64,000 nucleotides of DNA from a virus. Its lineage: Duplodnaviria > Caudoviricetes. The notes beneath the pieces are model-generated. The model saw only the letters and a list, made by a program, of their open reading frames with translations, searched no databases and was not told where the DNA came from. The stretch is taken from IMG/VR virus record IMGVR_UViG_3300037493_003061, positions 789-64,788 of that record, one strand, 5' to 3'. Shown here one piece after another: positions 1-64,000 of the stretch (positions are counted from its first letter, which is position 1; each line of letters starts with the position of its first letter). The translations under genes and the position numbers were made by a program.

Positions 1-880
1 TAACATCTACTATCACCCCAACTAACACATCAACAAATACGCCAACTAATACTGTTACACCAACAAAGACTTCCACCAATACCCCTACAAACACACCAAC
101 CAATACTTCAACCAACACCCCTACGAATACCCCTACGAATACCCCTACAAAAACGGTTACGCCAACGAATACTCCGACTAACACTATAACTCAAACACCA
201 ACTAATACCCCAACCAATACTTTAACCCCAACCAATACGATTACTCAGACTCCAACTAACACCCCTACAAATACGACAACTAATACGGTAACACCAACAA
301 GAACTTCAACTAATACACCGACAAATACACCTACGAACACACCAACAAATACAATTACTAAGACCCCAACGAACACTATTACTCAAACACCTACGAGTAC
401 ATTAACACCAACAACCACCCCAACTAACACACCAACGAACACAATTACTAAGACCCCAACAAATACCCCAACTCCAACTAACACAATTACTAAGACACCG
501 ACTAATACTATAACTCAAACACCTACGAACACACCAACTCAGACTCCAACAAACACACCAACGAATACGAACACACCTACCAACACTATCACACCAACTA
601 ATACGATAACACCCACTAAAACCCCAACACCAACTAATACACCAACTAATACTATAACCCCTACAAATACGATTACTAAAACTCCAACTAATACAATAAC
701 CCAAACACCAACTAACACGCCAACTAACACCATCACTAAGACACCAACTAACACTCCGACTAACACCCCTACTAACACAATTACTCAAACGCCAACTAAC
801 ACCCCAACAAGAACTGTCACACCAACTAATACGCCAACAAGAACTGTTACACCAACACCAACAGTCACACCAATACTACC
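1..880 (+). repeat. Degenerate coding tandem repeat ([10 protein letters not shown] units)
   Basis: Recurrent acaccaactaac/aat 12-18 bp units encoding Thr-Pro-Thr-Asn. Confidence 0.95.
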
Positions 881-3791
881 TTTAGATTATGTTTCAACAT
901 TTGATTGTACATATCCTGTGACGATAAATATCAATACCTTTACAGGTGGTGTTCCACCATATTTTGTAGGGGATACTTTCTACACAAGTCAAGCAGCAGC
1001 GTTGGCAAACACAATTTGGAGTGAAGCGTCAAGTGCCGCTTATGGTGTTGGAACTAGTGGTTTTTATTGGACAGTTATTAAAGATTCAGTTGGAACATTA
1101 TTATCAAAATCGGTGAACGCTATTTGTCCAACTCAAACACCAACCCCAACTCAAACAAGAACTGAAACACCAACTCAAACACCAACTAATACGATTACCC
1201 CTACGAATACTAAAACACCAACTCAAACAATAACCCCAACTAAAACACCAACTCAAACAATAACCCCAACTAAAACACCAACTCAAACAATAACCCCAAC
1301 CGCCAACCAAACTTGTTTTACTTTCCCATCAAATCAAACTAATATAATTATAAACGATAATGGTCCAGCATCAGTTTACCCAATAACGTTTACAATTTCA
1401 GGTTTAGTTACAGCAATTAGTGATGTTAAAATAACATTAAGTGGATATTCACATACAGGTGTTGGAGATGTTGGTATGTTATTGGTCGCGCCTGATAATA
1501 CAAGTTGGTCATTATTAACCGGTAGAGTTGGAGGGGTTAATAATGCCGTTAACGCTAACGTAACATTAACAAGTTTTAGTTCACCAACATGGGATGGCTT
1601 TAGTTCAGGGACATTCAAAAATAATACTTTGGTTAATAACTCAATGCCATTTTCCGCACCATGTCCAACGACTTTTACAACCGGTAATTCACCAGCGTTC
1701 ACAATATTTGACGGAATACAACCGCCAGTTTCAAATGGCACATGGTCATTATATATTCAAGATTTTTCAATAGTTGATGTTGGTACATTATCAGGTGCGA
1801 CATTAGTCATATGTTCTGAAAACACAACCCCGACTCCAACCCCAACTAACACTGTCACACCAACTAATACCATAACACCAACAAGAACCGCAACTAATAC
1901 ACCAACTAACACTCCGACGAATACCATAACACCGACGAATACCATAACCCCAACTAAAACATCCACACCAACTAAAACATCCACACCAACTAATACACCA
2001 ACTAACACTATAACCCCAACAAATACGATAACACCAACTAAAACCCCGACTAATACCATAACACCCACAAATACGATAACACCAACTAAAACCGCAACGC
2101 CAACGAATACCCCTACTAACACAATTACACCCACTAAAACCCCAACACCAACTAATACACCAACTAATACTATAACCCCTACAAATACGATAACACCAAC
2201 TAAAACCCCGACTAATACCATAACACCCACAAATACGATAACACCAACTAAAACAGCCACTCCAACGAATACCCCTACTAACACAATTACACCCACTAAA
2301 ACCCCAACACCAACTAATACACCAACTAATACCATAACACCCACAAATACGATAACACCAACTAAAACCGCAACGCCAACGAATACCCCTACTAACACAA
2401 TTACACCCACTAAAACAGCAACACCAACTAACACACCAACTAATACCCCGACTAAAACCGCAACACCAACAAATACTTTAACACCCACAATAACACCACC
2501 ACCAGTTATTTGTTTCTTTTTCTCATCGTATATTAACCCAAGTACAGGGCCATATGGTACTTATCAAATATCAACAGGTTCAAGTGGGTTTTATAATGGA
2601 TATCCGTATTACACAATTATAGCACAATCCACAATCACAGGTTATGTTTGGTACGACACCGTCAATACTACATGGACTTACACAACAACTTTAGGTGGTG
2701 GTACAACTATTAGCGTATTAAATAATTCAATTTCACTACCCTACCCAATATCAAATAGACCGGCCATTTGGTTTGGTTCAATCGCCACAGGAAGTATGGA
2801 TGAATCTACTTCAGGTACATGTCCAACACCAACACCAACACCAACAACCACCGTTACGCCTACTAAAACACCAACAAATACACCAACTAGAACTGTAACA
2901 CCATCTATAACACCAACAAATACGATAACACCAACTAAAACAACAACACCATCACAATCAATAACACCAACTAGAACCGTTACACCTACCAACACCGTGA
3001 CACCAACTAGAACCGTTACGCCAACAAGTTCAACACCAGTATTCTCATTATCTGCTTGTGATGTTGTCTTCTCAAATAGTAGCATTTCACCATACCAATT
3101 CACGTATAACGTTAGTACAAATATTAAAACATCAATATCAACACCGGCACTTAATAGCCAATATGTTGCAAAAACATCTAATAGATTATGGTTAGATAAT
3201 GGTACATCATCGGCAACCGTTACAAATTTAAATGAATATGTGTTAGTTCAAAGTCCTTACAGTGTATCATTAAATCGTGCAATAGCCATATCAAATAATG
3301 GTTCAGGTAATTTCTGGACAGGATTTTTAGCTTACGATAATACCACATTAATTGGTGGTAATGGTACATTCCCAACTGTTTTAAGACAATTGGATATAAC
3401 AACAACCACTGCGACTCAAACAGTTTTATGGAGTACTCCGGTAACAAGACAAATGGTTGGTAATCCTATTTTCACAACCGCTGGTAAGCTACTATATTTA
3501 AACATTGACAATGCCGGAACACCTAATTCTTACATAACACAAAGAGATTACTTAACAGGCACATTAGAATACGAACTTCAAATTGGTTCTGCCGGTGATA
3601 TTTACACAGGTTTATTCTACACAGGATTCGCATTATATACGGTTAAAAATGACGGTAATGTATACCTTATTGACCCATGTACACCTCCATATTTAGTATC
3701 AGTTGGTTCTACAACAGTTAACACATCATCTCAAGCGGCACAAACAGCTTCTTGTATGACCATCAGTATAGCATATTTAACCTGTTTTTAA
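3..3791 (+). CDS. 5'-truncated mucin-like modular surface/fibre protein (Thr/Pro/Asn linkers separating globular domains, including a proprotein-convertase P-domain-like module)
   Basis: Frame 3 is open from the window start ([16 protein letters not shown]...) and continuous with ORF 918..3791. P-domain-like motifs [23 protein letters not shown] and [15 protein letters not shown] lie at ~1313-1815. Confidence 0.8.
1209..1300 (+). repeat. Three perfect 30-bp tandem repeats ([10 protein letters not shown])
   Basis: actaaaacaccaactcaaacaataacccca x3. Confidence 0.95.
1984..2417 (+). repeat. Near-identical 162-bp tandem duplication, with a third shortened copy, inside the Thr/Pro linker
   Basis: Units start at 1984, 2146 and 2308 with caccaactaatacaccaactaa and share synonymous codon choices. 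Confidence 0.85.
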
Positions 3792-3861
3792 TACAAATTC
3801 TTAACTAGTTTAATTACATTTGTAATGTAAAACATTTTCGTAATACAAAACAAAAGGGCAA

Positions 3862-3887
3862 AGAAAAAGGGAAGTGTAAACTCCCCT
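3862..3887 (-). terminator. Rho-independent terminator after the RuvC-like gene
   Basis: - strand AGGGGAGT-TTAC-ACTTCCCT followed by TTTTCTTT, between convergent genes. Confidence 0.6.
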
Positions 3888-3908
3888 TCTATTTTAATAT
3901 CTATTTGT

Positions 3909-4517
3909 TTACCAAACCTCAATTTGATTCATGAATCCAAGGACACAACAATAAGCATCCGTTTGGTCAAAATTTTCTTTTTTAAGAGTATTATTTTTAG
4001 TGTACTGCCATTGAATTTGTGGTTCAAGTTTTGCAATTTTTTCCCATATAATCATTTTCTTATCAATGTCTTTTGGAAGTCCACCAAACAAAACATATTT
4101 ACCTTTATCATTTTGTTGAACCAATTCAGGAAACGCAAACTTTCTTGAATTATAAGTTGAGATGAATTCAGGAACTATACCAAGCATATCGTAAATTTCT
4201 TTACAGATAAAACTATTAAATCTCATTAAAACTTGAACAGTATTAATATTATTTGAGTTCAACAAAGGTTCCTCAATAATGACTCTAACAATACCTAAAT
4301 TTTTATATTCTATTAATTTACTCTTAAAAACTTCCGCCTTTAACAATAATTCTTTAATTTTACTATTATCTTGATTTTCCTTAGATTTTGGTCTTGGCGA
4401 TATGTGAGTCAATTCCAAGAGTTCTTTACTTTGAATGTCAAATAATGCCCACCCGATTGTTCGGGTTGAAACATCTAATCCTAATACTTTTGGACTTTCT
4501 TTTAATGTTTTACTCAT
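3909..4517 (-). CDS. RuvC-like Holliday junction resolvase
   Basis: VLGLDVSTRTIGWA, VIIEEP and FDQTDAYC acidic RNase H-fold motifs; probable start MSKTLKE at 4517. Confidence 0.8.
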   Translation of the reverse strand: MSKTLKESPKVLGLDVSTRTIGWALFDIQSKELLELTHISPRPKSKENQDNSKIKELLLKAEVFKSKLIEYKNLGIVRVIIEEPLLNSNNINTVQVLMRFNSFICKEIYDMLGIVPEFISTYNSRKFAFPELVQQNDKGKYVLFGGLPKDIDKKMIIWEKIAKLEPQIQWQYTKNNTLKKENFDQTDAYCCVLGFMNQIEVW

Positions 4518-4521
4518 AAAT

Positions 4522-6999
4522 TTAAAAATCAAATTTTATTACAAACTGTTGAATCCCTTGTCTTGGAGTCGGAGATTGTAGTTTTGATATAATCATAAGG
4601 TCGTCACTGGAATCGTAAAGGGCAATTTCAGTTATATATAAAGGTTTACCATTAACCCAACTAGGATTTGAACTTGCTTGGAACTCCGCATCCCCTAAAT
4701 TAATTTTATATTTCATTTCATATATCGTTGCCTGTACGTCAGTTTCAACTGTACCATAGAAGTAATATTCATCACCAAAATTTAATTGTTGACCTGTAAA
4801 ACTTTTAGGTGTTAATTCAATATAATCCGATAAATCATAAATCGGAGCAGCATCGTATAAATCTTTACTTATAACAAAAGTAGTGCCTGTTAATCCTTCC
4901 TCAGTTATATGCCCATTAATAGTTGTTGCAGATAATAAATCCGTATAGTCAATTACTTTCCATTCAGTAGGTTCAGGTCTTCCATTACCAATCACTTTTT
5001 GACAAATAATTTCAAATTTATCTGCGAAGAATCCTGTCGGTAAATTACACACATCAGGACAAAGTGTTGTAGTCGTAGCAACATAGTTACCAATTGTTGT
5101 CGTTGTCGTCACCGGTGAATATGTTTTATAATTTAAACACCCAAACTCACCACCAAATCTCACAGAAACATTTTGAGGTCCAATATCTAAACAAGATAAA
5201 TTAGGACCTTGTATTTTAGTATAATAATTACAATGTAACGAATTTGTAAAAGAATTTTCATTACCCAATCTATAAGTAATGTATAAGTATTCAGTATTAC
5301 CCGTTAAAATCCCCTCACTTGATTGATTTGATGAACCGCAAGTGTTTGGTGTGGTCAACGCCACTTTAGGTGCCGGTAATGTCCAATTTCTATTTGATTT
5401 ATATGATAACGATGCAATTATTTCTTCATCGTCAATAATAACAATTTTATGGTCAGGAAACACCTTACCAATTCTATTTGGTAAATTAGTACTTGGATTT
5501 GGGTTATTATCCCATAAGTTATAATAACGAATTCCAGGCGTGTTCATATCAAGATTTTTCTTAGACTCAATATAACTAGGCTGAAATAAGTCAAAATCCT
5601 CAAACCCTGGAGGGTCAACCCAAAATGATTGTCCTTGACAACAGTCAGGATTTTTATGCCACATTAATGTTGGTAAGCTAATCTTGAAGTTTCTCGCTTG
5701 CCCAATAGTATCTTCAGGTAATGTTGGGTCTAAAGGTTCTAATGCAAATTTTTCACCATAATAAAAATCAATTGTCTGATTAGTATAATGAATAATAGCT
5801 ATCGCCTTTTGTTCTTCAGGTTGGACCTTAACAATCTCACCAAATGAATTATAATAATATGTATCGGTCGTTTCAGCACTTAAAGTTGGGTCAACATTGA
5901 ATGTTTGACCACTGTTTGACATATAACCTAAGTATTCTTTAGTTCCCATATATTGTACCGAACCAAAGTTAGAAAACCCTTTAACCACATCACTATCTAA
6001 CCCTGCAAAATCTTCAGACCAAGGAATATTCATATTCCATATTTTTACATCTAATTCATCACTATTACATAATGAACCAAAATTAATTACGTCAGTATTA
6101 TAATGATTTAATGGTGTTATACTATCATATAAATTAGTCATATTAGGTGGGTAAATAACCGTTCTTGCATAACATACACCCATTAAATCAGTATAATCAG
6201 GTGTTGGTCTGTCTAATGTAATAACGTTATTACACACGTCTAAAATTCTATAAGTTAAAATACCATAACAACTAAACATACTCATAACACAGGTTGTTTC
6301 AACAGGTGCTGGCGTCGGAGTTGGGAATGTAGGAGTCGGAGTTGGTTCAGGTGTTTCACAAGGTAATGTTTCCGTAGGTGTCGGAGTTTCAGTTGGCGTC
6401 TCAGTTGGAGTGGGTGTAGGTGTAGGCGTTAAACCACCACAATTACAATCATTTTTACCCCTACCATCATAATAAATAGTAATTAAATCACCAACTTGTG
6501 GTAATCTCACAATATTGGTATTACAACCCGAATAAACAACATTAATAGTATCACTACCATTCAATGTTGACATATCAACTATATAATTAGAATTTATAAC
6601 ATGTTTATTATCCGTAAACGCACTCCAGTATGTGAAGTTATCAATAGTTACACCCGTAAAAAAACCTCTTGGTTCCGCACGGTTATAAATAGGACTTGAA
6701 ATAGAATCCATATATGGTATACCATACGTATTACCATTAAATCCTTTCACATAATATGGATATTTTATATTCTGTTTGTTTGATTGGGGGGAACCACTTG
6801 AATTCTGAGCATTAAATGCCGGTTCTAAAATCATTGTTTCAGATTGATTGTACGATGCGTCCAACCCATTATAAGAAACCTCACTATCACCAATTTGGAA
6901 ATAAGAAATGTTAAAATTACCCTGTGATAATTTCTCCCTACCTGTATCAGTTAATCTACTGTTTAGTAAAGCTGACGTATTTTTTAATATATAACTCAT
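4522..6999 (-). CDS. Baseplate/tail-fibre attachment (collar-like) structural protein with Pro/Thr linker
   Basis: N-terminal LTDTGREKLSQG..ISYFQIGDSEV and C-terminal YITEIALYD...IISKL..P resemble tail-collar/fibre-base domains; PTPT and poly-Thr inserts. Confidence 0.55.
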   Translation of the reverse strand: MSYILKNTSALLNSRLTDTGREKLSQGNFNISYFQIGDSEVSYNGLDASYNQSETMILEPAFNAQNSSGSPQSNKQNIKYPYYVKGFNGNTYGIPYMDSISSPIYNRAEPRGFFTGVTIDNFTYWSAFTDNKHVINSNYIVDMSTLNGSDTINVVYSGCNTNIVRLPQVGDLITIYYDGRGKNDCNCGGLTPTPTPTPTETPTETPTPTETLPCETPEPTPTPTFPTPTPAPVETTCVMSMFSCYGILTYRILDVCNNVITLDRPTPDYTDLMGVCYARTVIYPPNMTNLYDSITPLNHYNTDVINFGSLCNSDELDVKIWNMNIPWSEDFAGLDSDVVKGFSNFGSVQYMGTKEYLGYMSNSGQTFNVDPTLSAETTDTYYYNSFGEIVKVQPEEQKAIAIIHYTNQTIDFYYGEKFALEPLDPTLPEDTIGQARNFKISLPTLMWHKNPDCCQGQSFWVDPPGFEDFDLFQPSYIESKKNLDMNTPGIRYYNLWDNNPNPSTNLPNRIGKVFPDHKIVIIDDEEIIASLSYKSNRNWTLPAPKVALTTPNTCGSSNQSSEGILTGNTEYLYITYRLGNENSFTNSLHCNYYTKIQGPNLSCLDIGPQNVSVRFGGEFGCLNYKTYSPVTTTTTIGNYVATTTTLCPDVCNLPTGFFADKFEIICQKVIGNGRPEPTEWKVIDYTDLLSATTINGHITEEGLTGTTFVISKDLYDAAPIYDLSDYIELTPKSFTGQQLNFGDEYYFYGTVETDVQATIYEMKYKINLGDAEFQASSNPSWVNGKPLYITEIALYDSSDDLMIISKLQSPTPRQGIQQFVIKFDF

Positions 7000-7029
7000 A
7001 TAATATTTTTTCTTTTTTTATTCGTATAG

Positions 7030-8376
7030 TTAATTACTATAATTTGTTTGAATTAAACTACAACATGTACAATCAACTAAATGTGAATTAACTATGAACG
7101 CATAATTACTAGTAAATAATGCCGAACAACATCCAGGAAATTGGCCACGACAATCTAATGTATAATCTCTAACCACCTTTACACTATAATTACTAGTTGT
7201 TGTGAATTCCAAATTTTGATATGTAAAGTTATAACCTGTCATATACATAGTATTAAATGAACATGAGTTAAGCACATTCGGTCCACTCGTTTCTGTAGTA
7301 TTATTAATACCAATATTTGGTACTCCGTTATTTAAAACCACAGGTGTAAAGGTTGAAGTCGCAGAATTTATATTAGGTGTACGAGAAAAATCACCATGAA
7401 GTTCTAAATCAAAAACTATTTTAACCCCAACAGGTAAACTAGGCGTTACCGTTAATGGGTATGTATACTCATATGAAGTATTACTTAATTGAACCACTAA
7501 TGGTGCTAAAAATGATATAGTGTATGTCGTTATTTGTTGACTATTAAAGACAATATTACCAGATTGAGAAACCACAATATTATTCGTAGAATCTTTAATC
7601 TGAGGTGTATAAGGAACATTAGAACATAAATTTGAGAATAAAGGACTTGACCCCCACGTTATACCCCCATTTATTGAATATTGATATGGTGGGACTCCAC
7701 CACTACCTTGTATAGTTATTGACGCATTACAACTCGTACATGTTGGGTCATTTTTACTTACACTTAACTTTAAATTATCAACATTAACACATACACCTTC
7801 GTTCACCGTAACAATTCCTTCATAACCTAAAATTAACCACCCATTAAATGGTGGGTAAGCCGGATTATTATTAATAATTGTTAAATTGTTTAACGTGTCA
7901 ACTAACTCCCAACGATTATCAACATTATCCCAAACAATAGTGTACAATTCATCATCAGAAATCCAACTTTGTTTATTATTTACAACCCCATTAGGATTAA
8001 AATGAATGGATAAATTCACATGACCAACATTTCCAACATAATTAATAATCATACAGAAATCATAGGTTATTATAGGTAATGTAGTTGTAGTAGTCGTTGT
8101 TGTTGGAATAAGCGGACCTGTTAACACACAAATAGTATTGGCGGTAAAATCACCATAATAATCAACAATTGTTGCGGGATATGAACCCACCGATAAATTA
8201 TTAATTACAAATGAACTATTCCCATTTCCCCAAGTAATATTGTAAGGAGGTGTTCCACCTGTTACAATTAAAGTTGCTGCACCATCAGACGTATTTTGTC
8301 CACTAGGATTAGTAACTTGACATGCAACCCCAAGTGGGAAAATTACAATAGGTTGACACTCGTTATTTTCAGGCAT
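7030..8376 (-). CDS. SprB-repeat-containing fibre/adhesin-like protein
   Basis: DGAATLIVTGGTPPYNITW...NLSVGSY and NDPTC..CNASITIQGSGGVPPYQYSI repeats; poly-Thr linker. Confidence 0.65.
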   Translation of the reverse strand: MPENNECQPIVIFPLGVACQVTNPSGQNTSDGAATLIVTGGTPPYNITWGNGNSSFVINNLSVGSYPATIVDYYGDFTANTICVLTGPLIPTTTTTTTTLPIITYDFCMIINYVGNVGHVNLSIHFNPNGVVNNKQSWISDDELYTIVWDNVDNRWELVDTLNNLTIINNNPAYPPFNGWLILGYEGIVTVNEGVCVNVDNLKLSVSKNDPTCTSCNASITIQGSGGVPPYQYSINGGITWGSSPLFSNLCSNVPYTPQIKDSTNNIVVSQSGNIVFNSQQITTYTISFLAPLVVQLSNTSYEYTYPLTVTPSLPVGVKIVFDLELHGDFSRTPNINSATSTFTPVVLNNGVPNIGINNTTETSGPNVLNSCSFNTMYMTGYNFTYQNLEFTTTSNYSVKVVRDYTLDCRGQFPGCCSALFTSNYAFIVNSHLVDCTCCSLIQTNYSN

Positions 8377-8393
8377 TATTAATCTGTTTTTTA

Positions 8394-8401
8394 TATAAAT
8401 A
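8394..8401 (-). promoter_or_regulatory. Putative late-promoter motif TATTTATA
   Basis: 18 nt upstream of the start at 8376; the same motif recurs before many structural genes. Confidence 0.55.
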
Positions 8402-8402
8402 A

Positions 8403-9389
8403 TCAGTTATTTCGTTTTTGTTGAATTAACGACTTCATAACTTCAATATATTTTATGGTAGAACTATTCTTTTCAATAAAATCAAAATAATTAGGGTCAT
8501 TTTCAATTTTTAGTAATGGGTCATCATTAATGTATTCCCCTTTATAAAATTTCCTATCTTTCAAATCTTCAGTAACACCCGCCATATGTAATATGGGTTT
8601 ATTATTATATAAAATGAGGTCGTCCGTTGCCCATGAAAAATCCAATTCTTTAGTCACCTTTGTTTCTTTACCAAAATACCACAGATTCCATAAAACCGAC
8701 CACATTTCAGCCGTCCAAAATTGTATTTCGCCAGGACTGATAGGGAATCGTTTTTGATAACTCATCATTTGGTCATATAATGGTACACAATCATCATAAA
8801 TTTTCTTCCACATCTCAGAATCGGTATCTTTTATAATATATTGACCACCACCCGAATTTTCTTGATTACATTTAACACAATTAATATTAACACCAACAAC
8901 ATCGGTCATCTCTTGAATTAATTGTCCTTTATTTGAATTGGGGTATTGAGTCTCATATCTATCACAACAATCCATAATATAATCATACCCTATATACCCA
9001 ACAGTGTCAGATAAATAAATAATATTATCTTTCATTAATTCTTTGAAATCAGGCAATTCTCTAAATATGATGTCAGCATCATGTAAAAAAAACGACTTTC
9101 CATATTGCGGATTTTCTTCTAACCATTTATAAATTAAAAATGGTTTTATATTCGGTATATAATGTTTTTTGTCTCGGTTATCAACATAATGATGGATATT
9201 TATACCTAAATCTTTTAATTCTAACGATTCTTTACTGGGTTCTTTTTTACCTTGAACTATCGCTAATACAACATGAATATCATTGGGGTTAATTCCTTTT
9301 TGTATAAAATTATGAACATAAACCTTAATTTGCCAATGAAAATATGGGACATCAGGTTGTGCCGAAACAAAGACTAAATTATTTTCCAT
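8403..9389 (-). CDS. GT-A glycosyltransferase, HPAT/SERGT (GT95/GT96)-like protein O-glycosyltransferase
   Basis: YFHWQ, YIPNIKP..IYKWL, FLHDADIIFR (DxD), WTAEMW and ILHMAG occur in the order I recall for plant peptidyl-Ser galactosyl-/Hyp arabinosyltransferases. Confidence 0.7.
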   Translation of the reverse strand: MENNLVFVSAQPDVPYFHWQIKVYVHNFIQKGINPNDIHVVLAIVQGKKEPSKESLELKDLGINIHHYVDNRDKKHYIPNIKPFLIYKWLEENPQYGKSFFLHDADIIFRELPDFKELMKDNIIYLSDTVGYIGYDYIMDCCDRYETQYPNSNKGQLIQEMTDVVGVNINCVKCNQENSGGGQYIIKDTDSEMWKKIYDDCVPLYDQMMSYQKRFPISPGEIQFWTAEMWSVLWNLWYFGKETKVTKELDFSWATDDLILYNNKPILHMAGVTEDLKDRKFYKGEYINDDPLLKIENDPNYFDFIEKNSSTIKYIEVMKSLIQQKRNN

Positions 9390-9432
9390 ACATGAAATAT
9401 AATTCAGAACTTTTCGTTATAAATAATACATT

Positions 9433-9963
9433 TTACGTGATTTGATTAAAATCCGGCATTGTTGATTGTTCAAATGATTCATTCATAAGTAGAACCATGA
9501 CATTTTGAATACAACACATAAACTCAGCTTCAGTTGTTTGATAATCTTCAGCTATAGTAATATCAAAACTTCCATCACCATAATCAACCACATACTCAAT
9601 TGTTATAGCACTCCCATCAATCGTCGGAACAATTGTTGACTCAGTCAAAATACCCGTTATTTTATTCTCTTCACACCTCATCATATTCCAAAAAACGGAA
9701 TATTTTACCAGGAAATCAATATAACATCCTTGATAAAAATCGGTATATATTTTTTCAATAAAAACCGATTCACAATCTTCACCATGAACACATGGGCTAG
9801 CCGCGAGAATATATCCTTCTAACGAGGCTATAAAAATATCTTTGGACTGATTCGCTTCTGATTCCATATTTTCCCAAATCACACAATCAACCTCAGTAGT
9901 GCCTGTTCCGAATACACCACCCCAAAAGTTGGTATAATCACAATTATCGTAAAAAAATGCCAT
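9433..9963 (-). CDS. Acidic Cys-containing hypothetical protein
   Basis: 176-aa ORF in the operon, D/E-rich; no recognisable motif. Confidence 0.6.
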   Translation of the reverse strand: MAFFYDNCDYTNFWGGVFGTGTTEVDCVIWENMESEANQSKDIFIASLEGYILAASPCVHGEDCESVFIEKIYTDFYQGCYIDFLVKYSVFWNMMRCEENKITGILTESTIVPTIDGSAITIEYVVDYGDGSFDITIAEDYQTTEAEFMCCIQNVMVLLMNESFEQSTMPDFNQIT

Positions 9964-9975
9964 ACTAATTTAAAA

Positions 9976-12870
9976 TTAAAATTTATATTTAAATATTTGA
10001 TATAATGGTGCATGAAATGTTGACCAAGTAAATGGTCTCCAAGCTAATGTTAATGATTCTAAAGACGCCCGAAACGTATTACGTTGACTTCTTTGAGTCA
10101 TTAAACAAATGTCAGCGTCGGGATAACCAACAATCACTGTTCCCTCACTAACCCAATTATTAGTATTTGGATTCCACATATAAAAAATTCCATCATCAAG
10201 AACAAAACAATATTGACCAAATACCCCCGTTAATGGTAAGTCAATGTAACTCTGAACTTCAGTTAAAAAAACAATATCAAAATCATATTCAGGACCCACA
10301 AAACCTAAATCCTTAAATATTTTTTTACAAGTACAACCTTGTAACATGTTAAATTTATACCATCCAATATTATCAGGACCGTTATAAAAATAATCAGTCG
10401 TATATCTTGATGGTGGTAATGGTGTTGGATATGAGTTGGCTAATGTCACCCGACCTTCGCTTAACGCTAAGTTATATTGGTTTTGGTAATAAAGAAATTC
10501 ATTCAATGAGTCCCTAAATTCTGATTCAACATCATTTGACCCATCACAATCACCAATATAAAAATTAGGCAATTCAGTACATCTACTAGGAATAATCTCA
10601 GTATTATCTAAATAATCAGGACCAAATAAATTATATTGAACTGGCGATATTAACTTAGTATCCGTAGTTTCACAATATTCATTAGTAATCTCACAATTTA
10701 TTGGTTCAAATTCAGGAGTATAACACCCTGTACACGCCTCACATGATATATCATAATATATAACCATATTAATCACAACATCGGCATCATTTAAGGATAC
10801 CTCACTATTACAATCGGTTGTTATAGTCATTTTATTATCATCAATATTAAACGTAACCGAGGATATACCATCATAATTAAGTAACATAGATTCAATCACA
10901 TCGTTCCATTCATTTACCGTTGGATACTCATTTAATGTTGTACCCGTATAAAATTCTTGAGTCGTTGTCACCCCACTTACAGTTATTGAAGCGTCAAATA
11001 TAGATTGATTTAAAACACAATTAAATTCATTTAGAGTCAATTCATTAAACCCTTCCAATAACATTTGTTTAGGTCCTTTAGTCAATAATTCACCATAATT
11101 AGATAAATCAGAATCACACACATTATAAACTTGATATGATGCTACAGAAATATTACCATTAATAGTAACAGTTCTAATTTTTTCACAATTTTGACTATCA
11201 ACAACTTTTAACGTGTAAGTTCCCGCAGATAAACTATTAACACTCATACCTGTTTGACCGTTAACATTTGAACTCCAAGTTAATATAAATGGCGGTTCAC
11301 CACTTGTTATTAAAGCCGTTATAGTACCATTATTACTACCAATTGAGTCAGTAGTCGTTAAAATGAAATCAACATTTGTTGATGGGTTAACATAAAATGT
11401 TATAGTTTGACTACAATTTGACCCATCAGTTACATTAACACTATGTGTTCCTGAAGATAAATTATTAAATGTTGTTGAACTTAATGTAGTTTGAATCGTG
11501 GCACCACCATCTAAAATATACGTAAATGATGGAGTCCCACCTGAAACATTTATCAAAACAGCACCATTATCACCACTACAAGTTGTTCCAGTAGTTGTTG
11601 CACTTAAAATAAATGACGGTATATTATTAATTATATATGTGTTAACATACACACATGAACTCCCATCACTAATAGTTAGAGTATAAGTACCCGAACTTAA
11701 ATTATTAAATGACCACGTTGAGCTTGTTGTTGTTTGAGATATCGTACTACCACCCTCTTTATCTAAAGTATATATAAACGGTGCCGAACCACCAAACAAA
11801 TTAATAACTAATGTACCATCATTATCACTACATGTTGAGTTAGTTGTTGTTATTGAAACAACTGAAAAACTACCAGGAGTTGTTAAATAGGTTGATGCCG
11901 TCGTATTACATAATCCAGCATCGGTTATTTTAATGTTAAAATTACCACTACCTAAATTCGTAAAAGTATATTCTGTACCAAATGATGGACCATTATTTGA
12001 TGAGGTTGAACCCGAATAATAATATGGGCCTGTACCACCTGTTATTACTACAGTGACTTCACCATTTGATTCAAAACAAGATGGTCCCGTTGTAAAAATA
12101 GCGGCAATACCAATCGGTGGAACTTGAGCAACAAATGTTGTTTTACTAATAGAACAACCTGTATTATCCGTCACCATAACACTATAACCACCCGTAGTTA
12201 AACCACTAATACTTGATGTTGTCGCCCCATTAGACCACAAATAAGTATATGGGGGATTACCTGTCAATCCTGTCACAAATATTTTACCTGAATTAACAGC
12301 ACAACCCGCATCATTAACAACATATAACCCATAATCAACCGTTGTTGAATCTTGAATGATTACACTTTCACTTTGTCCCGTACACCCACCACCATCATTA
12401 GCAACAACGTAATAAGTACTGGCCGATAAATTAGTAAATTGATAGTTGGCTGTAACACTTGTTGCTGAAGTTATATAACCATCAACACTATCATATAAGT
12501 AAAAACTAGATTGACCATATAAATTTGATGTAATAGCATTAATACTACCATTATCTAACCCACATAACGTATTTTCAAAACTACTTACCGAAACACAAGT
12601 ACCACTAGATATATAGGTATTAACCGACACAACAGTATTTGTTGGTGAACAACTATCAATTATATTAAATGAATATGTTGACGCTGATAAATTAGTTACC
12701 GTATAACCAGTTACACCAACACCTAAAACTATCGTACCAAATGATACAGGATTTAACCATTGTATTGTATAGTCAGGCGCACTACCAAATATTTGTACTT
12801 CAAAAGCACCATTATTAGTATTTGAACAATCACCAGTAATAATTAAATCATATGTTAAATTACAAGCCAT
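9976..12870 (-). CDS. Multi-SprB-repeat adhesin/fibre-like virion protein
   Basis: About seven repeats of C...NG.I.V..TGG..PY.Y.W/L...F.NLS.GTY...V.D...C. Confidence 0.75.
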   Translation of the reverse strand: MACNLTYDLIITGDCSNTNNGAFEVQIFGSAPDYTIQWLNPVSFGTIVLGVGVTGYTVTNLSASTYSFNIIDSCSPTNTVVSVNTYISSGTCVSVSSFENTLCGLDNGSINAITSNLYGQSSFYLYDSVDGYITSATSVTANYQFTNLSASTYYVVANDGGGCTGQSESVIIQDSTTVDYGLYVVNDAGCAVNSGKIFVTGLTGNPPYTYLWSNGATTSSISGLTTGGYSVMVTDNTGCSISKTTFVAQVPPIGIAAIFTTGPSCFESNGEVTVVITGGTGPYYYSGSTSSNNGPSFGTEYTFTNLGSGNFNIKITDAGLCNTTASTYLTTPGSFSVVSITTTNSTCSDNDGTLVINLFGGSAPFIYTLDKEGGSTISQTTTSSTWSFNNLSSGTYTLTISDGSSCVYVNTYIINNIPSFILSATTTGTTCSGDNGAVLINVSGGTPSFTYILDGGATIQTTLSSTTFNNLSSGTHSVNVTDGSNCSQTITFYVNPSTNVDFILTTTDSIGSNNGTITALITSGEPPFILTWSSNVNGQTGMSVNSLSAGTYTLKVVDSQNCEKIRTVTINGNISVASYQVYNVCDSDLSNYGELLTKGPKQMLLEGFNELTLNEFNCVLNQSIFDASITVSGVTTTQEFYTGTTLNEYPTVNEWNDVIESMLLNYDGISSVTFNIDDNKMTITTDCNSEVSLNDADVVINMVIYYDISCEACTGCYTPEFEPINCEITNEYCETTDTKLISPVQYNLFGPDYLDNTEIIPSRCTELPNFYIGDCDGSNDVESEFRDSLNEFLYYQNQYNLALSEGRVTLANSYPTPLPPSRYTTDYFYNGPDNIGWYKFNMLQGCTCKKIFKDLGFVGPEYDFDIVFLTEVQSYIDLPLTGVFGQYCFVLDDGIFYMWNPNTNNWVSEGTVIVGYPDADICLMTQRSQRNTFRASLESLTLAWRPFTWSTFHAPLYQIFKYKF

Positions 12871-15800
12871 TAATTACATAAAATATTAAAATTTATTCCG
12901 ACATTAATCTTTAAATTAACCCCATTATCATTTTCCGAACAGATGTTATTATAAATAACTACAGTGTTGTTTTCTGTGAGATAATAATCATACCCATACA
13001 TTTTTAACTCGTCTAATGCTTCTATCAATGCGATATCCCAAGCGGTGTTAGTTGTTGGATAACTTAAATTAGGAGTTGTCAACCCAACACCAATAAAGAA
13101 CGGTATTTGTATAATCATAACATCGTTAACTCTAATATCAACATACCACTGAGAATTAAGGGAGTTAATCAAACAGTCATTTAACGTGTATCCGTTATCG
13201 CTTAAATATTGATTTAATAAAAATGCTAACACACCACTAAATTGTTGTACTTGTGGATTCGTATTCCAAGGATATGTTGGACATTCGGTTGATTGTACAG
13301 GACAATCTACTGGAAATATACTTGTCGTCAACGTACATGGTTTACATGGTACCGGCACTATTTCACAACCTCTTTGTCTTCTCCAAACAAATTTTTGTCT
13401 ATGAAATATTGAATTTTCATATTTAACTCCGGTATTCCAAATTGTTGATGCTGGCATCATTTGTTCAACTAATCGTATCCAAAAACTACCTAATCCGTTC
13501 ACGTAATCAATCATTGTTTGATATGAGAAATTATCATTAGAAATACCAATAGCATTTTGTGATTCCAAATATTTCCAATAAATTGAACCTAACGTTGGAT
13601 ATCCACCAACTTTACTACCACTAAACTGTCTGTCTCTAACATTTATCATATTTTGCCAAAACGTTTGGGCAAATTCAAAAAATGTTTGATTTTTTGGTTG
13701 TGGGTTTATCTCTGTCCAATCAACACCACCTTTATTAGGGTAAATATTATTTGGTATTATATTAAAAAATTGAGTTGGTAATATCGTCTCGGAAGTTCCT
13801 GACTTAAAAATAGGACTCGCAGCAACACCATAAGTAATAGCGTTAGGACCAATAACAATATTACTAAACGAACTCGTTAATGTTAAATCACCATAATTAT
13901 CCGGTAATGTTATTTCAGTACTACCTGTGAATGACCCTGAAGTAATTATAACACTTGTAGTTATTTCAATGTCAGGACCTGAAACCACACCTAAAGTATT
14001 TTTAAAATCTAATTTAATGTCAAAATCTTTAGTTATATTTGAAGTAACGTTATAAGTAGCTTTAACCGAACCTGGTTCGTATGTTGCGGCTAAATTTAAC
14101 GTAATAGTTGTCGGTGGAATAAAATTCATCCCTTGGTTTGGGATTGGGTAGTTATATTGTCTAGACATATACCATATGTCATATGCAATCCCTTGTCCAG
14201 GATTTAAAAATAAATCAACGTTTTTAACGTTTAGCACTAATTTGTCATTAGTTGTGTAATACTTAGCATTGTATTTTCCCTCCAAATTGACTCTTAAACC
14301 AACTTCGTTATCTGTCCAACTTTTGTTGTTATCAACATTTATTTTTAACTTATAACCAAGATTCATAAATGGGAATTTACGGAACCTATCTAAATATTCT
14401 TGACCATAAGAATAAGGTATTAACGAAGTTTGGAAATCGGGGTTTGCTCCCGTAAAAACACTTGTCGTTAAATTAACTTGTTCTGGTGCCCTATGGTCAG
14501 GTGTTTGTTCAAACCATCCACTACCCGATTGGAAAAAATAATCGTCAGTGTCTTCAGGTGCCGATGGATAACCATAATCGTCCATAGGAAATTCGTCCCT
14601 ATTAATATTAACATCCTGAATACTATTTTGTGTTGTAAACCCCGTATAAGGAACCCCCATTATTGAGAATGTATATGCCGGGTCTAAAACGGGTGTGTCC
14701 TGTACATATGTACCACCAGATATAGCGGCAAATTGTTTATCAAATTGATTTAAATTAATCTTTTGGTCAGCCAAATAAACATGTTCATTAAATTCAATCA
14801 ACGCTTCAGGAGCCCCAATTAAGGATAATAAAGTTTCAATTGATTTTCTAGTTCCTTTAGATTTAAATAAATACGCTGAATTTAAGACTAAATTTCTATA
14901 GTATTGATAATTTAACTCATCAGGCGTTAATGACGTACTAATACCACTAAAATCCGATTTTTGAGCATTTTTTTGACCAAAAACCGAACTTAATAATTCC
15001 TCATTAGATATTGGAGATATATTAGTTCTCCAACCTAAAGTTTGAGCTAAATTTTTTAATAATTGTGATGGTATATCATTACCAACATTATAATTAACAG
15101 AATTTACGTAAGCTAAGGCATCAATGAATTTTTTTGTTTCATCAAAACTTCGCCCATATATTTGTATAATCTTTTCAACTTTTTGTCCTAACGTGTCAAA
15201 TTCATTAAAAGCACCTGTAGTTAAAAATCTAGATATTAAGTTTGTTTTGTACCCATCAAAATTAGCACTAATTTCATTAAGTTTACTAAGATAAGTTGTA
15301 AATGACGATGATATAATATCAAGATTCCATAGTACACTAATCGGCCATGCAACCGTTTCATATCCCGTATAATAAGTACCATCATCACTAGACATGGGAA
15401 TATTAAATGTTGCGGTATATTTTGGTACTATATTTCTATTTAATAAGAAATTCTCTACTTGGTCTAATTTCTCATTAAATACCCTGTTAACCTCAGAATC
15501 ATTAGGTCTAATAACAAATGAATCATAACTAAAACTACCACCAGAAAAGGGATTACCCTCAACAACAATTGTTAATATACCACTAACTAAAGATTGAGTT
15601 GGGGTTAACCTAAGAACTGAATAACCTTCATCATTTATGTACAACGAATACTTAGCATATTCAACAGTCATATTTCTTAATTGTGATACGGGTATTTCTC
15701 GTAATTCTAAATTTCTAGTTGAGTTAACAGTAAAATCAACACCAAAAGGATTTCTAAATTTTAGAACATTTAAATCAAATGTCGTTACGTTCTGTATAGA

Positions 15801-16229
15801 ATCAAACACTATATTATCAGCCGTCACCCCTGTTGTATAATCAGGAGCAAATACCGTAGATTCAAGACCAGCAGGAAAATAATTAATAATATTTTCAACT
15901 GACGCTGAAATTCTTTTAACCATTGACCCATAAAGGGTAAAGCTGGTTATTTGTGATAAATCAAAATTTGGATAAACTTTAAAATTATTTTCAAAAATAG
16001 CTTTAGATTGTTCAACAGTGTCAATACCTAAACCTTGTAAATTAATAGGGTCTGAAAATACTCCCGTTGAAAACGTTCTATTAACTTTTTCGGTTATAGA
16101 TTCGGTAAATTCAAAATTACCTTGAGTTAACCCACCACCTTGCACTAACTGAAACCCGACTAAATCATCGGAAAATGTTCCAGAACCTGTTGCCGATTGT
16201 GGGGGACAAGTATATTTTTTATTTGCCAT
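12870..16229 (-). CDS. Baseplate wedge subunit (P2 gpI / T4 gp7-like domain)
   Basis: LLKNLAQTLGW ... YRNLVLNSAYLFKSKGTRKSIETLLSLIG motif; baseplate context. Confidence 0.6.
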   Translation of the reverse strand: MANKKYTCPPQSATGSGTFSDDLVGFQLVQGGGLTQGNFEFTESITEKVNRTFSTGVFSDPINLQGLGIDTVEQSKAIFENNFKVYPNFDLSQITSFTLYGSMVKRISASVENIINYFPAGLESTVFAPDYTTGVTADNIVFDSIQNVTTFDLNVLKFRNPFGVDFTVNSTRNLELREIPVSQLRNMTVEYAKYSLYINDEGYSVLRLTPTQSLVSGILTIVVEGNPFSGGSFSYDSFVIRPNDSEVNRVFNEKLDQVENFLLNRNIVPKYTATFNIPMSSDDGTYYTGYETVAWPISVLWNLDIISSSFTTYLSKLNEISANFDGYKTNLISRFLTTGAFNEFDTLGQKVEKIIQIYGRSFDETKKFIDALAYVNSVNYNVGNDIPSQLLKNLAQTLGWRTNISPISNEELLSSVFGQKNAQKSDFSGISTSLTPDELNYQYYRNLVLNSAYLFKSKGTRKSIETLLSLIGAPEALIEFNEHVYLADQKINLNQFDKQFAAISGGTYVQDTPVLDPAYTFSIMGVPYTGFTTQNSIQDVNINRDEFPMDDYGYPSAPEDTDDYFFQSGSGWFEQTPDHRAPEQVNLTTSVFTGANPDFQTSLIPYSYGQEYLDRFRKFPFMNLGYKLKINVDNNKSWTDNEVGLRVNLEGKYNAKYYTTNDKLVLNVKNVDLFLNPGQGIAYDIWYMSRQYNYPIPNQGMNFIPPTTITLNLAATYEPGSVKATYNVTSNITKDFDIKLDFKNTLGVVSGPDIEITTSVIITSGSFTGSTEITLPDNYGDLTLTSSFSNIVIGPNAITYGVAASPIFKSGTSETILPTQFFNIIPNNIYPNKGGVDWTEINPQPKNQTFFEFAQTFWQNMINVRDRQFSGSKVGGYPTLGSIYWKYLESQNAIGISNDNFSYQTMIDYVNGLGSFWIRLVEQMMPASTIWNTGVKYENSIFHRQKFVWRRQRGCEIVPVPCKPCTLTTSIFPVDCPVQSTECPTYPWNTNPQVQQFSGVLAFLLNQYLSDNGYTLNDCLINSLNSQWYVDIRVNDVMIIQIPFFIGVGLTTPNLSYPTTNTAWDIALIEALDELKMYGYDYYLTENNTVVIYNNICSENDNGVNLKINVGINFNILCN

Positions 16230-17137
16230 TATTGTGTTATGTTTGTAAAGTTTTTACTAAAATCAATGTTATCACCTCTATCTTGTCTAACCTCATATAA
16301 TAAACTATTAAATTGGTCCCTAATTTCGTAAAGGTTATATTGTTTGTATATGTTGTTGTTATCGTCGTAAAGAGTATAAACACCATCATCAATTGACTTA
16401 GTTTGATTACCATATAGAGCAATTGCCAATGTTGAGAAATCATGTTCCGCAAGTTCAATGTCCAAAGTTATTGGATTGAAGAATGTGTTCGTTATAATAA
16501 TATTTTGATTAGGCTGACCAATATATGGCGTAGCATTTGGTTTGTTTGTCGGAGCCGATGATGGAGATAACGTACAAAATAATAAATTAGTATTACTATC
16601 TGTGTATCTATATCTAATAGCCTTCTGAGACGAATTCGTTAAATTTTGAACTACAGGTTCACAGAAAAATGATGATGTAATTAACCTAAAAAAGTTAGGT
16701 ACTTTTGTACCGTCAGAATTTAAATATTCAACTCTAAACCCAATTAATCCTTGATTAACAAATTTATTTCTATACTCAGACGGTACCGCATTTAAATCAA
16801 TAACAATTCCTTTAACATTTGGTAGTGAAGATAAAACACCACAATCTAATATTGTCGTTCTTATTTGTGCGGGTCTAACATATAATGTATAAATCCCGAT
16901 TTTGTTAAATTGTTCTGCTGGTAATGTTAAATTATATAAACCACCTAACAATTCAACGTTAGGTGTACCACCAGTTTCATCATTATTAAAATAAGGTTTA
17001 AGTATCGTTTTAGCATCCAATTTTGTTAATACAAAATTGTTAGTTTCATCTCGTGATGCCGTATAATTCAAAATTATCTCAACATCTTCAGGTGAAACAT
17101 CTGCGGGTCTTATAGTACCATAGGTTGAAGTCGCCAT
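16229..17137 (-). CDS. Putative baseplate/virion structural protein
   Basis: Translationally coupled ORF in the baseplate cluster, preceded by TATTTATA. Confidence 0.5.
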   Translation of the reverse strand: MATSTYGTIRPADVSPEDVEIILNYTASRDETNNFVLTKLDAKTILKPYFNNDETGGTPNVELLGGLYNLTLPAEQFNKIGIYTLYVRPAQIRTTILDCGVLSSLPNVKGIVIDLNAVPSEYRNKFVNQGLIGFRVEYLNSDGTKVPNFFRLITSSFFCEPVVQNLTNSSQKAIRYRYTDSNTNLLFCTLSPSSAPTNKPNATPYIGQPNQNIIITNTFFNPITLDIELAEHDFSTLAIALYGNQTKSIDDGVYTLYDDNNNIYKQYNLYEIRDQFNSLLYEVRQDRGDNIDFSKNFTNITQ

Positions 17138-17158
17138 TTTTTATTTAATTACTTTTTT

Positions 17159-17166
17159 TATAAATA
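17159..17166 (-). promoter_or_regulatory. Putative late-promoter motif TATTTATA
   Basis: 22 nt upstream of the start at 17137. Confidence 0.55.
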
Positions 17167-17184
17167 TCTATTCTATTTTTTTAT

Positions 17185-18354
17185 TTAAGTTTTAACGATA
17201 TTGTAAAACTTATATCCATACGTCATAAGTTCACCGATATTATCAATTTCATTTAACCTTTGAACTCTCTCATAAGCACTAACCTTACCTCTATCAATGA
17301 AAACATCACTTTGTATTTCCGGCTCATCAATAACATTTAATAAGACTTCATTTTTTGTTAAACCTAAACAAACTATTGTATCTGAAGTAATACCTGACGA
17401 TTCCACAACAAAAATTGTCGTACCGTCAACATAATCATAGTAATCAATATCATTAATTGTATAGGCGGTATAAGTGTTTGACGCGTCAGGTCCCCAATAT
17501 GTTCCAATATTTCCTGACGTACCTGTTACAGGCACACCTTTTTTAAATTTACCATCATATAAATTAGCTTTATTACCATAAACTTGCAACCCATTAACAT
17601 TTGATGTTGTATAACCAGAAACAATTATAGGATTACTTGATGAGTCATAAATATCTAAATCACAATTAGAATCACCACTAAAAATGTAATCATACATAAT
17701 TGGTGTTCCCGACCAATTCCCTCCGGCAGGAATAAAATAAGCGGTACCTTTAGGATTTGTTATCGTGGCCGCCGAATAAGGTACTGTTATATCTTTTTTA
17801 ATGACATTATAACCCCATGGGCTCATGCCTGACATACTAATAGTGTAATTACCACCCTGAACATAAGTATGACCATAATGATTAGGTGAGAAGTTATTAA
17901 TCGTTTGGGTTATCCCATCCCCCCAATCCACTTTATAATCGGAAAATTTTAAATAACCCAAAGATTGCGTATCTGAAGTATTATAAAAATAATATTCATA
18001 GGGGTTCAATGTTGTTGACGAAAATAAAAAATTATTCATCACATCTTTTTGTAATACCGCACCATCAAAGGTTGAGTAATATCCAATATCAATACATGTT
18101 TCACTAATAAAAATAGGTATTGTTAAACCAGTTAATAAAGACGAACCATTAGTACCACCTGAAAGAATTTCAGTCATTGATGAATAAACATACGTTTGTC
18201 CTGTATAATTTTTAGTTACGGCACTTGTATATATATCACAACAAATTTCCACGTCAAATTCATCATTATACGAATCTCCCGTGTAATTAATTAAAAATAT
18301 ATCACCGTTTATAACTTCAGGCGATATTCTTATATTATATATTCTATCATCCAT
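17185..18354 (-). CDS. Virion structural protein with PKD-like domain
   Basis: YKVDWGDG...HTYVQGGNYTISM PKD signature. Confidence 0.6.
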   Translation of the reverse strand: MDDRIYNIRISPEVINGDIFLINYTGDSYNDEFDVEICCDIYTSAVTKNYTGQTYVYSSMTEILSGGTNGSSLLTGLTIPIFISETCIDIGYYSTFDGAVLQKDVMNNFLFSSTTLNPYEYYFYNTSDTQSLGYLKFSDYKVDWGDGITQTINNFSPNHYGHTYVQGGNYTISMSGMSPWGYNVIKKDITVPYSAATITNPKGTAYFIPAGGNWSGTPIMYDYIFSGDSNCDLDIYDSSSNPIIVSGYTTSNVNGLQVYGNKANLYDGKFKKGVPVTGTSGNIGTYWGPDASNTYTAYTINDIDYYDYVDGTTIFVVESSGITSDTIVCLGLTKNEVLLNVIDEPEIQSDVFIDRGKVSAYERVQRLNEIDNIGELMTYGYKFYNIVKT

Positions 18355-19169
18355 TATGGGTTAACATATTCATACCATTTTATGGGACTACCCGTCCCGA
18401 TTCTATTACCTGAATAATCGTAAAGTTTATAAGTTTTACTATTATAATCCAAAACAACCTTATTATAAAAAAATTTATCATTATCAAAATTAAATTTATT
18501 TGGTAATGATGATTGCGGTGTCGTCATCATTCTAACATAAACACCTTGTTTAGCATCAAAGAATTTAACCGTCATATAAAAAGTATCTAAATCAACAAAC
18601 GTTTTTGATTTTAACCAATAATAGAAAAACCCTTCCCTAACACCACTAGAACCCAGTGAGGGTAAATAATCTAACGTATAACTAGGTTTATTAATTTTCA
18701 CATTTTTAATATATGTTGATAAATCAATAATATTAAAATCACTTTTATTTGAAGGTAGGATAACTGTAAAACTATTAACTTGTTTAATACTATCACGACT
18801 ATCATAGAAATCTAATTTAAAGAACGATTTCAAAAATGGTTTAGACCTAATATACAAATCCGAAACACTAAACCCTTCTGACTCGTAACTAACATTCCAA
18901 TTATTAATAGTTGACGCCGTGACATTAGTCGGATTTCCCGAATAAAAATAGAATTCATAATTTATCTTGGTTTCTTGATATTGTCCATAAGAATCGTGAG
19001 CAAACCTAATCACCTCAAAATCATCAGGTACACCAGTGACAATCTCAATTACCTCATCTTGATATACATCAATACTTTCATCCCTACCTAAGAAATCCCA
19101 CTGCATTTCTATCGGTATTGTAATACTTTGATTAGTACCAGGTACTGTAAATCTATATTTATTATTCAC
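18354..19169 (-). CDS. Putative virion structural protein
   Basis: Overlapping start/stop with neighbours; aromatic beta-rich sequence. Confidence 0.5.
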   Translation of the reverse strand: MNNKYRFTVPGTNQSITIPIEMQWDFLGRDESIDVYQDEVIEIVTGVPDDFEVIRFAHDSYGQYQETKINYEFYFYSGNPTNVTASTINNWNVSYESEGFSVSDLYIRSKPFLKSFFKLDFYDSRDSIKQVNSFTVILPSNKSDFNIIDLSTYIKNVKINKPSYTLDYLPSLGSSGVREGFFYYWLKSKTFVDLDTFYMTVKFFDAKQGVYVRMMTTPQSSLPNKFNFDNDKFFYNKVVLDYNSKTYKLYDYSGNRIGTGSPIKWYEYVNP

Positions 19170-20961
19170 AATTATCAGTTGTTGGTTCCGCCACTACGGT
19201 ATCGTTTATATTATCATAATTACTTCCCTCACCAATTAATCTAAAAATAATATCTCGGTAAGGGTAATGTGTACCATTTAAAAATGGGTAATCTACACCA
19301 TTATTATTTGTGTCAACATAACCATATGGGTACATATCTCTCCAAATAAATTTGTTTTGCAACGTTGAAAAATAAGAATAGTCAGGTAATCCAACAATAT
19401 TTTTAGAATCACCTTCCTCAATATAATCTGAGAACGTCTTTATTTCTAGTGAGTAATGTGGTTTATAATAATAACCTTTGGCACTATTCCCAAATACTGA
19501 TGAAGGTTTAACCCCAATATTAAAATAATACGGATTGAGTTTAAATTTATGATACATATCCGAAATTACTCTTTCAATTTGTTCATAGTTATTCCACTCA
19601 CAATAATCACCATCAATTGTGTCTCCACTACTTAGTGGTTCCACATAAGTAAATGGTCTATTCGGAACCCCTAATGGTGTTGTATAAGTACCCAAAGGTA
19701 AATTAGTGTCGGAATTAACATTCGTATTATCCCACCAAGAACTCGGTGTATTACCTGTCATAGTAGTCGGGGGTATATTAAATCCCCACCCTTGTTTTAA
19801 ACCATAAAAACCACCAGGTTTACTAAGACCAAAAGTCCAACCCATATACCCTTTCCAAACCACAGTAAAAAATAATTCAGATATTGGTCTAAAATGGTTA
19901 TCACGTAATGGTTTAATATCAATATCTTCGTTAAAACTTAAATTATAAACACTATTCCCTTGTTTTAATGAAACCCTTGATTGTTTATTTGGGGTATATG
20001 TTGATTTTTCTAATCGTTTAACTTTGTTAAATATTTGTTGTTCAAATCCAGTTTTAGTTAATACTGAATAATCTTCTTCAGTCAATATTTTATGTTTTCT
20101 AACATAATATTCGGACATAGTATCACCACTATTAGTAATATCTATAATACGTTTAAACGTACCTGTATTACCCGAATTAAATGTCGTACCAGTAAAACCA
20201 ACATCATAAATACTAAAAATAAATTCATCACTACCAAAATACGGGTCACCCAATGAATAAACTTGGAAAGTATCTTGCCCCGAATAATTAATACTTAATT
20301 TAACATATTCACCAACCGATAAACCATGAGTCATCGGACATCTAAATGAAACCACTGTTTGGTTTTGGTCAGTTGACCTATAAACAATAAATGGTAATCC
20401 ATCCGACGCCACCCAATTTAATGTATTATTAGAACGAATATCTAATGCCGACATTGGTTGCGTTTTATTATTATCATAGACATAACTCACGTACACCCCC
20501 CAATTATAAGTTGTCGCACTTTTATTAACAAAGAAATTATGTATTTTATTTGACGAATCAGGAATAGTATAACCCGAAATATTATTATCAGGTCTCATAA
20601 AGTCAAATTCATAAAATTGGGGAAATCCTGAATAACTATCAACCGGATTATTGGAACAAAGATTACCAATAAGTTCATATATATTTTCATAATATAAACT
20701 TGTTTGAAACGGATAATATTTAGTTGTTCCCGAATAAACATTATCAAATAATAATGAAATCTTACTTGTTGGTCTAAAAATAGTTGACGCTTGTCTTTCA
20801 TCATCATACAATTGTTCTAATTGCACGGTTAATGTTCTATCAAACTCAATATTTTCTTTAGCGGTTTGTACTAAAGGAACTTGAAACAATAAATTAGTGT
20901 TGGGCGATGATTTATATCTTAAAGACCCTAAAACAACCCTATTTTCAATTCTACTACCCAT
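19162..20961 (-). CDS. Putative virion structural protein
   Basis: Coupled ORF in the baseplate cluster; HGLSVGEYVKL beta-barrel-like motif. Confidence 0.5.
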   Translation of the reverse strand: MGSRIENRVVLGSLRYKSSPNTNLLFQVPLVQTAKENIEFDRTLTVQLEQLYDDERQASTIFRPTSKISLLFDNVYSGTTKYYPFQTSLYYENIYELIGNLCSNNPVDSYSGFPQFYEFDFMRPDNNISGYTIPDSSNKIHNFFVNKSATTYNWGVYVSYVYDNNKTQPMSALDIRSNNTLNWVASDGLPFIVYRSTDQNQTVVSFRCPMTHGLSVGEYVKLSINYSGQDTFQVYSLGDPYFGSDEFIFSIYDVGFTGTTFNSGNTGTFKRIIDITNSGDTMSEYYVRKHKILTEEDYSVLTKTGFEQQIFNKVKRLEKSTYTPNKQSRVSLKQGNSVYNLSFNEDIDIKPLRDNHFRPISELFFTVVWKGYMGWTFGLSKPGGFYGLKQGWGFNIPPTTMTGNTPSSWWDNTNVNSDTNLPLGTYTTPLGVPNRPFTYVEPLSSGDTIDGDYCEWNNYEQIERVISDMYHKFKLNPYYFNIGVKPSSVFGNSAKGYYYKPHYSLEIKTFSDYIEEGDSKNIVGLPDYSYFSTLQNKFIWRDMYPYGYVDTNNNGVDYPFLNGTHYPYRDIIFRLIGEGSNYDNINDTVVAEPTTDNCE

Positions 20962-23900
20962 TATTCAATATTTTCAATATCTAACCAAATTTCACCAAAT
21001 TTATCAAAGGCACTTTTACCTTGTTTTAAACCAAAATAAAAATAAAATGGGTCACCAGTCAATATAGTATTAATTGTCGGGTTATTTCTATCCCAAGTAT
21101 CTGATTTATATTTATTATTACCCGAACTATCTATTGAATAAATATACCCCTTGAAGTCTTTTGTTATATTTGATTGATTTGTCCTAAAATATCTAGAATC
21201 TTTTTTTAATCTATCCAATTCTTGATACCTATAACTGAAAAACACTTTACCGTTAATACCCTCAGTAAACCAGTCATTTTCATCACTACCAAAAATAGTA
21301 CTAGGGTCACCATCTATTATCTCCCATTGATAGAATGGTACTTCTTGTGATTTAACAGGTATATATGAATAACACCTGTCGTCAGTAATATTACCATTTT
21401 CAGAATATAAATTTCTTTTTGGTGATATAAAATCCCTATTTTGCATACTTGAACTAAAAAACACCCCAATAGTACTGTCATCATTAGGATTACTAAAAAT
21501 TGATTTGGCATCATACACATCAGAATCAAAAGGTACAACACCAAACTGAGAATTTATTCCAACCATCTGAGCATAATCACCATCAATAAAGTTATTACTT
21601 CTACTAAAATAAATATTTATATTCGCCGCAGATGCGTTATTCAAAAATCCTGAACTGGTTATCCTATTTAGGATGAATAAATTTAACAAATCGGAAACAT
21701 CGTTAAAAGTTGTCGTCCCCATTTTATTAACAACATACCCACCATACGCATCGTTCATAGCCACTTCTTGTGTAAACACATCTCTAGGACCTAAATCCAT
21801 AATTGTGGTTGGGTAGTTCAACAAATTCTTATTACCCCCATAACTATTATCAATAGGTTGACCAACAAATTTATTATCGTCAGTATATGGTGTTGGCCGA
21901 TAATAAAAATTATTAGTGTTTTTATCTAAATAAATTATTTTATCGGCAAATAAATTGTAAGGTTCAACTTCATCATCAAACCTGCGAACATTAGCGAAAG
22001 GAAATGCATATAAAGTACCATTAACCCAGTTATTTGAAAACACGTGTGAAAATACATTTTGACAAGCAGCAAAATTAATTAACATTCTAGTCCTCCATTC
22101 ATTGATTGATGCCAAATCTCTAACAATACTTAAAAATGGTATTGACACTAATACATAACACCCCTTTTCCATAATAGGTTTATTAAATACCGTACTACAT
22201 TCATATAATTCTGCATCTTTTTTAACGTCAAATTTATTAAGTCCCGTACTTGCATCATATTTTGACGTATAACATCCTAACGGTAATAAATTACCACATT
22301 GGAGGGTACCTAAAACGCTATCATCCTGTCCATCACCGTTTGTCGGTACACCTGACGACACATTAACCTCATCAGATAAACCAACATCATCTAATAAAAA
22401 TACCTCAAAACCAAGATTAGCATGTAATGGTCTAAAACTATCATAACCAGGCTTTGGTTGATAATCAAAAGTTGATAAGGGTAAACGGTCTGAACGCATA
22501 ACTATATAATTATTACCTAAACTCGTAGTTTTTTTAATTTCAAACGTATCAGTAATTTTAGGACATTCATATTCTGTCTTAACACATGATTTACCAGCCC
22601 TGGGCGGAGTGTCACATTTACAGTTACCATGTTTACCAATATACACACTACTCATTCGTAAATAAGTGCCGCCCTCAATATTTTCACCAAGATAATAACA
22701 AGGTTTATTCACCACAGTATTTGAGTACGTAAATTCGGGGAAATATTGTTCACTTTCACTATCATCACCTCTTCGTCTAACCCATCTGTTAATATATTCA
22801 TTCGTTTTGTAATAAAATGTCGGTAATAGATTAGGACTGTTGCTATTAGTTGTACCATAAACTGATTCAACCTTACTACCATTAACATCAAAACCACCAT
22901 TAAGACCTTTCAGAATTGAATAATCCTTATCTAAACCTGAATAATATTGAGTTAATGTTGTTGTAAATCCGGACATCTGAGTACCAGGTAAAAATTGAAA
23001 TGATTTATGATATAATCTATTATTTGAATATGTGTCAATCGTATGATTATCACCATCATGTTTAACATTCAATGGTTTACCCTGAATCGGAATATTTAAT
23101 TTATATTGACCATTCACTTTTACATTTCCAAAAGTATCAAAACCAAACAATTTACTTAAATCATATTCACATGTTGTCCTACTGGAATGTGGGTCAACAC
23201 CTCTAACTAAAAACACGACAAATTGTTTTTGATAATCGGTATATTCTTTCAACGGATTATAATCTTTTTTTCTCATTGAATTACAATCCAATTTTAAACC
23301 ATCAGGTAGCTCTCCACTTGGATTTATCCTACTAACTTTTAAAGTATACATTTCATTATCAAGATAACGTGATTTTAATGAATTCTCTAAAGTTGTACCA
23401 ACAGCTTTTTGTTCATATTGACCATAAGTCATACCTGTAATGACTTGAAAGTACTCTACGTCCATTGGGAATTTTTGATACAAACCATCTTCAGTATTTC
23501 CAGTTAAGAGGTACGTAGTGACTTTATTGCCACTAACCCCATCAGGATTTGCCCATTCAACATTTACTGTTGTTGTTGTTGCACTTTGTAATATTGGAGT
23601 TCCAGATATTGAATAAGTACCATAGTCATTAACCGTACTACCTGTGTAATTCATATCACTTGATTTAGCACTATCTTGAAATGTTACCAGCTTACCACTA
23701 CTAAAATTATTAGCAACCTGAGGGCTTATAATTAACGCAATAACATTATCTAAGTGGTAATTTGTAGGGTTCAAATCGGTAGCAAACCTAACTTTAATTT
23801 GATTAACACCCCTACCTTCATCAGCACCAGCGTTAAATATTTGATTCGGGATTGTATTATCAAAATATTTCGCTTTAACATTAAATAGATTAATACGTTC

Positions 23901-26204
23901 AGGTAATGGTAAATCCGTTGAGAATGTACCCCAATATATTGTTTCAGGTGTTGCATCATCTTCTTTAGGGTCGTACATAACCTCCAAAAATTCATTCAAT
24001 TGTGTTGTACCTCCCTCACCACATTTACACGCCTTAGGTGAATATGGTTCTTGACCTGATGAAATCCCATTAACAGTTGTACTAACACCGGTACCAATAT
24101 TACCCGAACTAGGAATTGGTTGACCCCCAAAAATACCTCCCAAAGCATTCCCACCAGCACCAGTAACAGTTGTCCCACTATAAAAAGTACCTATATAAAG
24201 TGGTGTTAATAACGCGGTTCCATTATTATTTACAGGTACATCATTAGGTGTACCACTACCACTACTACTTGAATTTTGACTCGCTTCTAATGACGCTAAA
24301 TCTTGTGAACCTAACGGGTCACACTCACAAAAATCACAGTCAGGAAACGTATAGTTAGGTAGTTTGAAATTCTTGAAATATTTTTTGATTTTATTAAGTG
24401 ATAAAAATAACCCAACCATTAACAAAGAATATCCGAAAGATTTAGCCGCTTTAAGTCCAAAAGCGGTTCCTAACGCAACGTTGGGTGGTGTCGCTAATAA
24501 CGCAGCACCCGCTGAAAATGCATCTTGTCCCGCTGAATAAATATATGAACCTGACATTATCAACATCAACGGACCCAAAATCACAATAACAATAAAAGAC
24601 AAAACATGCAGTAAAGTAACTATATTTAAAATAATCGGATACATCAAAAACAATAATATTCTAAATAACGTAAATAACGTATTATCTCTAAACTGTCCAT
24701 CATTAGACGGAAACTTATTGTTTTCACCTTCACAATCGGTATTTAAAATGTCTTTTATACCAATAAACCTACGATTATTCCGATTATTTCTAAATTGACT
24801 AATCAACTCAGATACCGTATACACCTTATTATATGAAAATTCGTAAAACTTATCCTCACAATTAATTGCGTCCTCAATATGTTTTAAACCAGTAAGATAA
24901 AATGGTGATGTTGTCGTAAGTCCAGTATACCCATAATCATCCCAATTCAATGAAAATGCATACGACGTATTTAAATCAATTAACGATTCGCCAGATTCCG
25001 GTTTTTTAGGACTACTTGACGAACCCCAACCATATTCACGAATGTTTGGTACTAAAAAATAACCACGTTTAACCTTATCTTCCATAGTAGGTGATTGATT
25101 CCATTTTACTTTGAATCTATATCTTGATTTGGTTGGAATACCTTGAGATGGGTCGGCAGAAATCACTTGTTCACCAAATTCATTGGTTATCACATAATCC
25201 ATGTTCATTGGTAAATCTAAAACCCAAACACCATTTTCATCAATGACTTGACCACCATTTTGTAATTCAAAATTTTCTAACGCAGGTCTCCCTTTACTAT
25301 CAAAATCAATTGTCTGTCTAATTGCCCTAATTTCACCAGGACCAACACTCATTGAGCACAATTCTCCTAACTTTTTCTTAGGTTTATGATTAGCCTTAAT
25401 CATTGCATCATCAATTGATGAAACCAAAGAACCCATAAAAACAGCTGTTGGTCTAATATCAATATTAACTTCTTTACTGATATCAAAATCAGTACGAGTG
25501 ATACCTAAATTACATATTTCAGGTTGTCCCCATAATGGTTCAACCTCAACATTTCTATTAATAGATATAATTTGTGGTAACGAATCTAAATTATTTGATG
25601 ACTTAAATAGATTTTTATTAACCATATCTTCGGTTGCAACCCCCATTCTAATTAAATCATTAGGTGTTAATGAGAACTCACCAATATCCGATAAATCTAA
25701 ATCAACAAATATTGTTTGTTGACCTGTCGGAACACCAAATAACATAAAGTCACCACTGTCGTTAGTAGTTGTCGTATATTTATAATACTTGTCATAAACC
25801 TCAATTAATGTGGGGTCAATAAGAACGTCCACCCTATCAAAGAAAGTACCTGTTGGTGTGTGATTACTATGAGATTTGGTATACGGTAATAAGTTATACC
25901 TATAACCATCAACATTTTGGTCTGTTGTTGTTTTATACGGATATAATTCTGAAATAATTGGATTTGTTGAATCCTCATCAGTTAATGGGATGAAAATAGA
26001 AACTTTCGCATTAGGTAAGCCAAATCCATTATTAACACTAATTCTACCAACAACAACCCCATAATCGGAACATTGTCTCGTATAAATTTGTTCTTGTAAT
26101 ATTTTTAACGATAAAATCTCAATATACTCAAACTCTTGGTCTATTAATACTTTAATTGATTTATCTACTCCTGGGGTTGTTCTAATTCTGTAAGAATTTG
26201 ACAT
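20961..26204 (-). CDS. Large baseplate/tail protein with N-terminal carboxypeptidase-regulatory-like (prealbumin-like) domain and central hydrophobic helices
   Basis: VVVGRI..NNGFGLPNAKVSI ... TTTNDSGDFMLFGVPTG; hydrophobic stretch at ~24400-24685. Confidence 0.6.
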   Translation of the reverse strand: MSNSYRIRTTPGVDKSIKVLIDQEFEYIEILSLKILQEQIYTRQCSDYGVVVGRISVNNGFGLPNAKVSIFIPLTDEDSTNPIISELYPYKTTTDQNVDGYRYNLLPYTKSHSNHTPTGTFFDRVDVLIDPTLIEVYDKYYKYTTTTNDSGDFMLFGVPTGQQTIFVDLDLSDIGEFSLTPNDLIRMGVATEDMVNKNLFKSSNNLDSLPQIISINRNVEVEPLWGQPEICNLGITRTDFDISKEVNIDIRPTAVFMGSLVSSIDDAMIKANHKPKKKLGELCSMSVGPGEIRAIRQTIDFDSKGRPALENFELQNGGQVIDENGVWVLDLPMNMDYVITNEFGEQVISADPSQGIPTKSRYRFKVKWNQSPTMEDKVKRGYFLVPNIREYGWGSSSSPKKPESGESLIDLNTSYAFSLNWDDYGYTGLTTTSPFYLTGLKHIEDAINCEDKFYEFSYNKVYTVSELISQFRNNRNNRRFIGIKDILNTDCEGENNKFPSNDGQFRDNTLFTLFRILLFLMYPIILNIVTLLHVLSFIVIVILGPLMLIMSGSYIYSAGQDAFSAGAALLATPPNVALGTAFGLKAAKSFGYSLLMVGLFLSLNKIKKYFKNFKLPNYTFPDCDFCECDPLGSQDLASLEASQNSSSSGSGTPNDVPVNNNGTALLTPLYIGTFYSGTTVTGAGGNALGGIFGGQPIPSSGNIGTGVSTTVNGISSGQEPYSPKACKCGEGGTTQLNEFLEVMYDPKEDDATPETIYWGTFSTDLPLPERINLFNVKAKYFDNTIPNQIFNAGADEGRGVNQIKVRFATDLNPTNYHLDNVIALIISPQVANNFSSGKLVTFQDSAKSSDMNYTGSTVNDYGTYSISGTPILQSATTTTVNVEWANPDGVSGNKVTTYLLTGNTEDGLYQKFPMDVEYFQVITGMTYGQYEQKAVGTTLENSLKSRYLDNEMYTLKVSRINPSGELPDGLKLDCNSMRKKDYNPLKEYTDYQKQFVVFLVRGVDPHSSRTTCEYDLSKLFGFDTFGNVKVNGQYKLNIPIQGKPLNVKHDGDNHTIDTYSNNRLYHKSFQFLPGTQMSGFTTTLTQYYSGLDKDYSILKGLNGGFDVNGSKVESVYGTTNSNSPNLLPTFYYKTNEYINRWVRRRGDDSESEQYFPEFTYSNTVVNKPCYYLGENIEGGTYLRMSSVYIGKHGNCKCDTPPRAGKSCVKTEYECPKITDTFEIKKTTSLGNNYIVMRSDRLPLSTFDYQPKPGYDSFRPLHANLGFEVFLLDDVGLSDEVNVSSGVPTNGDGQDDSVLGTLQCGNLLPLGCYTSKYDASTGLNKFDVKKDAELYECSTVFNKPIMEKGCYVLVSIPFLSIVRDLASINEWRTRMLINFAACQNVFSHVFSNNWVNGTLYAFPFANVRRFDDEVEPYNLFADKIIYLDKNTNNFYYRPTPYTDDNKFVGQPIDNSYGGNKNLLNYPTTIMDLGPRDVFTQEVAMNDAYGGYVVNKMGTTTFNDVSDLLNLFILNRITSSGFLNNASAANINIYFSRSNNFIDGDYAQMVGINSQFGVVPFDSDVYDAKSIFSNPNDDSTIGVFFSSSMQNRDFISPKRNLYSENGNITDDRCYSYIPVKSQEVPFYQWEIIDGDPSTIFGSDENDWFTEGINGKVFFSYRYQELDRLKKDSRYFRTNQSNITKDFKGYIYSIDSSGNNKYKSDTWDRNNPTINTILTGDPFYFYFGLKQGKSAFDKFGEIWLDIENIE

Positions 26205-26274
26205 AATAATCTTTTAACATAAATAGTTTATATACTATTTTTAAAAATAGATGATTATATTCAAAAATAAATTA

Positions 26275-28113
26275 TCAACCGAAATTAACTGTAGATAGAT
26301 TTTTAACTCTCACATTAATATCTTTATTAGAATACCTAATTTGGTAAGTTTGACTTGGTTCTGCGAATATGGTATCATCAATCAATTCTATTTCTCTAGT
26401 TTCACTATCAACATATCTTTGTGATGTTTGAGATGATGAGTATTGACCACCAACTTTATTAAATACTTTAATATCTGATAACGATATTACACCATTTTGA
26501 CTTTGAATTTGTCGCCTAATTTCAGATAAATTTACATTCTGACCCATTTGTCTATTAGTTGGTTCAAAATAAGTTGATACTAAAGTTATTATTTGTGAAA
26601 TAACAGCACCTTGTGTTTGACTATTATCTAAAACCACATCTATATTTATACCTAAATCAATAACATTTGCCGATTCAATTGAAATATAATCATTTATCAT
26701 TCTATAGTTAGAAAGATAGTTAGCGATATTACTCTTTAAGGTATTTGAAACTATTTCACTTAAACTTCCAGATTCATCATATGCCAAAATCTTTATTTTA
26801 ATCTTATTATTTTCTTCAGTTATCGCAACTTTAGCCGGTGCTCCAAACTGTGATGGCATTGTTCTAATCAACGAGTCATAGTCATTTACGGTTACCGCTC
26901 TTTTTTGAGCTGCGAAGTTAAACGATACTAAATTTCTAATCTCTTCCATAGTTGGGAAATTAGCCCCACCAATAGCCGCCGTCACATTAGTACAACTAAG
27001 TGAATTTACAACCGTAGTGTTAATTGATTCTGATGGACCATTAACAAAGAAAGATACCGTACCAATTTGACTTATAACATTAACACCAACGTTAGTACCT
27101 GTACCACCACCAACTCTATATTGAACAAACAATGTTGAATTTCCTTTTAATGTACTACCTAACGCCAAGTTATTAGAATACTTGTATAAATCCAATTTAA
27201 AACCATTTCTAGCAAATTCTCTTAACTGTTCATCAGCAGATTGACTACCACCACCAAATGTCATTTTTAAGAAACCTTCAGGTGTGAATTCAGAGATAAA
27301 CTTATCACTAGTTGCAATATATTTACCAACTTTAATACCAGGCTTATCCGATACTTTTGTTGGGTCCTCAATGAATACTCTGTCCTCAGCCAAAGCACTT
27401 ACCTCATACCATCTATCATCTAACCCCAAAAATTCTTGTGCTGAAGGTATATTAGTATATTGTGTACCATCTTTTAATAAGACACTTGTTATACCTAAAA
27501 CATTCTTATCAGGTAAAAACATTTCATAAAAAGGTCTAACATCATTAGCCGTTATAACTTTTTTAAATACCTTTGTAAGACCATTAACAACAGTTTCTCT
27601 TTTCACTATCGTGTAATTCAATAACTTATTGTTTGAATCAAAATTAGGAATCTTTTTTCTGTTTGGATAACCATCAGCATTTGTTGGTGATGCAAAATCA
27701 ATGTCATAAACAGTTTCAAAACTTTGACCTGCGCCATTAACTTGTGAACCTCTTCTCAAGATACCACAATATCTTAAATCTTCTTTATCACCATACGCCG
27801 GCACAGTTATTGATAAATCAACTAACGCAACTGAAGGTCTTTGACCTGGTATCTTCAAACCATATGTTCTAGCGATATTAAATATTGAAGAAGGTTGTTG
27901 AGCGTATTGTAATACAGTTTCCTGAATACTTCTATCAATATTAAATTGTAAGTTGTCCGTTACCGCAGCATTTAAATCTAATAAAACCGAGAAAACCGAC
28001 GCATCATTAAAGTTGTCAATTAATTCAGGATAATATGTTTTAGTAAAGTTTACTAATTCAGTTCTTATTGATTGGAAATCTCTAGTCGTATAAGATATTT
28101 TTTTATTTGCCAT
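26275..28113 (-). CDS. Baseplate wedge subunit (T4 gp6 / baseplate J-like)
   Basis: YTTRDFQSIRTEL, FNDAS...LLDL, YRVGGG...NV, GGA..PT.EEIR...F.AQKRAVTVNDY motifs. Confidence 0.85.
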   Translation of the reverse strand: MANKKISYTTRDFQSIRTELVNFTKTYYPELIDNFNDASVFSVLLDLNAAVTDNLQFNIDRSIQETVLQYAQQPSSIFNIARTYGLKIPGQRPSVALVDLSITVPAYGDKEDLRYCGILRRGSQVNGAGQSFETVYDIDFASPTNADGYPNRKKIPNFDSNNKLLNYTIVKRETVVNGLTKVFKKVITANDVRPFYEMFLPDKNVLGITSVLLKDGTQYTNIPSAQEFLGLDDRWYEVSALAEDRVFIEDPTKVSDKPGIKVGKYIATSDKFISEFTPEGFLKMTFGGGSQSADEQLREFARNGFKLDLYKYSNNLALGSTLKGNSTLFVQYRVGGGTGTNVGVNVISQIGTVSFFVNGPSESINTTVVNSLSCTNVTAAIGGANFPTMEEIRNLVSFNFAAQKRAVTVNDYDSLIRTMPSQFGAPAKVAITEENNKIKIKILAYDESGSLSEIVSNTLKSNIANYLSNYRMINDYISIESANVIDLGINIDVVLDNSQTQGAVISQIITLVSTYFEPTNRQMGQNVNLSEIRRQIQSQNGVISLSDIKVFNKVGGQYSSSQTSQRYVDSETREIELIDDTIFAEPSQTYQIRYSNKDINVRVKNLSTVNFG

Positions 28114-28119
28114 ATTTTT

Positions 28120-28575
28120 TTATATATTTATAATTACAAAGTCACTTGGGTTAAATGCATCATTAGTTACGACATAATCAATCCTAACTTTAGCGGTATG
28201 TTCTTTTTCGGAAATTCCAGGTACTCTAAACACTCGTTCATCCCCCTCAACATAAGTACCTTTATCTTCTTCACCATCCGATGCAGCTTTAATACTTATA
28301 TTCGTTATTTTAAGATTTGGTAAATATTCATCCACAGAATCCCTAATTTCAGACTCTATTTCTGAAAATGTCGGACCGTCAAGTGGTTCAAAAATATATT
28401 CATATAATCTTGTACCAAAATCAGGTAAATAATATCTAGTTCCCTTTCTTGTCAATAAAAGGTGAATCAAACTACTTCTAATCTCTTCATCATTCGTTTG
28501 TGATAAATCTAAAAATTTACCATCAAAAGAATCCCTAAAAGGGAAGTTAATACCATACGTATTTCCATTTGCCAT
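28120..28575 (-). CDS. Baseplate sheath-initiator (T4 gp25 / GPW-like)
   Basis: GINFPF, IRSSLIHLLLTRKGTRYYLPDFGTRLYEYIFEP. Confidence 0.9.
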   Translation of the reverse strand: MANGNTYGINFPFRDSFDGKFLDLSQTNDEEIRSSLIHLLLTRKGTRYYLPDFGTRLYEYIFEPLDGPTFSEIESEIRDSVDEYLPNLKITNISIKAASDGEEDKGTYVEGDERVFRVPGISEKEHTAKVRIDYVVTNDAFNPSDFVIINI

Positions 28576-28623
28576 ATTATATAAATATAATGTTATAATA
28601 TTTCCAATAAATAGATATAAAAT

Positions 28624-28653
28624 AAAAAACTCCCGACAGTGCCGAGAGTTTTT
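28624..28653 (-). terminator. Terminator after nrdA
   Basis: - strand ACTCTCGGC-ACT-GTCGGGAGT followed by a T-run. Confidence 0.65.
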
Positions 28654-28668
28654 AAAATTTAGTTTTTT

Positions 28669-31086
28669 CTACGAAGAACAACCGAAACAGTCAAATTGAG
28701 AATCACTTGGTTTTTCAGGTAAAACATCAACTTTTGGTTTTTCATTCTTATTAGTTCTATCTTTTTTTGTAATATCCACCGCTAAGTGTTTTGCACCTGT
28801 TGAAATAGCTTTAGTTCTAATATAATAACTTAAAGTTTTCAACCCTTTATCCCATCCATGAAAGTGTGATGATGTAATTTTAGATAATGTAGGATTACTC
28901 ATATAGATATTCATTGATTGAGATTGGTCAATAAATGGTGCTCGTTCAGCTGCCATATCAATCAATTCTCTTTGTGAAATTTCCCAAATTGTTTTGTATT
29001 TGTTAATTAAATGTTCAATACGTTTAACTTTTTTGTTATAGTTTTTATCCTCAACATCAAGATAATTATTAAAGTTAATATTTTGAATTGACCCTTCATT
29101 TAATATGATATCATTTTTCAACTCCTCACACCAAATACCAATTTTCTCAAAATCCTGAATTAAATATTTGTTAACAATTAAAATTTCACCACCAACAACA
29201 CGTCTGTTAAATAATGCTGAGTGAGCCGGTTCAGTCATTTCAAATGACCCAGTAATCTTTGCCGAAGATGCTACAGGCATCTGAGCTGTGAATAATGAAT
29301 TACAAATACCGTGTTTCATCACATTATCTTTTAATGAATACCAATCCCACATTCCCGATAAATCATCCTCAGTTAACCCCCACATATCAAATTGGAACAC
29401 TCCTTGAGACATTGGTGAACCTTCAAAGTGTCCATATGGTTTATATTTCCCTTCAACACATAATTGATTACTTTCAGTAATTGTTGCGAAATAAATAGTT
29501 TCAAAAATTTCTTTATTTAATTTTCTCGCTTCATCAGATGTGAAAACATAATCCATTAAATAAAACACGTCAGCTAACCCTTGTACACCAATCGCAATCG
29601 CTCTTTGTTCTAAACCACCTTTAAGACCTTTCTGAGTTGAATAACTATTAATATTGATAACCTTATTTAAGGTTCTAGTCACCTTTCTAACCTCATCATA
29701 TAATAATTTGAAATCAAATTTACCATCAACTATGAAGTTTTTTAACACCATAGAGGATAATGTACAAATAGCGGTAGTTTCTTCGTCAGTATATTGGAAT
29801 ATCTCAGCACATAAGTTAGATTGATGAATAACACCAATGTTTTGGTGGTTAGTTTTCTTATTAGCATTATCTTTAGAACACAAATAAGGAACACCTGTTT
29901 CAATTTGAGACTCCAAAATTTTAGTCCAAACCTCAGTCGCACTTACTTTTTTACCAAGACCTAACTCAATAGCTTTTTTGTAATTTGTTTCGTATTCATC
30001 ACCATAAGATTCTTGTAATGGTTTAATACCCGCTTTCTTAATGTCGTTAGGACAGAACAAATACCAATCAGAATTGTTTCTAACCGCATGCATGAAGTTG
30101 TCAGGAACCCATAACGCCGTGAATAAATCTCTAGCCCTTAATTCGTCTTTACCAGTATTCTTTTTAATATCTAATAAATCAAAGATATCTTTATGCCAAG
30201 GTTCAATGTAAATAGCCGCACTACCAGGTCTTCTTCCTTGTTGATTAAAGAATCTTAATCCTTCATTAACAATTTTTAAGTATTTCAATAAACCACCCGC
30301 GAATCCACCTGAACTTGTAATACGACTTTCTTTACTACGTAAGTTTGACATACATAAACCAATCCCCGCAGCATCAGACGAATATGTTGATATATCACTG
30401 AAGGTATTTAACAAACCTTGTCTTGAATCCGAATCATTGTAATGTAATACACAAGACGCTAACTGAGGAACTAATGTACCTGAGTTAATCATAATAGGCG
30501 TCGCCTTAGAAATTCGTTGTTCTGATAACGATTTATAGTAATCAATAGCTTCTTCATATGTATCGGTTACCCATAAAGCAATTCTCATATACATATGTTG
30601 TGGTCTTTCAATCGCAACACCATTTGGTAATTTTAACAAATACATTTCTTGTAAAGCTTTCCAAGCGAAAAAGTCAAAGTTATAATCATTTTCGTGATTA
30701 ATAACTGAATCAATGTTATTCGCACCGTATTCCTCAATAGTACTAATTAAGTTATCGTGGATAATACCTTCATCGTGTAAGCTTTTCATCGTTTCAGAAA
30801 AACTATCTAAGGTATCTTTATGATACGCTGAGATAGCCACTGATGACGCCAATCTTGAGTAGTCATGATGACTACCAGTGTACGAGGACGCAATTTCATA
30901 CACTAATTTATCCAATTCTTTAGTTGTGATATAACCCTCAGTTGGTACTGAAGTTATCACTTTAATAAAAATCTCATCAGAATTAACATTAAGACCTTTT
31001 GAAGCTCTTTTAACCCTGTTGTAAATCTTTTGAGGGTTAAAAGACACTTTCTCGCCCCCTCTTTTTTTAATTTTTAATGACATCAT
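28669..31086 (-). CDS. nrdA: Ribonucleoside-diphosphate reductase class Ia alpha subunit with ATP cone
   Basis: IKKRGG ATP cone, QLASC, SNLCAEI, MPVASS, KTLSYY, C-terminal CFGC. Confidence 0.97.
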   Translation of the reverse strand: MMSLKIKKRGGEKVSFNPQKIYNRVKRASKGLNVNSDEIFIKVITSVPTEGYITTKELDKLVYEIASSYTGSHHDYSRLASSVAISAYHKDTLDSFSETMKSLHDEGIIHDNLISTIEEYGANNIDSVINHENDYNFDFFAWKALQEMYLLKLPNGVAIERPQHMYMRIALWVTDTYEEAIDYYKSLSEQRISKATPIMINSGTLVPQLASCVLHYNDSDSRQGLLNTFSDISTYSSDAAGIGLCMSNLRSKESRITSSGGFAGGLLKYLKIVNEGLRFFNQQGRRPGSAAIYIEPWHKDIFDLLDIKKNTGKDELRARDLFTALWVPDNFMHAVRNNSDWYLFCPNDIKKAGIKPLQESYGDEYETNYKKAIELGLGKKVSATEVWTKILESQIETGVPYLCSKDNANKKTNHQNIGVIHQSNLCAEIFQYTDEETTAICTLSSMVLKNFIVDGKFDFKLLYDEVRKVTRTLNKVININSYSTQKGLKGGLEQRAIAIGVQGLADVFYLMDYVFTSDEARKLNKEIFETIYFATITESNQLCVEGKYKPYGHFEGSPMSQGVFQFDMWGLTEDDLSGMWDWYSLKDNVMKHGICNSLFTAQMPVASSAKITGSFEMTEPAHSALFNRRVVGGEILIVNKYLIQDFEKIGIWCEELKNDIILNEGSIQNINFNNYLDVEDKNYNKKVKRIEHLINKYKTIWEISQRELIDMAAERAPFIDQSQSMNIYMSNPTLSKITSSHFHGWDKGLKTLSYYIRTKAISTGAKHLAVDITKKDRTNKNEKPKVDVLPEKPSDSQFDCFGCSS

Positions 31087-31104
31087 ATTAATTATAATAT
31101 TTTA

Positions 31105-32052
31105 TTAAAACTCATCTGTGAACGTAATTGTTTCATTCAATTTCGCTTTTTGGTATTCAAGGGTTCTATTTTCAAAGAAGTTTCCTTTAGTTTCAACCGC
31201 TATTTGTTCCATAAATTTGAAAGGTTGTTCAACATTAAATTCTTTACTACAACCTAACTTATATAATAAACCATCTACTACAAATTCTAAATATTGTTTC
31301 ATTAAGTTTTGGTTCATACCAATTAATGAAACAGGTAATGATTCAGTAATAAATTCTTTTTCAATTTCCAAAGCCGAAAGTAAAATTTCTTTAATACGTT
31401 TTTCACTTGGTTTATCTTCAATATGGTTGTTCAATATGTGAATCGCAAAATCACAGTGAAGATTTTCATCCTTAAAAATTAAGGAGTTAGCATCACATAA
31501 ACCTTGCATAATCCCTCTTGTTTTCAACCAAAAGATTGAACAGAATGAACCTGAAAAAAATATTCCCTCAACAGCCGCAAACGCTATTAATCGTTCTTGA
31601 AAAGATGCGTTTTCAATCCAATCTAAAGCCCATTTAGCTTTCTTTTGAACGGCCGGTAATCTGTCAATTGCGTGAAAACAATCATCTTTTTCCTTAGAGT
31701 CTGTGATATAAGTATCAATCAGTAAAGAATAAGTTAATGAGTGTTCATTTTCCATCGCAATCTGAAAACCATAGAAGAATTTAGCTTCAGGGTACTGAAC
31801 CTCTCTTGAGAAGTTCTCAGCAATATTTTCGTTCACAATTCCGTCCGATGCCGCAAAAAATGCTAAGATATTTTTTATAAAATATTTTTCATTATCTGAC
31901 AAATTTTCCCAATCTCGGATATCATCACTTAAATCAAATTCTTCAGCTGTCCAAAACGCCGCTTTGTGGTCTTTATAAAATTGCCATATATCGTGGTGTT
32001 GTATTGGGAATACCACAAATCTATCAGGGTTTGGTTTTAAAATGTTTTCCAT
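31105..32052 (-). CDS. nrdB: Ribonucleoside-diphosphate reductase class Ia beta subunit
   Basis: [26 protein letters not shown] (radical Tyr), [14 protein letters not shown]; probable start MENILK at 32052. Confidence 0.97.
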
Positions 32053-32053
32053 A

Positions 32054-33463
32054 TTATTCAGGTTTTTCTTTTTTATCTTTATTATCGTCACTTTTTTGAT
32101 TTAATTTACGTTTCTCCATCAAATCTTTAATTCTCTGTCTATTTTGCTCTTCTTTTTGTTCTTCAAGACCTAAAAATGTCACTGATGATTCTGTATCAAT
32201 TTCTAACATTCCGTTATCAAATTTACAGTTCTCAAATACAACCCCATCATCACCAATACGTGATTTAGTGATAGCGATTGTTGCCAATTTCATTTCTTTT
32301 TGTTGTAATGTCTTAGCAACCGAGATAATAACGTGTCCTACTTGAGCTTTCTTAATTGAACCACCCATTTGGTCAGTAGTTACAACCTCAGATGAAATTG
32401 AACTTCTATTACCTTGAGTTGCTGTCCAACCAACTAAATCAAGTTCATGACACATAGCTTCAAAAGACCTCATCACAGACCCCTCAGATTTCCATTCATC
32501 ACTATGTTGTCTATCCGGTAATACACAGTCAATGTAATCCAAGAGAACCATATCCACTTTATTACCATCAGCAATCATTTTTCTGATTTGGTTTTTTATT
32601 TGGGACATTGATATAGTATCCGAAGGTAATTTTGTTAGGATTAATTGGTTCTCCATTTTTTCCTTAATTTCCTTAACCTTAATCATTACCTCATCTTTTC
32701 TACCCGATAATTCATCAGGGTGAACTTTAGTCCACAAAGTTATGTGTTTTCTTTGAATAATCTTAGGATTATCTTCAAAAAATATTTGAAGAACATTATA
32801 CCCTAAATTAAATGCGTTATTAGCAATTTTAGTTAATAACGTAGATTTACCCACACCTGTTGGTGCTAAGACAACACCAATTTCACCTTTAGCCAAACCA
32901 CCTTTTAATAAACGGTCAATACCAGGAATACCCATTGGTACAGGATGTCTATAATCCTCGTTTAAAACCGAATCTAAATCAGAAAACACGTCTGACATTC
33001 CACTTTCTCTTTGACCTACTTGTAAAGCATCTCTAACTAACTGTTCAACTTTATCATAGTTTTCAAATTCACCCCCATCAATAATTTTTTGAGCCTTGTT
33101 CATAACCTTTTGAAGTTCTTGTTGTTTACAAAACTTCATCGCTTTATCCTGAACAAAATCCCCACCTTCAATTGGTGATTCTTTGATTTTTTTAATGGTA
33201 TCAATAACCATTTTTGATGCCAGTTCTTGTTGTAATTCAGATTTCGTAATCTGTTCTAACGTATCATACGTTGGCGTGTGCTCGTATTTTACGTAATACT
33301 CTTTAATCATCTGCATGATTAATTTAAAGTATTTGTTTTCAAAGTAATTAACCTCAATAACGTCAATAATAGACCTGGCAAATTCCTTATCCATTATTAT
33401 TTGGTTTAATAACTGTAGCTGAAAACTACTCCCTAAATAATCAAAATTTTTCTTAGAACTCAT
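32054..33463 (-). CDS. Replicative DnaB/gp41-like helicase
   Basis: Walker [25 protein letters not shown]. Confidence 0.92.
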
Positions 33464-33492
33464 ATGTTTTTATATTGTATTAATCATAAATA

Positions 33493-33945
33493 TTAAACCT
33501 CAAGTGGAACTCCAAGATATTCGTATGTTAAATTTTTAGATGAAAAAATGTCAGTCAAAGACATAAGTAAATTTTTTAGGTGTGGGCGTACATCCACAGT
33601 GTATCTTATCTTCGGAGGGTAGATTTTAGCGTCAAACTCTCTATGACAAATTGTCATGTCTCCCTCTTTAATATAGATACTAAATGACTCAGGCCCATCG
33701 GTATATGACGTTTCAAGTAATGATGGGTTGTTCATAATTTCATACATGTTATCCAACATATATGATGCTGTTTTCATCTTTAATTCTCTCTCCAAATCAA
33801 TCTTGAAATCTTTAATTAGATTATACAAATCCGTTGAACTTTTCGCTTTCGGGTTATAATCTTTAATGTTGAAAAGTCGTTGAACAATAATGTTATTATT
33901 CACTTTCATCAAAAATTCCAATTTTGTTGCTGTTTGTTCTTTCAT
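33493..33945 (-). CDS. Hypothetical protein in the replication cluster
   Basis: 150-aa ORF tightly packed between the exonuclease and helicase genes. Confidence 0.7.
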   Translation of the reverse strand: MKEQTATKLEFLMKVNNNIIVQRLFNIKDYNPKAKSSTDLYNLIKDFKIDLERELKMKTASYMLDNMYEIMNNPSLLETSYTDGPESFSIYIKEGDMTICHREFDAKIYPPKIRYTVDVRPHLKNLLMSLTDIFSSKNLTYEYLGVPLEV

Positions 33946-33949
33946 ACTT

Positions 33950-34948
33950 TTAATTTTTAAACTTTCTTTTTTCTTTTCTTGCCAATTTTAAATAGGGTGT
34001 CAAGAATTTTACCCATTCATTATCTCTTTTAGGTAGGTATTTAAATAATCCATCTTCCATCATCATTTTCATCAGATTCTTATACCCCCTACCTTCAGGG
34101 TCTAAAGTTTCTGTGTAATAAAGTTCTACAATTTCTTTTCCATCATCATTAATTAAAGGGTTAGACAAATCAACTATTTTTTCATTTATAACAAAAAACT
34201 CATCACCAAATATACCATTTTTTGTTTTACCGGTCAATAAATTTTTAAGGGTCGTGTTTTCTTTATCCTCTTTTAACATTAACTCCGCCTTTGTTAAAAT
34301 ATCGGAAACAGAAACTTCTTTATCAAGTATCTCAGGAAATAACTTGATAAATGTTTTTTCACCAAGATAATAAATACCATCAATATTGTCAGATTTATCA
34401 CCTGATAGTATTTTATAGGTCGTTATGTTCTGATGAGGTATCTCAATACCATCAATTTTGATTTTATCCCCATTCTTATACACTTTCTTTTGTGATGGGG
34501 AATAGACACTCACTTTATCAGAAATAAGTTGTGTGAGGTCTTTATCATCTGAGAATATCATTTTTTCTTCGTTAGGAGATATTTGACAATAATAGGCTAT
34601 AAGGTCGTCCGCCTCATTATTTGGAATGTCAATTTGTCTAACAAATGTTTCCTCTAAATATTGTTTGATTCTTTGTCGTTGTTGATGATAAGATTCTTCG
34701 TTAAAGTTTTTATTAACTCTACGATTTTCTTTGTACTGGGGGTATAGTAGCTTACGAGATGATGAGTTATCCTCACCATCCCAAATTGCCACTACTTTAT
34801 CAAAATTATGTTCTTCAATAAATCTTCTAATGGTATTTAAAAAGTGCCAAATTCCTCCCACATGTCTTCCTTCATGGTAAAAATCTTTAACTCCGTGAAA
34901 ACCTATTTTAAATAAATTTGAACTATCAATTAGTAATGTTTTAGTCAT
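33950..34948 (-). CDS. 5'-3' exonuclease / flap endonuclease (T4 RNase H / PolI N-domain-like)
   Basis: LLIDSSN, WDG, YKENR, EADDLIA, SDDKDLTQL, GDKSDNIDGI..LGEKT. Confidence 0.92.
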   Translation of the reverse strand: MTKTLLIDSSNLFKIGFHGVKDFYHEGRHVGGIWHFLNTIRRFIEEHNFDKVVAIWDGEDNSSSRKLLYPQYKENRRVNKNFNEESYHQQRQRIKQYLEETFVRQIDIPNNEADDLIAYYCQISPNEEKMIFSDDKDLTQLISDKVSVYSPSQKKVYKNGDKIKIDGIEIPHQNITTYKILSGDKSDNIDGIYYLGEKTFIKLFPEILDKEVSVSDILTKAELMLKEDKENTTLKNLLTGKTKNGIFGDEFFVINEKIVDLSNPLINDDGKEIVELYYTETLDPEGRGYKNLMKMMMEDGLFKYLPKRDNEWVKFLTPYLKLARKEKRKFKN

Positions 34949-35864
34949 TAATCTGTGAATTTACAGGTTCTACAATCTTGTTACTTTTTTGTTTTTTAAT
35001 TCTTTCTAAAAATTTTTCTTTATATCTCTCAATCCAAACTATCTCACCACTTTCATATAAATTAAAAATCTCATCATCTGTTAATTTTTTAACATCTCTT
35101 AATTTATAAATTAAACCCCTTCTTTCACAAAATTTTTCAGCTTCAATTTTTTTCTTAGACACAATTTCCGTAAACCAAAGTTTTCTTGGTTTACACTCAA
35201 CCATATATTTGTCGTTTATAATAAAATCAGGAAAATAATTTTTCGTCTTACCTTTGTGTTCAAAAGTAATTTTATACTCTTTTGACTCACCTGTTTTCCA
35301 ATTTAAATTATATTTTTCAATAACATTTATTACATAACTTAATTCTATTAAACTTCTAAAATACCATCCTTTATACCATCCTGACCAACCATTACCTGAA
35401 CCAAACGGGGGAGTTTTACCAAACCAATAACATTTTTCACCTCTATTATTTTCTGACTGTTTTTTTTTATATTCTAAAAGTTTTTCATCAGCGATTTCTT
35501 TACCATATTTTTCAACCCATATCTTATAGAATGAATTATTTCTCATAGGTGAATTTTTTTTCATCCATTCACTTAAAATTTGACGGTGTTCAATAGACTT
35601 TATTTTTTCATAATATTCACTTCTTTTTTCACTGTTCTTAGAAGTTTCAATCATTTTATCCATTGATTCCTTAGTGTGTTTTCTATTATAAAAAGGATTT
35701 TTACTCCCTATTTTAAGACATGATGAACACACACCAGGGGTTTTATTTCTTTTTAACCCCGTACTATAAACCATTCTTTTAGAATATTTAATTATTTCCC
35801 CACATTCTTCACAATTAATATAACAAGGTGTCTGATGACCTATAGCTTCTTCACATTTACACAT
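34941..35864 (-). mobile_element. Free-standing homing-endonuclease-like gene (Zn ribbon + NUMOD3 + TnsA-like PD-(D/E)XK nuclease)
   Basis: CEEC/CSSC, NPFYNRKHTKES (NUMOD3-like), FRSLIE, YFPDF..VECKP; lies between recA and the exonuclease with its own TATTTATA. Confidence 0.7.
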
Positions 35865-35919
35865 ATATTATAAATACGTATAAATCCCGAAAAAGAATGT
35901 CCAATTAACAATTTTATTG

Positions 35920-36918
35920 TTATTCAACAAAGTCAACACCTAAATCAACACTTTCGGTCTCAGTTAATTCAAAATTTCCACTACCCAGTTTTTGAGACCA
36001 ATAATCAGAAAATTCTTTTTTGTATTTGTCTAAAGCCTCTTTAGTATCCGCAATATATCCGTTATGAACCGCAATTATTTTAGAATCTTTATATCCCAAT
36101 CCATTTACGTGATTTTTTAATATGGAGATTTTAGTTCTAACGGCAAAAGATACTTTTCTACCATTTTTAGTTGCTTCAATATGATTAACACCGGAACTTT
36201 TTTGGTTACCAAATAAAAACACTAACGAAGATGATAAAAATAACGCCTGCCCACCTTTTGGCATCACTGAAGGTTGTCCAAATGGGTTCTCAGGCAACTG
36301 AACCCAAACTTGGTTCACCACGACCATTGTATTATAATAAGGATAGTCCTCTTTTTTTGATTTCGTAATTCTTGAATGTAGACCTCTACCAATTTTATCA
36401 GCCAATACTCGGGAATCGTGCATTGTACCACCCGCTCCGTCGTAAGTTTGTTTACAAGGTATTGAACCGATTGAATCAACACAAAATAAAATACTATAAG
36501 GTATATCTCCCTTTTCTTGAGCATCCAATATTTCATTCATGAAATCAGTTATTTGTTCAATATATTCAAATGAATCATTAAAAATGAATTGACCTTCCCA
36601 TTCACCATCTTCATTCTTCTCCGCTTGTACCCCCAACTCAACAGCATGGTCCCATGACCACTTGCGTTCCGTAATAATAAACACTGGTAGGTGACCTTTT
36701 TGTTGAGCATCCGCGGCTGCTAATATCATTGCAGTTGTTTTTGATGAATTACTGTGCCCGATATTAAGATTTATCCCCCCCATAACAGGACCTGGTAATC
36801 CGCAAGCATCCATGAATGCTTCACCACAATTATAAAAACTCTCAGGTTTATATTTAGTTTTCGTTGAGAATTTACTTTTAACATCGTTAAAATTAAACTC
36901 TTTCTTTTTTATTGCCAT
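35920..36918 (-). CDS. RecA/UvsX-like recombinase
   Basis: GHSNSSKTT Walker A variant, VDSIGS Walker B, VVVNQV, PKGG, KNHV. Confidence 0.85.
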   Translation of the reverse strand: MAIKKKEFNFNDVKSKFSTKTKYKPESFYNCGEAFMDACGLPGPVMGGINLNIGHSNSSKTTAMILAAADAQQKGHLPVFIITERKWSWDHAVELGVQAEKNEDGEWEGQFIFNDSFEYIEQITDFMNEILDAQEKGDIPYSILFCVDSIGSIPCKQTYDGAGGTMHDSRVLADKIGRGLHSRITKSKKEDYPYYNTMVVVNQVWVQLPENPFGQPSVMPKGGQALFLSSSLVFLFGNQKSSGVNHIEATKNGRKVSFAVRTKISILKNHVNGLGYKDSKIIAVHNGYIADTKEALDKYKKEFSDYWSQKLGSGNFELTETESVDLGVDFVE

Positions 36919-36943
36919 ATTTTTTTTAGTTTTAATAAAAGAT

Positions 36944-36976
36944 AAAAAAAGGTAGTGATTTTGTCAATCACTACCT
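36944..36976 (-). terminator. Terminator after the SSB gene
   Basis: Perfect 11-bp stem aggtagtgatt/aatcactacct with a T-run on the - strand. Confidence 0.8.
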
Positions 36977-36990
36977 ATGTAATATTTAAA

Positions 36991-37851
36991 TTAGAATGGA
37001 AGGTCTTCTTCAGGTTCGTCATTCGCTTGAGAATCAACTAAAACTTCTGTTTTAGCTTTTGATGCACCTCCGAATGTTTCTTCAGATACTTCAGTATCAC
37101 CGTAAGTGTACTTACCTAAATTAGTATCCCATTTTGGTGTTTGACCATTAGCGATTGCCTCTAAGTACTCAACAGGTTTCTTAGAATAAACGTCTCTCCA
37201 AGTTAATGGGTCGTTTACCCATGTGTTAGCAGTTTCTTTATCCTCGTGAACAGGTGCTGGGTCATCGTACATAACTGTTTGGATAACAGTGTATTCTTTC
37301 CCTTTTGGTGTCTTAGCTTTAGTTAATTCAAGGATAATGTCTCTACCGTTATCAGGGTCAGTGATATCACCTTTAGCTCTCCAAATAGGGATGATTTTGT
37401 CTAACACACCTTCATTTTTGTAGTTGTGTTTAAAACGCCAGAACTTAACACCATCTTCAGGTCTGTCTCGGTCAATAACTTTAACGATATAAAATTTACG
37501 AGCTCTATAATCAGCCGCTAATTTTTTATCGCTTTCTTTACCTGTTGACATCAACTCTTCATAAACTTCAGATAGGGGTGAACGCTCATTGTCGTTTTTA
37601 CTTGGGTCAAATAATTTAATATATTGCCCGTCCACTTGTATTTCGTGGAACCACGCTTCAACGAATGGTGAACCACCATCAGTTGCTGGTAAAATTCTCA
37701 GTCTTTTTTGACCTTGTTTTTCATTTTTTTCTAAGATAGCTGCGAAGTATCTTTTCATTCTGTCTTCTTGAGACATTTTTGGGGTAAAATTACCCGTTTG
37801 TTGTGCCTTCTCGTACTGAGATAACACCGCGTCTAAACTGTTTGTCGCCAT
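36991..37851 (-). CDS. Single-stranded DNA-binding protein (T4 gp32-like)
   Basis: RLRILP...PF...FH, VIDR, GDITDP..GRDI, acidic tail ending EEDLPF. Confidence 0.85.
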   Translation of the reverse strand: MATNSLDAVLSQYEKAQQTGNFTPKMSQEDRMKRYFAAILEKNEKQGQKRLRILPATDGGSPFVEAWFHEIQVDGQYIKLFDPSKNDNERSPLSEVYEELMSTGKESDKKLAADYRARKFYIVKVIDRDRPEDGVKFWRFKHNYKNEGVLDKIIPIWRAKGDITDPDNGRDIILELTKAKTPKGKEYTVIQTVMYDDPAPVHEDKETANTWVNDPLTWRDVYSKKPVEYLEAIANGQTPKWDTNLGKYTYGDTEVSEETFGGASKAKTEVLVDSQANDEPEEDLPF

Positions 37852-37877
37852 ATATGTTAATTTAAATTGTTTACTAA

Positions 37878-37906
37878 ATTATAATCTAAAAATTCTTGTC
37901 AGTCAA
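37878..37906 (-). promoter_or_regulatory. Sigma70-type early/middle promoter for the SSB-recA replication block
   Basis: - strand TTGACT-N17-TATAAT, 26 nt upstream of the SSB ATG. Confidence 0.7.
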
Positions 37907-37916
37907 TTCTGTCAGT

Positions 37917-37947
37917 AAAAAAAAACGGACCTAAACCCGTTTTTTTT
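37917..37947. terminator. Bidirectional terminator-like hairpin
   Basis: A9-CGG-ACCTAAAC-CCG-T8, separating the structural block from the replication block. Confidence 0.55.
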
Positions 37948-37949
37948 CT

Positions 37950-38657
37950 TTATTGTATTCTTTTAAAATTATCAGGTTGTTTCCCATCCTCAAAACTTCT
38001 AAAAGATTTTCTCACATCACTTGGTGAATAATCTTCAACGTCGTCTTGAGTTAAAATATACTCATCTCTACCCTGTTTGTCAAATTTTTCTTCATTATCT
38101 TGGAAATAAGTACTCAACTTTTGGTTGAATGGTCCTGAATCTAAACTTCTTAACTCCATTTTTTCTTCAGGCGATTTTGTTCTGTACTTCTCAACTTTTG
38201 CTTCCAAGTCATTTAACTTATTAACGATATTATCCATTTCACCTAACTTATCCTCAAGATTTGTTAATTGACCAAATAATTGTTCAAAATATTCTTCTTG
38301 TTTTTTCTCAACATTTTTTTGAGATTTAACTAAGTCAGTTATTTCTAATTCGTTGTTATCTTTTTCTTTGTCATCAAGTTTTTCAACATCAGGGTCTGAA
38401 GAAACATCAATTGGTTCAGCAATTGGTTCAGGTGTCGCTTCAGGGGATGCTGGAGCTCCAGGTAATGCTGCAGCATCAGGTTGTGGTAATTCACCACCTA
38501 CAGGTGCACCCATATCAGGTGGTAACGCTCCCGCAGCATCAGCTGGTGGTGGGGGTAATTCAGCACCCGCGTCTTGTTCAGTTATATATCTATTAATTGA
38601 GTTATATCTTTTTAACTCATTTAAAATTTTAACATCTATTCTCATGTTCTTATCCAT
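37950..38657 (-). CDS. Hypothetical protein with Pro/Ala acidic linker and coiled coil (possible head-internal/scaffold-like)
   Basis: ITEQ followed by a P/A/D/E-rich segment and heptad coiled coil. Confidence 0.6.
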   Translation of the reverse strand: MDKNMRIDVKILNELKRYNSINRYITEQDAGAELPPPPADAAGALPPDMGAPVGGELPQPDAAALPGAPASPEATPEPIAEPIDVSSDPDVEKLDDKEKDNNELEITDLVKSQKNVEKKQEEYFEQLFGQLTNLEDKLGEMDNIVNKLNDLEAKVEKYRTKSPEEKMELRSLDSGPFNQKLSTYFQDNEEKFDKQGRDEYILTQDDVEDYSPSDVRKSFRSFEDGKQPDNFKRIQ

Positions 38658-38874
38658 TTAACAATTGTTTAACTCCGTTATGTGTTTCTACCTGAACTCG
38701 TCTGTTTTTATTGATAGTGTTATCAACTCTTTCAATTAAACCGTCTTTCATTCTAATAGTATAACAATCGCCAGTATCTAAATCACAAACTTGTTTAGTA
38801 CCGTTACCCATGTCTTTTTCCGTTGTTTTAGTATTCTTACCTAAGTAATTATCTAATATTAGTTTAGTATTCAT
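38650..38874 (-). CDS. Small hypothetical protein
   Basis: 74 aa, CDLDTGDC motif; preceded by TATTTATA (38889-38896). Confidence 0.65.
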   Translation of the reverse strand: MNTKLILDNYLGKNTKTTEKDMGNGTKQVCDLDTGDCYTIRMKDGLIERVDNTINKNRRVQVETHNGVKQLLNG

Positions 38875-38906
38875 AATATATCTTTCTATATAAATATCAT
38901 CATTTT

Positions 38907-41900
38907 TTAATTTGTTGCATTAAATACGTCAATTGATTTTTGAACCTTATTCTCCAAATTTTTCAATTTAGTTTTATCATAACTATCATAAACATTTATA
39001 CTCTTCATTGTTGGTCCATTAATTGTTAAGTTATTAATAATTAAAAACTTAGCGATAGATGATGCCGTCACTTCAACACCACTCATTCTATCTTTAAATC
39101 TTGCAACTACAAATTTTAAATGGTTATATAAATCGTTAAATATTGCATATGGTAGTGTTGTACTATCATTTGCCGATGTAAGACAATAAAATTGTTTATT
39201 ATTATCAAAGAATTTACTTGCATATCCCCATTTTCCACCTGATAATGTTACACCAGCATAATTATTTTCATATGCCGTCATTTTAAGGTCTCCATTTGCA
39301 GATTCAACGTATAACGCCGCAAACACAACATACTGTAAATTACTTTCATTAATATTATCAGATGATATCACATTTCTAAGGTCATGTTTAACTTTACTAA
39401 AAGTTGAATTATTTATTGTTGGAGTAATGTCATGATAGGTATCATAAGGTGAAACTGGTTTACATGATTGAGGTTGTGTTAATTCTTTATCACCACCACT
39501 AATAGCTTGTATTTTTTCTTGTTGTGATTTAGCCGTTCCATCAGCATTTTTAGTTGATTTTTCTTTAGCAATCCTATCCTTCTTGTTATTTTCAATAACA
39601 CTTTTCAATAAGTTTGTTCTCAATGTCTGAATATAACCATCAATCTTAGGTAATGACGCTGTTGGTTGTCGTATACCCGTTATTATCGTTTCAAATGAAC
39701 CTTGAGTTATTGAATGACTAACCGTTTGAATCATATATGGACCATTAAACATTGGAACATACCTTAAATTGAAATACATCGTTGGTTGTATTAACGCATT
39801 ACCCATCATTGATACGGTACACGTATAACTTCTATTTTTATATAAATTATACAAGGATAAACTTTGCGTACTACCACCTCTATTACCGGCCTGATTCGCC
39901 GTTTGGTTAAGTACCTCCAAAGATTCCACCGTTGATGAACTATTTTTTTGGTCAACCATAAACCCATAAAACATTGATTGATTTTGAGGACCGATATCCA
40001 CATTAAACCCAACAACTTTATTAGACTTATCCCAATCTTTTTTACCTACTTGATTTTCAACTAATGGATTGTCAACACGTCTTAAATCAAACGCATCATT
40101 TCTATATCTATAATCAACATTGTCTTTCAAATCTAATTGTTCGGAATTTTTATTCGCATAATAACAAACCATTTTAGGACCCGATTCTCTATAATCAACA
40201 TTCATAAATGTACCAAATAAAGTATTGGCAAATTCTAAACTACCTTCAGGTTTTGGTTTAGGGTTTTTACTCACATCTTGCACATTATAAAAATTCACAT
40301 ATGATGGTAAATTATGTACCACAAAATTGTTTTCTTGTAATAAAGTTTGTATGAAAACTAACATACTAACTTTAGGTGAATCTAAGATATTTTGTAATCT
40401 ATTTTTTAATTTATAAACATCAACCAAAACTTTATCACCAATATTTCTACTAGCTCTATCTAATAACAACACATCTTCAAATAATGTTTTAACTTTAAAA
40501 TCATTACCCGATATCCATTTATCATTTAATGATTTGAACGACTCCCAAAGTTCTATCTTTGTTTGAGGACCTTCCAAATCAGATGCGATTTGATTCTCAG
40601 GACTATTATTAACATTTGGTAACTTTTTATTTAAAGTTATCATAACGTTATTAAACACTTTATCCTGAAAAGAATCAATTTCTCTAATATATTGAGTCAT
40701 TGATGTTAAAAACTTAACACTATTATACGTGTTATCTTTTAATTTTGCCGTAGCATATATTTTGATTAAAGGCGCGAAATTTTTAATATTAAGAACATCA
40801 AATGAAACATTATTATCTATAAAGAAATCTGTAATATAAGAACCATTATTATCATAAACTAATTTATCAATCGTGGAGAACCCAACATAAGTTTTAAGTG
40901 CTTTCCATTCATCAGGATAAGTTGTTATAGACGTTGCCAAAGTTGTATTTGGGGGTAAAGCGTTTGGCGTTTGAATCGTATAATTACCAAATGTATATGG
41001 GTCAACGATACTTAAATTTGAAAACGTGTAAAAAAGTTTTTTATCATAACTACTTGGATTACCGTATTTAATTAATTTATTGTAATTTAAAAAATTAGTA
41101 ATATATAGGTTAAAATTTTTAACTTGTTCGTCTTGCATTTTTAAAACCAACTCATTGGTTGTGTCCCCCGTTGTTTTAGGTATTTTAGCTAAATTCCTCA
41201 TCATTCCTTGGAAATTACGTAAGTAATCACCATCAAGTGAATCATAAATAGATTTTGAATAATTTAAAAACTCAGTTTCAAACATATCAAGAACCTCTTT
41301 TTCAAACACACTAAACATTTCCTCAATCTCACTATATTGGTCACCTTTCCCATTAATTGAAAAATTTTCTTGTCCTGATTGACCTGAAAAAATTTCTTTT
41401 AAATATTGTGATGGACTTGGTTTAACAAGTTTATTTATATCAAAATAACCATAGTTTGGTGCCGCCCAAAATGACCTTACCGAACCATCATATACTGCGG
41501 TATTACCCGTAATTTCAATACTTTGAGTACCATCAGGTTTAAAACACTCATTTTCTGTTTGATTCAATATTGAACCTTCAGATGGCATTAAGAAAAAACT
41601 TTTATCGTCTAACGTTTTAACATGTATTGTCCAAGGAATAACCATTAAATCTCTAGGTGCCGCCACAGTACTATTAAGTAAATTATTACTTTTATTAATA
41701 ATCGCACTATCAACATAATTTAATGTTAATCCTGAAGTAATTCCTTTTTGAATATCCGATGAGGTATATCCCGAATACAACATAAATCCTTGATAGAAAA
41801 CGTTAAAATCATTTATTGTTTTAGGGTAAAAACCAACATTTACTAAGGATGACACACTATTAGTTATTGACGTATTTTTTTCTAAGATAATATCATAATT

Positions 41901-44900
41901 ACCCCCATTAATTGTTAATGAATAATCTTTAGCAGGATTATTCGTCACCGGGTCATAATTCTTAACATAACTAAAACCTGACCAAGAAGTTTCTAACATA
42001 TCAGTCCCCGTTTCAACATATGATTTATATCTATGCCAAATTGAACCATATTTTAATATCCAAGCATATGGTACTCTATGAATAGCACCAAATTTTTTCA
42101 TCGTAGCAAAAATATAATCTAACTCAGTTGATACCCCTTTACCATCGTCGGTTTTATATTTTTCTCTTAATGTCGCTAAAGGTAAACTATTAATAAACAA
42201 ATAAGCCGCCGCTTTATATGGATACAAATCTGAGTTTCTAAAGTTATCCACCCCGTTCTGAATAGCATTAACAAAATAAGGAGTATTCAACATTGAAACC
42301 GTTTGGTTACTAACAACATTACCACTGTAATTATTATATTTTAAATTACCTTCAGTTAAAAATTGTCTATTAGGTGTTCTATAATCATAGAAATCTTTTA
42401 ACACTCCATACTTAATACGTGGCCCACCAACACTAATATTAGTACCTAAGAAATTGCTAAACGGTCGTTTATCTAATATGGCATTATCATCACTATTATA
42501 ATTCGTTATTAATTTTTTAGTGGTATTAAAATTTAATACTTTAGTAGTATTGAATGCGAAACTAGTATTACCTATTTTATCCCCATTACCCATTTTACTT
42601 TGTTCCCAAGTTAAACTAGTAAATGGATATAAATCAGTAAATGTGTTCACATTTGATTTTGTTGATGCCGATATATAATCACTCATCTCCTTTTCAGTAT
42701 TTAGTGAGATTGTGATATCTTTACCCGAAGTCACTTCCATAATTTCAAATGGACTATCGGTAGTATTATTTTTTAAATAAACCGTATTAAAAATACCCCT
42801 AATATAATTTTGCCAACTTTGACCAATCCCATCATTAGATATGTGTTTTAATGTTGGTATAATATTTTGTGAATTTAACGCGTAATTTTTTATTTTTAGA
42901 ATTAAAAATGGATTACTATTAGATAACGATTTTAACACATTATTACTCTCAACATCCGCTATAACTTTAGCCATTATATCTATTTCAGACGTACCATATA
43001 CCCTACTTAATTTTGTATAGTAAGTATAAATCATTAATCTTTCAAACAATTCATAAAAGAATTTAACTTCCTCTTTATTACCAAATATCTCATTACTTGC
43101 GGGATATTCCACAGCATTTAATGTAATTCTTTGTGTTTCAGTTAATTCATTATTACCTTCCGTAGGGTCAGCCGGTGGTGTTGTTCTTTCAACAAATCCT
43201 TTAATAAATTCCTCAACAAATTCAATCTCAGGCCATACATCAAATAAAAAACCTTTAGTTTTACTTACCAATTTAGAATCACCAGGATACTGTATTTCAT
43301 ATTTTTCATGACCATCTTCACCCGATGTTGCAACAATATATTGTGGCCAAGGATAAACAGGTATATTAGAATTTACATTAACATCTTTAGTGTCAGGACT
43401 AGCATTTGAAATTTCCTTATCAAAGATTGCATCTTTTCTAATCTTATCATCCCTCTTATCCCAAGCTTTAGTGTGAACCTCATCTAATAAACGTAAAAAT
43501 GCTTCACCATTAGCAAAAATAACCGCTAATACATTTCTAATGGTTGGGGTAAACCCAATACCATTATCCTTACTGACTAATAACTTAGCTAACGCTTCAG
43601 TTAATGCAGTTTCAATTTCACCACGGATTACTTTCAAATCTTTAGACATCTTACCCGTTAACTCCATAAAAGTGTTAGGACCTTCAAATTTAAACCATTC
43701 TGTTGAAATTATTTTAAAACCAAAAATTTTATCGTCAGACTTATCAAAGATTCCAGCTTTAATTAATTCATTTTTTAAATTAAGTTTATCATCCTCAGTA
43801 GGTTCGTTATTAAGTTTTTTGTATTGTTTATAAATTTTACCAAAATCAACTTGGTCAGGTATTACATTAGTTGCCCTGAATGTATTTTCACTTATACTAT
43901 TTTTAACCGTACATTTTTTATCAACACCATTAATTTTATAACCACCATTTAAACCAACGGTTATATTATTATTGAGTAATGGATTGTATTTACCAAGAAG
44001 TCCACCAAATAATTCAGTTTTAATGTTAGTTCTACTTTGTGGAGTTGAAAATTCTTTTTTATAGGTATAAACTTTAGTCCCATCTTTCAATATTAAAAAG
44101 TTGGTTCTATCCATATATTTATCAAACCAAGAACCTTTACCACCAGATAAGTATAAAAACACGTCTTTTTCAAAATCATTTAAAGTTGTTTGATATTTAT
44201 CCAAATTGTCTAAAGGTGTTAAATTTTCTTTAGTAAAACTATCTAAAGTATTTTTAACAAAGTTTTCAATATTATCCCTCATTTGTACAATAGTTAATTC
44301 AGGGAAATCATCAGGTACTAACCCTTTTGATTTATATTCATTGTACATTTCTTTTACTTTTTGATAACCTTTTTCAACTATTTGGTTATCAACATTTGAA
44401 AAGTTGCTAGGTCCCCCTTCTTGGGTCTGAACTTTTAATCTTGATTTATACATATGAGGTGTTGCAACAAGGTACCCCATACTAATTTCATTTAAAATAG
44501 TATATTTGTATGTATAAAAATTTAAACTAATTTTAAAATTCCCATCACCCGAATCATATCTTGATGAAAAACTTTGTAGCATTAAGGCTAATTTAACAGC
44601 TTTACCATAATAACCTTTAATAGTTAAATGGAACAACGGATAAGGTAAATTGAAGAAAGCTGCGTATGGCGAATTATCACCCGCTTCAAACAATGCACGA
44701 CCTTTAACATCTTCTAATTGGATGTCAACTCGTGGCATAAATGAAAGGTCCTGATTAATATTGATACTTGTCATTCCTAACAATCCATTATCAGTCGCAC
44801 CTACTTTACCATTAGAATTGGTTGTTTGTCTAATATACCAATCTTCTTTGTTTTTAGGGTTAAAAATTTGTTTTTGTGTTGGTTGGTTAACACCTTTACC

Positions 44901-45206
44901 ATCTAAAGAACCTTGACCAGTTATTTCATTAGTATAGGCATTATCTAATAATCCTTTACCACCAGGATTTAGAAAATTAATTGACGCTAATGAGACTGTT
45001 TGGATAGCGTCGCCATTTGCCGACCCTACCGCTAATTTCGTTCTCGGTAATACTCTACACTCTAAGTTAGCGTACATTACCAAATTTTCTTGTTTTACAT
45101 ATCGTTCTTTCACATTACCATCTAAATCAACCACCTTATTCGGGTCAACTATTGTGATATTATTGTAATCAAATTCAACTAAAATATTTTCTATTTTATC
45201 TACCAT
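38907..45206 (-). CDS. Giant baseplate hub protein with possible C-terminal lysozyme-like/GH73 domain
   Basis: Hub-like N-terminus (LLGMTSINI, PYPLFHLTIKGYYG), hub-like C-segment (VSMMGNALIQP..F..Y.I..V.H.I), and terminal ALYVESANG...ENNYAGV. Confidence 0.55.
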   Translation of the reverse strand: MVDKIENILVEFDYNNITIVDPNKVVDLDGNVKERYVKQENLVMYANLECRVLPRTKLAVGSANGDAIQTVSLASINFLNPGGKGLLDNAYTNEITGQGSLDGKGVNQPTQKQIFNPKNKEDWYIRQTTNSNGKVGATDNGLLGMTSININQDLSFMPRVDIQLEDVKGRALFEAGDNSPYAAFFNLPYPLFHLTIKGYYGKAVKLALMLQSFSSRYDSGDGNFKISLNFYTYKYTILNEISMGYLVATPHMYKSRLKVQTQEGGPSNFSNVDNQIVEKGYQKVKEMYNEYKSKGLVPDDFPELTIVQMRDNIENFVKNTLDSFTKENLTPLDNLDKYQTTLNDFEKDVFLYLSGGKGSWFDKYMDRTNFLILKDGTKVYTYKKEFSTPQSRTNIKTELFGGLLGKYNPLLNNNITVGLNGGYKINGVDKKCTVKNSISENTFRATNVIPDQVDFGKIYKQYKKLNNEPTEDDKLNLKNELIKAGIFDKSDDKIFGFKIISTEWFKFEGPNTFMELTGKMSKDLKVIRGEIETALTEALAKLLVSKDNGIGFTPTIRNVLAVIFANGEAFLRLLDEVHTKAWDKRDDKIRKDAIFDKEISNASPDTKDVNVNSNIPVYPWPQYIVATSGEDGHEKYEIQYPGDSKLVSKTKGFLFDVWPEIEFVEEFIKGFVERTTPPADPTEGNNELTETQRITLNAVEYPASNEIFGNKEEVKFFYELFERLMIYTYYTKLSRVYGTSEIDIMAKVIADVESNNVLKSLSNSNPFLILKIKNYALNSQNIIPTLKHISNDGIGQSWQNYIRGIFNTVYLKNNTTDSPFEIMEVTSGKDITISLNTEKEMSDYISASTKSNVNTFTDLYPFTSLTWEQSKMGNGDKIGNTSFAFNTTKVLNFNTTKKLITNYNSDDNAILDKRPFSNFLGTNISVGGPRIKYGVLKDFYDYRTPNRQFLTEGNLKYNNYSGNVVSNQTVSMLNTPYFVNAIQNGVDNFRNSDLYPYKAAAYLFINSLPLATLREKYKTDDGKGVSTELDYIFATMKKFGAIHRVPYAWILKYGSIWHRYKSYVETGTDMLETSWSGFSYVKNYDPVTNNPAKDYSLTINGGNYDIILEKNTSITNSVSSLVNVGFYPKTINDFNVFYQGFMLYSGYTSSDIQKGITSGLTLNYVDSAIINKSNNLLNSTVAAPRDLMVIPWTIHVKTLDDKSFFLMPSEGSILNQTENECFKPDGTQSIEITGNTAVYDGSVRSFWAAPNYGYFDINKLVKPSPSQYLKEIFSGQSGQENFSINGKGDQYSEIEEMFSVFEKEVLDMFETEFLNYSKSIYDSLDGDYLRNFQGMMRNLAKIPKTTGDTTNELVLKMQDEQVKNFNLYITNFLNYNKLIKYGNPSSYDKKLFYTFSNLSIVDPYTFGNYTIQTPNALPPNTTLATSITTYPDEWKALKTYVGFSTIDKLVYDNNGSYITDFFIDNNVSFDVLNIKNFAPLIKIYATAKLKDNTYNSVKFLTSMTQYIREIDSFQDKVFNNVMITLNKKLPNVNNSPENQIASDLEGPQTKIELWESFKSLNDKWISGNDFKVKTLFEDVLLLDRASRNIGDKVLVDVYKLKNRLQNILDSPKVSMLVFIQTLLQENNFVVHNLPSYVNFYNVQDVSKNPKPKPEGSLEFANTLFGTFMNVDYRESGPKMVCYYANKNSEQLDLKDNVDYRYRNDAFDLRRVDNPLVENQVGKKDWDKSNKVVGFNVDIGPQNQSMFYGFMVDQKNSSSTVESLEVLNQTANQAGNRGGSTQSLSLYNLYKNRSYTCTVSMMGNALIQPTMYFNLRYVPMFNGPYMIQTVSHSITQGSFETIITGIRQPTASLPKIDGYIQTLRTNLLKSVIENNKKDRIAKEKSTKNADGTAKSQQEKIQAISGGDKELTQPQSCKPVSPYDTYHDITPTINNSTFSKVKHDLRNVISSDNINESNLQYVVFAALYVESANGDLKMTAYENNYAGVTLSGGKWGYASKFFDNNKQFYCLTSANDSTTLPYAIFNDLYNHLKFVVARFKDRMSGVEVTASSIAKFLIINNLTINGPTMKSINVYDSYDKTKLKNLENKVQKSIDVFNATN

Positions 45207-45522
45207 AATATAAGAAGTGGTTATCTAATGCATTTTTATAATCCTGTAAAGAAGCTATTAAAGGAACTGGAATTGTCAAGATAGAACCATCAGGAATATT
45301 CCATTCTAATCCTCCATACATAGGATTCGCAACTAAAATTAACCACCCAAAGTATGGGGCACCATAATATTGTTGTGATAAAATATCTAATCTTGATTGT
45401 CCAACCTTGTAAATATATCGTTTATCACTAGTTTTAGACGGTAATGTTATGTACGGAACAACCGTTTGTTCACCATTTAAAACAAAATTGTTATATCTAT
45501 TATAATATTGTCTTCCAGCCAT
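45196..45522 (-). CDS. LysM-like baseplate protein (T4 gp53 / P2 gpX-like)
   Basis: RLDILSQQYYG.PYFGWLILVANP...IPDGSILTIP. Confidence 0.75.
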   Translation of the reverse strand: MAGRQYYNRYNNFVLNGEQTVVPYITLPSKTSDKRYIYKVGQSRLDILSQQYYGAPYFGWLILVANPMYGGLEWNIPDGSILTIPVPLIASLQDYKNALDNHFLYYGR

Positions 45523-48500
45523 TATAGTTTTATTTTACCATCAAAAATTGTTAATGTTATTTGTCCATAATTAGTAGTACCATAAATATTTTTAAGGGTC
45601 TGTTCTTGTGTCGCTTGTGTTGCAGTGTTTTTAACCGTAGTATAATTCATTCGTCTTGTCTTACCTTTAGGATACATTAATTCCGTTATGTCAGTAGTAT
45701 ATTTAGTATATTTTTTATTTTTCTTAAAATTAGTGATAAGTTTTTCTTCATCTTTTAACTCTTTTCTATAATCATCAGATAAATCATCACACTTTTTATT
45801 AAAAAACTTTCTAATTTTTTTATTCGCATCATTAGTTAATGGTCCCGAAATAACAAAATCTTTAAACCCTTGTAATTTATTAGAATCACTTAAAACTCTA
45901 GCCATAACCATAAAAAACAATACATCTTCAATTTTACTATTTAATGGTTCAAATGGTTTTGCATCATCTTTCTTATATTCAACTATTAATTTTTCATCAT
46001 TTAATAATTTGTTGAATGATTTTAAACCATCAGGTAATTTCCCATAATCTTTTTCAAATTCGGTAAATGTGTCTGAAGCATTACTTGTACTAGCAACATC
46101 ACCAGCTTTTACTGAACCTGTAATATTATAAACTTTAGGAGTTAACCCATCAACAATTTTACCATCAGTTTTAGTACTCAATAAATTAAGTTGTCTAATT
46201 AAACCGATTAAATCATTTTGTTGTGATGTCATATCACTAATAATAGTTGATAAACCAGAATTATAATCACTAATCATGTTATTCACATATTGTTCCATAT
46301 TTTGTCTTAATATTTTCATACCAACCGTTCCATCCGATTTATCAACATTTTTTATAATATAAGCAATTATTGGGTTAAGTTCCCCCGTTTTAATACTAAC
46401 AATAACTTTTTCAAATAATGTTTTAGTTAATTCATTAACATCAGGTTTACCATAGATAATATTAGTATTCATTTTACCACCAATAGTACCATCCGTATAA
46501 TCACGAGTACCAATATTATTCATCAATTGTAAAGTACCATAATTATATTGTAAGATAACTTTCTCCATTTGATTAGGTATATTTGTATAATAATTTTTAG
46601 ACACATCAATTAAGGTATCCATAACTTTACCATAAATAATTTCACCCGTTTGTCCACCTTCAACGGGGTTTTCAGTTTTTATTTCACCAATAGTATTACC
46701 ACCTTTATTAGGTTGTTGGTTATTAACGGTTTCATTTTTACTGTTATCAGAATTCGCAACTATCTCATCAAATACTTTTTTATCTAACGCTTCAGTATCT
46801 TCAGTCCAAGTTGCTCTTTCATCATATATCTCAGTATTTGCATAATAATTGAAGGACAATGCATTTTGTAATTGGTCAACAGGACCTTTTAATCCCATAC
46901 CACCAATTATGTTAAACCCTAAACTAACCTCAACTATCATTGGTTGAACACCAATACCTTCAGGGTTCATATCAAATAATATAGGGTCATATGAAAAACT
47001 AAGACTATTCGGTATAATTTTAGTATTATAAAAATCACCAATTCTAAGTACTAAGACAGGTGCTGAACCAAATGATGTATTTGTTGCATCATTATAAACT
47101 GGTTTACCATCAGGACCTATCACAGGAATTGTATCACCAGGTCTAACACATTGATTTAAAAATGTTATACGAGAATTTAACCCTTCAGGTGTCATTGAGT
47201 GAAACGCTGGATTGAAGTATTTGATTTTTTCTTTTAATGAACTATAAATCATTGGGTCATTCTCCTTAATCATTTCAAAATAATCACACTCCGATAATAA
47301 CACTCTCAATACTTTTTTACTTAAACCTTTTTTTAATTTTTCACTAACACTAACTGTTGGTTGTGGCTCAATTGGTTTAACATCAATATCAATAGTTGTA
47401 GGTTTTTCTTCAACTTTAGGTGGTTCTGGTGGTGGCATAGGTGTTGCCGTAATATTTTGTATGTTAACACGTCTACACGCCATCGCACTTAATGCAAATG
47501 TTTGAGACACACCATTACTAACACCATTACTTCCCGATATATCAACATGACAATCTATAGATTCACCCGAACCCCCACCACCTTTTGGTGCTATCACGGT
47601 TTCAATTTCACCTTTAGCGGTCGCCGAAACAACTTTAAATTGTTCTTTACCCGCAACCATAAATTCACCTAAGTTAGCATCACCTATTTTAGTATTTTTA
47701 AAAAACTCTTTAACCGAATTAATTCTTCGTTCAGATAACGATTTATTATAATCTACCGAAGCAACAGCCGATGCCGAACCAATCATGGTTACGGTAATAG
47801 ATTTTAACTTTTTACTTTTAAGTAAATTATATGCTTCGACAATAAACCCATCAGTTTTTGTAATTGTTTCATAATTACTTTTAATTAAATTAAAAAAAGA
47901 GTCAGTATTACGATTTATATTACCAACAGCAAATGTTACTGATGATTTATCAAAATATTTTTTAATATTACTATCACTAGTATATGCATCATAAGTTGAT
48001 TTATAATCAGTTCCCGAAGTTTTAGGTATATCATTTTCAAAGTAAAAAGAAAAATCTTTATACTTATTTTCAAAATCTTTTGCCGAAGTATCCGAAGTTG
48101 TTACCGTCTTTTGTGGGTCACCAGTACTAGCGGTACTACCACCCGTACTCGTATTTTCCGCAGGTATAGACTGTTTTAACACAGACAACTCTTCAGGAGT
48201 TAACCTTGGGTTATTTAATGTATCTTGTATTTGTTGTAATTCATTAACAGGTATTTTTGGGTATTTAGCTGCTAAAGTATATAAATCAAATTTAGCACAC
48301 CCCGCAAAAAATGATTCTAATATAGAATTTGCTCTATCTGAACTAGCATCTTTTAATTGGTAATTAACTATCGTATTTAAAATTGAAGGATGGTCAACAA
48401 TAATTTTCCAACTTAATTGACCACTTCTACTTGTTTGTTTGTAAGTATATATTGGTTCAGGTCTACCAATGAAATTAGTCGGATTCCAATCCGCTTGACT

Positions 48501-50312
48501 TGAATCACTAAACTTAATATCATATGGTGGAAACCACATAACACGTCCACCATTAGAACCTCTTTCACATACCGGTAAATCACTTACTCGGAATCCTTCA
48601 CGACCAGAATTTCTCCAAGCTAAATTCTCAATTGAGAACATATATTTTTTAGCATAACCACCGTCATCATTCCATCCTGACCCTTTAACAATATTTGTTG
48701 ACCCAGGATTTTTTAATGGTGCAATATTAAGGTTATAAGTATTATCTAATACTGAATTATTAAATCGTCGTCCTGATGTTGTAATACCATCAGTTTTTTG
48801 TAAATCGGCGTAAGTATAATATGGTATATCTTTAGCAAATACCCTACAATATTCAATACCAGCTTGAGCACCCGTTGTGTTATCACTATATGATACAACT
48901 TGAGACCCTTTAGTCATTTCTTTATACCCATCATTAAACACTTTGGACACTTGATTAATAGCATTACCAACATGTTTTAATCTATTAGGACCAGTAACGT
49001 TATCTGCAGAATTAACTAACTTTTGAGTATTATCAAGTATTGAATTAGGTTTTAATTTTAAATTAGTTGATTCTGAACTTTGATATTTAGAACTAATAAT
49101 ATTAAATTGACCATCTTTACTACCTGTTCCACCACCAACTGTTGGTTTAAAACCAGCATTACCTTTATACTTAGGTGATGTCCAAACAAAATCACCATCA
49201 ATACTTTTACCGTTCCCACCTAAACCAAATTTTAAAGAACCAATATTACCTTCGTATAATTTAGAAATTTCATCAGGACCATAAACAGGTGCTAACACTT
49301 GTTGACCCATAGAGTTAACAGGTATTTGATTTGCCGGTGAAACTATTTGTGAGGGGTCAGAATTTGGACTACCAATATAAAAACTACTAACAACAGTTCC
49401 ATTTGGGTTTATATCATTTTTAACACCATTAACTAATCCTGTAACCCCACCAATTTCCGAGTCATAATTAGGTTTATATCTATTATAATATAAATTCGCA
49501 AATAATGCGGATTTTTGACCATTACCCGTGTTAGCTAAAAATATTTGTGATGGATTTCGTTTTAGATTTAAAATTGGCCCAAGTAATCCTCCTGTTAATT
49601 GATTTACAGTACTTAATGCTCCCGCAGTTTGTGATGTTGGTAAACCATTATTTACGTTTTCATCAAAATAATCACCAGGAATAAACGATACTGGCCAATA
49701 AGAACCTGAAATTCTTGTTGCAAAATCAACCGCTGCAAGAATAGGACTCTCAGGAATAGTAATACTCCAATTTCTATAAATTAGAGGTTCTTGTCCAGTT
49801 GCAATCAATGTTGCTTGGAATGGGTCTTGTAATGAGTTTAAATTAACAACACCAACTGTATTTTGATAAATTTGAAAATTTATTCTTTCTTCAAATGCTT
49901 TCTTTAAAAAAGTTGCGCCTAATTTAGCAATATACGAGTCCTGAGATAATGAACCATCAGAACCTGTAGGATTATTATTTAATAGTATTGAATATGGTGT
50001 GTATTTTGACGGTAAAAAACTTTCTAAATATGGTCCTTGATTTGGCGCATTATTTAATACCTGTAAATCATACATATTTAATTTGTACCCCCCATTAGGT
50101 CCAAAACCATTAATCACATAATAATTTGTTGGTGATAAAATATTAAGATTATTAGGTGAATCAATCACACTAAAATTACTTAAACCTGTTTCATAATTAA
50201 TTACCCCACTAGGTGGACTATAAGTACCCGTTACACTATATGGACTTAAATTCTTAACAATTAAGGCATTTCTAAATTTTGTTGTAGACGCAAATGATAA
50301 TGGACTTGGCAT
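45522..50312 (-). CDS. Baseplate/tube-initiator protein with inserted OmpA-like domain
   Basis: WFPPYDIKFSDS..ADW....IGRPEPIYTY and P.LVLRIGDFY..I.SLSFSY flank an OmpA-like FYFEND...GSAS..N.SLSERR..SV...RRV domain. Confidence 0.6.
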   Translation of the reverse strand: MPSPLSFASTTKFRNALIVKNLSPYSVTGTYSPPSGVINYETGLSNFSVIDSPNNLNILSPTNYYVINGFGPNGGYKLNMYDLQVLNNAPNQGPYLESFLPSKYTPYSILLNNNPTGSDGSLSQDSYIAKLGATFLKKAFEERINFQIYQNTVGVVNLNSLQDPFQATLIATGQEPLIYRNWSITIPESPILAAVDFATRISGSYWPVSFIPGDYFDENVNNGLPTSQTAGALSTVNQLTGGLLGPILNLKRNPSQIFLANTGNGQKSALFANLYYNRYKPNYDSEIGGVTGLVNGVKNDINPNGTVVSSFYIGSPNSDPSQIVSPANQIPVNSMGQQVLAPVYGPDEISKLYEGNIGSLKFGLGGNGKSIDGDFVWTSPKYKGNAGFKPTVGGGTGSKDGQFNIISSKYQSSESTNLKLKPNSILDNTQKLVNSADNVTGPNRLKHVGNAINQVSKVFNDGYKEMTKGSQVVSYSDNTTGAQAGIEYCRVFAKDIPYYTYADLQKTDGITTSGRRFNNSVLDNTYNLNIAPLKNPGSTNIVKGSGWNDDGGYAKKYMFSIENLAWRNSGREGFRVSDLPVCERGSNGGRVMWFPPYDIKFSDSSQADWNPTNFIGRPEPIYTYKQTSRSGQLSWKIIVDHPSILNTIVNYQLKDASSDRANSILESFFAGCAKFDLYTLAAKYPKIPVNELQQIQDTLNNPRLTPEELSVLKQSIPAENTSTGGSTASTGDPQKTVTTSDTSAKDFENKYKDFSFYFENDIPKTSGTDYKSTYDAYTSDSNIKKYFDKSSVTFAVGNINRNTDSFFNLIKSNYETITKTDGFIVEAYNLLKSKKLKSITVTMIGSASAVASVDYNKSLSERRINSVKEFFKNTKIGDANLGEFMVAGKEQFKVVSATAKGEIETVIAPKGGGGSGESIDCHVDISGSNGVSNGVSQTFALSAMACRRVNIQNITATPMPPPEPPKVEEKPTTIDIDVKPIEPQPTVSVSEKLKKGLSKKVLRVLLSECDYFEMIKENDPMIYSSLKEKIKYFNPAFHSMTPEGLNSRITFLNQCVRPGDTIPVIGPDGKPVYNDATNTSFGSAPVLVLRIGDFYNTKIIPNSLSFSYDPILFDMNPEGIGVQPMIVEVSLGFNIIGGMGLKGPVDQLQNALSFNYYANTEIYDERATWTEDTEALDKKVFDEIVANSDNSKNETVNNQQPNKGGNTIGEIKTENPVEGGQTGEIIYGKVMDTLIDVSKNYYTNIPNQMEKVILQYNYGTLQLMNNIGTRDYTDGTIGGKMNTNIIYGKPDVNELTKTLFEKVIVSIKTGELNPIIAYIIKNVDKSDGTVGMKILRQNMEQYVNNMISDYNSGLSTIISDMTSQQNDLIGLIRQLNLLSTKTDGKIVDGLTPKVYNITGSVKAGDVASTSNASDTFTEFEKDYGKLPDGLKSFNKLLNDEKLIVEYKKDDAKPFEPLNSKIEDVLFFMVMARVLSDSNKLQGFKDFVISGPLTNDANKKIRKFFNKKCDDLSDDYRKELKDEEKLITNFKKNKKYTKYTTDITELMYPKGKTRRMNYTTVKNTATQATQEQTLKNIYGTTNYGQITLTIFDGKIKL

Positions 50313-50326
50313 TTATATTATTTTAT

Positions 50327-50334
50327 TATAAATA
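50327..50334 (-). promoter_or_regulatory. Putative late-promoter motif TATTTATA
   Basis: 15 nt upstream of the start at 50312. Confidence 0.55.
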
Positions 50335-50350
50335 GATTATTGGGTAGTTT

Positions 50351-52216
50351 TTAAACTAGTAATCCGTTGTTAGTTACCGTTTCTTTTAATTTTTTGTTTA
50401 AGGCTTGTAATGTTTCGGTTTTATTTAAAATTTCCATTACTTTAGTTTCTGACATATTACCTGAATCAATCTTAATTGTTAATGTAATATCGTGTGTATT
50501 TTTATTTTCACTAACCGTACCATTTGTTTGAGTATTCATAGGTTGATTCAACATATTTAATTTCTCCAAAAATTCGGGACCTTTCGTCATTGAAATGAAA
50601 GAATCTTCAGGTAAAAATTGTATTTCTTGCCCAGGTATTTTAAGAGTGTCTTGACCTATTTTGTGTGTTGTTTCAGTTTCCCCTTCCTTACCATCAGTTT
50701 TACCATTAGAAAAATCAAAAAATCCTGATAATTCTGTTTTTGCTTTTTCTAACGTACCAACAAAAGATGTATCAATATATTTACCTAAGTCTGTAAATGT
50801 TTCACTTAATTTTCCCATATTAACATTACCCGACTCAAAGGAATCTAATAAACCTTTAGTAGTAATATCAATTTGTTCTCTAAGTTGAGTTGTTGTCGTT
50901 CCGGCCTTTTTATCGTCAAATATATTTGACAATTTTTGTGACCCTTCTTTAGTTTTTTTCAGAACCTTACTTGCGGCTTTTGAACCGGCTAACGCATATC
51001 CAGGTTTTTCAGAGATAGTTTTTAAACTAGCTGCCATTGTTTGTAATACACTTAATTGGTCTTCTGCTAATTTTGTAATGTCTTTAGGTTTTTGAGATTC
51101 AAAAAATGCCGTTTTCTGTTCGTCATTCATCGCACTCATTTCCATCATCGCCTCTTCCATACTCATCGTCTTACTACCTTCATCAGTTTTCATGGTAATT
51201 TTATATTCACCATCTTTACCCATTTCAGACATATTAGCTATCATTGTCTTTTCCTCTTCGGTAAAGTTTCCAGTGAATCTAATTTTTGACATTTTATCAT
51301 TAAGTTCAGCACTACTTAACGCCATTTTAGCCAATGTACCTTGAGTCATACCCATAGCCTTTTCAACCTCCTCCATTTGTCGTTTAGCACCAGGTAGAAT
51401 TTCAAATTGACCCTTTTCATTTAATGTTGCAAATTGTTTTGACATTTCAACAATTTGATTTTGTAATTCAGCTGGGTCATTTTGAGCTAAATCCATTAAA
51501 CGAAGTGGGTCTAATAAATCAGATTGCGCAATACCTAATCTTTGTAATGATGCCGCCATTTCAATTGCTGATTCAGGATTGAATGCCTTATCCATAGTAT
51601 TTCCAATATCTCTAATGCTAACCCTCATATTAATAGCTTGTGCCGCCATTTTAGCAAGACCGTCAACACCCCCTTGGAATGTATACTTATTCATAAGGTC
51701 AAGATTTGATGCAACTTCAGCACCAACTTTTTGAGCACTAACACCAATTTCTCTGGCCCTATCCATAATTTTTTGGATTTCACCACTAGATTGATATAAA
51801 GATATACCAACATCTTTTAAATCGGTAATTAATGAATCGGCCATTGGCCCCATCACTTCTTGGGCTGCAAATAAATCCTTATAAGCTTCACTAGATACTA
51901 CTAAATTACGTCCAAAAGAATCGGAAACTTGGTTCTGTATTTTAAGGATAGCGTCAAATCCGCCACCTAATTTAGTAACTTCAACAACCGCATCAGACAT
52001 ACTGATTTTTAAGTTATCTATTTGGTCTCTACCTTGACCAAATTTTTTGATAACACCAGTTGTTTTTTCATCAACATCTTCAATAATTTTACTAATTTGT
52101 CTATAATCAATTGCGTCAGTAAATGCTTTACCTAAACTTTCACCAATATTACTTAAACCATCAGATATATTTTTTGTAGTTTTACCAATACCATCAGCAC
52201 CCTCTGTTCCTGCCAT
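50351..52216 (-). CDS. Tape measure protein
   Basis: Alpha-helical A/M/Q/K-rich 621 aa, directly downstream of the tube and chaperone genes. Confidence 0.7.
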   Translation of the reverse strand: MAGTEGADGIGKTTKNISDGLSNIGESLGKAFTDAIDYRQISKIIEDVDEKTTGVIKKFGQGRDQIDNLKISMSDAVVEVTKLGGGFDAILKIQNQVSDSFGRNLVVSSEAYKDLFAAQEVMGPMADSLITDLKDVGISLYQSSGEIQKIMDRAREIGVSAQKVGAEVASNLDLMNKYTFQGGVDGLAKMAAQAINMRVSIRDIGNTMDKAFNPESAIEMAASLQRLGIAQSDLLDPLRLMDLAQNDPAELQNQIVEMSKQFATLNEKGQFEILPGAKRQMEEVEKAMGMTQGTLAKMALSSAELNDKMSKIRFTGNFTEEEKTMIANMSEMGKDGEYKITMKTDEGSKTMSMEEAMMEMSAMNDEQKTAFFESQKPKDITKLAEDQLSVLQTMAASLKTISEKPGYALAGSKAASKVLKKTKEGSQKLSNIFDDKKAGTTTTQLREQIDITTKGLLDSFESGNVNMGKLSETFTDLGKYIDTSFVGTLEKAKTELSGFFDFSNGKTDGKEGETETTHKIGQDTLKIPGQEIQFLPEDSFISMTKGPEFLEKLNMLNQPMNTQTNGTVSENKNTHDITLTIKIDSGNMSETKVMEILNKTETLQALNKKLKETVTNNGLLV

Positions 52217-52241
52217 AATTTATCAATATTATATAATAATA

Positions 52242-52280
52242 AATACCCCAAAGAATATTTTACTAATCCTTTGGGGTATT
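52242..52280 (-). terminator. 12-bp inverted repeat between the chaperone extension and tape measure
   Basis: aataccccaaag ... ctttggggtatt; overlaps the TATTTATT motif at 52238-52245. Confidence 0.5.
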
Positions 52281-52424
52281 ATCTTCAATGATTTTATTAA
52301 TCAGATATTTTCTTATATAGGTCGGGATATTTAGATAATCGGGATACGACATTCTTAAAAATCTCGCCAAAATATAAAATTCATCTATTAAATATTTCAC
52401 ATAATTAGAAGAAAGGGCGAAAAA
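52263..52424 (-). CDS. Tail-chaperone extension ('T' segment), probably reached by frameshift
   Basis: Overlaps the chaperone 3' end in the +1 frame at GAG TTT TTT CGC; encodes FFALSSNYVKYLIDEFYILARF.RMSY.D...IPTYIRKYLI. Confidence 0.6.
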   Translation of the reverse strand, partial: FFALSSNYVKYLIDEFYILARFLRMSYPDYLNIPTYIRKYLINKIIEDNTPKD

Positions 52425-53163
52425 ACTCAGCCCCAAAGGAAACATCAAATGTTACCAATTCTCCTGACGGGGCGATTACGTTTCTCTTTAAATCCAAAGA
52501 CGGTTGATTGTCACTAATAAATTTTCTTATATATTTTGAATCCATAATTGGTAATGAATCAACAAATTTTGATATATATCCTCTATCAGTATTACCATCA
52601 ACAGACACTATTATCTTATTTAATCTCCAAGTTATTTTTGGTGCTACCATTCCAGCTGGATATTCTTCAGATTGTCTATCCAATTCAACTATTTCACTAA
52701 ATGTTAAAGGTTTTAATTGAACCGTTAACTCACTTTTAGGTAATTTAGTTGTAAACAGACCATTTTCATCTGGTTTATGTTCACTTTGTTTAATATTTAA
52801 AGATTCCAAATATTCAGTATGTGAAAAATACTTGTTGGTAGCAGGGTCTAATAATTGAACACCATATTCAGGACCAAATGACGTATTTCTCAAAAATATT
52901 AAAATTGCTTCAACATCACCTTCTAATAATTCGTCAGGTCTTAAATCAGGTTCATAAATTTTATTTCTTAATAAACCAATAACAATATTTTCTTTAGAAC
53001 TTCTATTAGAGTTCAATAAATAATTTTCATCATTCGCTGTTAAATAACCTACTTTAACCGATTTCTTTTTAGATTTATAATAAATCCCACCACTAGGTAA
53101 TATTACAACATCGTGAGGTAAATTAAAATTTTCTTGACCAGCTTGCATTAAACTTTGTTCCAT
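52405..53163 (-). CDS. Tail assembly chaperone / T4 gp26-like baseplate hub assembly protein
   Basis: LPSGG.YY, LTANDE..L, GD..AIL.FLR..SFG..Y, terminal FFRP; located between tube and tape measure. Confidence 0.7.
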   Translation of the reverse strand: MEQSLMQAGQENFNLPHDVVILPSGGIYYKSKKKSVKVGYLTANDENYLLNSNRSSKENIVIGLLRNKIYEPDLRPDELLEGDVEAILIFLRNTSFGPEYGVQLLDPATNKYFSHTEYLESLNIKQSEHKPDENGLFTTKLPKSELTVQLKPLTFSEIVELDRQSEEYPAGMVAPKITWRLNKIIVSVDGNTDRGYISKFVDSLPIMDSKYIRKFISDNQPSLDLKRNVIAPSGELVTFDVSFGAEFFRPFF

Positions 53164-53213
53164 ATTGTTTACTTTTATTCTAAATATAATTGGTATCAGT
53201 TTTTAATAAACAC

Positions 53214-53245
53214 AAAAAATCCACGCAAACCAAATTACGTGGATT
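53214..53245 (-). terminator. Terminator after the tail tube gene
   Basis: - strand AATCCACGT...GCGTGGATT followed by TTTT. Confidence 0.7.
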
Positions 53246-53265
53246 AATATTATTTGAAAATGATA

Positions 53266-53754
53266 TTAGTAAATCAATACACATCTATCAGGACGTAGAG
53301 TTGCATTAATCTCAGCAACACCATCCGTACTATATCCTAAAGAACCAAAGTCAATATCGGATAACCAAGCACCTTGAAGTAACCATTTTTCAATAACTAC
53401 ACCTGTTGGGTCCAACATTTCTAAGTAAACATCTTTTTTATAACCTGCGGCATATCCCATACGTCCAGTAACTGATTCAGCACATAAACGAACCCATTCC
53501 ATTAAAGCTTGTGATGCTGAAGGACCGATAGGGTCACGGAATTTAACACTGATAGTTCCCCATTCAAATCTACCCGCAACATATGTTGAAGTATTTAAGA
53601 AGTCAATTTTAGTTGTACCGATAGTTAATTTAGGTCTAGAAGTTGATTCAACGAACCATTCATTTATCCCTAGTGAAGAATCAAACCTTAATATAAACCT
53701 ATTTTGTCTTTTCGGTTCATAAGGTAGCGGCATTTTCATTAGTAAATCAGCCAT
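53266..53754 (-). CDS. Tail tube protein (T4 gp19-like)
   Basis: EPKRQNRF, YVAGR..W..I.V...DPI, YKKD..LEMLDPTG.VIEKW.L.GAW. Confidence 0.9.
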   Translation of the reverse strand: MADLLMKMPLPYEPKRQNRFILRFDSSLGINEWFVESTSRPKLTIGTTKIDFLNTSTYVAGRFEWGTISVKFRDPIGPSASQALMEWVRLCAESVTGRMGYAAGYKKDVYLEMLDPTGVVIEKWLLQGAWLSDIDFGSLGYSTDGVAEINATLRPDRCVLIY

Positions 53755-53788
53755 ATTTATTTATTTTAATTTTTGTTTATTTTTTTAT

Positions 53789-53796
53789 TATAAATA
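53789..53796 (-). promoter_or_regulatory. Putative late-promoter motif TATTTATA
   Basis: 35 nt upstream of the tail tube start. Confidence 0.55.
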
Positions 53797-53918
53797 TCAC
53801 TTGAAATAATTTTTCTATTTACTTCCAGAATTTAAAAAATTACTATTCTAGTATAAAAATTAGTTCTAGTTTATTATTTTAATATTATTTTATTTATTAT
53901 CTTTATTTAATAAATATA

Positions 53919-54743
53919 TTAATAAGGCTTTTTAGTTCCTCCATGCGTTGAAATTGTTTTAATTATATTTTCTGGGTCATCACCAAAATGTGATTTCACT
54001 TTTTCTAAATTTCTTAAATCATCATCCGAGAACCCTATTTGAGGAACAAAATTATTACTTATTTCATTTTTTAAGTAGGCTTTCTTTTTTAAGAATTTTG
54101 ACATTTCTTTAATATAATTAACAAATTCAGTTAATGCATCAATTTTACCTTGTTCCGGATTAGTTGCAGAACCATTACCATAAGTGACTGGATAAAACTT
54201 ACATAAATCAAGATACTCCTCAATCATTTCTTTTTTAGACATATTACCATAACCAGCTAAATCACGATATTTTTCTAAATTTTTAACTAATTCATTTGAA
54301 TTAATACCATTATGATTACTAGCAATAAAATTATAAACGGCTCCTTTAATAACTGACGGTGTATGACCTCTAGCGGTCACAATAGAAAATATTGACCCAT
54401 TATTAATTGCTTCCACAAAATCAGGCCATGCTGGTCCTAACTTCGCTAGCATAGAATCAATTATAAATTGTTTATCACCTTCTGTAGTGAAATATCTGAA
54501 AGGATTTGACGCAAAACCAACTATAGTATGTCCATCATACTCAAATGGTTCTTTACTGTCTAAATTACCTCTATATTTGGCAAAATCTTCAGTACCCATC
54601 GGTACTTCATTATCGTTATCATCCTTTAAAATAATTTTGGTTGGCATTTCTAAAATATTATCATCCCAATCAAATGCGTAGTATTTCATGTCAGGTGTTC
54701 CTGTTTCATCAAAACCTTCTTTTAAAATTTTAACCTTTCTCAT
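53919..54743 (-). CDS. HAD-superfamily phosphatase-like protein
   Basis: Motif I YAFDWDDNI, motif II IVTARG, conserved K (QGK), motif IV GFSDDD; probable start MRKVKILKE at 54743 because the longer start lies in a terminator. Confidence 0.7.
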   Translation of the reverse strand: MRKVKILKEGFDETGTPDMKYYAFDWDDNILEMPTKIILKDDNDNEVPMGTEDFAKYRGNLDSKEPFEYDGHTIVGFASNPFRYFTTEGDKQFIIDSMLAKLGPAWPDFVEAINNGSIFSIVTARGHTPSVIKGAVYNFIASNHNGINSNELVKNLEKYRDLAGYGNMSKKEMIEEYLDLCKFYPVTYGNGSATNPEQGKIDALTEFVNYIKEMSKFLKKKAYLKNEISNNFVPQIGFSDDDLRNLEKVKSHFGDDPENIIKTISTHGGTKKPY

Positions 54744-54764
54744 ACTTTTAAATATATCGTAAAT

Positions 54765-54794
54765 AAAAAAACCCTCTTTAATCAGAGGGTTTTT
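54765..54794 (-). terminator. Terminator after the endonuclease-like gene
   Basis: aaaaaccctct-ttaatc-agagggttttt. Confidence 0.75.
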
Positions 54795-54795
54795 A

Positions 54796-56316
54796 TCAAT
54801 AATTAATTTCAAATTTTAGTGAACCACAATCCCAAATTCTATCATAACCTTTCTCAATCATAATAGACCATTCAGTTTTTTCATTGGAAAATCCTTCTTT
54901 AACTAATAAATCTTTTCTAAAATTAAATCTATGATATCTATGTAAATAACAATTATTTTTAATATACCAATAATTTGGTGGTGTTTGATGTACATAAGTA
55001 AAACCATTTTTATAATACACGGTATTTTCGGGATTTAGACCTGACCAACGAATATCAGCATAAGTTTCTATTTTTTTAGGGTTAAATGTTTTAACAAAAA
55101 ATTTCAATAATTTAGAAAAACCACCAACAACGGTTATATTTTTTTTATTACAAAATCTAATTAATTCATATTCGTCAACTGTATTATTTTTGTTACCTAA
55201 AACTTTTCTTTTTTTACCAAAAGTCATTAATGACACTAATTCATTATTATAAAATAAACCAAATCTATGTTTATCTATACTGTTACCTTGTAAATGGTTT
55301 TCGTTTAAGAATTGTGTTGAAACTTTTTTATTAACTTCATTAATTTGACATTTTCTACCAAATATTAAGTCATTAGTTTTTAACATACTTGATAACCTTG
55401 AAAAGACAATATCAGTTTTTAGTATTATTTCATCCTCAAAAAATTGTAATAATTTAACATTTTTTTGATAAGATAATTTCATTTTGTCTAAATGATAATG
55501 TCTATCTTTTTCACCGGCATTTTCTGAATGATAATAATTACCATTTATTTCAATACCTAAATTGAATTCTGGTAAGTATAAATCTATTTCTTTACCATCT
55601 AAAATTTTTCTATCATTATCAATATGTTTAATATTATTTTTATTTAGATAATCTCTAACAATTTCTTCTAATTTAGAATTTTTAATGATGGGAAAACATT
55701 TTCGGCATATCGGTATTTTACCTGAGCCTAATATAGTACTTGAAAATATATTTTCACAAATATTACATTGAAAACTATAAGACATTGAGGTATTACCACT
55801 TTTATTAACCGAGTACTCATCAAGTAATGTTAAATTACCTTCACCTAATCGTGGTATTAAATGAGTTAAATGTTTTTCTTTAACAGTATTTTTTAATTTA
55901 TTAACCATATTATGGTCGTACATTGGATGTTCAACACCATATTTTTCAATAAAATTTTTTTTATAATTTAACTTAAATTCTTTTGTATCAAAAAAACTTT
56001 CAGCTCCGTATTTAACCTGTAAACTTTCTTTTGACTTTAATAATCTATTTTTTTTATTATCCTCTTTTTTAGACCATATTAAACGACATTCGTGAGAACA
56101 CATGGTTTTATTATGTTTTTTTCTTTCAATAAATTCTACACCACATTGTACACAATTTCGTTTTTCTCTAACTGATTCGTCTTTTGGTTTACCCAATAGA
56201 TTATTTTTTTTAGCATAACCAAAATAACAACTTCTATTACAGAATTTTTTATCTCTGTGTTTATAATCAGTGGTAAATATATTATTACAATTTTGACATT
56301 TTAAATCTATTTTCAT
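54796..56316 (-). mobile_element. Homing-endonuclease-like gene (Zn ribbons + Vsr/DUF559-like PD-(D/E)XK nuclease + GNAT/Mom-like C-domain; Hef-like)
   Basis: Several CxxC pairs, KYG repeats, EIDLY...GIEINGNYYH, ELIRFC...GGFSKLL...YAD.RWS...Y.KNGF; probable start MKIDLKC at 56316. Confidence 0.65.
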
Positions 56317-56384
56317 TGGTAAAATATTAATGATAATTACGAGTACCTCTCTACATATAAATATACGAAAATACATAAAAAAAC

Positions 56385-56413
56385 AAAACCCCCTAAAAAA
56401 TTAGAGGGTTTTT
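56385..56413 (-). terminator. Terminator after the tail sheath gene
   Basis: aaaaccccctaa-aaaa-ttagagggtttt. Confidence 0.7.
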
Positions 56414-56437
56414 GTGTAAATAAATCAATTAAATATA

Positions 56438-59400
56438 TTAAATATTTTCAAATGACGCACCTGTTGGTGTGATATAAAAGGTGATATCAATAAATTCTAA
56501 CGATTTCGTTGGTTTTATGTATATTTTACCTGTCATTTGGTTTCTATCTAAATCGGCAGAATCTGAAGAAACTGTTACACGGAAATCGTATAAACCTCTA
56601 TCTCTTCGGATACCATCCAATATTGGATTCACAGCATTTAAGAAATCTTGTCTTACTTTTTCATCGTTTTGTTCAAACAACAATCTAACTGAAACCGCTG
56701 AAATTAATTTACGAGCTTGTAATAACAATCTTCTTACGTTGATTCTATCAAGAGCAGATTCTTTAATCTGAAGAGTTTTGTTACCCCAAATAACTGTACC
56801 AACATCTGAGAAGGTTGCAATTGGGTTAATTCTTCCTTTGTAAAGAACATCTCTATCTTCTTGAGTCAATTTCTTACGAGCTTTGATTGAACTCACGATA
56901 CCTCTCGTATAACCCGCAGCCGCGAACCAAGGGAACGCTACGTTATCCGTTAACGCTAAGTTTTTAGTGACCTCACCTGTTGGTGGTAAGTAGATTTGTG
57001 TGTTATTAACAGTATCTCTTACTAAAATCCATGGGTAATAAGTTGCTGTGTAGTTAGAATCAATTCCTGAAGTCTCCAAATTATCAACCGCTTCTTGTGG
57101 GTAAATTAAATCTGTTGGGTCACCTAATGAAGGTGTAAACATGTTATAATCAGGTGTTGTTGTGATATAGACAGAATCCGCTCTATTGAATTCTATCATT
57201 TCAATAGCACTACCAACTAAATCTGAGTTATTAACATAATCAATACCAGGTGTTACGAATACATTGATGTTAACCGCTTCAGGATTAGAGAATGTTTGAA
57301 TTCCTAATAAGTAAGCGTAGTAATCGGTATTTGCGTAATCCACTCTGTTTTGACCAACAGTTATTTGTTTAAATGCACCCCAACCAGTAGCTGTAGGATA
57401 TTTTAATGTTGGACAAGAACCTTTTAAATAACCAGTTCTACCTAACACATATCTGTCTGAGTTTGTTCTATATTCTCTATATATGTCCCATCCGTCAAAA
57501 CCACCACCAACTAAGAATGAGAATTTTCTAGCATATAATCTGTAGTATGGATTTGATTCATTGTCAGGGTCTGATGTAAATTCGGCATCACCACAAACGA
57601 ATTCAGGAGTACCACTCGTTACAAACGAATTTGGTATAGTTATAACACTAGCGTTTTTATCCATATGGAATCCTTTAGTTCTATAAGACCATTCAGGACC
57701 TGTTATCGCATCACATAATGATGTATTTGGTATTTGTTTACCTTTATATTGGTAGAAATCAGTATCTATACCAACAGTATTTGAGATACCTAAGTAAGTT
57801 CTTCTAACATTATCACCAGGACTTGTTGAAACCGCGTTTGAACCTGTTGATAAACCAAATGGTGGGTCAAAAACAACTTCACCAGGATAATCGTATTTAG
57901 ATTTAATTAATGGGAACGGTGAACGACTTCCTGCATATTCTCTTGTTGTGTATCCTTGGAATCCACATGGTAATGCGTCAATCGGTGCGTCTTCATTAAG
58001 TTCAACCATTACATATTTAGAATTCAATTGGTATTCACCATCAGATGTACCAACTTTTTTACCAATGAAATTGTTATCACCAGGGTTCATATTACAATTA
58101 GTAAATTTCTCAATAACAACAGGATTGTTATCCGTATCAAAGAAATCTCTAACTAATACGTCAAATGTTCCGTTGTTAAACGATATATTTGCAATAGAAA
58201 TTTTTACTTCAGTGTTAGCATCATTACCATCAGAAATGGTGATAAATTTAAACAAGTTAAATACTTTAGAACCTCTCAATTCAGATACAACCCATGGAGA
58301 TGATGGTGATTGATATTTTTCTAAGTAGAAACCAATTGAACTAGTACTTTCACTTCTTGCAGAATCTAAAGCATTTAACTCACAATTTAAACCTCTAATA
58401 TAACCTTTTCGGTATGCGTTAATTAACAAAGTTGCATATGATTCCTCAATAAATAATGGAACAGATTCTTTATCTTTACCAAAATTAGATTTACCAAAAA
58501 CTTTACTAAGATATTTTGAGTCTGAACTAGATAACGAAGTTTCAAAGAATAAATTAGTACCATCAGATTTAGTTACATTTAAACCAAACGTTGAGAATGG
58601 GTTTTTAGTAACACCTGAATAACCACCTGTACACACCATTTCAACATCAGTTAATCCTGATACTTCATAAACAGCACCATCGTCGGTACCATAAGTAGCT
58701 AAACCTCTTGAACGCATTGTCGCAATAACCAAATCATCGTAATCTGTGTAAGCAGTTCCTGAATACACATAAATTCTACCCATTAACGTACCCGTATAAC
58801 AATGAACAGGTTTTGCTGTTGTAGTTGTTGTAGTTGTAGTTGGAACAGGTGTAACACAAGGATTAGTTGTTGTGGTAGTTGTTGTTGGTGCTATTGTTGT
58901 TGTTGTTATAATAGGTACTAATGTTAAATCAGTAACAATTGACCAAAAAGAATAACCTGAATAAACACTATTACCAACATTATCAAATAATGCATAGTAC
59001 CAAGAATCATTTTTAGGGGCTGTGTAATCAGCACTTAATGAATCAATACCATCAACATCAAATACGTTAGTTGAACCAGTAAAAGCTGATAACCCAACAT
59101 ATGCTGAATAAGGTATTGTACCATAATAATTAATTGAACTTAATTCTGTTGATGGTTCATTTAAAATATTAAAAATTTGAAGTTTAATGTCAGTATTTAA
59201 TGTTGAAATACTGTTATCAAAATTTTCATATGGTAAATAAAGTTTAGTTGCAATTTCGTCAGGAAATTGTGTTGGGTCTAAGAACGTGATACCGTCAATA
59301 CTATTAGTACATCCTGAGAAATCAATTGCAAAATCAATCGTTTTGAAATCAACACATTCAGTTACACAATCAACTGTTGTTGCACTTTCACAATAAAAAT

Positions 59401-59764
59401 CAACCGTTGATTTATCAACGTTTGCTTTAGTTAATATAGACCATGAAGGTCCCGCGTCGTACCCCGATAATCCTAATATTCTAGTCACAAACAATTGATT
59501 AGATTGTTGTAAATAAGATTTCGCAATGTAAGACGCTTCATACTTAGGAATTTGTGTATTCACAAATTTTTCAGGTGATGTACCCCCAAAATACGATGTA
59601 AACTCATCAAAGTTAGTGATAAAAATAGGTTCAAATGCGGGACCTTTTAAAGTTTCCCCTACTATACCTAATGTAGTAACACCAACACTCTGAGCTACAA
59701 AACTCAAATCAACCTCGGATGTATAAACTCCGGGTGATACGAATACTTTACTGTTTGTCGCCAT
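56438..59764 (-). CDS. Contractile tail sheath protein with large insertion domains
   Basis: FVSPGVYTSEVD, GETLKGPAFEP, YTATYYPW, PWFAAAGYTRG, INPI, WGNKTLQ, DRINVRRLL, FEQND. Confidence 0.97.
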   Translation of the reverse strand: MATNSKVFVSPGVYTSEVDLSFVAQSVGVTTLGIVGETLKGPAFEPIFITNFDEFTSYFGGTSPEKFVNTQIPKYEASYIAKSYLQQSNQLFVTRILGLSGYDAGPSWSILTKANVDKSTVDFYCESATTVDCVTECVDFKTIDFAIDFSGCTNSIDGITFLDPTQFPDEIATKLYLPYENFDNSISTLNTDIKLQIFNILNEPSTELSSINYYGTIPYSAYVGLSAFTGSTNVFDVDGIDSLSADYTAPKNDSWYYALFDNVGNSVYSGYSFWSIVTDLTLVPIITTTTIAPTTTTTTTNPCVTPVPTTTTTTTTAKPVHCYTGTLMGRIYVYSGTAYTDYDDLVIATMRSRGLATYGTDDGAVYEVSGLTDVEMVCTGGYSGVTKNPFSTFGLNVTKSDGTNLFFETSLSSSDSKYLSKVFGKSNFGKDKESVPLFIEESYATLLINAYRKGYIRGLNCELNALDSARSESTSSIGFYLEKYQSPSSPWVVSELRGSKVFNLFKFITISDGNDANTEVKISIANISFNNGTFDVLVRDFFDTDNNPVVIEKFTNCNMNPGDNNFIGKKVGTSDGEYQLNSKYVMVELNEDAPIDALPCGFQGYTTREYAGSRSPFPLIKSKYDYPGEVVFDPPFGLSTGSNAVSTSPGDNVRRTYLGISNTVGIDTDFYQYKGKQIPNTSLCDAITGPEWSYRTKGFHMDKNASVITIPNSFVTSGTPEFVCGDAEFTSDPDNESNPYYRLYARKFSFLVGGGFDGWDIYREYRTNSDRYVLGRTGYLKGSCPTLKYPTATGWGAFKQITVGQNRVDYANTDYYAYLLGIQTFSNPEAVNINVFVTPGIDYVNNSDLVGSAIEMIEFNRADSVYITTTPDYNMFTPSLGDPTDLIYPQEAVDNLETSGIDSNYTATYYPWILVRDTVNNTQIYLPPTGEVTKNLALTDNVAFPWFAAAGYTRGIVSSIKARKKLTQEDRDVLYKGRINPIATFSDVGTVIWGNKTLQIKESALDRINVRRLLLQARKLISAVSVRLLFEQNDEKVRQDFLNAVNPILDGIRRDRGLYDFRVTVSSDSADLDRNQMTGKIYIKPTKSLEFIDITFYITPTGASFENI

Positions 59765-59824
59765 TATTTTTTGGTTTTTTTATTTATTTATTTTATTTTA
59801 TTGATAAATATTCTGAAAAAAACC

Positions 59825-59884
59825 AAAGTACTTTACTTCGTATGAAGTATTTATAAATTAGGTAGAATATATTCTGCCTTTTTT
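59825..59884 (+). promoter_or_regulatory. Divergent promoter region with three palindromes and a + strand TATTTATA
   Basis: aaagtacttt, acttcgtatgaagt, tatttata (59848-59855), aggtagaatatattctgcct followed by a T-run. Confidence 0.5.
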
Positions 59885-59889
59885 CTACT

Positions 59890-60054
59890 ATGGATAATGA
59901 AGGTAAAGAGATAAAAAATTTAAAAATTTCAAAAGAGGCACATGATGTCCTAAAGAAGTATTGCGAAAAACGTGGTGTTAAAATTTACAGGTTTCTTGAA
60001 AAGTTGATTATGGATAAGTGTAAAGACCCGAAAGATATATATGGTGAGAATTAA
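59890..60054 (+). CDS. Small ribbon-helix-helix-like DNA-binding protein (54 aa, not in the ORF track)
   Basis: MDNEGKEIKNLKISKEAHDVLKKYCEKRGVKIYRFLEKLIMDKC...: alternating beta strand, helix, G-turn, helix. Confidence 0.65.
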   Translation: MDNEGKEIKNLKISKEAHDVLKKYCEKRGVKIYRFLEKLIMDKCKDPKDIYGEN

Positions 60055-61088
60055 ATTAATTTACTATTTAATTCTATCAAACTTTCTTTAGTGTCGTCAT
60101 TTTTAATAACCTCAATACGTAATCTATCATTGGTATTGATTTGTATTAACGTTAAATCACTACCATAATAATCGTCATTAATATAAACATCAAATGTGTT
60201 GATGTTAGATATATTACCAATATTAATATCAACCGTATAATTAAACAATTCTGTTAAAATATTATTACCCACAACAAATAATGCGGTAGTTGATAAATTA
60301 TCAGGATTTGAATTTTCGTGTTTAGCTTTTTTAGGTTTATTTGTTGATAACTCTAAAACTTGTAAAACTCTTGAGATTGCCGGTGAAACTTCAAATTCAT
60401 CTTCATCAATTATAAACCCTAACATTGTGAATTCATAACTTTGTACATAATATTTTCTTTTTTCAATGTCTGAAACTGATTCGTCAGTTATCCCACCCAT
60501 AATGATGGGTATATAATGACCTTTAATATTGGCGTATGCTTGTCTTGATGAAAATTTCTCTAAAACAATTTGATTAAATTTGTTTAACTCTCTCATTCTA
60601 TTACAAACAATCTTAACTTGAAATGTAATATCAACAGGAACGGGTTGGGGTATTTTATATATGTCCATACCATTTCTTTGACCGTCCCAAGTAGGTACTT
60701 GAGCATAGAAAAATTGTTTTCGGTTTGGTATTGTGTAAACAGTTGATGGATTTGTCCCGTATTTAACTTCAGGTATTCTTACCACAGTTATAAATGGGGG
60801 TTCAACGTTTTTATCAATATTTTGAATATCCCAAGTTTGTGCGAATTGAGCCCAATTTTGTGTTGTGATTAAAATATCAATCGTTGGGATTACTTTACCT
60901 GAAACTACAGTTTTTAAATCGTTTTTAACAAAATCTAACATACCACCATCCAAATCAGCATGAAGAATTGATTTAGGAAGGTATGTACCATCTCTATTAA
61001 TTTTATCAACTAACTCTTCTCTTCTTGGATAAAGAGATTTCTCATCCGTTAATGGAATATGTTTTTTTATTTTTTTAGGTAAAGCCAT
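60051..61088 (-). CDS. Tail terminator / sheath stabiliser (T4 gp15-like neck protein)
   Basis: PFITVVR, PQPVPVDITFQVKI...ELN.F...V.EKF; position upstream of the sheath gene. Confidence 0.55.
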   Translation of the reverse strand: MALPKKIKKHIPLTDEKSLYPRREELVDKINRDGTYLPKSILHADLDGGMLDFVKNDLKTVVSGKVIPTIDILITTQNWAQFAQTWDIQNIDKNVEPPFITVVRIPEVKYGTNPSTVYTIPNRKQFFYAQVPTWDGQRNGMDIYKIPQPVPVDITFQVKIVCNRMRELNKFNQIVLEKFSSRQAYANIKGHYIPIIMGGITDESVSDIEKRKYYVQSYEFTMLGFIIDEDEFEVSPAISRVLQVLELSTNKPKKAKHENSNPDNLSTTALFVVGNNILTELFNYTVDINIGNISNINTFDVYINDDYYGSDLTLIQINTNDRLRIEVIKNDDTKESLIELNSKLI

Positions 61089-61247
61089 TTATTTTGGTTC
61101 ATTATTATGTCTACATTTATGACAAATATACGGGTCATCTCCACCATCATCCAAACTCCAATTCCAATTACATTTATCACAAAATACTTCGTTATCAATA
61201 ATACTTTCAATTAGTTTATACTGTGATTCGGTTAAAATAAGTTTCAT
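61089..61247 (-). CDS. 52-aa zinc-ribbon protein (not in the ORF track)
   Basis: MKLILTESQYKLIESIIDNEVFCDKCNWNWSLDDGGDDPYICHKCRHNNEPK; start overlaps the upstream stop and its own stop abuts the next ATG. Confidence 0.7.
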   Translation of the reverse strand: MKLILTESQYKLIESIIDNEVFCDKCNWNWSLDDGGDDPYICHKCRHNNEPK

Positions 61248-61759
61248 AATCCTCTAAATTCATTTGGTCCAACTGGAGATGCAATTATTGTTCTATAAAA
61301 TGGTTTATATCCACCATAAGTATGTTTGTTATCTGAAACAACACGACCATCGTTATTTACGGTATAATACCTAACTAATGTTTCAGTTTCATAATAACCG
61401 ATATAATCACCGTATTCAATATCAATTTCTAATTCTTCCAAATGAGATTGATAAACCGATACACGAATATTACCCGGTTCAAATTGTTCAATTTTAGAAT
61501 TACCAACATTTTTATTCTCAGGAGCCATAACTTGAACATATCCCTTGAATTCAATTGGGGGTAAAAACTTAACCCCATCACTTACAGTTTCACCATAAAC
61601 GTTGTCGGTAATTGTTTTTTGTTTATCAACCTTGTATAAAACTAATGTGAAGTTCATGTCGCCATGCAACCATTCTTCACCCATTGAGATGTCCAAATTG
61701 TAATCTTCCGCACCGAAAAATTTACCTAATCTTGTTATTGGTACTCTATTTTCTGACAT
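61244..61759 (-). CDS. Head closure / neck protein (T4 gp14-like)
   Basis: T.DNVYGET...F.PP.E, I..GD.I..Y.V motifs; neck context. Confidence 0.55.
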   Translation of the reverse strand: MSENRVPITRLGKFFGAEDYNLDISMGEEWLHGDMNFTLVLYKVDKQKTITDNVYGETVSDGVKFLPPIEFKGYVQVMAPENKNVGNSKIEQFEPGNIRVSVYQSHLEELEIDIEYGDYIGYYETETLVRYYTVNNDGRVVSDNKHTYGGYKPFYRTIIASPVGPNEFRGL

Positions 61760-61821
61760 GTGTGTTTTTTTAACATTTATGAATTAAGATTAATCACACA
61801 ATTCATATGTTTAATTATTTG

Positions 61822-61904
61822 CGGAAGACGAGGGAATCGAACCCCCAAAGCTTTTACACCCAGCCGCTTTCAAGGCGGTGTCCTCGTCCATTCGGGCGCC
61901 TTCC
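61822..61904 (-). tRNA. tRNA-Ser(UGA), no encoded CCA
   Basis: Acceptor GGAAGGC/GTCTTCC, anticodon loop CTTGAAA, long variable arm, T-arm GGGGG-TTCGATT-CCCTC, discriminator G. Confidence 0.85.
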
Positions 61905-61907
61905 GTT

Positions 61908-62615
61908 TTATTTCTCATACAATTTAATAAAATCTTTACCGTATCGTTTTAATGTATAATCAAGATATTTTTCCATATCTTTTTTATATAAAACATTAAG
62001 GGGTTTACTAAATTGATTAATTTTTACCTTACTTTGTTCATCCAAATCATTAAAACATCTGCGACCTTTAATTTCAAAAAAGACCCCATCAATAATAAAA
62101 TCAGGATAATATTTTCTTTTTTTATTATTATAAATATATTCAAAACCTTCAATATTCCTCACAAAAGAAATATTATTTTCAATGTTATATATAACCCAAG
62201 CCAATTCCCAGCTACTATCACACCAATAACCTTTATACCAACCTTTTTTACCTTTACCGCTACCTTTTCTTAAACCACCTGATAATTGATTTAATCTCAT
62301 GGTGTTAGAAATTTTTTTTCTACGTTCAATTTCTTTTTCAAATGTTGATGAAACCCCTTTTGATTTACCTATTAATGAATCACTAATCTTTTTTTTATAT
62401 TCGTCGGTTAGTTGTTTACCTTTATTCCATGGGTTATATTGAAATCCTTCAATTTTCCATGGTGGTGTTCCGGTAAATTTACCTTTTTTCTTTAATGAAT
62501 CAGTCATTCTTTTAAATTCACAAGAATTTGGTGATTGTTCACAACACCCTTTACCTGATTTAAAAAAAAATTTTGCAACTTTCCCACAACCATATGAACA
62601 TATAATATCACTCAT
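61908..62615 (-). mobile_element. Free-standing homing-endonuclease-like gene (NUMOD3 + TnsA-like PD-(D/E)XK), abutting the tRNA
   Basis: CSYGCG, PWNKGKQLTDEYKKKIS, GWYKGYWCDSSWE, YYPDF...FEIKG. Confidence 0.7.
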
Positions 62616-62690
62616 TATACTAAAATAATAAAATCTATTTAACCGAAAAATAGTAAAGTAAAGTTCACTCAGTCAACTCTCCGTTTTTTA

Positions 62691-62719
62691 TTGATAAATA
62701 TATAAAATATGATTATTAT
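62691..62719 (+). promoter_or_regulatory. Sigma70-like promoter for the SNF2 helicase, overlapping a divergent TATTTATC motif
   Basis: TTGATA-N17-TATTAT on +; gataaata (62693-62700) reads TATTTATC on -. Confidence 0.5.
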
Positions 62720-62738
62720 TTAATTATTAAAGAAAGTT

Positions 62739-64000
62739 TTGGAAAATAATATCGTAAAAAATAATTTTGAAGTTGTTGAAAGGAAAGCTTTAAACATCTT
62801 AGAGGACTATTCAGGTTCTAATAATTTTATAATTAATTTAAAACAAAAATTTTTAACAAATAAGAATTTTGTTCCTACACGCTCACAATCTGACTATATT
62901 ATAACATACTCAAGTATCTCCCCAAAGGTTGCTAAAAAATGGGTTGAAATTGACCCCTATTTCGCAAAGAAGATTTCAGATGAAAAATTGTATACAACTG
63001 TACCTAAAGAAATTTGGGTTGAAAAATTATTAGTTGAGAAAGACAAAGCTTACCATATTTGGGGTAAAATATTCTCAGGTGAAACATTACATGACTTTTG
63101 GATGCCAAAAGGTGCGTTGATTAAAACACATACTACCGAAAAAGTTAACATTGATTATTCCAAATATGATAATAGACCCCCATTAGAACATCAAAAAGAG
63201 GCGATTGAGAAATTAGTTGGTACAAGACGTTTTATTTTGGCGGATGATATGGGTTTGGGAAAAACCACAAGTACAATTATCGCTGCGTTAGAAACGGGGG
63301 CTAAAAAGATTTTAATTATTTGTCCTGCGTCGTTGAAAATAAATTGGCAACGAGAAATTGCAAACTATACCGATAGAAGTGTCTATATTGCTGAGGGTAA
63401 AAACTTCTCATTGGACCACGACTTTGTGATTGTCAATTATGACATATTAAAAAACTTTCACGAATTAAAATCAAAAGAAGAAACATTAATATCTAAATTT
63501 AATCCTGAATTGATTATACTAGATGAAGCCCATTATGTTTCTAATGCTCAGGCCGCTAGAACTAAACTTGTTAATAATTTTGTATCAAAGGCTAAATACC
63601 TTTGGTTATTAACGGGAACACCAATGACTAACCGTCCTATGAATTATTTTAATTTGTTAAATCTAATTGAAAGCCCAACCGCACAAAATTGGCTCGCCTT
63701 TGCGATTAGATATTGTGGAGGTTATCAATTTACGGCTGGTAAGAAAAAGATATGGAATGTTCAAGGAGCGACAAACTTAGAAGAACTTAGAGATAGAACT
63801 TCAAGACAAGTATTAAGAAGATTAAAAACCGATGTACTGGATTTACCTGACAAAATTATAACACCTATTTATTTAAAATTACATTCTAAACTTTATGAAG
63901 GTTTAATGGGTGAATATATTGATTGGTATAACAAAAACCCTGAAGAAAGAAAATCGTTAACAATTCAGTTTAGTAAATTAATGAAAGTTAGACAAGTTAT
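62739..64000 (+). CDS. SNF2-family (HARP/SMARCAL1-like) helicase, 3'-truncated
   Basis: TTG start after an in-frame stop at 62721; ILADDMGLGKT, LIICPASL..NW..EI, ILDEAH, LLTGTPMTNRP; open to the window end. Confidence 0.92.
   Translation, partial: MENNIVKNNFEVVERKALNILEDYSGSNNFIINLKQKFLTNKNFVPTRSQSDYIITYSSISPKVAKKWVEIDPYFAKKISDEKLYTTVPKEIWVEKLLVEKDKAYHIWGKIFSGETLHDFWMPKGALIKTHTTEKVNIDYSKYDNRPPLEHQKEAIEKLVGTRRFILADDMGLGKTTSTIIAALETGAKKILIICPASLKINWQREIANYTDRSVYIAEGKNFSLDHDFVIVNYDILKNFHELKSKEETLISKFNPELIILDEAHYVSNAQAARTKLVNNFVSKAKYLWLLTGTPMTNRPMNYFNLLNLIESPTAQNWLAFAIRYCGGYQFTAGKKKIWNVQGATNLEELRDRTSRQVLRRLKTDVLDLPDKIITPIYLKLHSKLYEGLMGEYIDWYNKNPEERKSLTIQFSKLMKVRQV

Follow-up and report, generated by a model that had tools for sequence, protein, structure and literature searches.

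One of the closest known parallels is bacterial. According to PMC12871550, no bacterial O-glycosylation motif other than that of Bacteroidota, D-(S/T)-(A/L/V/I/M/T), has yet been defined at the sequence level, and its over-representation in a defined class of proteins marks the system. The phage motif considered here resembles it in length (three to four residues), in containing S or T, and in being over-represented in one protein class. It differs in that the Bacteroidota system is periplasmic, has non-cytoplasmic targets and requires Asp at -1, a position from which D is excluded here.

Phages provide a second comparison. Phage virion proteins are made and assembled in the cytoplasm. In mycobacteriophages, phage glycosyltransferases reportedly act on virion proteins made there; the acceptors are said to be C-terminal extensions, rich in S and T, on capsid and tube subunits, with the transferase genes beside the structural genes. 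Neither this type of acceptor nor this gene placement holds in the present case. A further likeness is found in T4 (gp34/gp37) and the cultured Flavobacterium phage immuto, where S/T/G tetrapeptides are, as here, enriched three- to fourfold over several tail proteins. What sets the cases apart is the order of the residues: G-T-x-T, S-G-T and S-G-S in the immuto tail module (GT.T 36 versus 11.2 expected, SGT 27 versus 8.2, SGS 24 versus 6.2); S-T-x-G in the outer proteins of T4 (ST.G 15 versus 4.6); and here a core of φ-[ST]-G-x-T-φ. The immuto motifs occur in many proteins, and local shuffling does not abolish their excess.

A third comparison is with the SprB repeat (PF13573) of Bacteroidota adhesins. 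Two proteins treated below belong to this family and carry the motif at fixed repeat positions, v-S-G-G-T-x-P-Y and n-L-S-A-x-T-Y, the second of which may resemble a tyrosine corner. Unlike these two, most of the motif-rich proteins have no SprB match, and the motif also appears in PKD-like and LRR-like contexts. Bacterial SprB proteins were sought as a control; the search gave phage-type relatives only.

Motif excess in outer virion proteins

The window (the whole stretch of DNA analysed, 64,000 nucleotides) contains a T4-type contractile tail module, with PHROG matches for sheath, tube, hub, and gp6-, gp25- and gp53-like proteins (Table 1). No cultured relative was found among 50,697 phage records. 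A single 3.9 kb contig that falls in an Aquiluna MAG says nothing about the host.

Table 1. Proteins of the window discussed in the text, with motif counts seen and expected
Coordinates	Strand	Protein	Motifs (seen vs expected)	Family match
4522..6999	-	825-aa outer protein	7 vs 2.6	
7030..8376	-	448-aa SprB-repeat protein	3 vs 1.7	Pfam SprB, 39.2 bits
9976..12870	-	964-aa fibre-like protein, SprB-type Ig repeats	19 vs 7.0	Pfam SprB, 80.4 bits
12870..16229	-	1119-aa outer protein	7 vs 3.2	
17185..18354	-	389-aa baseplate-peripheral protein, tandem Ig/PKD-like domains	12 vs 1.64 (z 8)	
19162..20961	-	599-aa protein, adjoins gp7-sized protein	8 vs 1.5 (z 5.6)	no known family
20961..26204	-	1747-aa protein, directly downstream of gp6-like gene	10 vs 4.8	
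26275..28113	-	gp6-like baseplate wedge	0 vs 1.9	PHROG 219, E 3.3e-24
28669..31086	-	NrdA	0 vs 1.8	PHROG 84, E 2.3e-165
38907..45206	-	2099-aa protein, unknown family	10 vs 4.7	no PHROG match
50351..52216	-	621-aa protein, tape-measure position	0 vs 2.4	no family found
53266..53754	-	tail tube	0 vs 0.43	PHROG 4542, E 1.8e-27
56438..59764	-	tail sheath, 1108 aa, large insertion	11 vs 5.3	PHROG 23, E 2.5e-55

The outer tail and baseplate proteins carry S/T-G-x-T several-fold above chance. Pooled over 12 outer virion proteins, [ST][GA]x[ST] occurs 92 times, against 34.1 +/- 5.5 in whole-protein shuffles (0 of 1000 reach 92; the per-protein expectations likewise come from 1000 whole-protein shuffles). 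A sharper definition, [ST]-G/A-x-T, gives 68 against 17.9 in the same proteins. In distant relatives the count is 274 against 48, and the signal is both hydroxyl-specific and order-specific. Enzymes and other proteins (n = 14) stand at expectation, 6 versus 6.1, and inner structural proteins (n = 8) are mildly depleted, 5 versus 11.2. An initial reading of the sequence alone had the motif absent from internal proteins: zeros are indeed found in NrdA, the gp6-like wedge, the tube and 50351-52216, but the depletion overall is only weakly significant (P = 0.028), and the zero in the tube means little because the protein is too short. Gp6-like orthologues from seven further lineages contain 0, 0, 0, 0, 0, 0 and 1 motifs, where 1.2-1.7 would be expected in each. 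Gene order is the basis for regarding 50351-52216 as a probable tape measure, and the sole basis for putting 20961-26204 in the likely gp7 position.

The individual sites are largely as that reading described them: all 12 tetrapeptides of 17185-18354 are present in the order listed, eight are found in 19162-20961, and nine of the 10 sites assigned to the sheath insertion lie at residues 127-468, the remaining one at 1022. Family searches add little for the first of these proteins, which has no match in Pfam or PHROG, the Pfam PKD model also being silent.

Might the excess be spurious, a product of composition or low complexity, of a signal in the DNA, or of hidden paralogy? S, T and G are indeed more frequent in the outer proteins, and about a quarter of the hits (~22 of 92) fall in the two paralogous SprB-repeat proteins; even so, this explanation is very improbable. 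S/T/G content had been named beforehand as the control that might dissolve the pattern. That refutation fails, because 92 exceeds not only the global shuffles but also block shuffles of 10, 20 and 40 residues (37-39 expected, with a maximum of 56 in 500) and all 11 alternative orders of the same residue classes (27-55 in the 12 outer proteins). Global and local composition are thus ruled out. A DNA-level motif is ruled out as well, because the codons are diverse: nine different ones encode position 0, eight encode position 1 and ten encode +3. Composition-matched control sites, moreover, are half as conserved in the same alignments.

As for paralogy, 7030-8376 and 9976-12870 are the sole BLASTP paralogue pair in the window; the other motif-rich proteins have no similarity to one another at that level, where hidden paralogy is ruled out, and several different folds carry the motif. 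Outside the SprB proteins there remain 70 hits against ~25 expected (summed from the per-protein shuffle means). Both SprB matches exceed the Pfam gathering cut-off of 28 bits, and SprB is absent from the other eight outer proteins scanned with Pfam. In 9976-12870 many motifs sit at fixed repeat positions, in the contexts v[ST]GGTxPY, nL[ST]A.TY and D.TGC. The proposal that the motif was selected independently in unrelated proteins is overstated for the ~22 of 92 hits in the SprB repeats.

The excess is restricted to one group of phages. It is absent, for this residue order, from the outer proteins of T4; a 484 kb region from an uncultured phage shows no motif excess; and none is seen in PKD-repeat proteins (z -1.7 to 0.2 in 10 proteins of 957-4087 aa). 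Taken together, the data support the view that selection acts on the motif at the protein level and that the motif is specific to a phage clade.

Residue specificity, flanks and structural setting

One way to understand the motif is as a structural idiom: φ-[ST]-G-x-T-φ would recur as a clade-specific element in outer virion proteins rich in beta structure, within a group of uncultured jumbo myoviruses. This is the favoured explanation, with roughly an even chance of being right. Its carriers would be Ig/PKD-like and SprB-type domains, an LRR-like solenoid and fibre repeats. The motif would lie within or at the end of a beta-strand, with hydrophobic residues at -3, -1, +2 and +4 facing the core. 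Because core-facing residues at -3 and -1 would be followed by core-facing residues at +2 and +4, the geometry points to a one-residue register shift at Gly, in the form of a bulge or kink, and this would probably leave both hydroxyl residues on the solvent side. Modules carrying the motif may have been duplicated and exchanged within the clade; the idiom would therefore spread, and purifying selection would then hold it in place.

The flanks are consistent with this picture. Over 475 instances, hydrophobics are enriched at -3, -1, +2 and +4, K and R are scarce throughout -5 to +9, and at -1 the ratio is 0.0 for D and 0.2-0.3 for G, K and R. Hydrophobic, charge-poor flanks of this kind resemble a buried beta-strand and appear to fit strands better than exposed loops. 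An AF2 model of 17185-18354 (72 sequences, mean pLDDT 68; an earlier 32-sequence model with mean pLDDT 49 was discarded) places the start of seven of the 12 sites within a DSSP strand, three of them at the strand's C-terminal end. Strand-like flanks, the seven sites in strands, the fixed repeat positions and positional conservation all favour the structural idiom, as do the S/T/G idioms of equal strength in other phages and the lack of a genome-wide on/off switch (see below).

Other observations speak against the structural idiom. A generic turn or bulge would lead one to expect looser residue preferences than those observed. The enrichment at position 0 is confined to S and T (3.7-6.0-fold), N and D standing at 0.7-1.2; at +3, T alone is enriched (3.9-5.7-fold), against 1.3-1.5 for S and 0.35-0.75 for V and I. 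In ST-turns and Asx-turns, S or T at position i is interchangeable with N or D, which give the same turn; here the values are 0.87 and 1.2 for N-G-x-T, 0.74 and 1.19 for D-G-x-T. Homologous PKD-repeat proteins lack the excess, as do T4 outer proteins for this residue order, several folds and mutually non-similar proteins have it, new sites continually appear, three homologues are free of the motif, and the model shows no single structural position common to all 12 sites.

A second perspective supposes that the motif is a functional surface element: hydroxyl pairs beside aromatics would form weak glycan-binding patches, or the tetrapeptide would be a clade-specific recognition element for a fibre chaperone or assembly factor. 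The restriction of the excess to outer proteins agrees with this, as does the enrichment of Y at -1 (2.3-fold), +2 (2.0-fold) and +4 (1.9-fold). In Foldseek the closest fold to the 17185-18354 model is SGBP-B (7kv7), a Bacteroides surface glycan-binding protein; PKD domains are matched too (6aem and 4l9d, probability 1.00, target TM 0.70-0.75 over ~92 columns, in a region of pLDDT 83-92). The proposal nevertheless names neither ligand nor chaperone, and flanking aromatics, if they are core residues, cannot make a binding platform; it is quite unlikely.

Structural searches elsewhere returned less: ESM Atlas gave no structure, only feature matches at 0.76; there was no solved homologue for 19162-20961 or for the glycosyltransferase of one complete relative (G001), and only chance-level dynamin matches for 9976-12870. 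An LRR-like repeat in a relative bears recurrent motifs, in the form ..SG.T....P-TG.T...

Conservation and gain of sites

In orthologue alignments motif sites are kept in 51% of cases, versus 24% for composition-matched control sites. Of the 12 sites of 17185-18354, nine are each shared by 33 or more of 44 unique orthologues, and S and T interchange at conserved sites. The G001 orthologue of this protein lies at 128969-130144 of that genome. This family has nine common motif columns, versus 0-1 for control patterns, together with 62 rare columns, versus 29-49 for controls. In the 19162 family, eight sequences contain 28 distinct motif columns, versus 4-18 for controls, and one column is common to seven of the sequences. 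Orthologues of 19162-20961, at ~30% identity, have 5-13 motifs each against 0.9-1.8; those of 12870-16229 in distant lineages have 11-19 against 2.8-5.1; and the G001 orthologue of 4522-6999 has nine against 2.6. In one family of baseplate proteins the excess extends over more than 1900 homologues. Three homologues retain the fold-defining blocks without any motif, and new sites also appear in distant lineages.

A genome-wide on/off switch was considered and rejected. In one lineage (L107/L118/L135) the 17185 orthologue is motif-poor, with two motifs where 1.6 are expected, and the orthologue of the adjacent 19162 protein retains 5-8. A rank correlation over 19 lineage representatives was null (rho 0.03-0.24), a single representative being motif-poor.

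Glycosyltransferase genes and a possible sequon

A third perspective takes the motif to be a modification sequon: a phage glycosyltransferase acting in the cytoplasm would recognize φ-[ST]-G-x-T and O-glycosylate one of the hydroxyls, coating the environment-facing parts of the virion. This proposal, which comes from the initial reading of the sequence, is rather unlikely. It has the merit of explaining the strict requirement for a hydroxyl at both positions (N and D not enriched at 0, V and I depleted at +3), the S/T swaps at conserved sites, the appearance of the excess in unrelated folds and proteins with repeated gain of sites, and its confinement to outer virion proteins. There is also precedent for a sequon that leaves an enrichment signature, in the Bacteroidota motif as described in PMC12871550. 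The Bacteroidota sequon is a different one: the 12 outer proteins show no excess of D-[ST]-[AILVMT] (32 versus 39.0), a comparison in which a Bacteroidota host is an assumption.

Relatives encode candidate enzymes, namely glycosyltransferases and a GDP-sugar pathway. No glycosyltransferase was found among the window ORFs scanned (20 with Pfam, 30 with PHROGs), on a contig that covers 64.8 kb of an expected ~300 kb genome. Complete relatives of 260-320 kb encode a Glyco_tranf_2_5 transferase (PF13712) in five of five cases, versus none of 14 control genomes, and a GT2 enzyme and GDP-mannose 4,6-dehydratase in four of five each; in G001 one cluster, at 12.9-23.9 kb, also encodes a DegT aminotransferase, an Fcl-like reductase and a Fringe-like glycosyltransferase. 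A broader form of the sequon proposal builds on this: the ~300 kb jumbo-phage clade would run its own general O-glycosylation in the cytoplasm, with φ-[ST]-G-x-T as sequon, phage-made GDP-sugars and a conserved glycosyltransferase, and would thereby coat the outer baseplate, the fibres and the sheath decoration. This too is doubtful.

Several points weigh against a sequon. The glycosyltransferases lie outside the window, and in G001 they are ~60 kb from the baseplate module, amid early-type genes. Their presence does not discriminate, because the unrelated phage immuto also encodes glycosyltransferases and GDP-sugar pathway genes yet favours different S/G/T motifs; GT2 is found in motif-rich and motif-poorer records alike, and the motif-poorer G007 has glycosyltransferases. 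PF13712 homologues occur at 58 viral loci, apparently of the same phage group, so that motif and PF13712 are not decoupled. Among the papers listed, PF13712 figures only in connection with lipooligosaccharide loci and in surveys. The protein O-fucosyltransferase PF10250 is present in none of the five relatives, a result that is uninformative since the control search gave no match either. Against a sequon, too, are the hydrophobic flanks, strand-like rather than loop-like, and a repeat protein of 39% S/T in which the motif is depleted (5 versus 14.7). Thr/Pro-rich TPTNT-repeat proteins, more conventional as O-glycan acceptors, are also carried by these phages and could be the reason for the transferases.

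Each reading has its consequences. If the structural idiom is right, a tetrapeptide count separates exchangeable outer modules from conserved inner tail parts, and serves as a marker that flags fibre-like proteins without a family match. If the motif is a sequon, protein glycosylation in phages would be predictable from sequence throughout the clade, and both mass spectrometry and engineering would gain a defined peptide to aim at. Going by PMC12871550, it would then be the second sequence-defined motif, beside that of Bacteroidota, and the first known from a bacterial virus. None of the papers listed by the literature searches reports the motif, or a glycosylation sequon in phage structural proteins. 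On either reading, a hydroxyl- and order-specific signal of this strength merits a direct test.

Excess of the motif in outer virion proteins

A strong excess of the pattern [ST][GA]x[ST] is confirmed; it runs through the whole clade and is under selection. The sequence-only reading had described it as dense in external proteins and absent from internal ones, and every tetrapeptide that it named is present. Against 1000 shuffles of each protein, the 389-aa Ig/PKD-like protein at 17185-18354 (hereafter the flagship) carries 12 instances with 1.64 expected, the 599-aa protein at 19162-20961 carries 8 (1.5 expected), and the SprB-repeat, fibre-like protein at 9976-12870 carries 19 (7.0 expected); six more outer proteins reach z of about 2-3. 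Pooled over the 12 putative external proteins (10,047 aa), the described density stands at 92 instances against 34.1 ± 5.5, a count reached in 0 of 1000 shuffles. The claimed absence is weaker: inner structural proteins are depleted (5 against 11.2, P = 0.028, n = 8), but the motif does occur in them. Fourteen enzymes and other proteins lie at expectation (6 against 6.1). The gp6-like protein has no motif in the window and 0-1 in seven other lineages (1.2-1.7 expected in each), related sequences that are hence no independent trials.

One way to understand such an excess is as an artefact of composition or of local richness. Even when residues are shuffled only inside blocks of 10, 20 or 40, the expectation stays at 37-39 (maximum 56 in 500), so local S/T/G richness is not the cause; the 11 alternative arrangements of these residue classes occur 27-55 times in the 12 outer proteins. 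An artefact was rejected on these controls and is very improbable. In the other 23 window proteins the motif order occurs 10 times, against 12-26 for other orders. When all 'ab.d' patterns are tallied without preselection, Thr runs set aside, the top well-populated outliers are SA.T (16 against 2.6), TG.T (25 against 6.3) and SG.T (21 against 5.6). The motif is better defined as [ST]-[GA]-x-T, with 68 instances against 17.9 in outer proteins; among 91 instances, T:S at the last residue (+3) is 68:23 and G:A at position 1 is 62:29. The codons used are diverse, including both Ser families, and the signal therefore lies at the protein level. N-x-S/T is unremarkable in outer proteins (146 against 148).

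The contig and its relatives

The window makes up 64,000 of the 64,788 bases of one viral contig, at about 31% GC, with nearly all genes on the minus strand. The contig is collinear with positions 83,966-142,694 of G001, a complete record of 321,403 bp bounded by direct terminal repeats (protein identity 35-85%), and is therefore a fragment of a jumbo myovirus.

Features of the window and of the related record G001
Feature	Coordinates	Strand	Basis or remark
Tail sheath	56438-59764		PHROG match
HNH homing endonuclease, 526 aa	54796-56376	-	PHROG 3339, E 9e-106; between sheath and tube genes
Tail tube	53266-53754		PHROG match
Baseplate hub	52405-53163		PHROG match
gp53-like baseplate protein	45196-45522		PHROG match
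NrdA/NrdB, DnaB-like helicase, exonuclease, UvsX-like recombinase, SSB	28669-37851	-	PHROG matches
gp25-like baseplate protein	28120-28575		PHROG match
gp6-like baseplate protein	26275-28113		PHROG match
Thr-rich repeat ORF, TPTNT-type	1-3791 (G000:C1:1-4579, the window's own record)	+	open at contig start
Nucleotide-sugar/glycosyltransferase cluster	G001:C1:12908-23897 (loci L080, L081)	-	

The nucleotide-metabolism and replication block separates the gp6/gp25-like wedge genes from the remaining tail genes on the same strand, a placement kept in G001. The HNH endonuclease has no BLASTP counterpart in the collinear region of G001 and so looks like a mobile insertion; 61908-62615, with a NUMOD3 motif, may be another. 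Ten ORFs scanned in 4522-26204 (Pfam, PHROGs) gave nearly no family matches, apart from the SprB repeats of two proteins (9976-12870, 7030-8376) and a weak PHROG match in 4522-6999. The flagship has no match among 50,697 deposited phage records; clusters of metagenome-derived proteins contain 1,966 homologues. The sole genome-collection match, a contig of 3.9 kb placed in the bin of an Aquiluna MAG, does not establish a host.

The excess is specific to this clade. In 69 related loci (370,003 aa of redundant sequences) the motif order occurs 3169 times against 1081-1665 for five other orders, and distant relatives have 274 [ST]-G-x-T with 48 expected. Over the 282 ORFs of G001 there are 390 instances against 261, the excess lying in about 12-15 large plus-strand proteins (highest 35 against 10.4); the major capsid protein has 4 against 1.75. 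A Pfam scan of nine of the top motif proteins gave a single match, Laminin_G_3. In T4, the motif order occurs 35 times in thirteen outer proteins, against 21-64 for other orders, and over all 29 T4 proteins tested the observed and expected sums are equal, at about 49 each; in the 484 kb uncultured phage LR756508, 42 kb of sequence has 12 against 11.1. Ten giant PKD-repeat proteins homologous to the flagship's central domain give z of -1.7 to 0.2. That PKD-like domain (residues ~129-199; WGDG...HTY...G.Y) matches 5-37 tandem repeats in these metagenomic proteins of 957-4087 aa, for example P0138.

Conservation and structural setting

Of the flagship's 12 sites, nine retain the motif in 33 or more of 44 unique orthologues (44-94% identity). 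At these nine, S and T interchange at either end; three have an invariant G, and at the others, apart from the TAYT site (Ala), no fewer than 36 of 44 sequences have it. Across eight proteins, 62 motif sites keep their state in 51% of orthologues, and 126 control-order sites of those proteins in 24%; the motif is under selection. It also turns over: in eight 19162-20961 orthologues, which share about 30% identity across lineages, there are 5-13 motifs each, with 0.9-1.8 expected, in 28 distinct columns, 8 of them found in a single sequence only. Conserved columns number 6 against 0-2 for control orders in this family and 9 against 0-1 in the flagship's; distinct columns, 28 against 4-18 and 78 against 31-55. 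In the flagship's family, 55 of 62 representatives (250-600 aa) reach at least 3x shuffled expectation. Three (P0144, P0158, P0229) have no motif, with about 0.5 expected in each; unrelated residues hold the aligned sites, and the family's conserved blocks are intact. They contain 13.6-15.1% S/T, where most family members have 17-25%, and even their nearest viral loci share no more than 47% identity.

Position 0 shows an excess of S and T alone (window 3.7-4.1x, seven distant relatives 5.2-6.0x), N and D standing at 0.7-1.2. Position +3 shows one of T alone (3.9x and 5.7x); S reaches 1.3-1.5 there, V and I 0.35-0.75. Position 1 favours G (3.8-5.7x) and A (1.8-3.7x). Across 475 instances drawn from the window and ten relatives, there is a preference for hydrophobic residues at -3, -1 (Y 2.3x, L 2.2x, I 2.0x), +2 and +4, and for N at +5; K and R are depleted throughout, and at -1 D is absent and G, K and R stand at 0.2-0.3.

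The AF2 model of the flagship (72 aligned sequences, mean pLDDT 68; residues 110-200 and 245-325 mostly above 80) predicts a string of beta-sandwich domains, which Foldseek matches to PKD domains and to a surface glycan-binding protein of Bacteroides. Of the 12 motifs, seven begin within a DSSP strand in the model, including three at the C-terminal end of one; the other five fall in predicted coil or low-confidence segments. In 9976-12870, many motifs lie at recurrent SprB-type repeat positions (v-[ST]-G-G-T-x-P-Y, n-L-S-A-x-T-Y, D-x-T-G-C, [ST]-G-x-[ST]-C). In a distant relative, L103:18937-20841 has 28 against 6.4, within a periodic LRR-like unit (..v-S-G-x-T....P-T-G-φ-T..) in which S-G-x-T alternates with P-T-G-φ-T; L103:16605-18914 has 24 against 4.6, and BLASTP pairs neither of the two with a window protein. 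In G001:59954-62800 the motif recurs as [ST]-A-x-T-Y-x-N-L-P. Being fixed in these repeats, the motif owes part of its excess to repeat architecture, in more than one fold.

Proposed readings: structural idiom or modification site

One perspective, to which we give about an even chance, holds that the motif is a structural idiom of the clade's beta-rich outer proteins. It would account for the strand-like flanks, the fixed repeat positions and the positional conservation, and motif loss in one lineage is protein-specific, not genome-wide. Above all, other tail modules have equally strong S/T/G motifs of their own. The tail module of the cultured Flavobacterium phage immuto is as enriched, but in SGT (27 against 8.2), SGS (24 against 6.2) and GT.T (36 against 11.2), an excess spread over many proteins and robust to local shuffling; the whole module is 3-4x enriched in the three. 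Its 546-aa protein at 553-2193 (L137, vB_FspM_immuto_3-5A) has about five Ig-like repeats (..GLPTG[LV]TA..ITISGTPT..G.F.YSIP[LV]TG...).

The strict requirement for a hydroxyl, N/D and V/I being excluded, argues that selection acts on something more specific than a generic turn, as do the motif's occurrence in several folds, the repeated gain of sites and the fact that homologous PKD repeats elsewhere lack it. Another surface function is improbable, less so than an artefact.

A further perspective, the glycosylation sequon first proposed, is unlikely, if more probable than another surface function. The difference claimed from the Bacteroidota sequon is borne out: that periplasmic motif, D-S/T-A/L/V/I/M/T, needs its Asp at -1 according to PMC12871550, whereas the phage motif excludes D there, and D[ST][AILVMT], the motif of the assumed host, is not enriched in outer proteins (32 against 39). 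The literature as sampled gave no description of this motif or of a sequon in phage structural proteins; phage protein glycosylation is not the subject of PMC12386605.

In favour of a sequon, relatives encode glycosyltransferases and GDP-sugar genes. None of the 20 window ORFs scanned with Pfam or 30 with PHROGs matched a glycosyltransferase, on a contig of about a fifth of the expected genome. Among five large relatives (four at least 90% complete), a Glyco_tranf_2_5 protein of 470-560 aa is found in all five, against 0 of 14 control genomes, GT2 and GDP-mannose 4,6-dehydratase in four each, and a Fringe-like GT in one. The G001 cluster joins these four to PhoH, a DegT-family aminotransferase and, below cut-off, an Fcl-like reductase; a dUTPase and an exonuclease follow. 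This gene content shows that the clade makes and transfers activated sugars; it does not speak to the acceptor. Yet some 60 kb separate the cluster from the baseplate module; immuto has two GT2 and GT1-type matches (~50-59 kb) with different motifs at equal strength; and a GT2 match is present in record G007 too, whose lineage has a low motif ratio (1.2).

Virion glycosylation was reportedly the subject of a mycobacteriophage study. Thr/Pro linkers are more conventional O-glycan acceptors, and the Thr-rich repeat ORF, a mucin-like linker protein and candidate O-glycosylation target, is itself depleted in the motif (5 against 14.7). It has over 1500 aa of TPTNT/TPTKT-type repeats with interspersed globular segments, and 33% Thr (412 Thr and 158 Pro in 1262 aa); its G001 homologues (72245-74356, 50345-55642, 315695-321406) adjoin motif-rich proteins. 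One globular segment has a weak P_proprotein-like match. The only large plus-strand ORF in its stretch, it causes the GC skew of -0.44 over the first 4 kb.

Follow-up and report, generated by a model that had tools for sequence, protein, structure and literature searches.

What does a 328-amino-acid protein, encoded in the middle of the fiber genes of a jumbo phage, do, and on which molecules would it act? The gene lies in a 64,000-nucleotide stretch of a Caudoviricetes record, which we call the window. A first-pass annotation, made from the letters alone, had read its product as a GT-A enzyme that O-glycosylates the external proteins of the phage's own virion and is related to plant cell-wall glycosyltransferases. 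The reported open reading frame is present on the minus strand with an ATG start, and so are the motifs singled out in its product: PYFHWQ at residues 15 to 20, HYIPNIKPFLIYKWL at residues 76 to 90, HDADIIFR at residues 103 to 110, and FWTAEMW at residues 224 to 230. The gene and two sites within it are as follows.

8403..9389, minus strand: candidate protein O-glycosyltransferase of 328 aa, ATG start, PHROG 4417 family, soluble.
9072..9080, minus strand: codons of D104-A105-D106, the DxD motif; presumed metal/NDP-sugar site, directly after strand four of the structural model (E99-102).
8586..8588, minus strand: codon of H268, an invariant His on the late strand E266-268; candidate third metal ligand.

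Family alignments place these motifs at conserved positions and argue that they are not chance strings. All 60 sequences of one alignment share D106, Y77, and W230, and at least 90% of them keep D104, Y16, W19, Q20, W225, and M229; in a 30-sequence alignment, the invariant residues are D104, D106, H268, W19, Q223, and W225. The family is PHROG 4417, which is labeled “unknown function” and contains thousands of proteins. The window protein matches it with an E value of 4.2e-72 (residues 7 to 320 against profile positions 3 to 290 of 293), and a Bacillus prophage homolog matches it at 3.5e-115. Searches of Pfam, NCBIfam, and PDB gave no sequence match to the 328-aa protein, profiles built from three family alignments gave only nonsignificant matches in PDB (to a GlcNAc-1-phosphotransferase, with E 0.11, and to TAL-effector repeats), and the best 120 matches from a profile search of a 5.8-billion-protein set are all unnamed and free of Pfam domains. 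The literature searched yielded no paper on the PHROG 4417 family, on poly-Thr tails of phage capsid or tail proteins, or on virion glycosylation in phages of Bacillota or Bacteroidota; a single mention of “prophage pi2 protein 34” comes from an unrelated paper (PMC8768576).

If the protein modifies virion proteins, its substrates might be sought among the products of neighboring genes. The following features of the window bear on this question.

3..3791, plus strand: open reading frame open at its 5' end, at least 1262 aa; TPTN tandem repeats separate globular segments; mucin-like candidate acceptor.
4522..6999, minus strand: conserved neighbor of 825 aa; (TP)n/TETP tract at aa 189-232 (nt 6304-6435) and T4-5 runs at nt 5065-5109; candidate acceptor.
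7030..8376, minus strand: SprB-repeat protein of 448 aa, immediately downstream of the enzyme gene; T8 tract at aa 88-102 (nt 8071-8115); candidate acceptor.
9433..9963, minus strand: protein of 176 aa directly upstream of the enzyme gene; no family, no Thr tract, matched by closest relatives only.
9976..12870, minus strand: SprB-repeat (fiber-like) protein of 964 aa, upstream; SprB E 7e-23.
26275..28113, minus strand: baseplate wedge subunit; phrog_219 E 3.3e-24.
56438..59764, minus strand: tail sheath of 1108 aa; phrog_23 E 2.5e-55; candidate acceptor.

The baseplate wedge subunit places the enzyme gene inside a baseplate/fiber module and, together with the SprB repeats encoded at 7030-8376 and 9976-12870, makes the annotated “fiber cluster” a reasonable label. 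The Thr/Pro tracts said to lie in neighboring genes are there as well: they occur in 4 of the 37 open reading frames of the window, and 3 of these 4 lie less than 5 kb from the gene. The repeats encoded at 3..3791 have a period of 12 nt, the tail sheath carries a large insertion flanked by poly-Thr runs (aa 287-319, nt 58808-58906), and the 964-aa protein is without a Thr tract in the window, although some of its orthologs have one. All of these tracts are internal linkers in fiber-like and sheath proteins, not C-terminal tails. Thr/Pro-rich interdomain linkers are common in Bacteroidota proteins and require no modification. A weak PvuRts1I-like match that falls short of the curated cutoff was seen for the open reading frame at 54796-56376. 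A scan of 30 other open reading frames of the window against Pfam or PHROGs revealed neither a nucleotide-sugar synthesis gene nor a second glycosyltransferase, in a record that covers about 22% of the genome. Megablast of positions 4500-16300 against GenBank phages gave no match, so that no close relative in culture was identified for the phage.

The annotation had proposed co-occurrence with Thr/Pro-repeat virion genes in related jumbo phages as a check. Across 80 related jumbo-phage loci, the order of enzyme, SprB-like protein, 825-aa protein, and a 207-aa protein is kept wherever the locus extends far enough. The enzyme is 65-87% identical among these loci, whereas the adjoining SprB-like protein is only 21-63% identical. 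A Thr/Pro tract is encoded in the next open reading frame at 66 of the 80 loci, and in one of the next two at 76 of the 80. Upstream neighbors carry tracts at only 18 of 77 jumbo-phage loci, which counts against an action on the virion.

In unrelated phages of Bacillota, the gene keeps company with capsid and tail-tube genes whose products end, at the very C-terminus, in poly-Thr tails. In all six annotated phages that we inspected (PLE3, Bacchae, PMBT8, phiFL1A, phiCTP1, and Chryseobacterium MA9V-3), a poly-Thr virion protein is encoded immediately upstream of the homolog. Lactococcus phage 1706 has the same order, with a poly-Thr virion gene followed by the homolog; in Enterococcus phage VPE25, a tail protein with a poly-Thr tail is encoded about 1.8 kb downstream of it. 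Among 80 loci on genome contigs, a same-strand poly-Thr tract ends no more than 1500 nt upstream at 24, and none lies downstream (0 of 80). In 21 Bacillota prophages, the upstream open reading frame is poly-Thr in 14, compared with 22 of 217 other open reading frames, and in one prophage the tails are found on the major head and major tail proteins and on a small protein of phrog_749. When relatives were clustered at 60% identity, a poly-Thr open reading frame lay within 3 kb in 16 of 19 single-domain clusters versus 3 of 41 two-domain chromosomal clusters (at the level of open reading frames, 26 of 109 near versus 2 of 64 far); the 3 single-domain clusters that lack one count against the association. 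Poly-Thr is not typical of phage low-complexity sequence: passages of a survey describe such regions as enriched in Ala, Gly, and Pro (PMC6821194).

Adjacency aside, the tails and the enzyme come and go together. For tail-tube orthologs, 9 loci have both tail and enzyme, 27 have neither, and none has only the one or only the other (Fisher p 1e-8, from the 36 usable loci out of 40; at one of the 27, no tail could be read), with the two states interleaved across identity levels. For capsid orthologs, of which 55 of 56 loci entered the count, 38 carry tail and enzyme, 16 carry neither, none has a tail only, and 1 has an enzyme only, and at this sole discordant locus the tail is frameshifted and the enzyme gene is split. 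The tail protein of the VPE25 type gives 4 loci with both, 3 with neither, and none with either alone. These counts include close relatives and so are not phylogenetically independent, least of all for the 38 capsid loci, which are 82-100% identical to the query. One capsid ortholog, at 95% identity, has an Ig-like-looking extension in place of both tail and enzyme. As judged from these gene comparisons, the enzyme and its putative acceptor tracts are inherited together in Bacillota phages.

A sister clade of homologs on Bacteroidota chromosomes adjoins genes of a different kind, encoding radical-SAM and LanC-like proteins, C39-ABC exporters, and thioredoxin/VKOR proteins. Peptides with a double-glycine leader and a core that starts Ser/Thr-rich are encoded in 18 of 41 of these clusters. 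A double-glycine-leader peptide together with a C39-ABC exporter and thiol-disulfide oxidoreductases is the classic layout of glycocin clusters. The two-domain Bacteroidota relatives, with their Cys-rich double-glycine-leader peptides, C39-ABC exporters, and thiol-disulfide oxidoreductases, thus resemble the systems for sublancin and glycocin F. The likeness concerns the sister clade and not the window gene; moreover, known glycocin transferases are GT2 enzymes, whereas in these relatives the N-terminal domain is of the PHROG 4417 type and the other one is Glyco_transf_7C-like.

Could the protein instead be a glycosyltransferase whose target is not the virion, such as phage DNA, a host protein, or a polymer of the host envelope (converting the serotype or masking the receptor), while the tracts are unmodified flexible linkers that share a structural module with it? 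The internal position of the window tracts and the weak PvuRts1I-like match are compatible with such a target, and according to passages of PMC12619734 the most familiar roles of phage glycosyltransferases are to glucosylate DNA and to convert serotypes. The same paper treats “moraphages,” aquatic jumbo phages of Bacteroidota that have four glycosyltransferase orthogroups. We nevertheless regard this alternative as unlikely: it leaves unexplained the joint gain and loss of the enzyme and the poly-Thr tails in capsid and tail-tube orthologs, the location of those tails at extreme C-termini, where they link nothing, and the peptide-modification context of the sister clade. Nor does the 328-aa protein have a membrane segment, and temperate Bacillota phages keep the gene in the late structural operon and not in the lysogeny module.

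The case for an enzyme, and for a glycosyltransferase in particular, comes from the predicted structure and from domain fusions. An AlphaFold2 model of the 328-aa protein (pLDDT 97.3, pTM 0.94) has the element order E6-12, H15-30, E38-44, H53-61, E64-69, H78-92, and E99-102, followed by the DxD. Judged from element order alone, the model is consistent with a single Rossmann-like alpha/beta/alpha domain in which the DxD ends strand four. The GT-A pattern of a DxD after a hydrophobic strand is found here as FFLHDADIIF. The annotated “GT-A enzyme” is thereby supported in its conserved DxD and its order of strands and helices, but the label is an interpretation and not an observation, because the secondary-structure order and the DxD were read that way. 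The Kyte-Doolittle maximum of the protein is 0.65 (19-aa window), with no hydrophobic anchor. Glycosyltransferase domains are fused to the family domain in several of the 79 longer relatives that we scanned (10 + 69). Among the 10 long relatives, PF11397 (GlcNAc) occurs three times, once together with O-FucT, and Glyco_transf_7C occurs in one more; fusions in 12 of the other 69 involve Glyco_transf_7C (6), GT2 (4), GT6 (1), and GT25 (1). PF11397 (Skp1 hydroxyproline GlcNAc-transferase) and PF10250 (protein O-fucosyltransferase), found in 3 of the 10 long relatives, are cytoplasmic or protein-directed, which resembles what we propose for the window protein, although they are fusion partners and not its homologs. 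When hhalign was used to compare the family with the C-terminal domain most often fused to it, the probability was 0.5%, and no relation between the two was shown. From these features, we infer that the 328-aa protein is a soluble, cytoplasmic, metal-dependent (DxD) glycosyltransferase.

These same data bear on whether the Thr tracts might be modified by another chemistry, with a sugar-1-phosphate (phosphoglycosylation, Stealth/GNPTAB-like) or some other nucleotide-activated group being transferred. Proteins other than glycosyltransferases also combine a DxD with alternating strands and helices, and the PDB match to the catalytic domain of GlcNAc-1-phosphotransferase aligned across the DxD region. 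However, that match is nonsignificant and did not recur with a second family profile, the fused partners are classical glycosyltransferases, as would fit stepwise building of a glycan, and the language-model neighbors described below are clusters labeled HPAT and GT6. Taken together, transfer of a group other than a simple sugar seems to us quite improbable. We also consider it very unlikely that the protein is no enzyme acting on the tracts at all and instead serves Thr-rich structural proteins as an assembly factor or chaperone, or is itself part of the virion. In favor of such a role, the gene lies within structural operons; in several phages it occupies the place of assembly chaperones, after the tail-tube gene and before those for tail chaperones, and its product has no catalytic family assignment. 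Against it, catalysis is suggested by a DxD and a His that are invariant in a compact alpha/beta model, glycosyltransferase domains have been fused to the family repeatedly, and bacteriocin-like clusters use the same domain.

We therefore return to the virion as the target. Adjacency to poly-Thr genes, co-presence and co-absence with the tracts, fusions to glycosyltransferases, and a sister clade in peptide-modification clusters make this central idea of the annotation considerably more credible, whereas its claim of plant family membership fares otherwise, as described below. We consider it likely that the 328-aa protein is a metal-dependent DxD glycosyltransferase that O-glycosylates, in the cytoplasm, Thr tracts of the phage's own virion proteins. 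Late in infection, the enzyme would move a sugar from a host nucleotide-sugar onto the hydroxyls of Thr and possibly Ser. In the jumbo phage, which probably has a Bacteroidota host, its targets would be the T8 tract of the adjoining SprB-repeat protein, the TP and TPTN tracts of two large neighboring proteins, and the poly-Thr linkers that flank the external insertion in the sheath. In phages of Bacillota, members of the family would act on the C-terminal poly-Thr tails of the major capsid protein and the tail-tube protein. Exposed surfaces of the particle would in this way acquire a brush of mucin-like glycans. Catalysis itself, the sugar and the residues that accept it, and the effect of the glycans, which may lie in shielding, protease resistance, stiffening, or adhesion, are inferred.

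Is the enzyme related to plant glycosyltransferases? The annotation ascribed to plant GT95 and GT96 enzymes motifs like those of the 328-aa protein and took it to be of their kind; membership in these families is not borne out by profile searches. The Pfam profile HPAT (PF23452) has no match to the protein at E values up to 10 (curated cutoff 23.9 bits), none to its 139 relatives (0 of 60 + 69 + 10), and none in six-frame translations of the record or in 10 genomes that carry homologs. Scans of 60 + 69 relatives against Pfam likewise returned neither DUF7164 (PF23741) nor HPAT, and searches for both profiles in the record, in the 10 homolog-bearing genomes, and in 301 Bacillota genomes found none, control genomes included. 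Among the 30 nearest named ESM-Atlas clusters in a protein-language-model neighborhood (scores 0.96-0.98), there are 19 in which 10-58% of the members have PF23452. Kinship with HPAT and GT95/GT96 is thus a lead from the language model only, which the HMMs do not confirm. According to passages of PMC8012813, plant HPAT1-3 are hydroxyproline O-arabinosyltransferases, SGT1 is the Ser alpha-galactosyltransferase of extensins, and these enzymes are Golgi type II membrane proteins. HPAT1-3 (GT95) and SGT1 (GT96) resemble the proposed phage system in being protein O-glycosyltransferases, and the plant ones start glycans on repetitive Pro/Ser-rich structural proteins. They differ in that the 328-aa protein has no membrane anchor and begins directly at its first strand, and in their acceptors, Hyp and Ser in plants versus Thr in the phage family.

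Virions of mycobacteriophages are glycosylated by phage-encoded glycosyltransferases (Freeman et al. 2023, as cited in passages of PMC12619734 and PMC13313380), and the glycans are reported there at the C-termini of capsid and tail-tube subunits. The same pair of proteins bears the poly-Thr tails beside PHROG 4417 genes in Bacillota phages. The systems differ in several respects: the hosts are Bacillota and Bacteroidota; the proposed acceptor is a genetically obvious poly-Thr tract; the PHROG 4417 gene usually directly adjoins the acceptor gene; the family has no Pfam name; and in the window the tracts are internal, in fiber and sheath proteins. A further likeness is to mucin-type glycosylation by the polypeptide GalNAc-transferases of GT27, in which Thr/Pro-rich tandem repeats serve as dense O-glycan acceptors of GT-A enzymes with a metal site of DxD and His. 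GT27 enzymes belong to eukaryotes, act in the secretory pathway, and have lectin domains, and we found no sequence relation between them and the 328-aa protein.

In the searchable literature, phage virion glycosylation has been shown only for actinobacteriophages, and our comparisons suggest that many other phages may coat their particles with mucin-like sugars. More tentatively, we propose that PHROG 4417 could be the writer of a widespread, unrecognized two-part cassette for virion decoration, made of a poly-Thr “mucin” tract on a capsid, tail-tube, sheath, or fiber protein and a dedicated cytoplasmic O-glycosyltransferase. Such a cassette would travel among Bacillota and Bacteroidota phages and could be exchanged for Ig-like decoration domains; its enzyme domain would have been recruited for glycocin-like peptides of Bacteroidota and would be a prokaryotic and viral counterpart of the plant GT95/GT96 enzymes that glycosylate extensins. 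If the family acts as the genomic comparisons imply, glycan-coated particles would be common in phages that infect lactic acid bacteria, enterococci, staphylococci, clostridia, and aquatic Bacteroidota, and the modification could be predicted from sequence as a poly-Thr tract plus a PHROG 4417 gene. A function would be assigned to thousands of “hypothetical proteins,” and there would be consequences for phage therapy (antibody recognition, clearance, and stability), for the control of dairy phages, and for mass-spectrometric virion proteomics, in which glycosylated peptides would escape detection. Glyco-engineering would gain an enzyme that is compact and soluble and needs a short tag as acceptor, and the link to plant cell-wall protein glycosylation would become a testable evolutionary one. 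Cultured carriers of the enzyme/poly-Thr pair are Lactococcus phage 1706, where ORF14 is paired with ORF13 and ORF10, Lactobacillus phage PLE3, where gp09 is paired with gp08, and Enterococcus phage VPE25.

Finally, the annotation gave the enzyme gene its own promoter, at the following motif.

9418..9425, minus strand: TATTTATA, 29 nt before the ATG; candidate phage promoter element.

The motif is in place. It is not overrepresented in the window as a whole (19 matches versus 19.8 expected), and a sigma-70 scan around the gene gave 64, not above the 61.6 in shuffled sequences. Its placement makes a promoter role possible, since 7 of the 12 minus-strand matches sit 5-35 nt upstream of the start of a minus-strand open reading frame, these starts being at 8376, 9389, 17137, 28575, 35864, 50312, and 53754.

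Our follow-up centers on one gene, whose sequence contains every motif quoted for it in the first-pass annotation:

8403-9389, minus strand: enzyme ORF, 328 aa

These motifs proved to be conserved columns of the family in alignments of 60 and 30 sequences. In the larger alignment, D106, Y77, W230, and H268 never vary, and conservation reaches at least 90% at D104, Y16, W19, Q20, W225, and M229; residues invariant in the smaller one include D104, D106, H268, W19, Q223, and W225. Searches with the 328-aa protein returned no sequence relative in Pfam, NCBIfam, or the PDB, and placed it in PHROG 4417, a family of unknown function (E 4e-72). The family comprises 1471 clusters at 90% identity by single-sequence search, 2875 clusters by profile search, and 838 representatives at 50% identity, and the only names met for its members are "hypothetical protein" and "prophage pi2 protein 34". 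An AlphaFold2 model built from a 60-sequence alignment (pLDDT 97.3, pTM 0.94) runs strand, helix, strand, helix, strand, helix, strand, and then D104-x-D106. We read this order of elements, together with the DxD, as the nucleotide-binding half of a candidate GT-A glycosyltransferase.

Many relatives are longer and carry extra domains. Among 10 long relatives scanned, PF11397 (GlcNAc) was found in three, one of which also has O-FucT and F5/8C domains, and Glyco_transf_7C in one; a further 69 relatives included Glyco_transf_7C (6), GT2 (4), GT6 (1), GT25 (1), and radical SAM/SPASM (1). Fusion of two transferases is the arrangement expected of enzymes that assemble a glycan stepwise. In Bacillaceae prophages (L140:5001-6083 and roughly a dozen further loci), homologues of 342-364 aa end in some 57 extra residues that match Arc-like repressor families (phrog_3673, 3e-18); this may be a true fusion or read-through of a small downstream gene.

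The protein had been labeled a plant HPAT-like (GT95/GT96) enzyme. Pfam HPAT (PF23452) is present in 10-58% of members for 19 of the 30 nearest named ESM Atlas clusters, and DUF7164 is carried by 6 of the 30; this neighborhood favors the proposed kinship as a lead. HMMs for HPAT and DUF7164 matched neither the protein nor any of 139 scanned relatives, the IMG/VR record, or 10 genomes with homologues. The plant enzymes are described as Golgi type II membrane proteins (PMC8012813), whereas the phage protein lacks a hydrophobic anchor. Because it departs from GT95/GT96 in both features tested, HMM match and membrane anchor, we do not file it there, and the kinship stays a lead.

We next consider the gene neighborhoods of the family. 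By tblastn, 77 GenBank phage records contain a member at 26-38% identity, with hosts in Lactobacillus (23), Enterococcus (21), Staphylococcus (11), Lactococcus (8), and others. In all six records first inspected, the gene directly upstream encodes a virion protein with a poly-Thr tract. Examples among phages are as follows:

phiFL1A and phiCTP1: upstream gene encodes the major tail protein, with poly-Thr at its C-terminus
PLE3, Bacchae, and PMBT8: upstream gene encodes a 105-125-aa protein annotated "major tail protein"
Chryseobacterium phage MA9V-3: upstream gene encodes a 428-aa protein
Lactococcus phage 1706: ORF14 is the homologue; ORF10 (annotated head maturation protease, 686 aa) and ORF13 (major tail protein) have a terminal T9-T10 followed by HHD
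Enterococcus phage VPE25: a T10 run closes the major tail protein

Bacterial genomes gave a similarly directional picture: a same-strand poly-Thr tract ends within 1500 nt upstream of the gene at 24 of 80 loci, and none lies within 1500 nt downstream (0/80). In 21 Bacillota prophages (a 22nd, which lacked an enzyme ORF call, was left out), the ORF upstream of the enzyme has a tract in 14, compared with 22 of 217 other ORFs, and the tracts lie mostly at extreme C-termini. One prophage has tails on its major head protein (phrog_10), on a small phrog_749 protein, and on its major tail protein (phrog_88); in another, both the major head protein (phrog_840) and the major tail protein (phrog_238) bear them. 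We also grouped 236 loci into 60 clusters at 60% identity, 19 single-domain (phage-type) and 41 two-domain. A poly-Thr ORF lies within 3 kb in 16/19 single-domain versus 3/41 two-domain clusters, and is adjacent in 13/19 versus 1/41. At the ORF level, poly-Thr occurs in 26 of 109 near and 2 of 64 far ORFs of the single-domain class (P = 2e-4), and in 3 of 199 near ORFs of the two-domain class.

The strongest evidence comes from structural-protein orthologues collected regardless of enzyme presence. A tail-tube query from a Bacillus prophage gave 40 viral loci, four of which were dropped for missing downstream sequence. Tail and enzyme are both present in 9 and both absent in 27 (one of which had no readable tail), and neither ever occurs alone (Fisher P = 1e-8). 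In eight of the nine, the enzyme frame begins 7-65 nt beyond the point where the tail-protein match stops; in the ninth, L287, the distance is about 120 nt and the frame is split in two pieces. Moving down the identity ranking, the two states alternate, a pattern that favors repeated gain or loss of tail and enzyme as one unit. With the major head protein of a Lacticaseibacillus prophage as query (56 loci, one dropped), we counted 38 loci with both, 16 with neither, none with the tail only, and one with the enzyme only; the P value (6e-13) overstates independence because the 38 loci are close relatives. In the discordant locus, viral contig L326, frameshifts have put the tail in another reading frame and broken the enzyme gene into two pieces, reflecting either sequencing error in a homopolymer-like tract or joint decay of both parts. 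A small third set, built on the VPE25-type tail protein, contains four loci with both, three with neither, and none with either alone. Two capsid orthologues, at loci L311 and L335 (95% and 69% identity with the Lacticaseibacillus type that has the poly-Thr tail), have an Ig-like-looking C-terminal extension in place of the tail and no enzyme gene, which suggests that the two are interchangeable as decorations.

These comparisons considerably strengthened the earlier idea that the enzyme O-glycosylates Ser/Thr of the phage's own external virion proteins; with the plant-family label unproven, the earlier interpretation as a whole is partly supported. A soluble DxD enzyme made late in infection would draw on a host nucleotide-sugar to O-glycosylate the Thr tracts of structural proteins, either ahead of assembly or while it proceeds, so that capsid, tail tube, sheath insertion, and fibre-like proteins would bear a brush of glycans. 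We infer the activity, donor, acceptor residues, and biological effect, and consider this mechanism probable for the window gene. Three other accounts each fail to explain why enzyme and tail come and go together: that the enzyme acts on a target other than the virion, which we think unlikely; that the Thr tracts undergo another chemistry, such as sugar-phosphate transfer, which seems slightly less likely still; and that the protein has a non-enzymatic role, which we regard as very improbable.

The closest known system is virion glycosylation in mycobacteriophages, whose capsid and tail-tube subunits are reported to carry C-terminal glycans (as cited in PMC12619734 and PMC13313380). New here are the enzyme family, a poly-Thr acceptor recognizable from sequence, the tight gene pairing, a host range covering phages of Bacillota and Bacteroidota (jumbo phages among them), and a connection with bacteriocin-like clusters. 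The literature searched yielded no account of the family or of phage structural proteins with poly-Thr tails; subscription journals and supplements fell outside this search, and earlier work is possible. In one survey, the residues enriched in phage low-complexity regions are Ala, Gly, and Pro rather than Thr (PMC6821194).

In a quick tree, the phage and prophage group, including the window's enzyme, splits from a chromosomal group with support of 84 (SH-aLRT only, midpoint root). The Bacteroidota chromosomal homologues (Chitinophaga, Pedobacter, Sphingobacterium, Mucilaginibacter) are mostly 500-830 aa, two-domain, and without poly-Thr neighbors. They lie instead near genes for radical-SAM, LanC-like, C39-peptidase ABC exporter, VKOR/thioredoxin, and AhpC/thioredoxin proteins. 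Small ORFs with a double-glycine leader occur in 18/41 two-domain clusters versus 0/19 phage-type clusters, one or two per cluster:

L108: 994-1230 and 3446-3718
L154: 311-574
also L157, L119, L126, L130, L163, and others

In these ORFs a Ser/Thr-rich stretch comes immediately after the leader and a Cys-rich core after that, as glycosylated bacteriocins are laid out. They look like an undescribed glycocin-like class, and their layout is a separate indication that the catalytic domain has peptide Ser/Thr as its acceptor.

The window covers 64,000 of the record's 64,788 bases. The record is estimated to be 22% complete, for an implied genome size of about 290 kb; contigs of relatives run to 270-318 kb. 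The enzyme gene is assigned to a baseplate/fibre module on account of SprB repeats in both of its large neighbors and the following genes:

26275-28113: baseplate wedge subunit
52405-53163: T4-type baseplate protein
56438-59764, minus strand: tail sheath, 1108 aa

The SprB repeats suggest a Bacteroidota host. Related jumbo phages contributed 80 loci with 50 distinct enzyme sequences; wherever the loci extend far enough, the enzyme gene is followed in turn by those for the SprB-like protein, the 825-aa protein, and the 207-aa protein. The enzyme is 65-87% identical versus 21-63% for the adjacent SprB-like protein, which varies in length. A Thr/Pro tract is present in the next ORF at 66/80 loci and in either of the next two at 76/80, but in the two upstream ORFs at only 18/77, counts that amount to one observation because the loci form one clade. 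The window may belong to the "moraphages" or a related lineage; these aquatic jumbo phages of up to 307 kb, with predicted Bacteroidota hosts, are described (2025) as having four glycosyltransferase orthogroups in their core genome (PMC12619734).

Thr/Pro-rich tracts occur in 4 of 37 window ORFs:

448-aa downstream neighbor of the enzyme: T8 run
825-aa protein: TP/TETP tract
3-3791, plus strand: 5'-open ORF of at least 1262 aa, mostly TPTN-type tandem repeats
tail sheath (56438-59764): poly-Thr runs at aa 287-319

The repeats of the 5'-open ORF, which is convergent with the structural operon, have a 12-nt period and are broken by three or four globular segments. The sheath is about twice the usual size and far longer than the sheath profile (496 positions); the spread of this profile over the full 1108 aa indicates a large inserted domain. 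All tracts in window proteins are internal. Plain Thr/Pro linkers are frequent in Bacteroidota proteins, and these tracts could be such linkers, which is the main reason our confidence is lower for the window phage than for the family.

Upstream of the enzyme start codon lies TATTTATA (9418-9425, minus strand), a motif no commoner than chance across the whole window (19 matches, 19.8 expected). Minus-strand start codons follow 5-35 nt downstream of 7 of its 12 minus-strand copies:

8394-8401, 9418-9425, 17159-17166, 28580-28587, 35869-35876, 50327-50334, and 53789-53796, all minus strand

From this placement, TATTTATA is a possible candidate for a phage (late) promoter element. Elsewhere in the window, the minus-strand ORF at 54796-56376 has weak matches to DUF7487 and a PvuRts1I-like N-terminal domain, the latter under its cut-off. 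Another minus-strand ORF, at 34941-35864 between 5'-3' exonuclease and RecA-like genes, matches NUMOD3 and a TnsA-like endonuclease and may encode a homing endonuclease.
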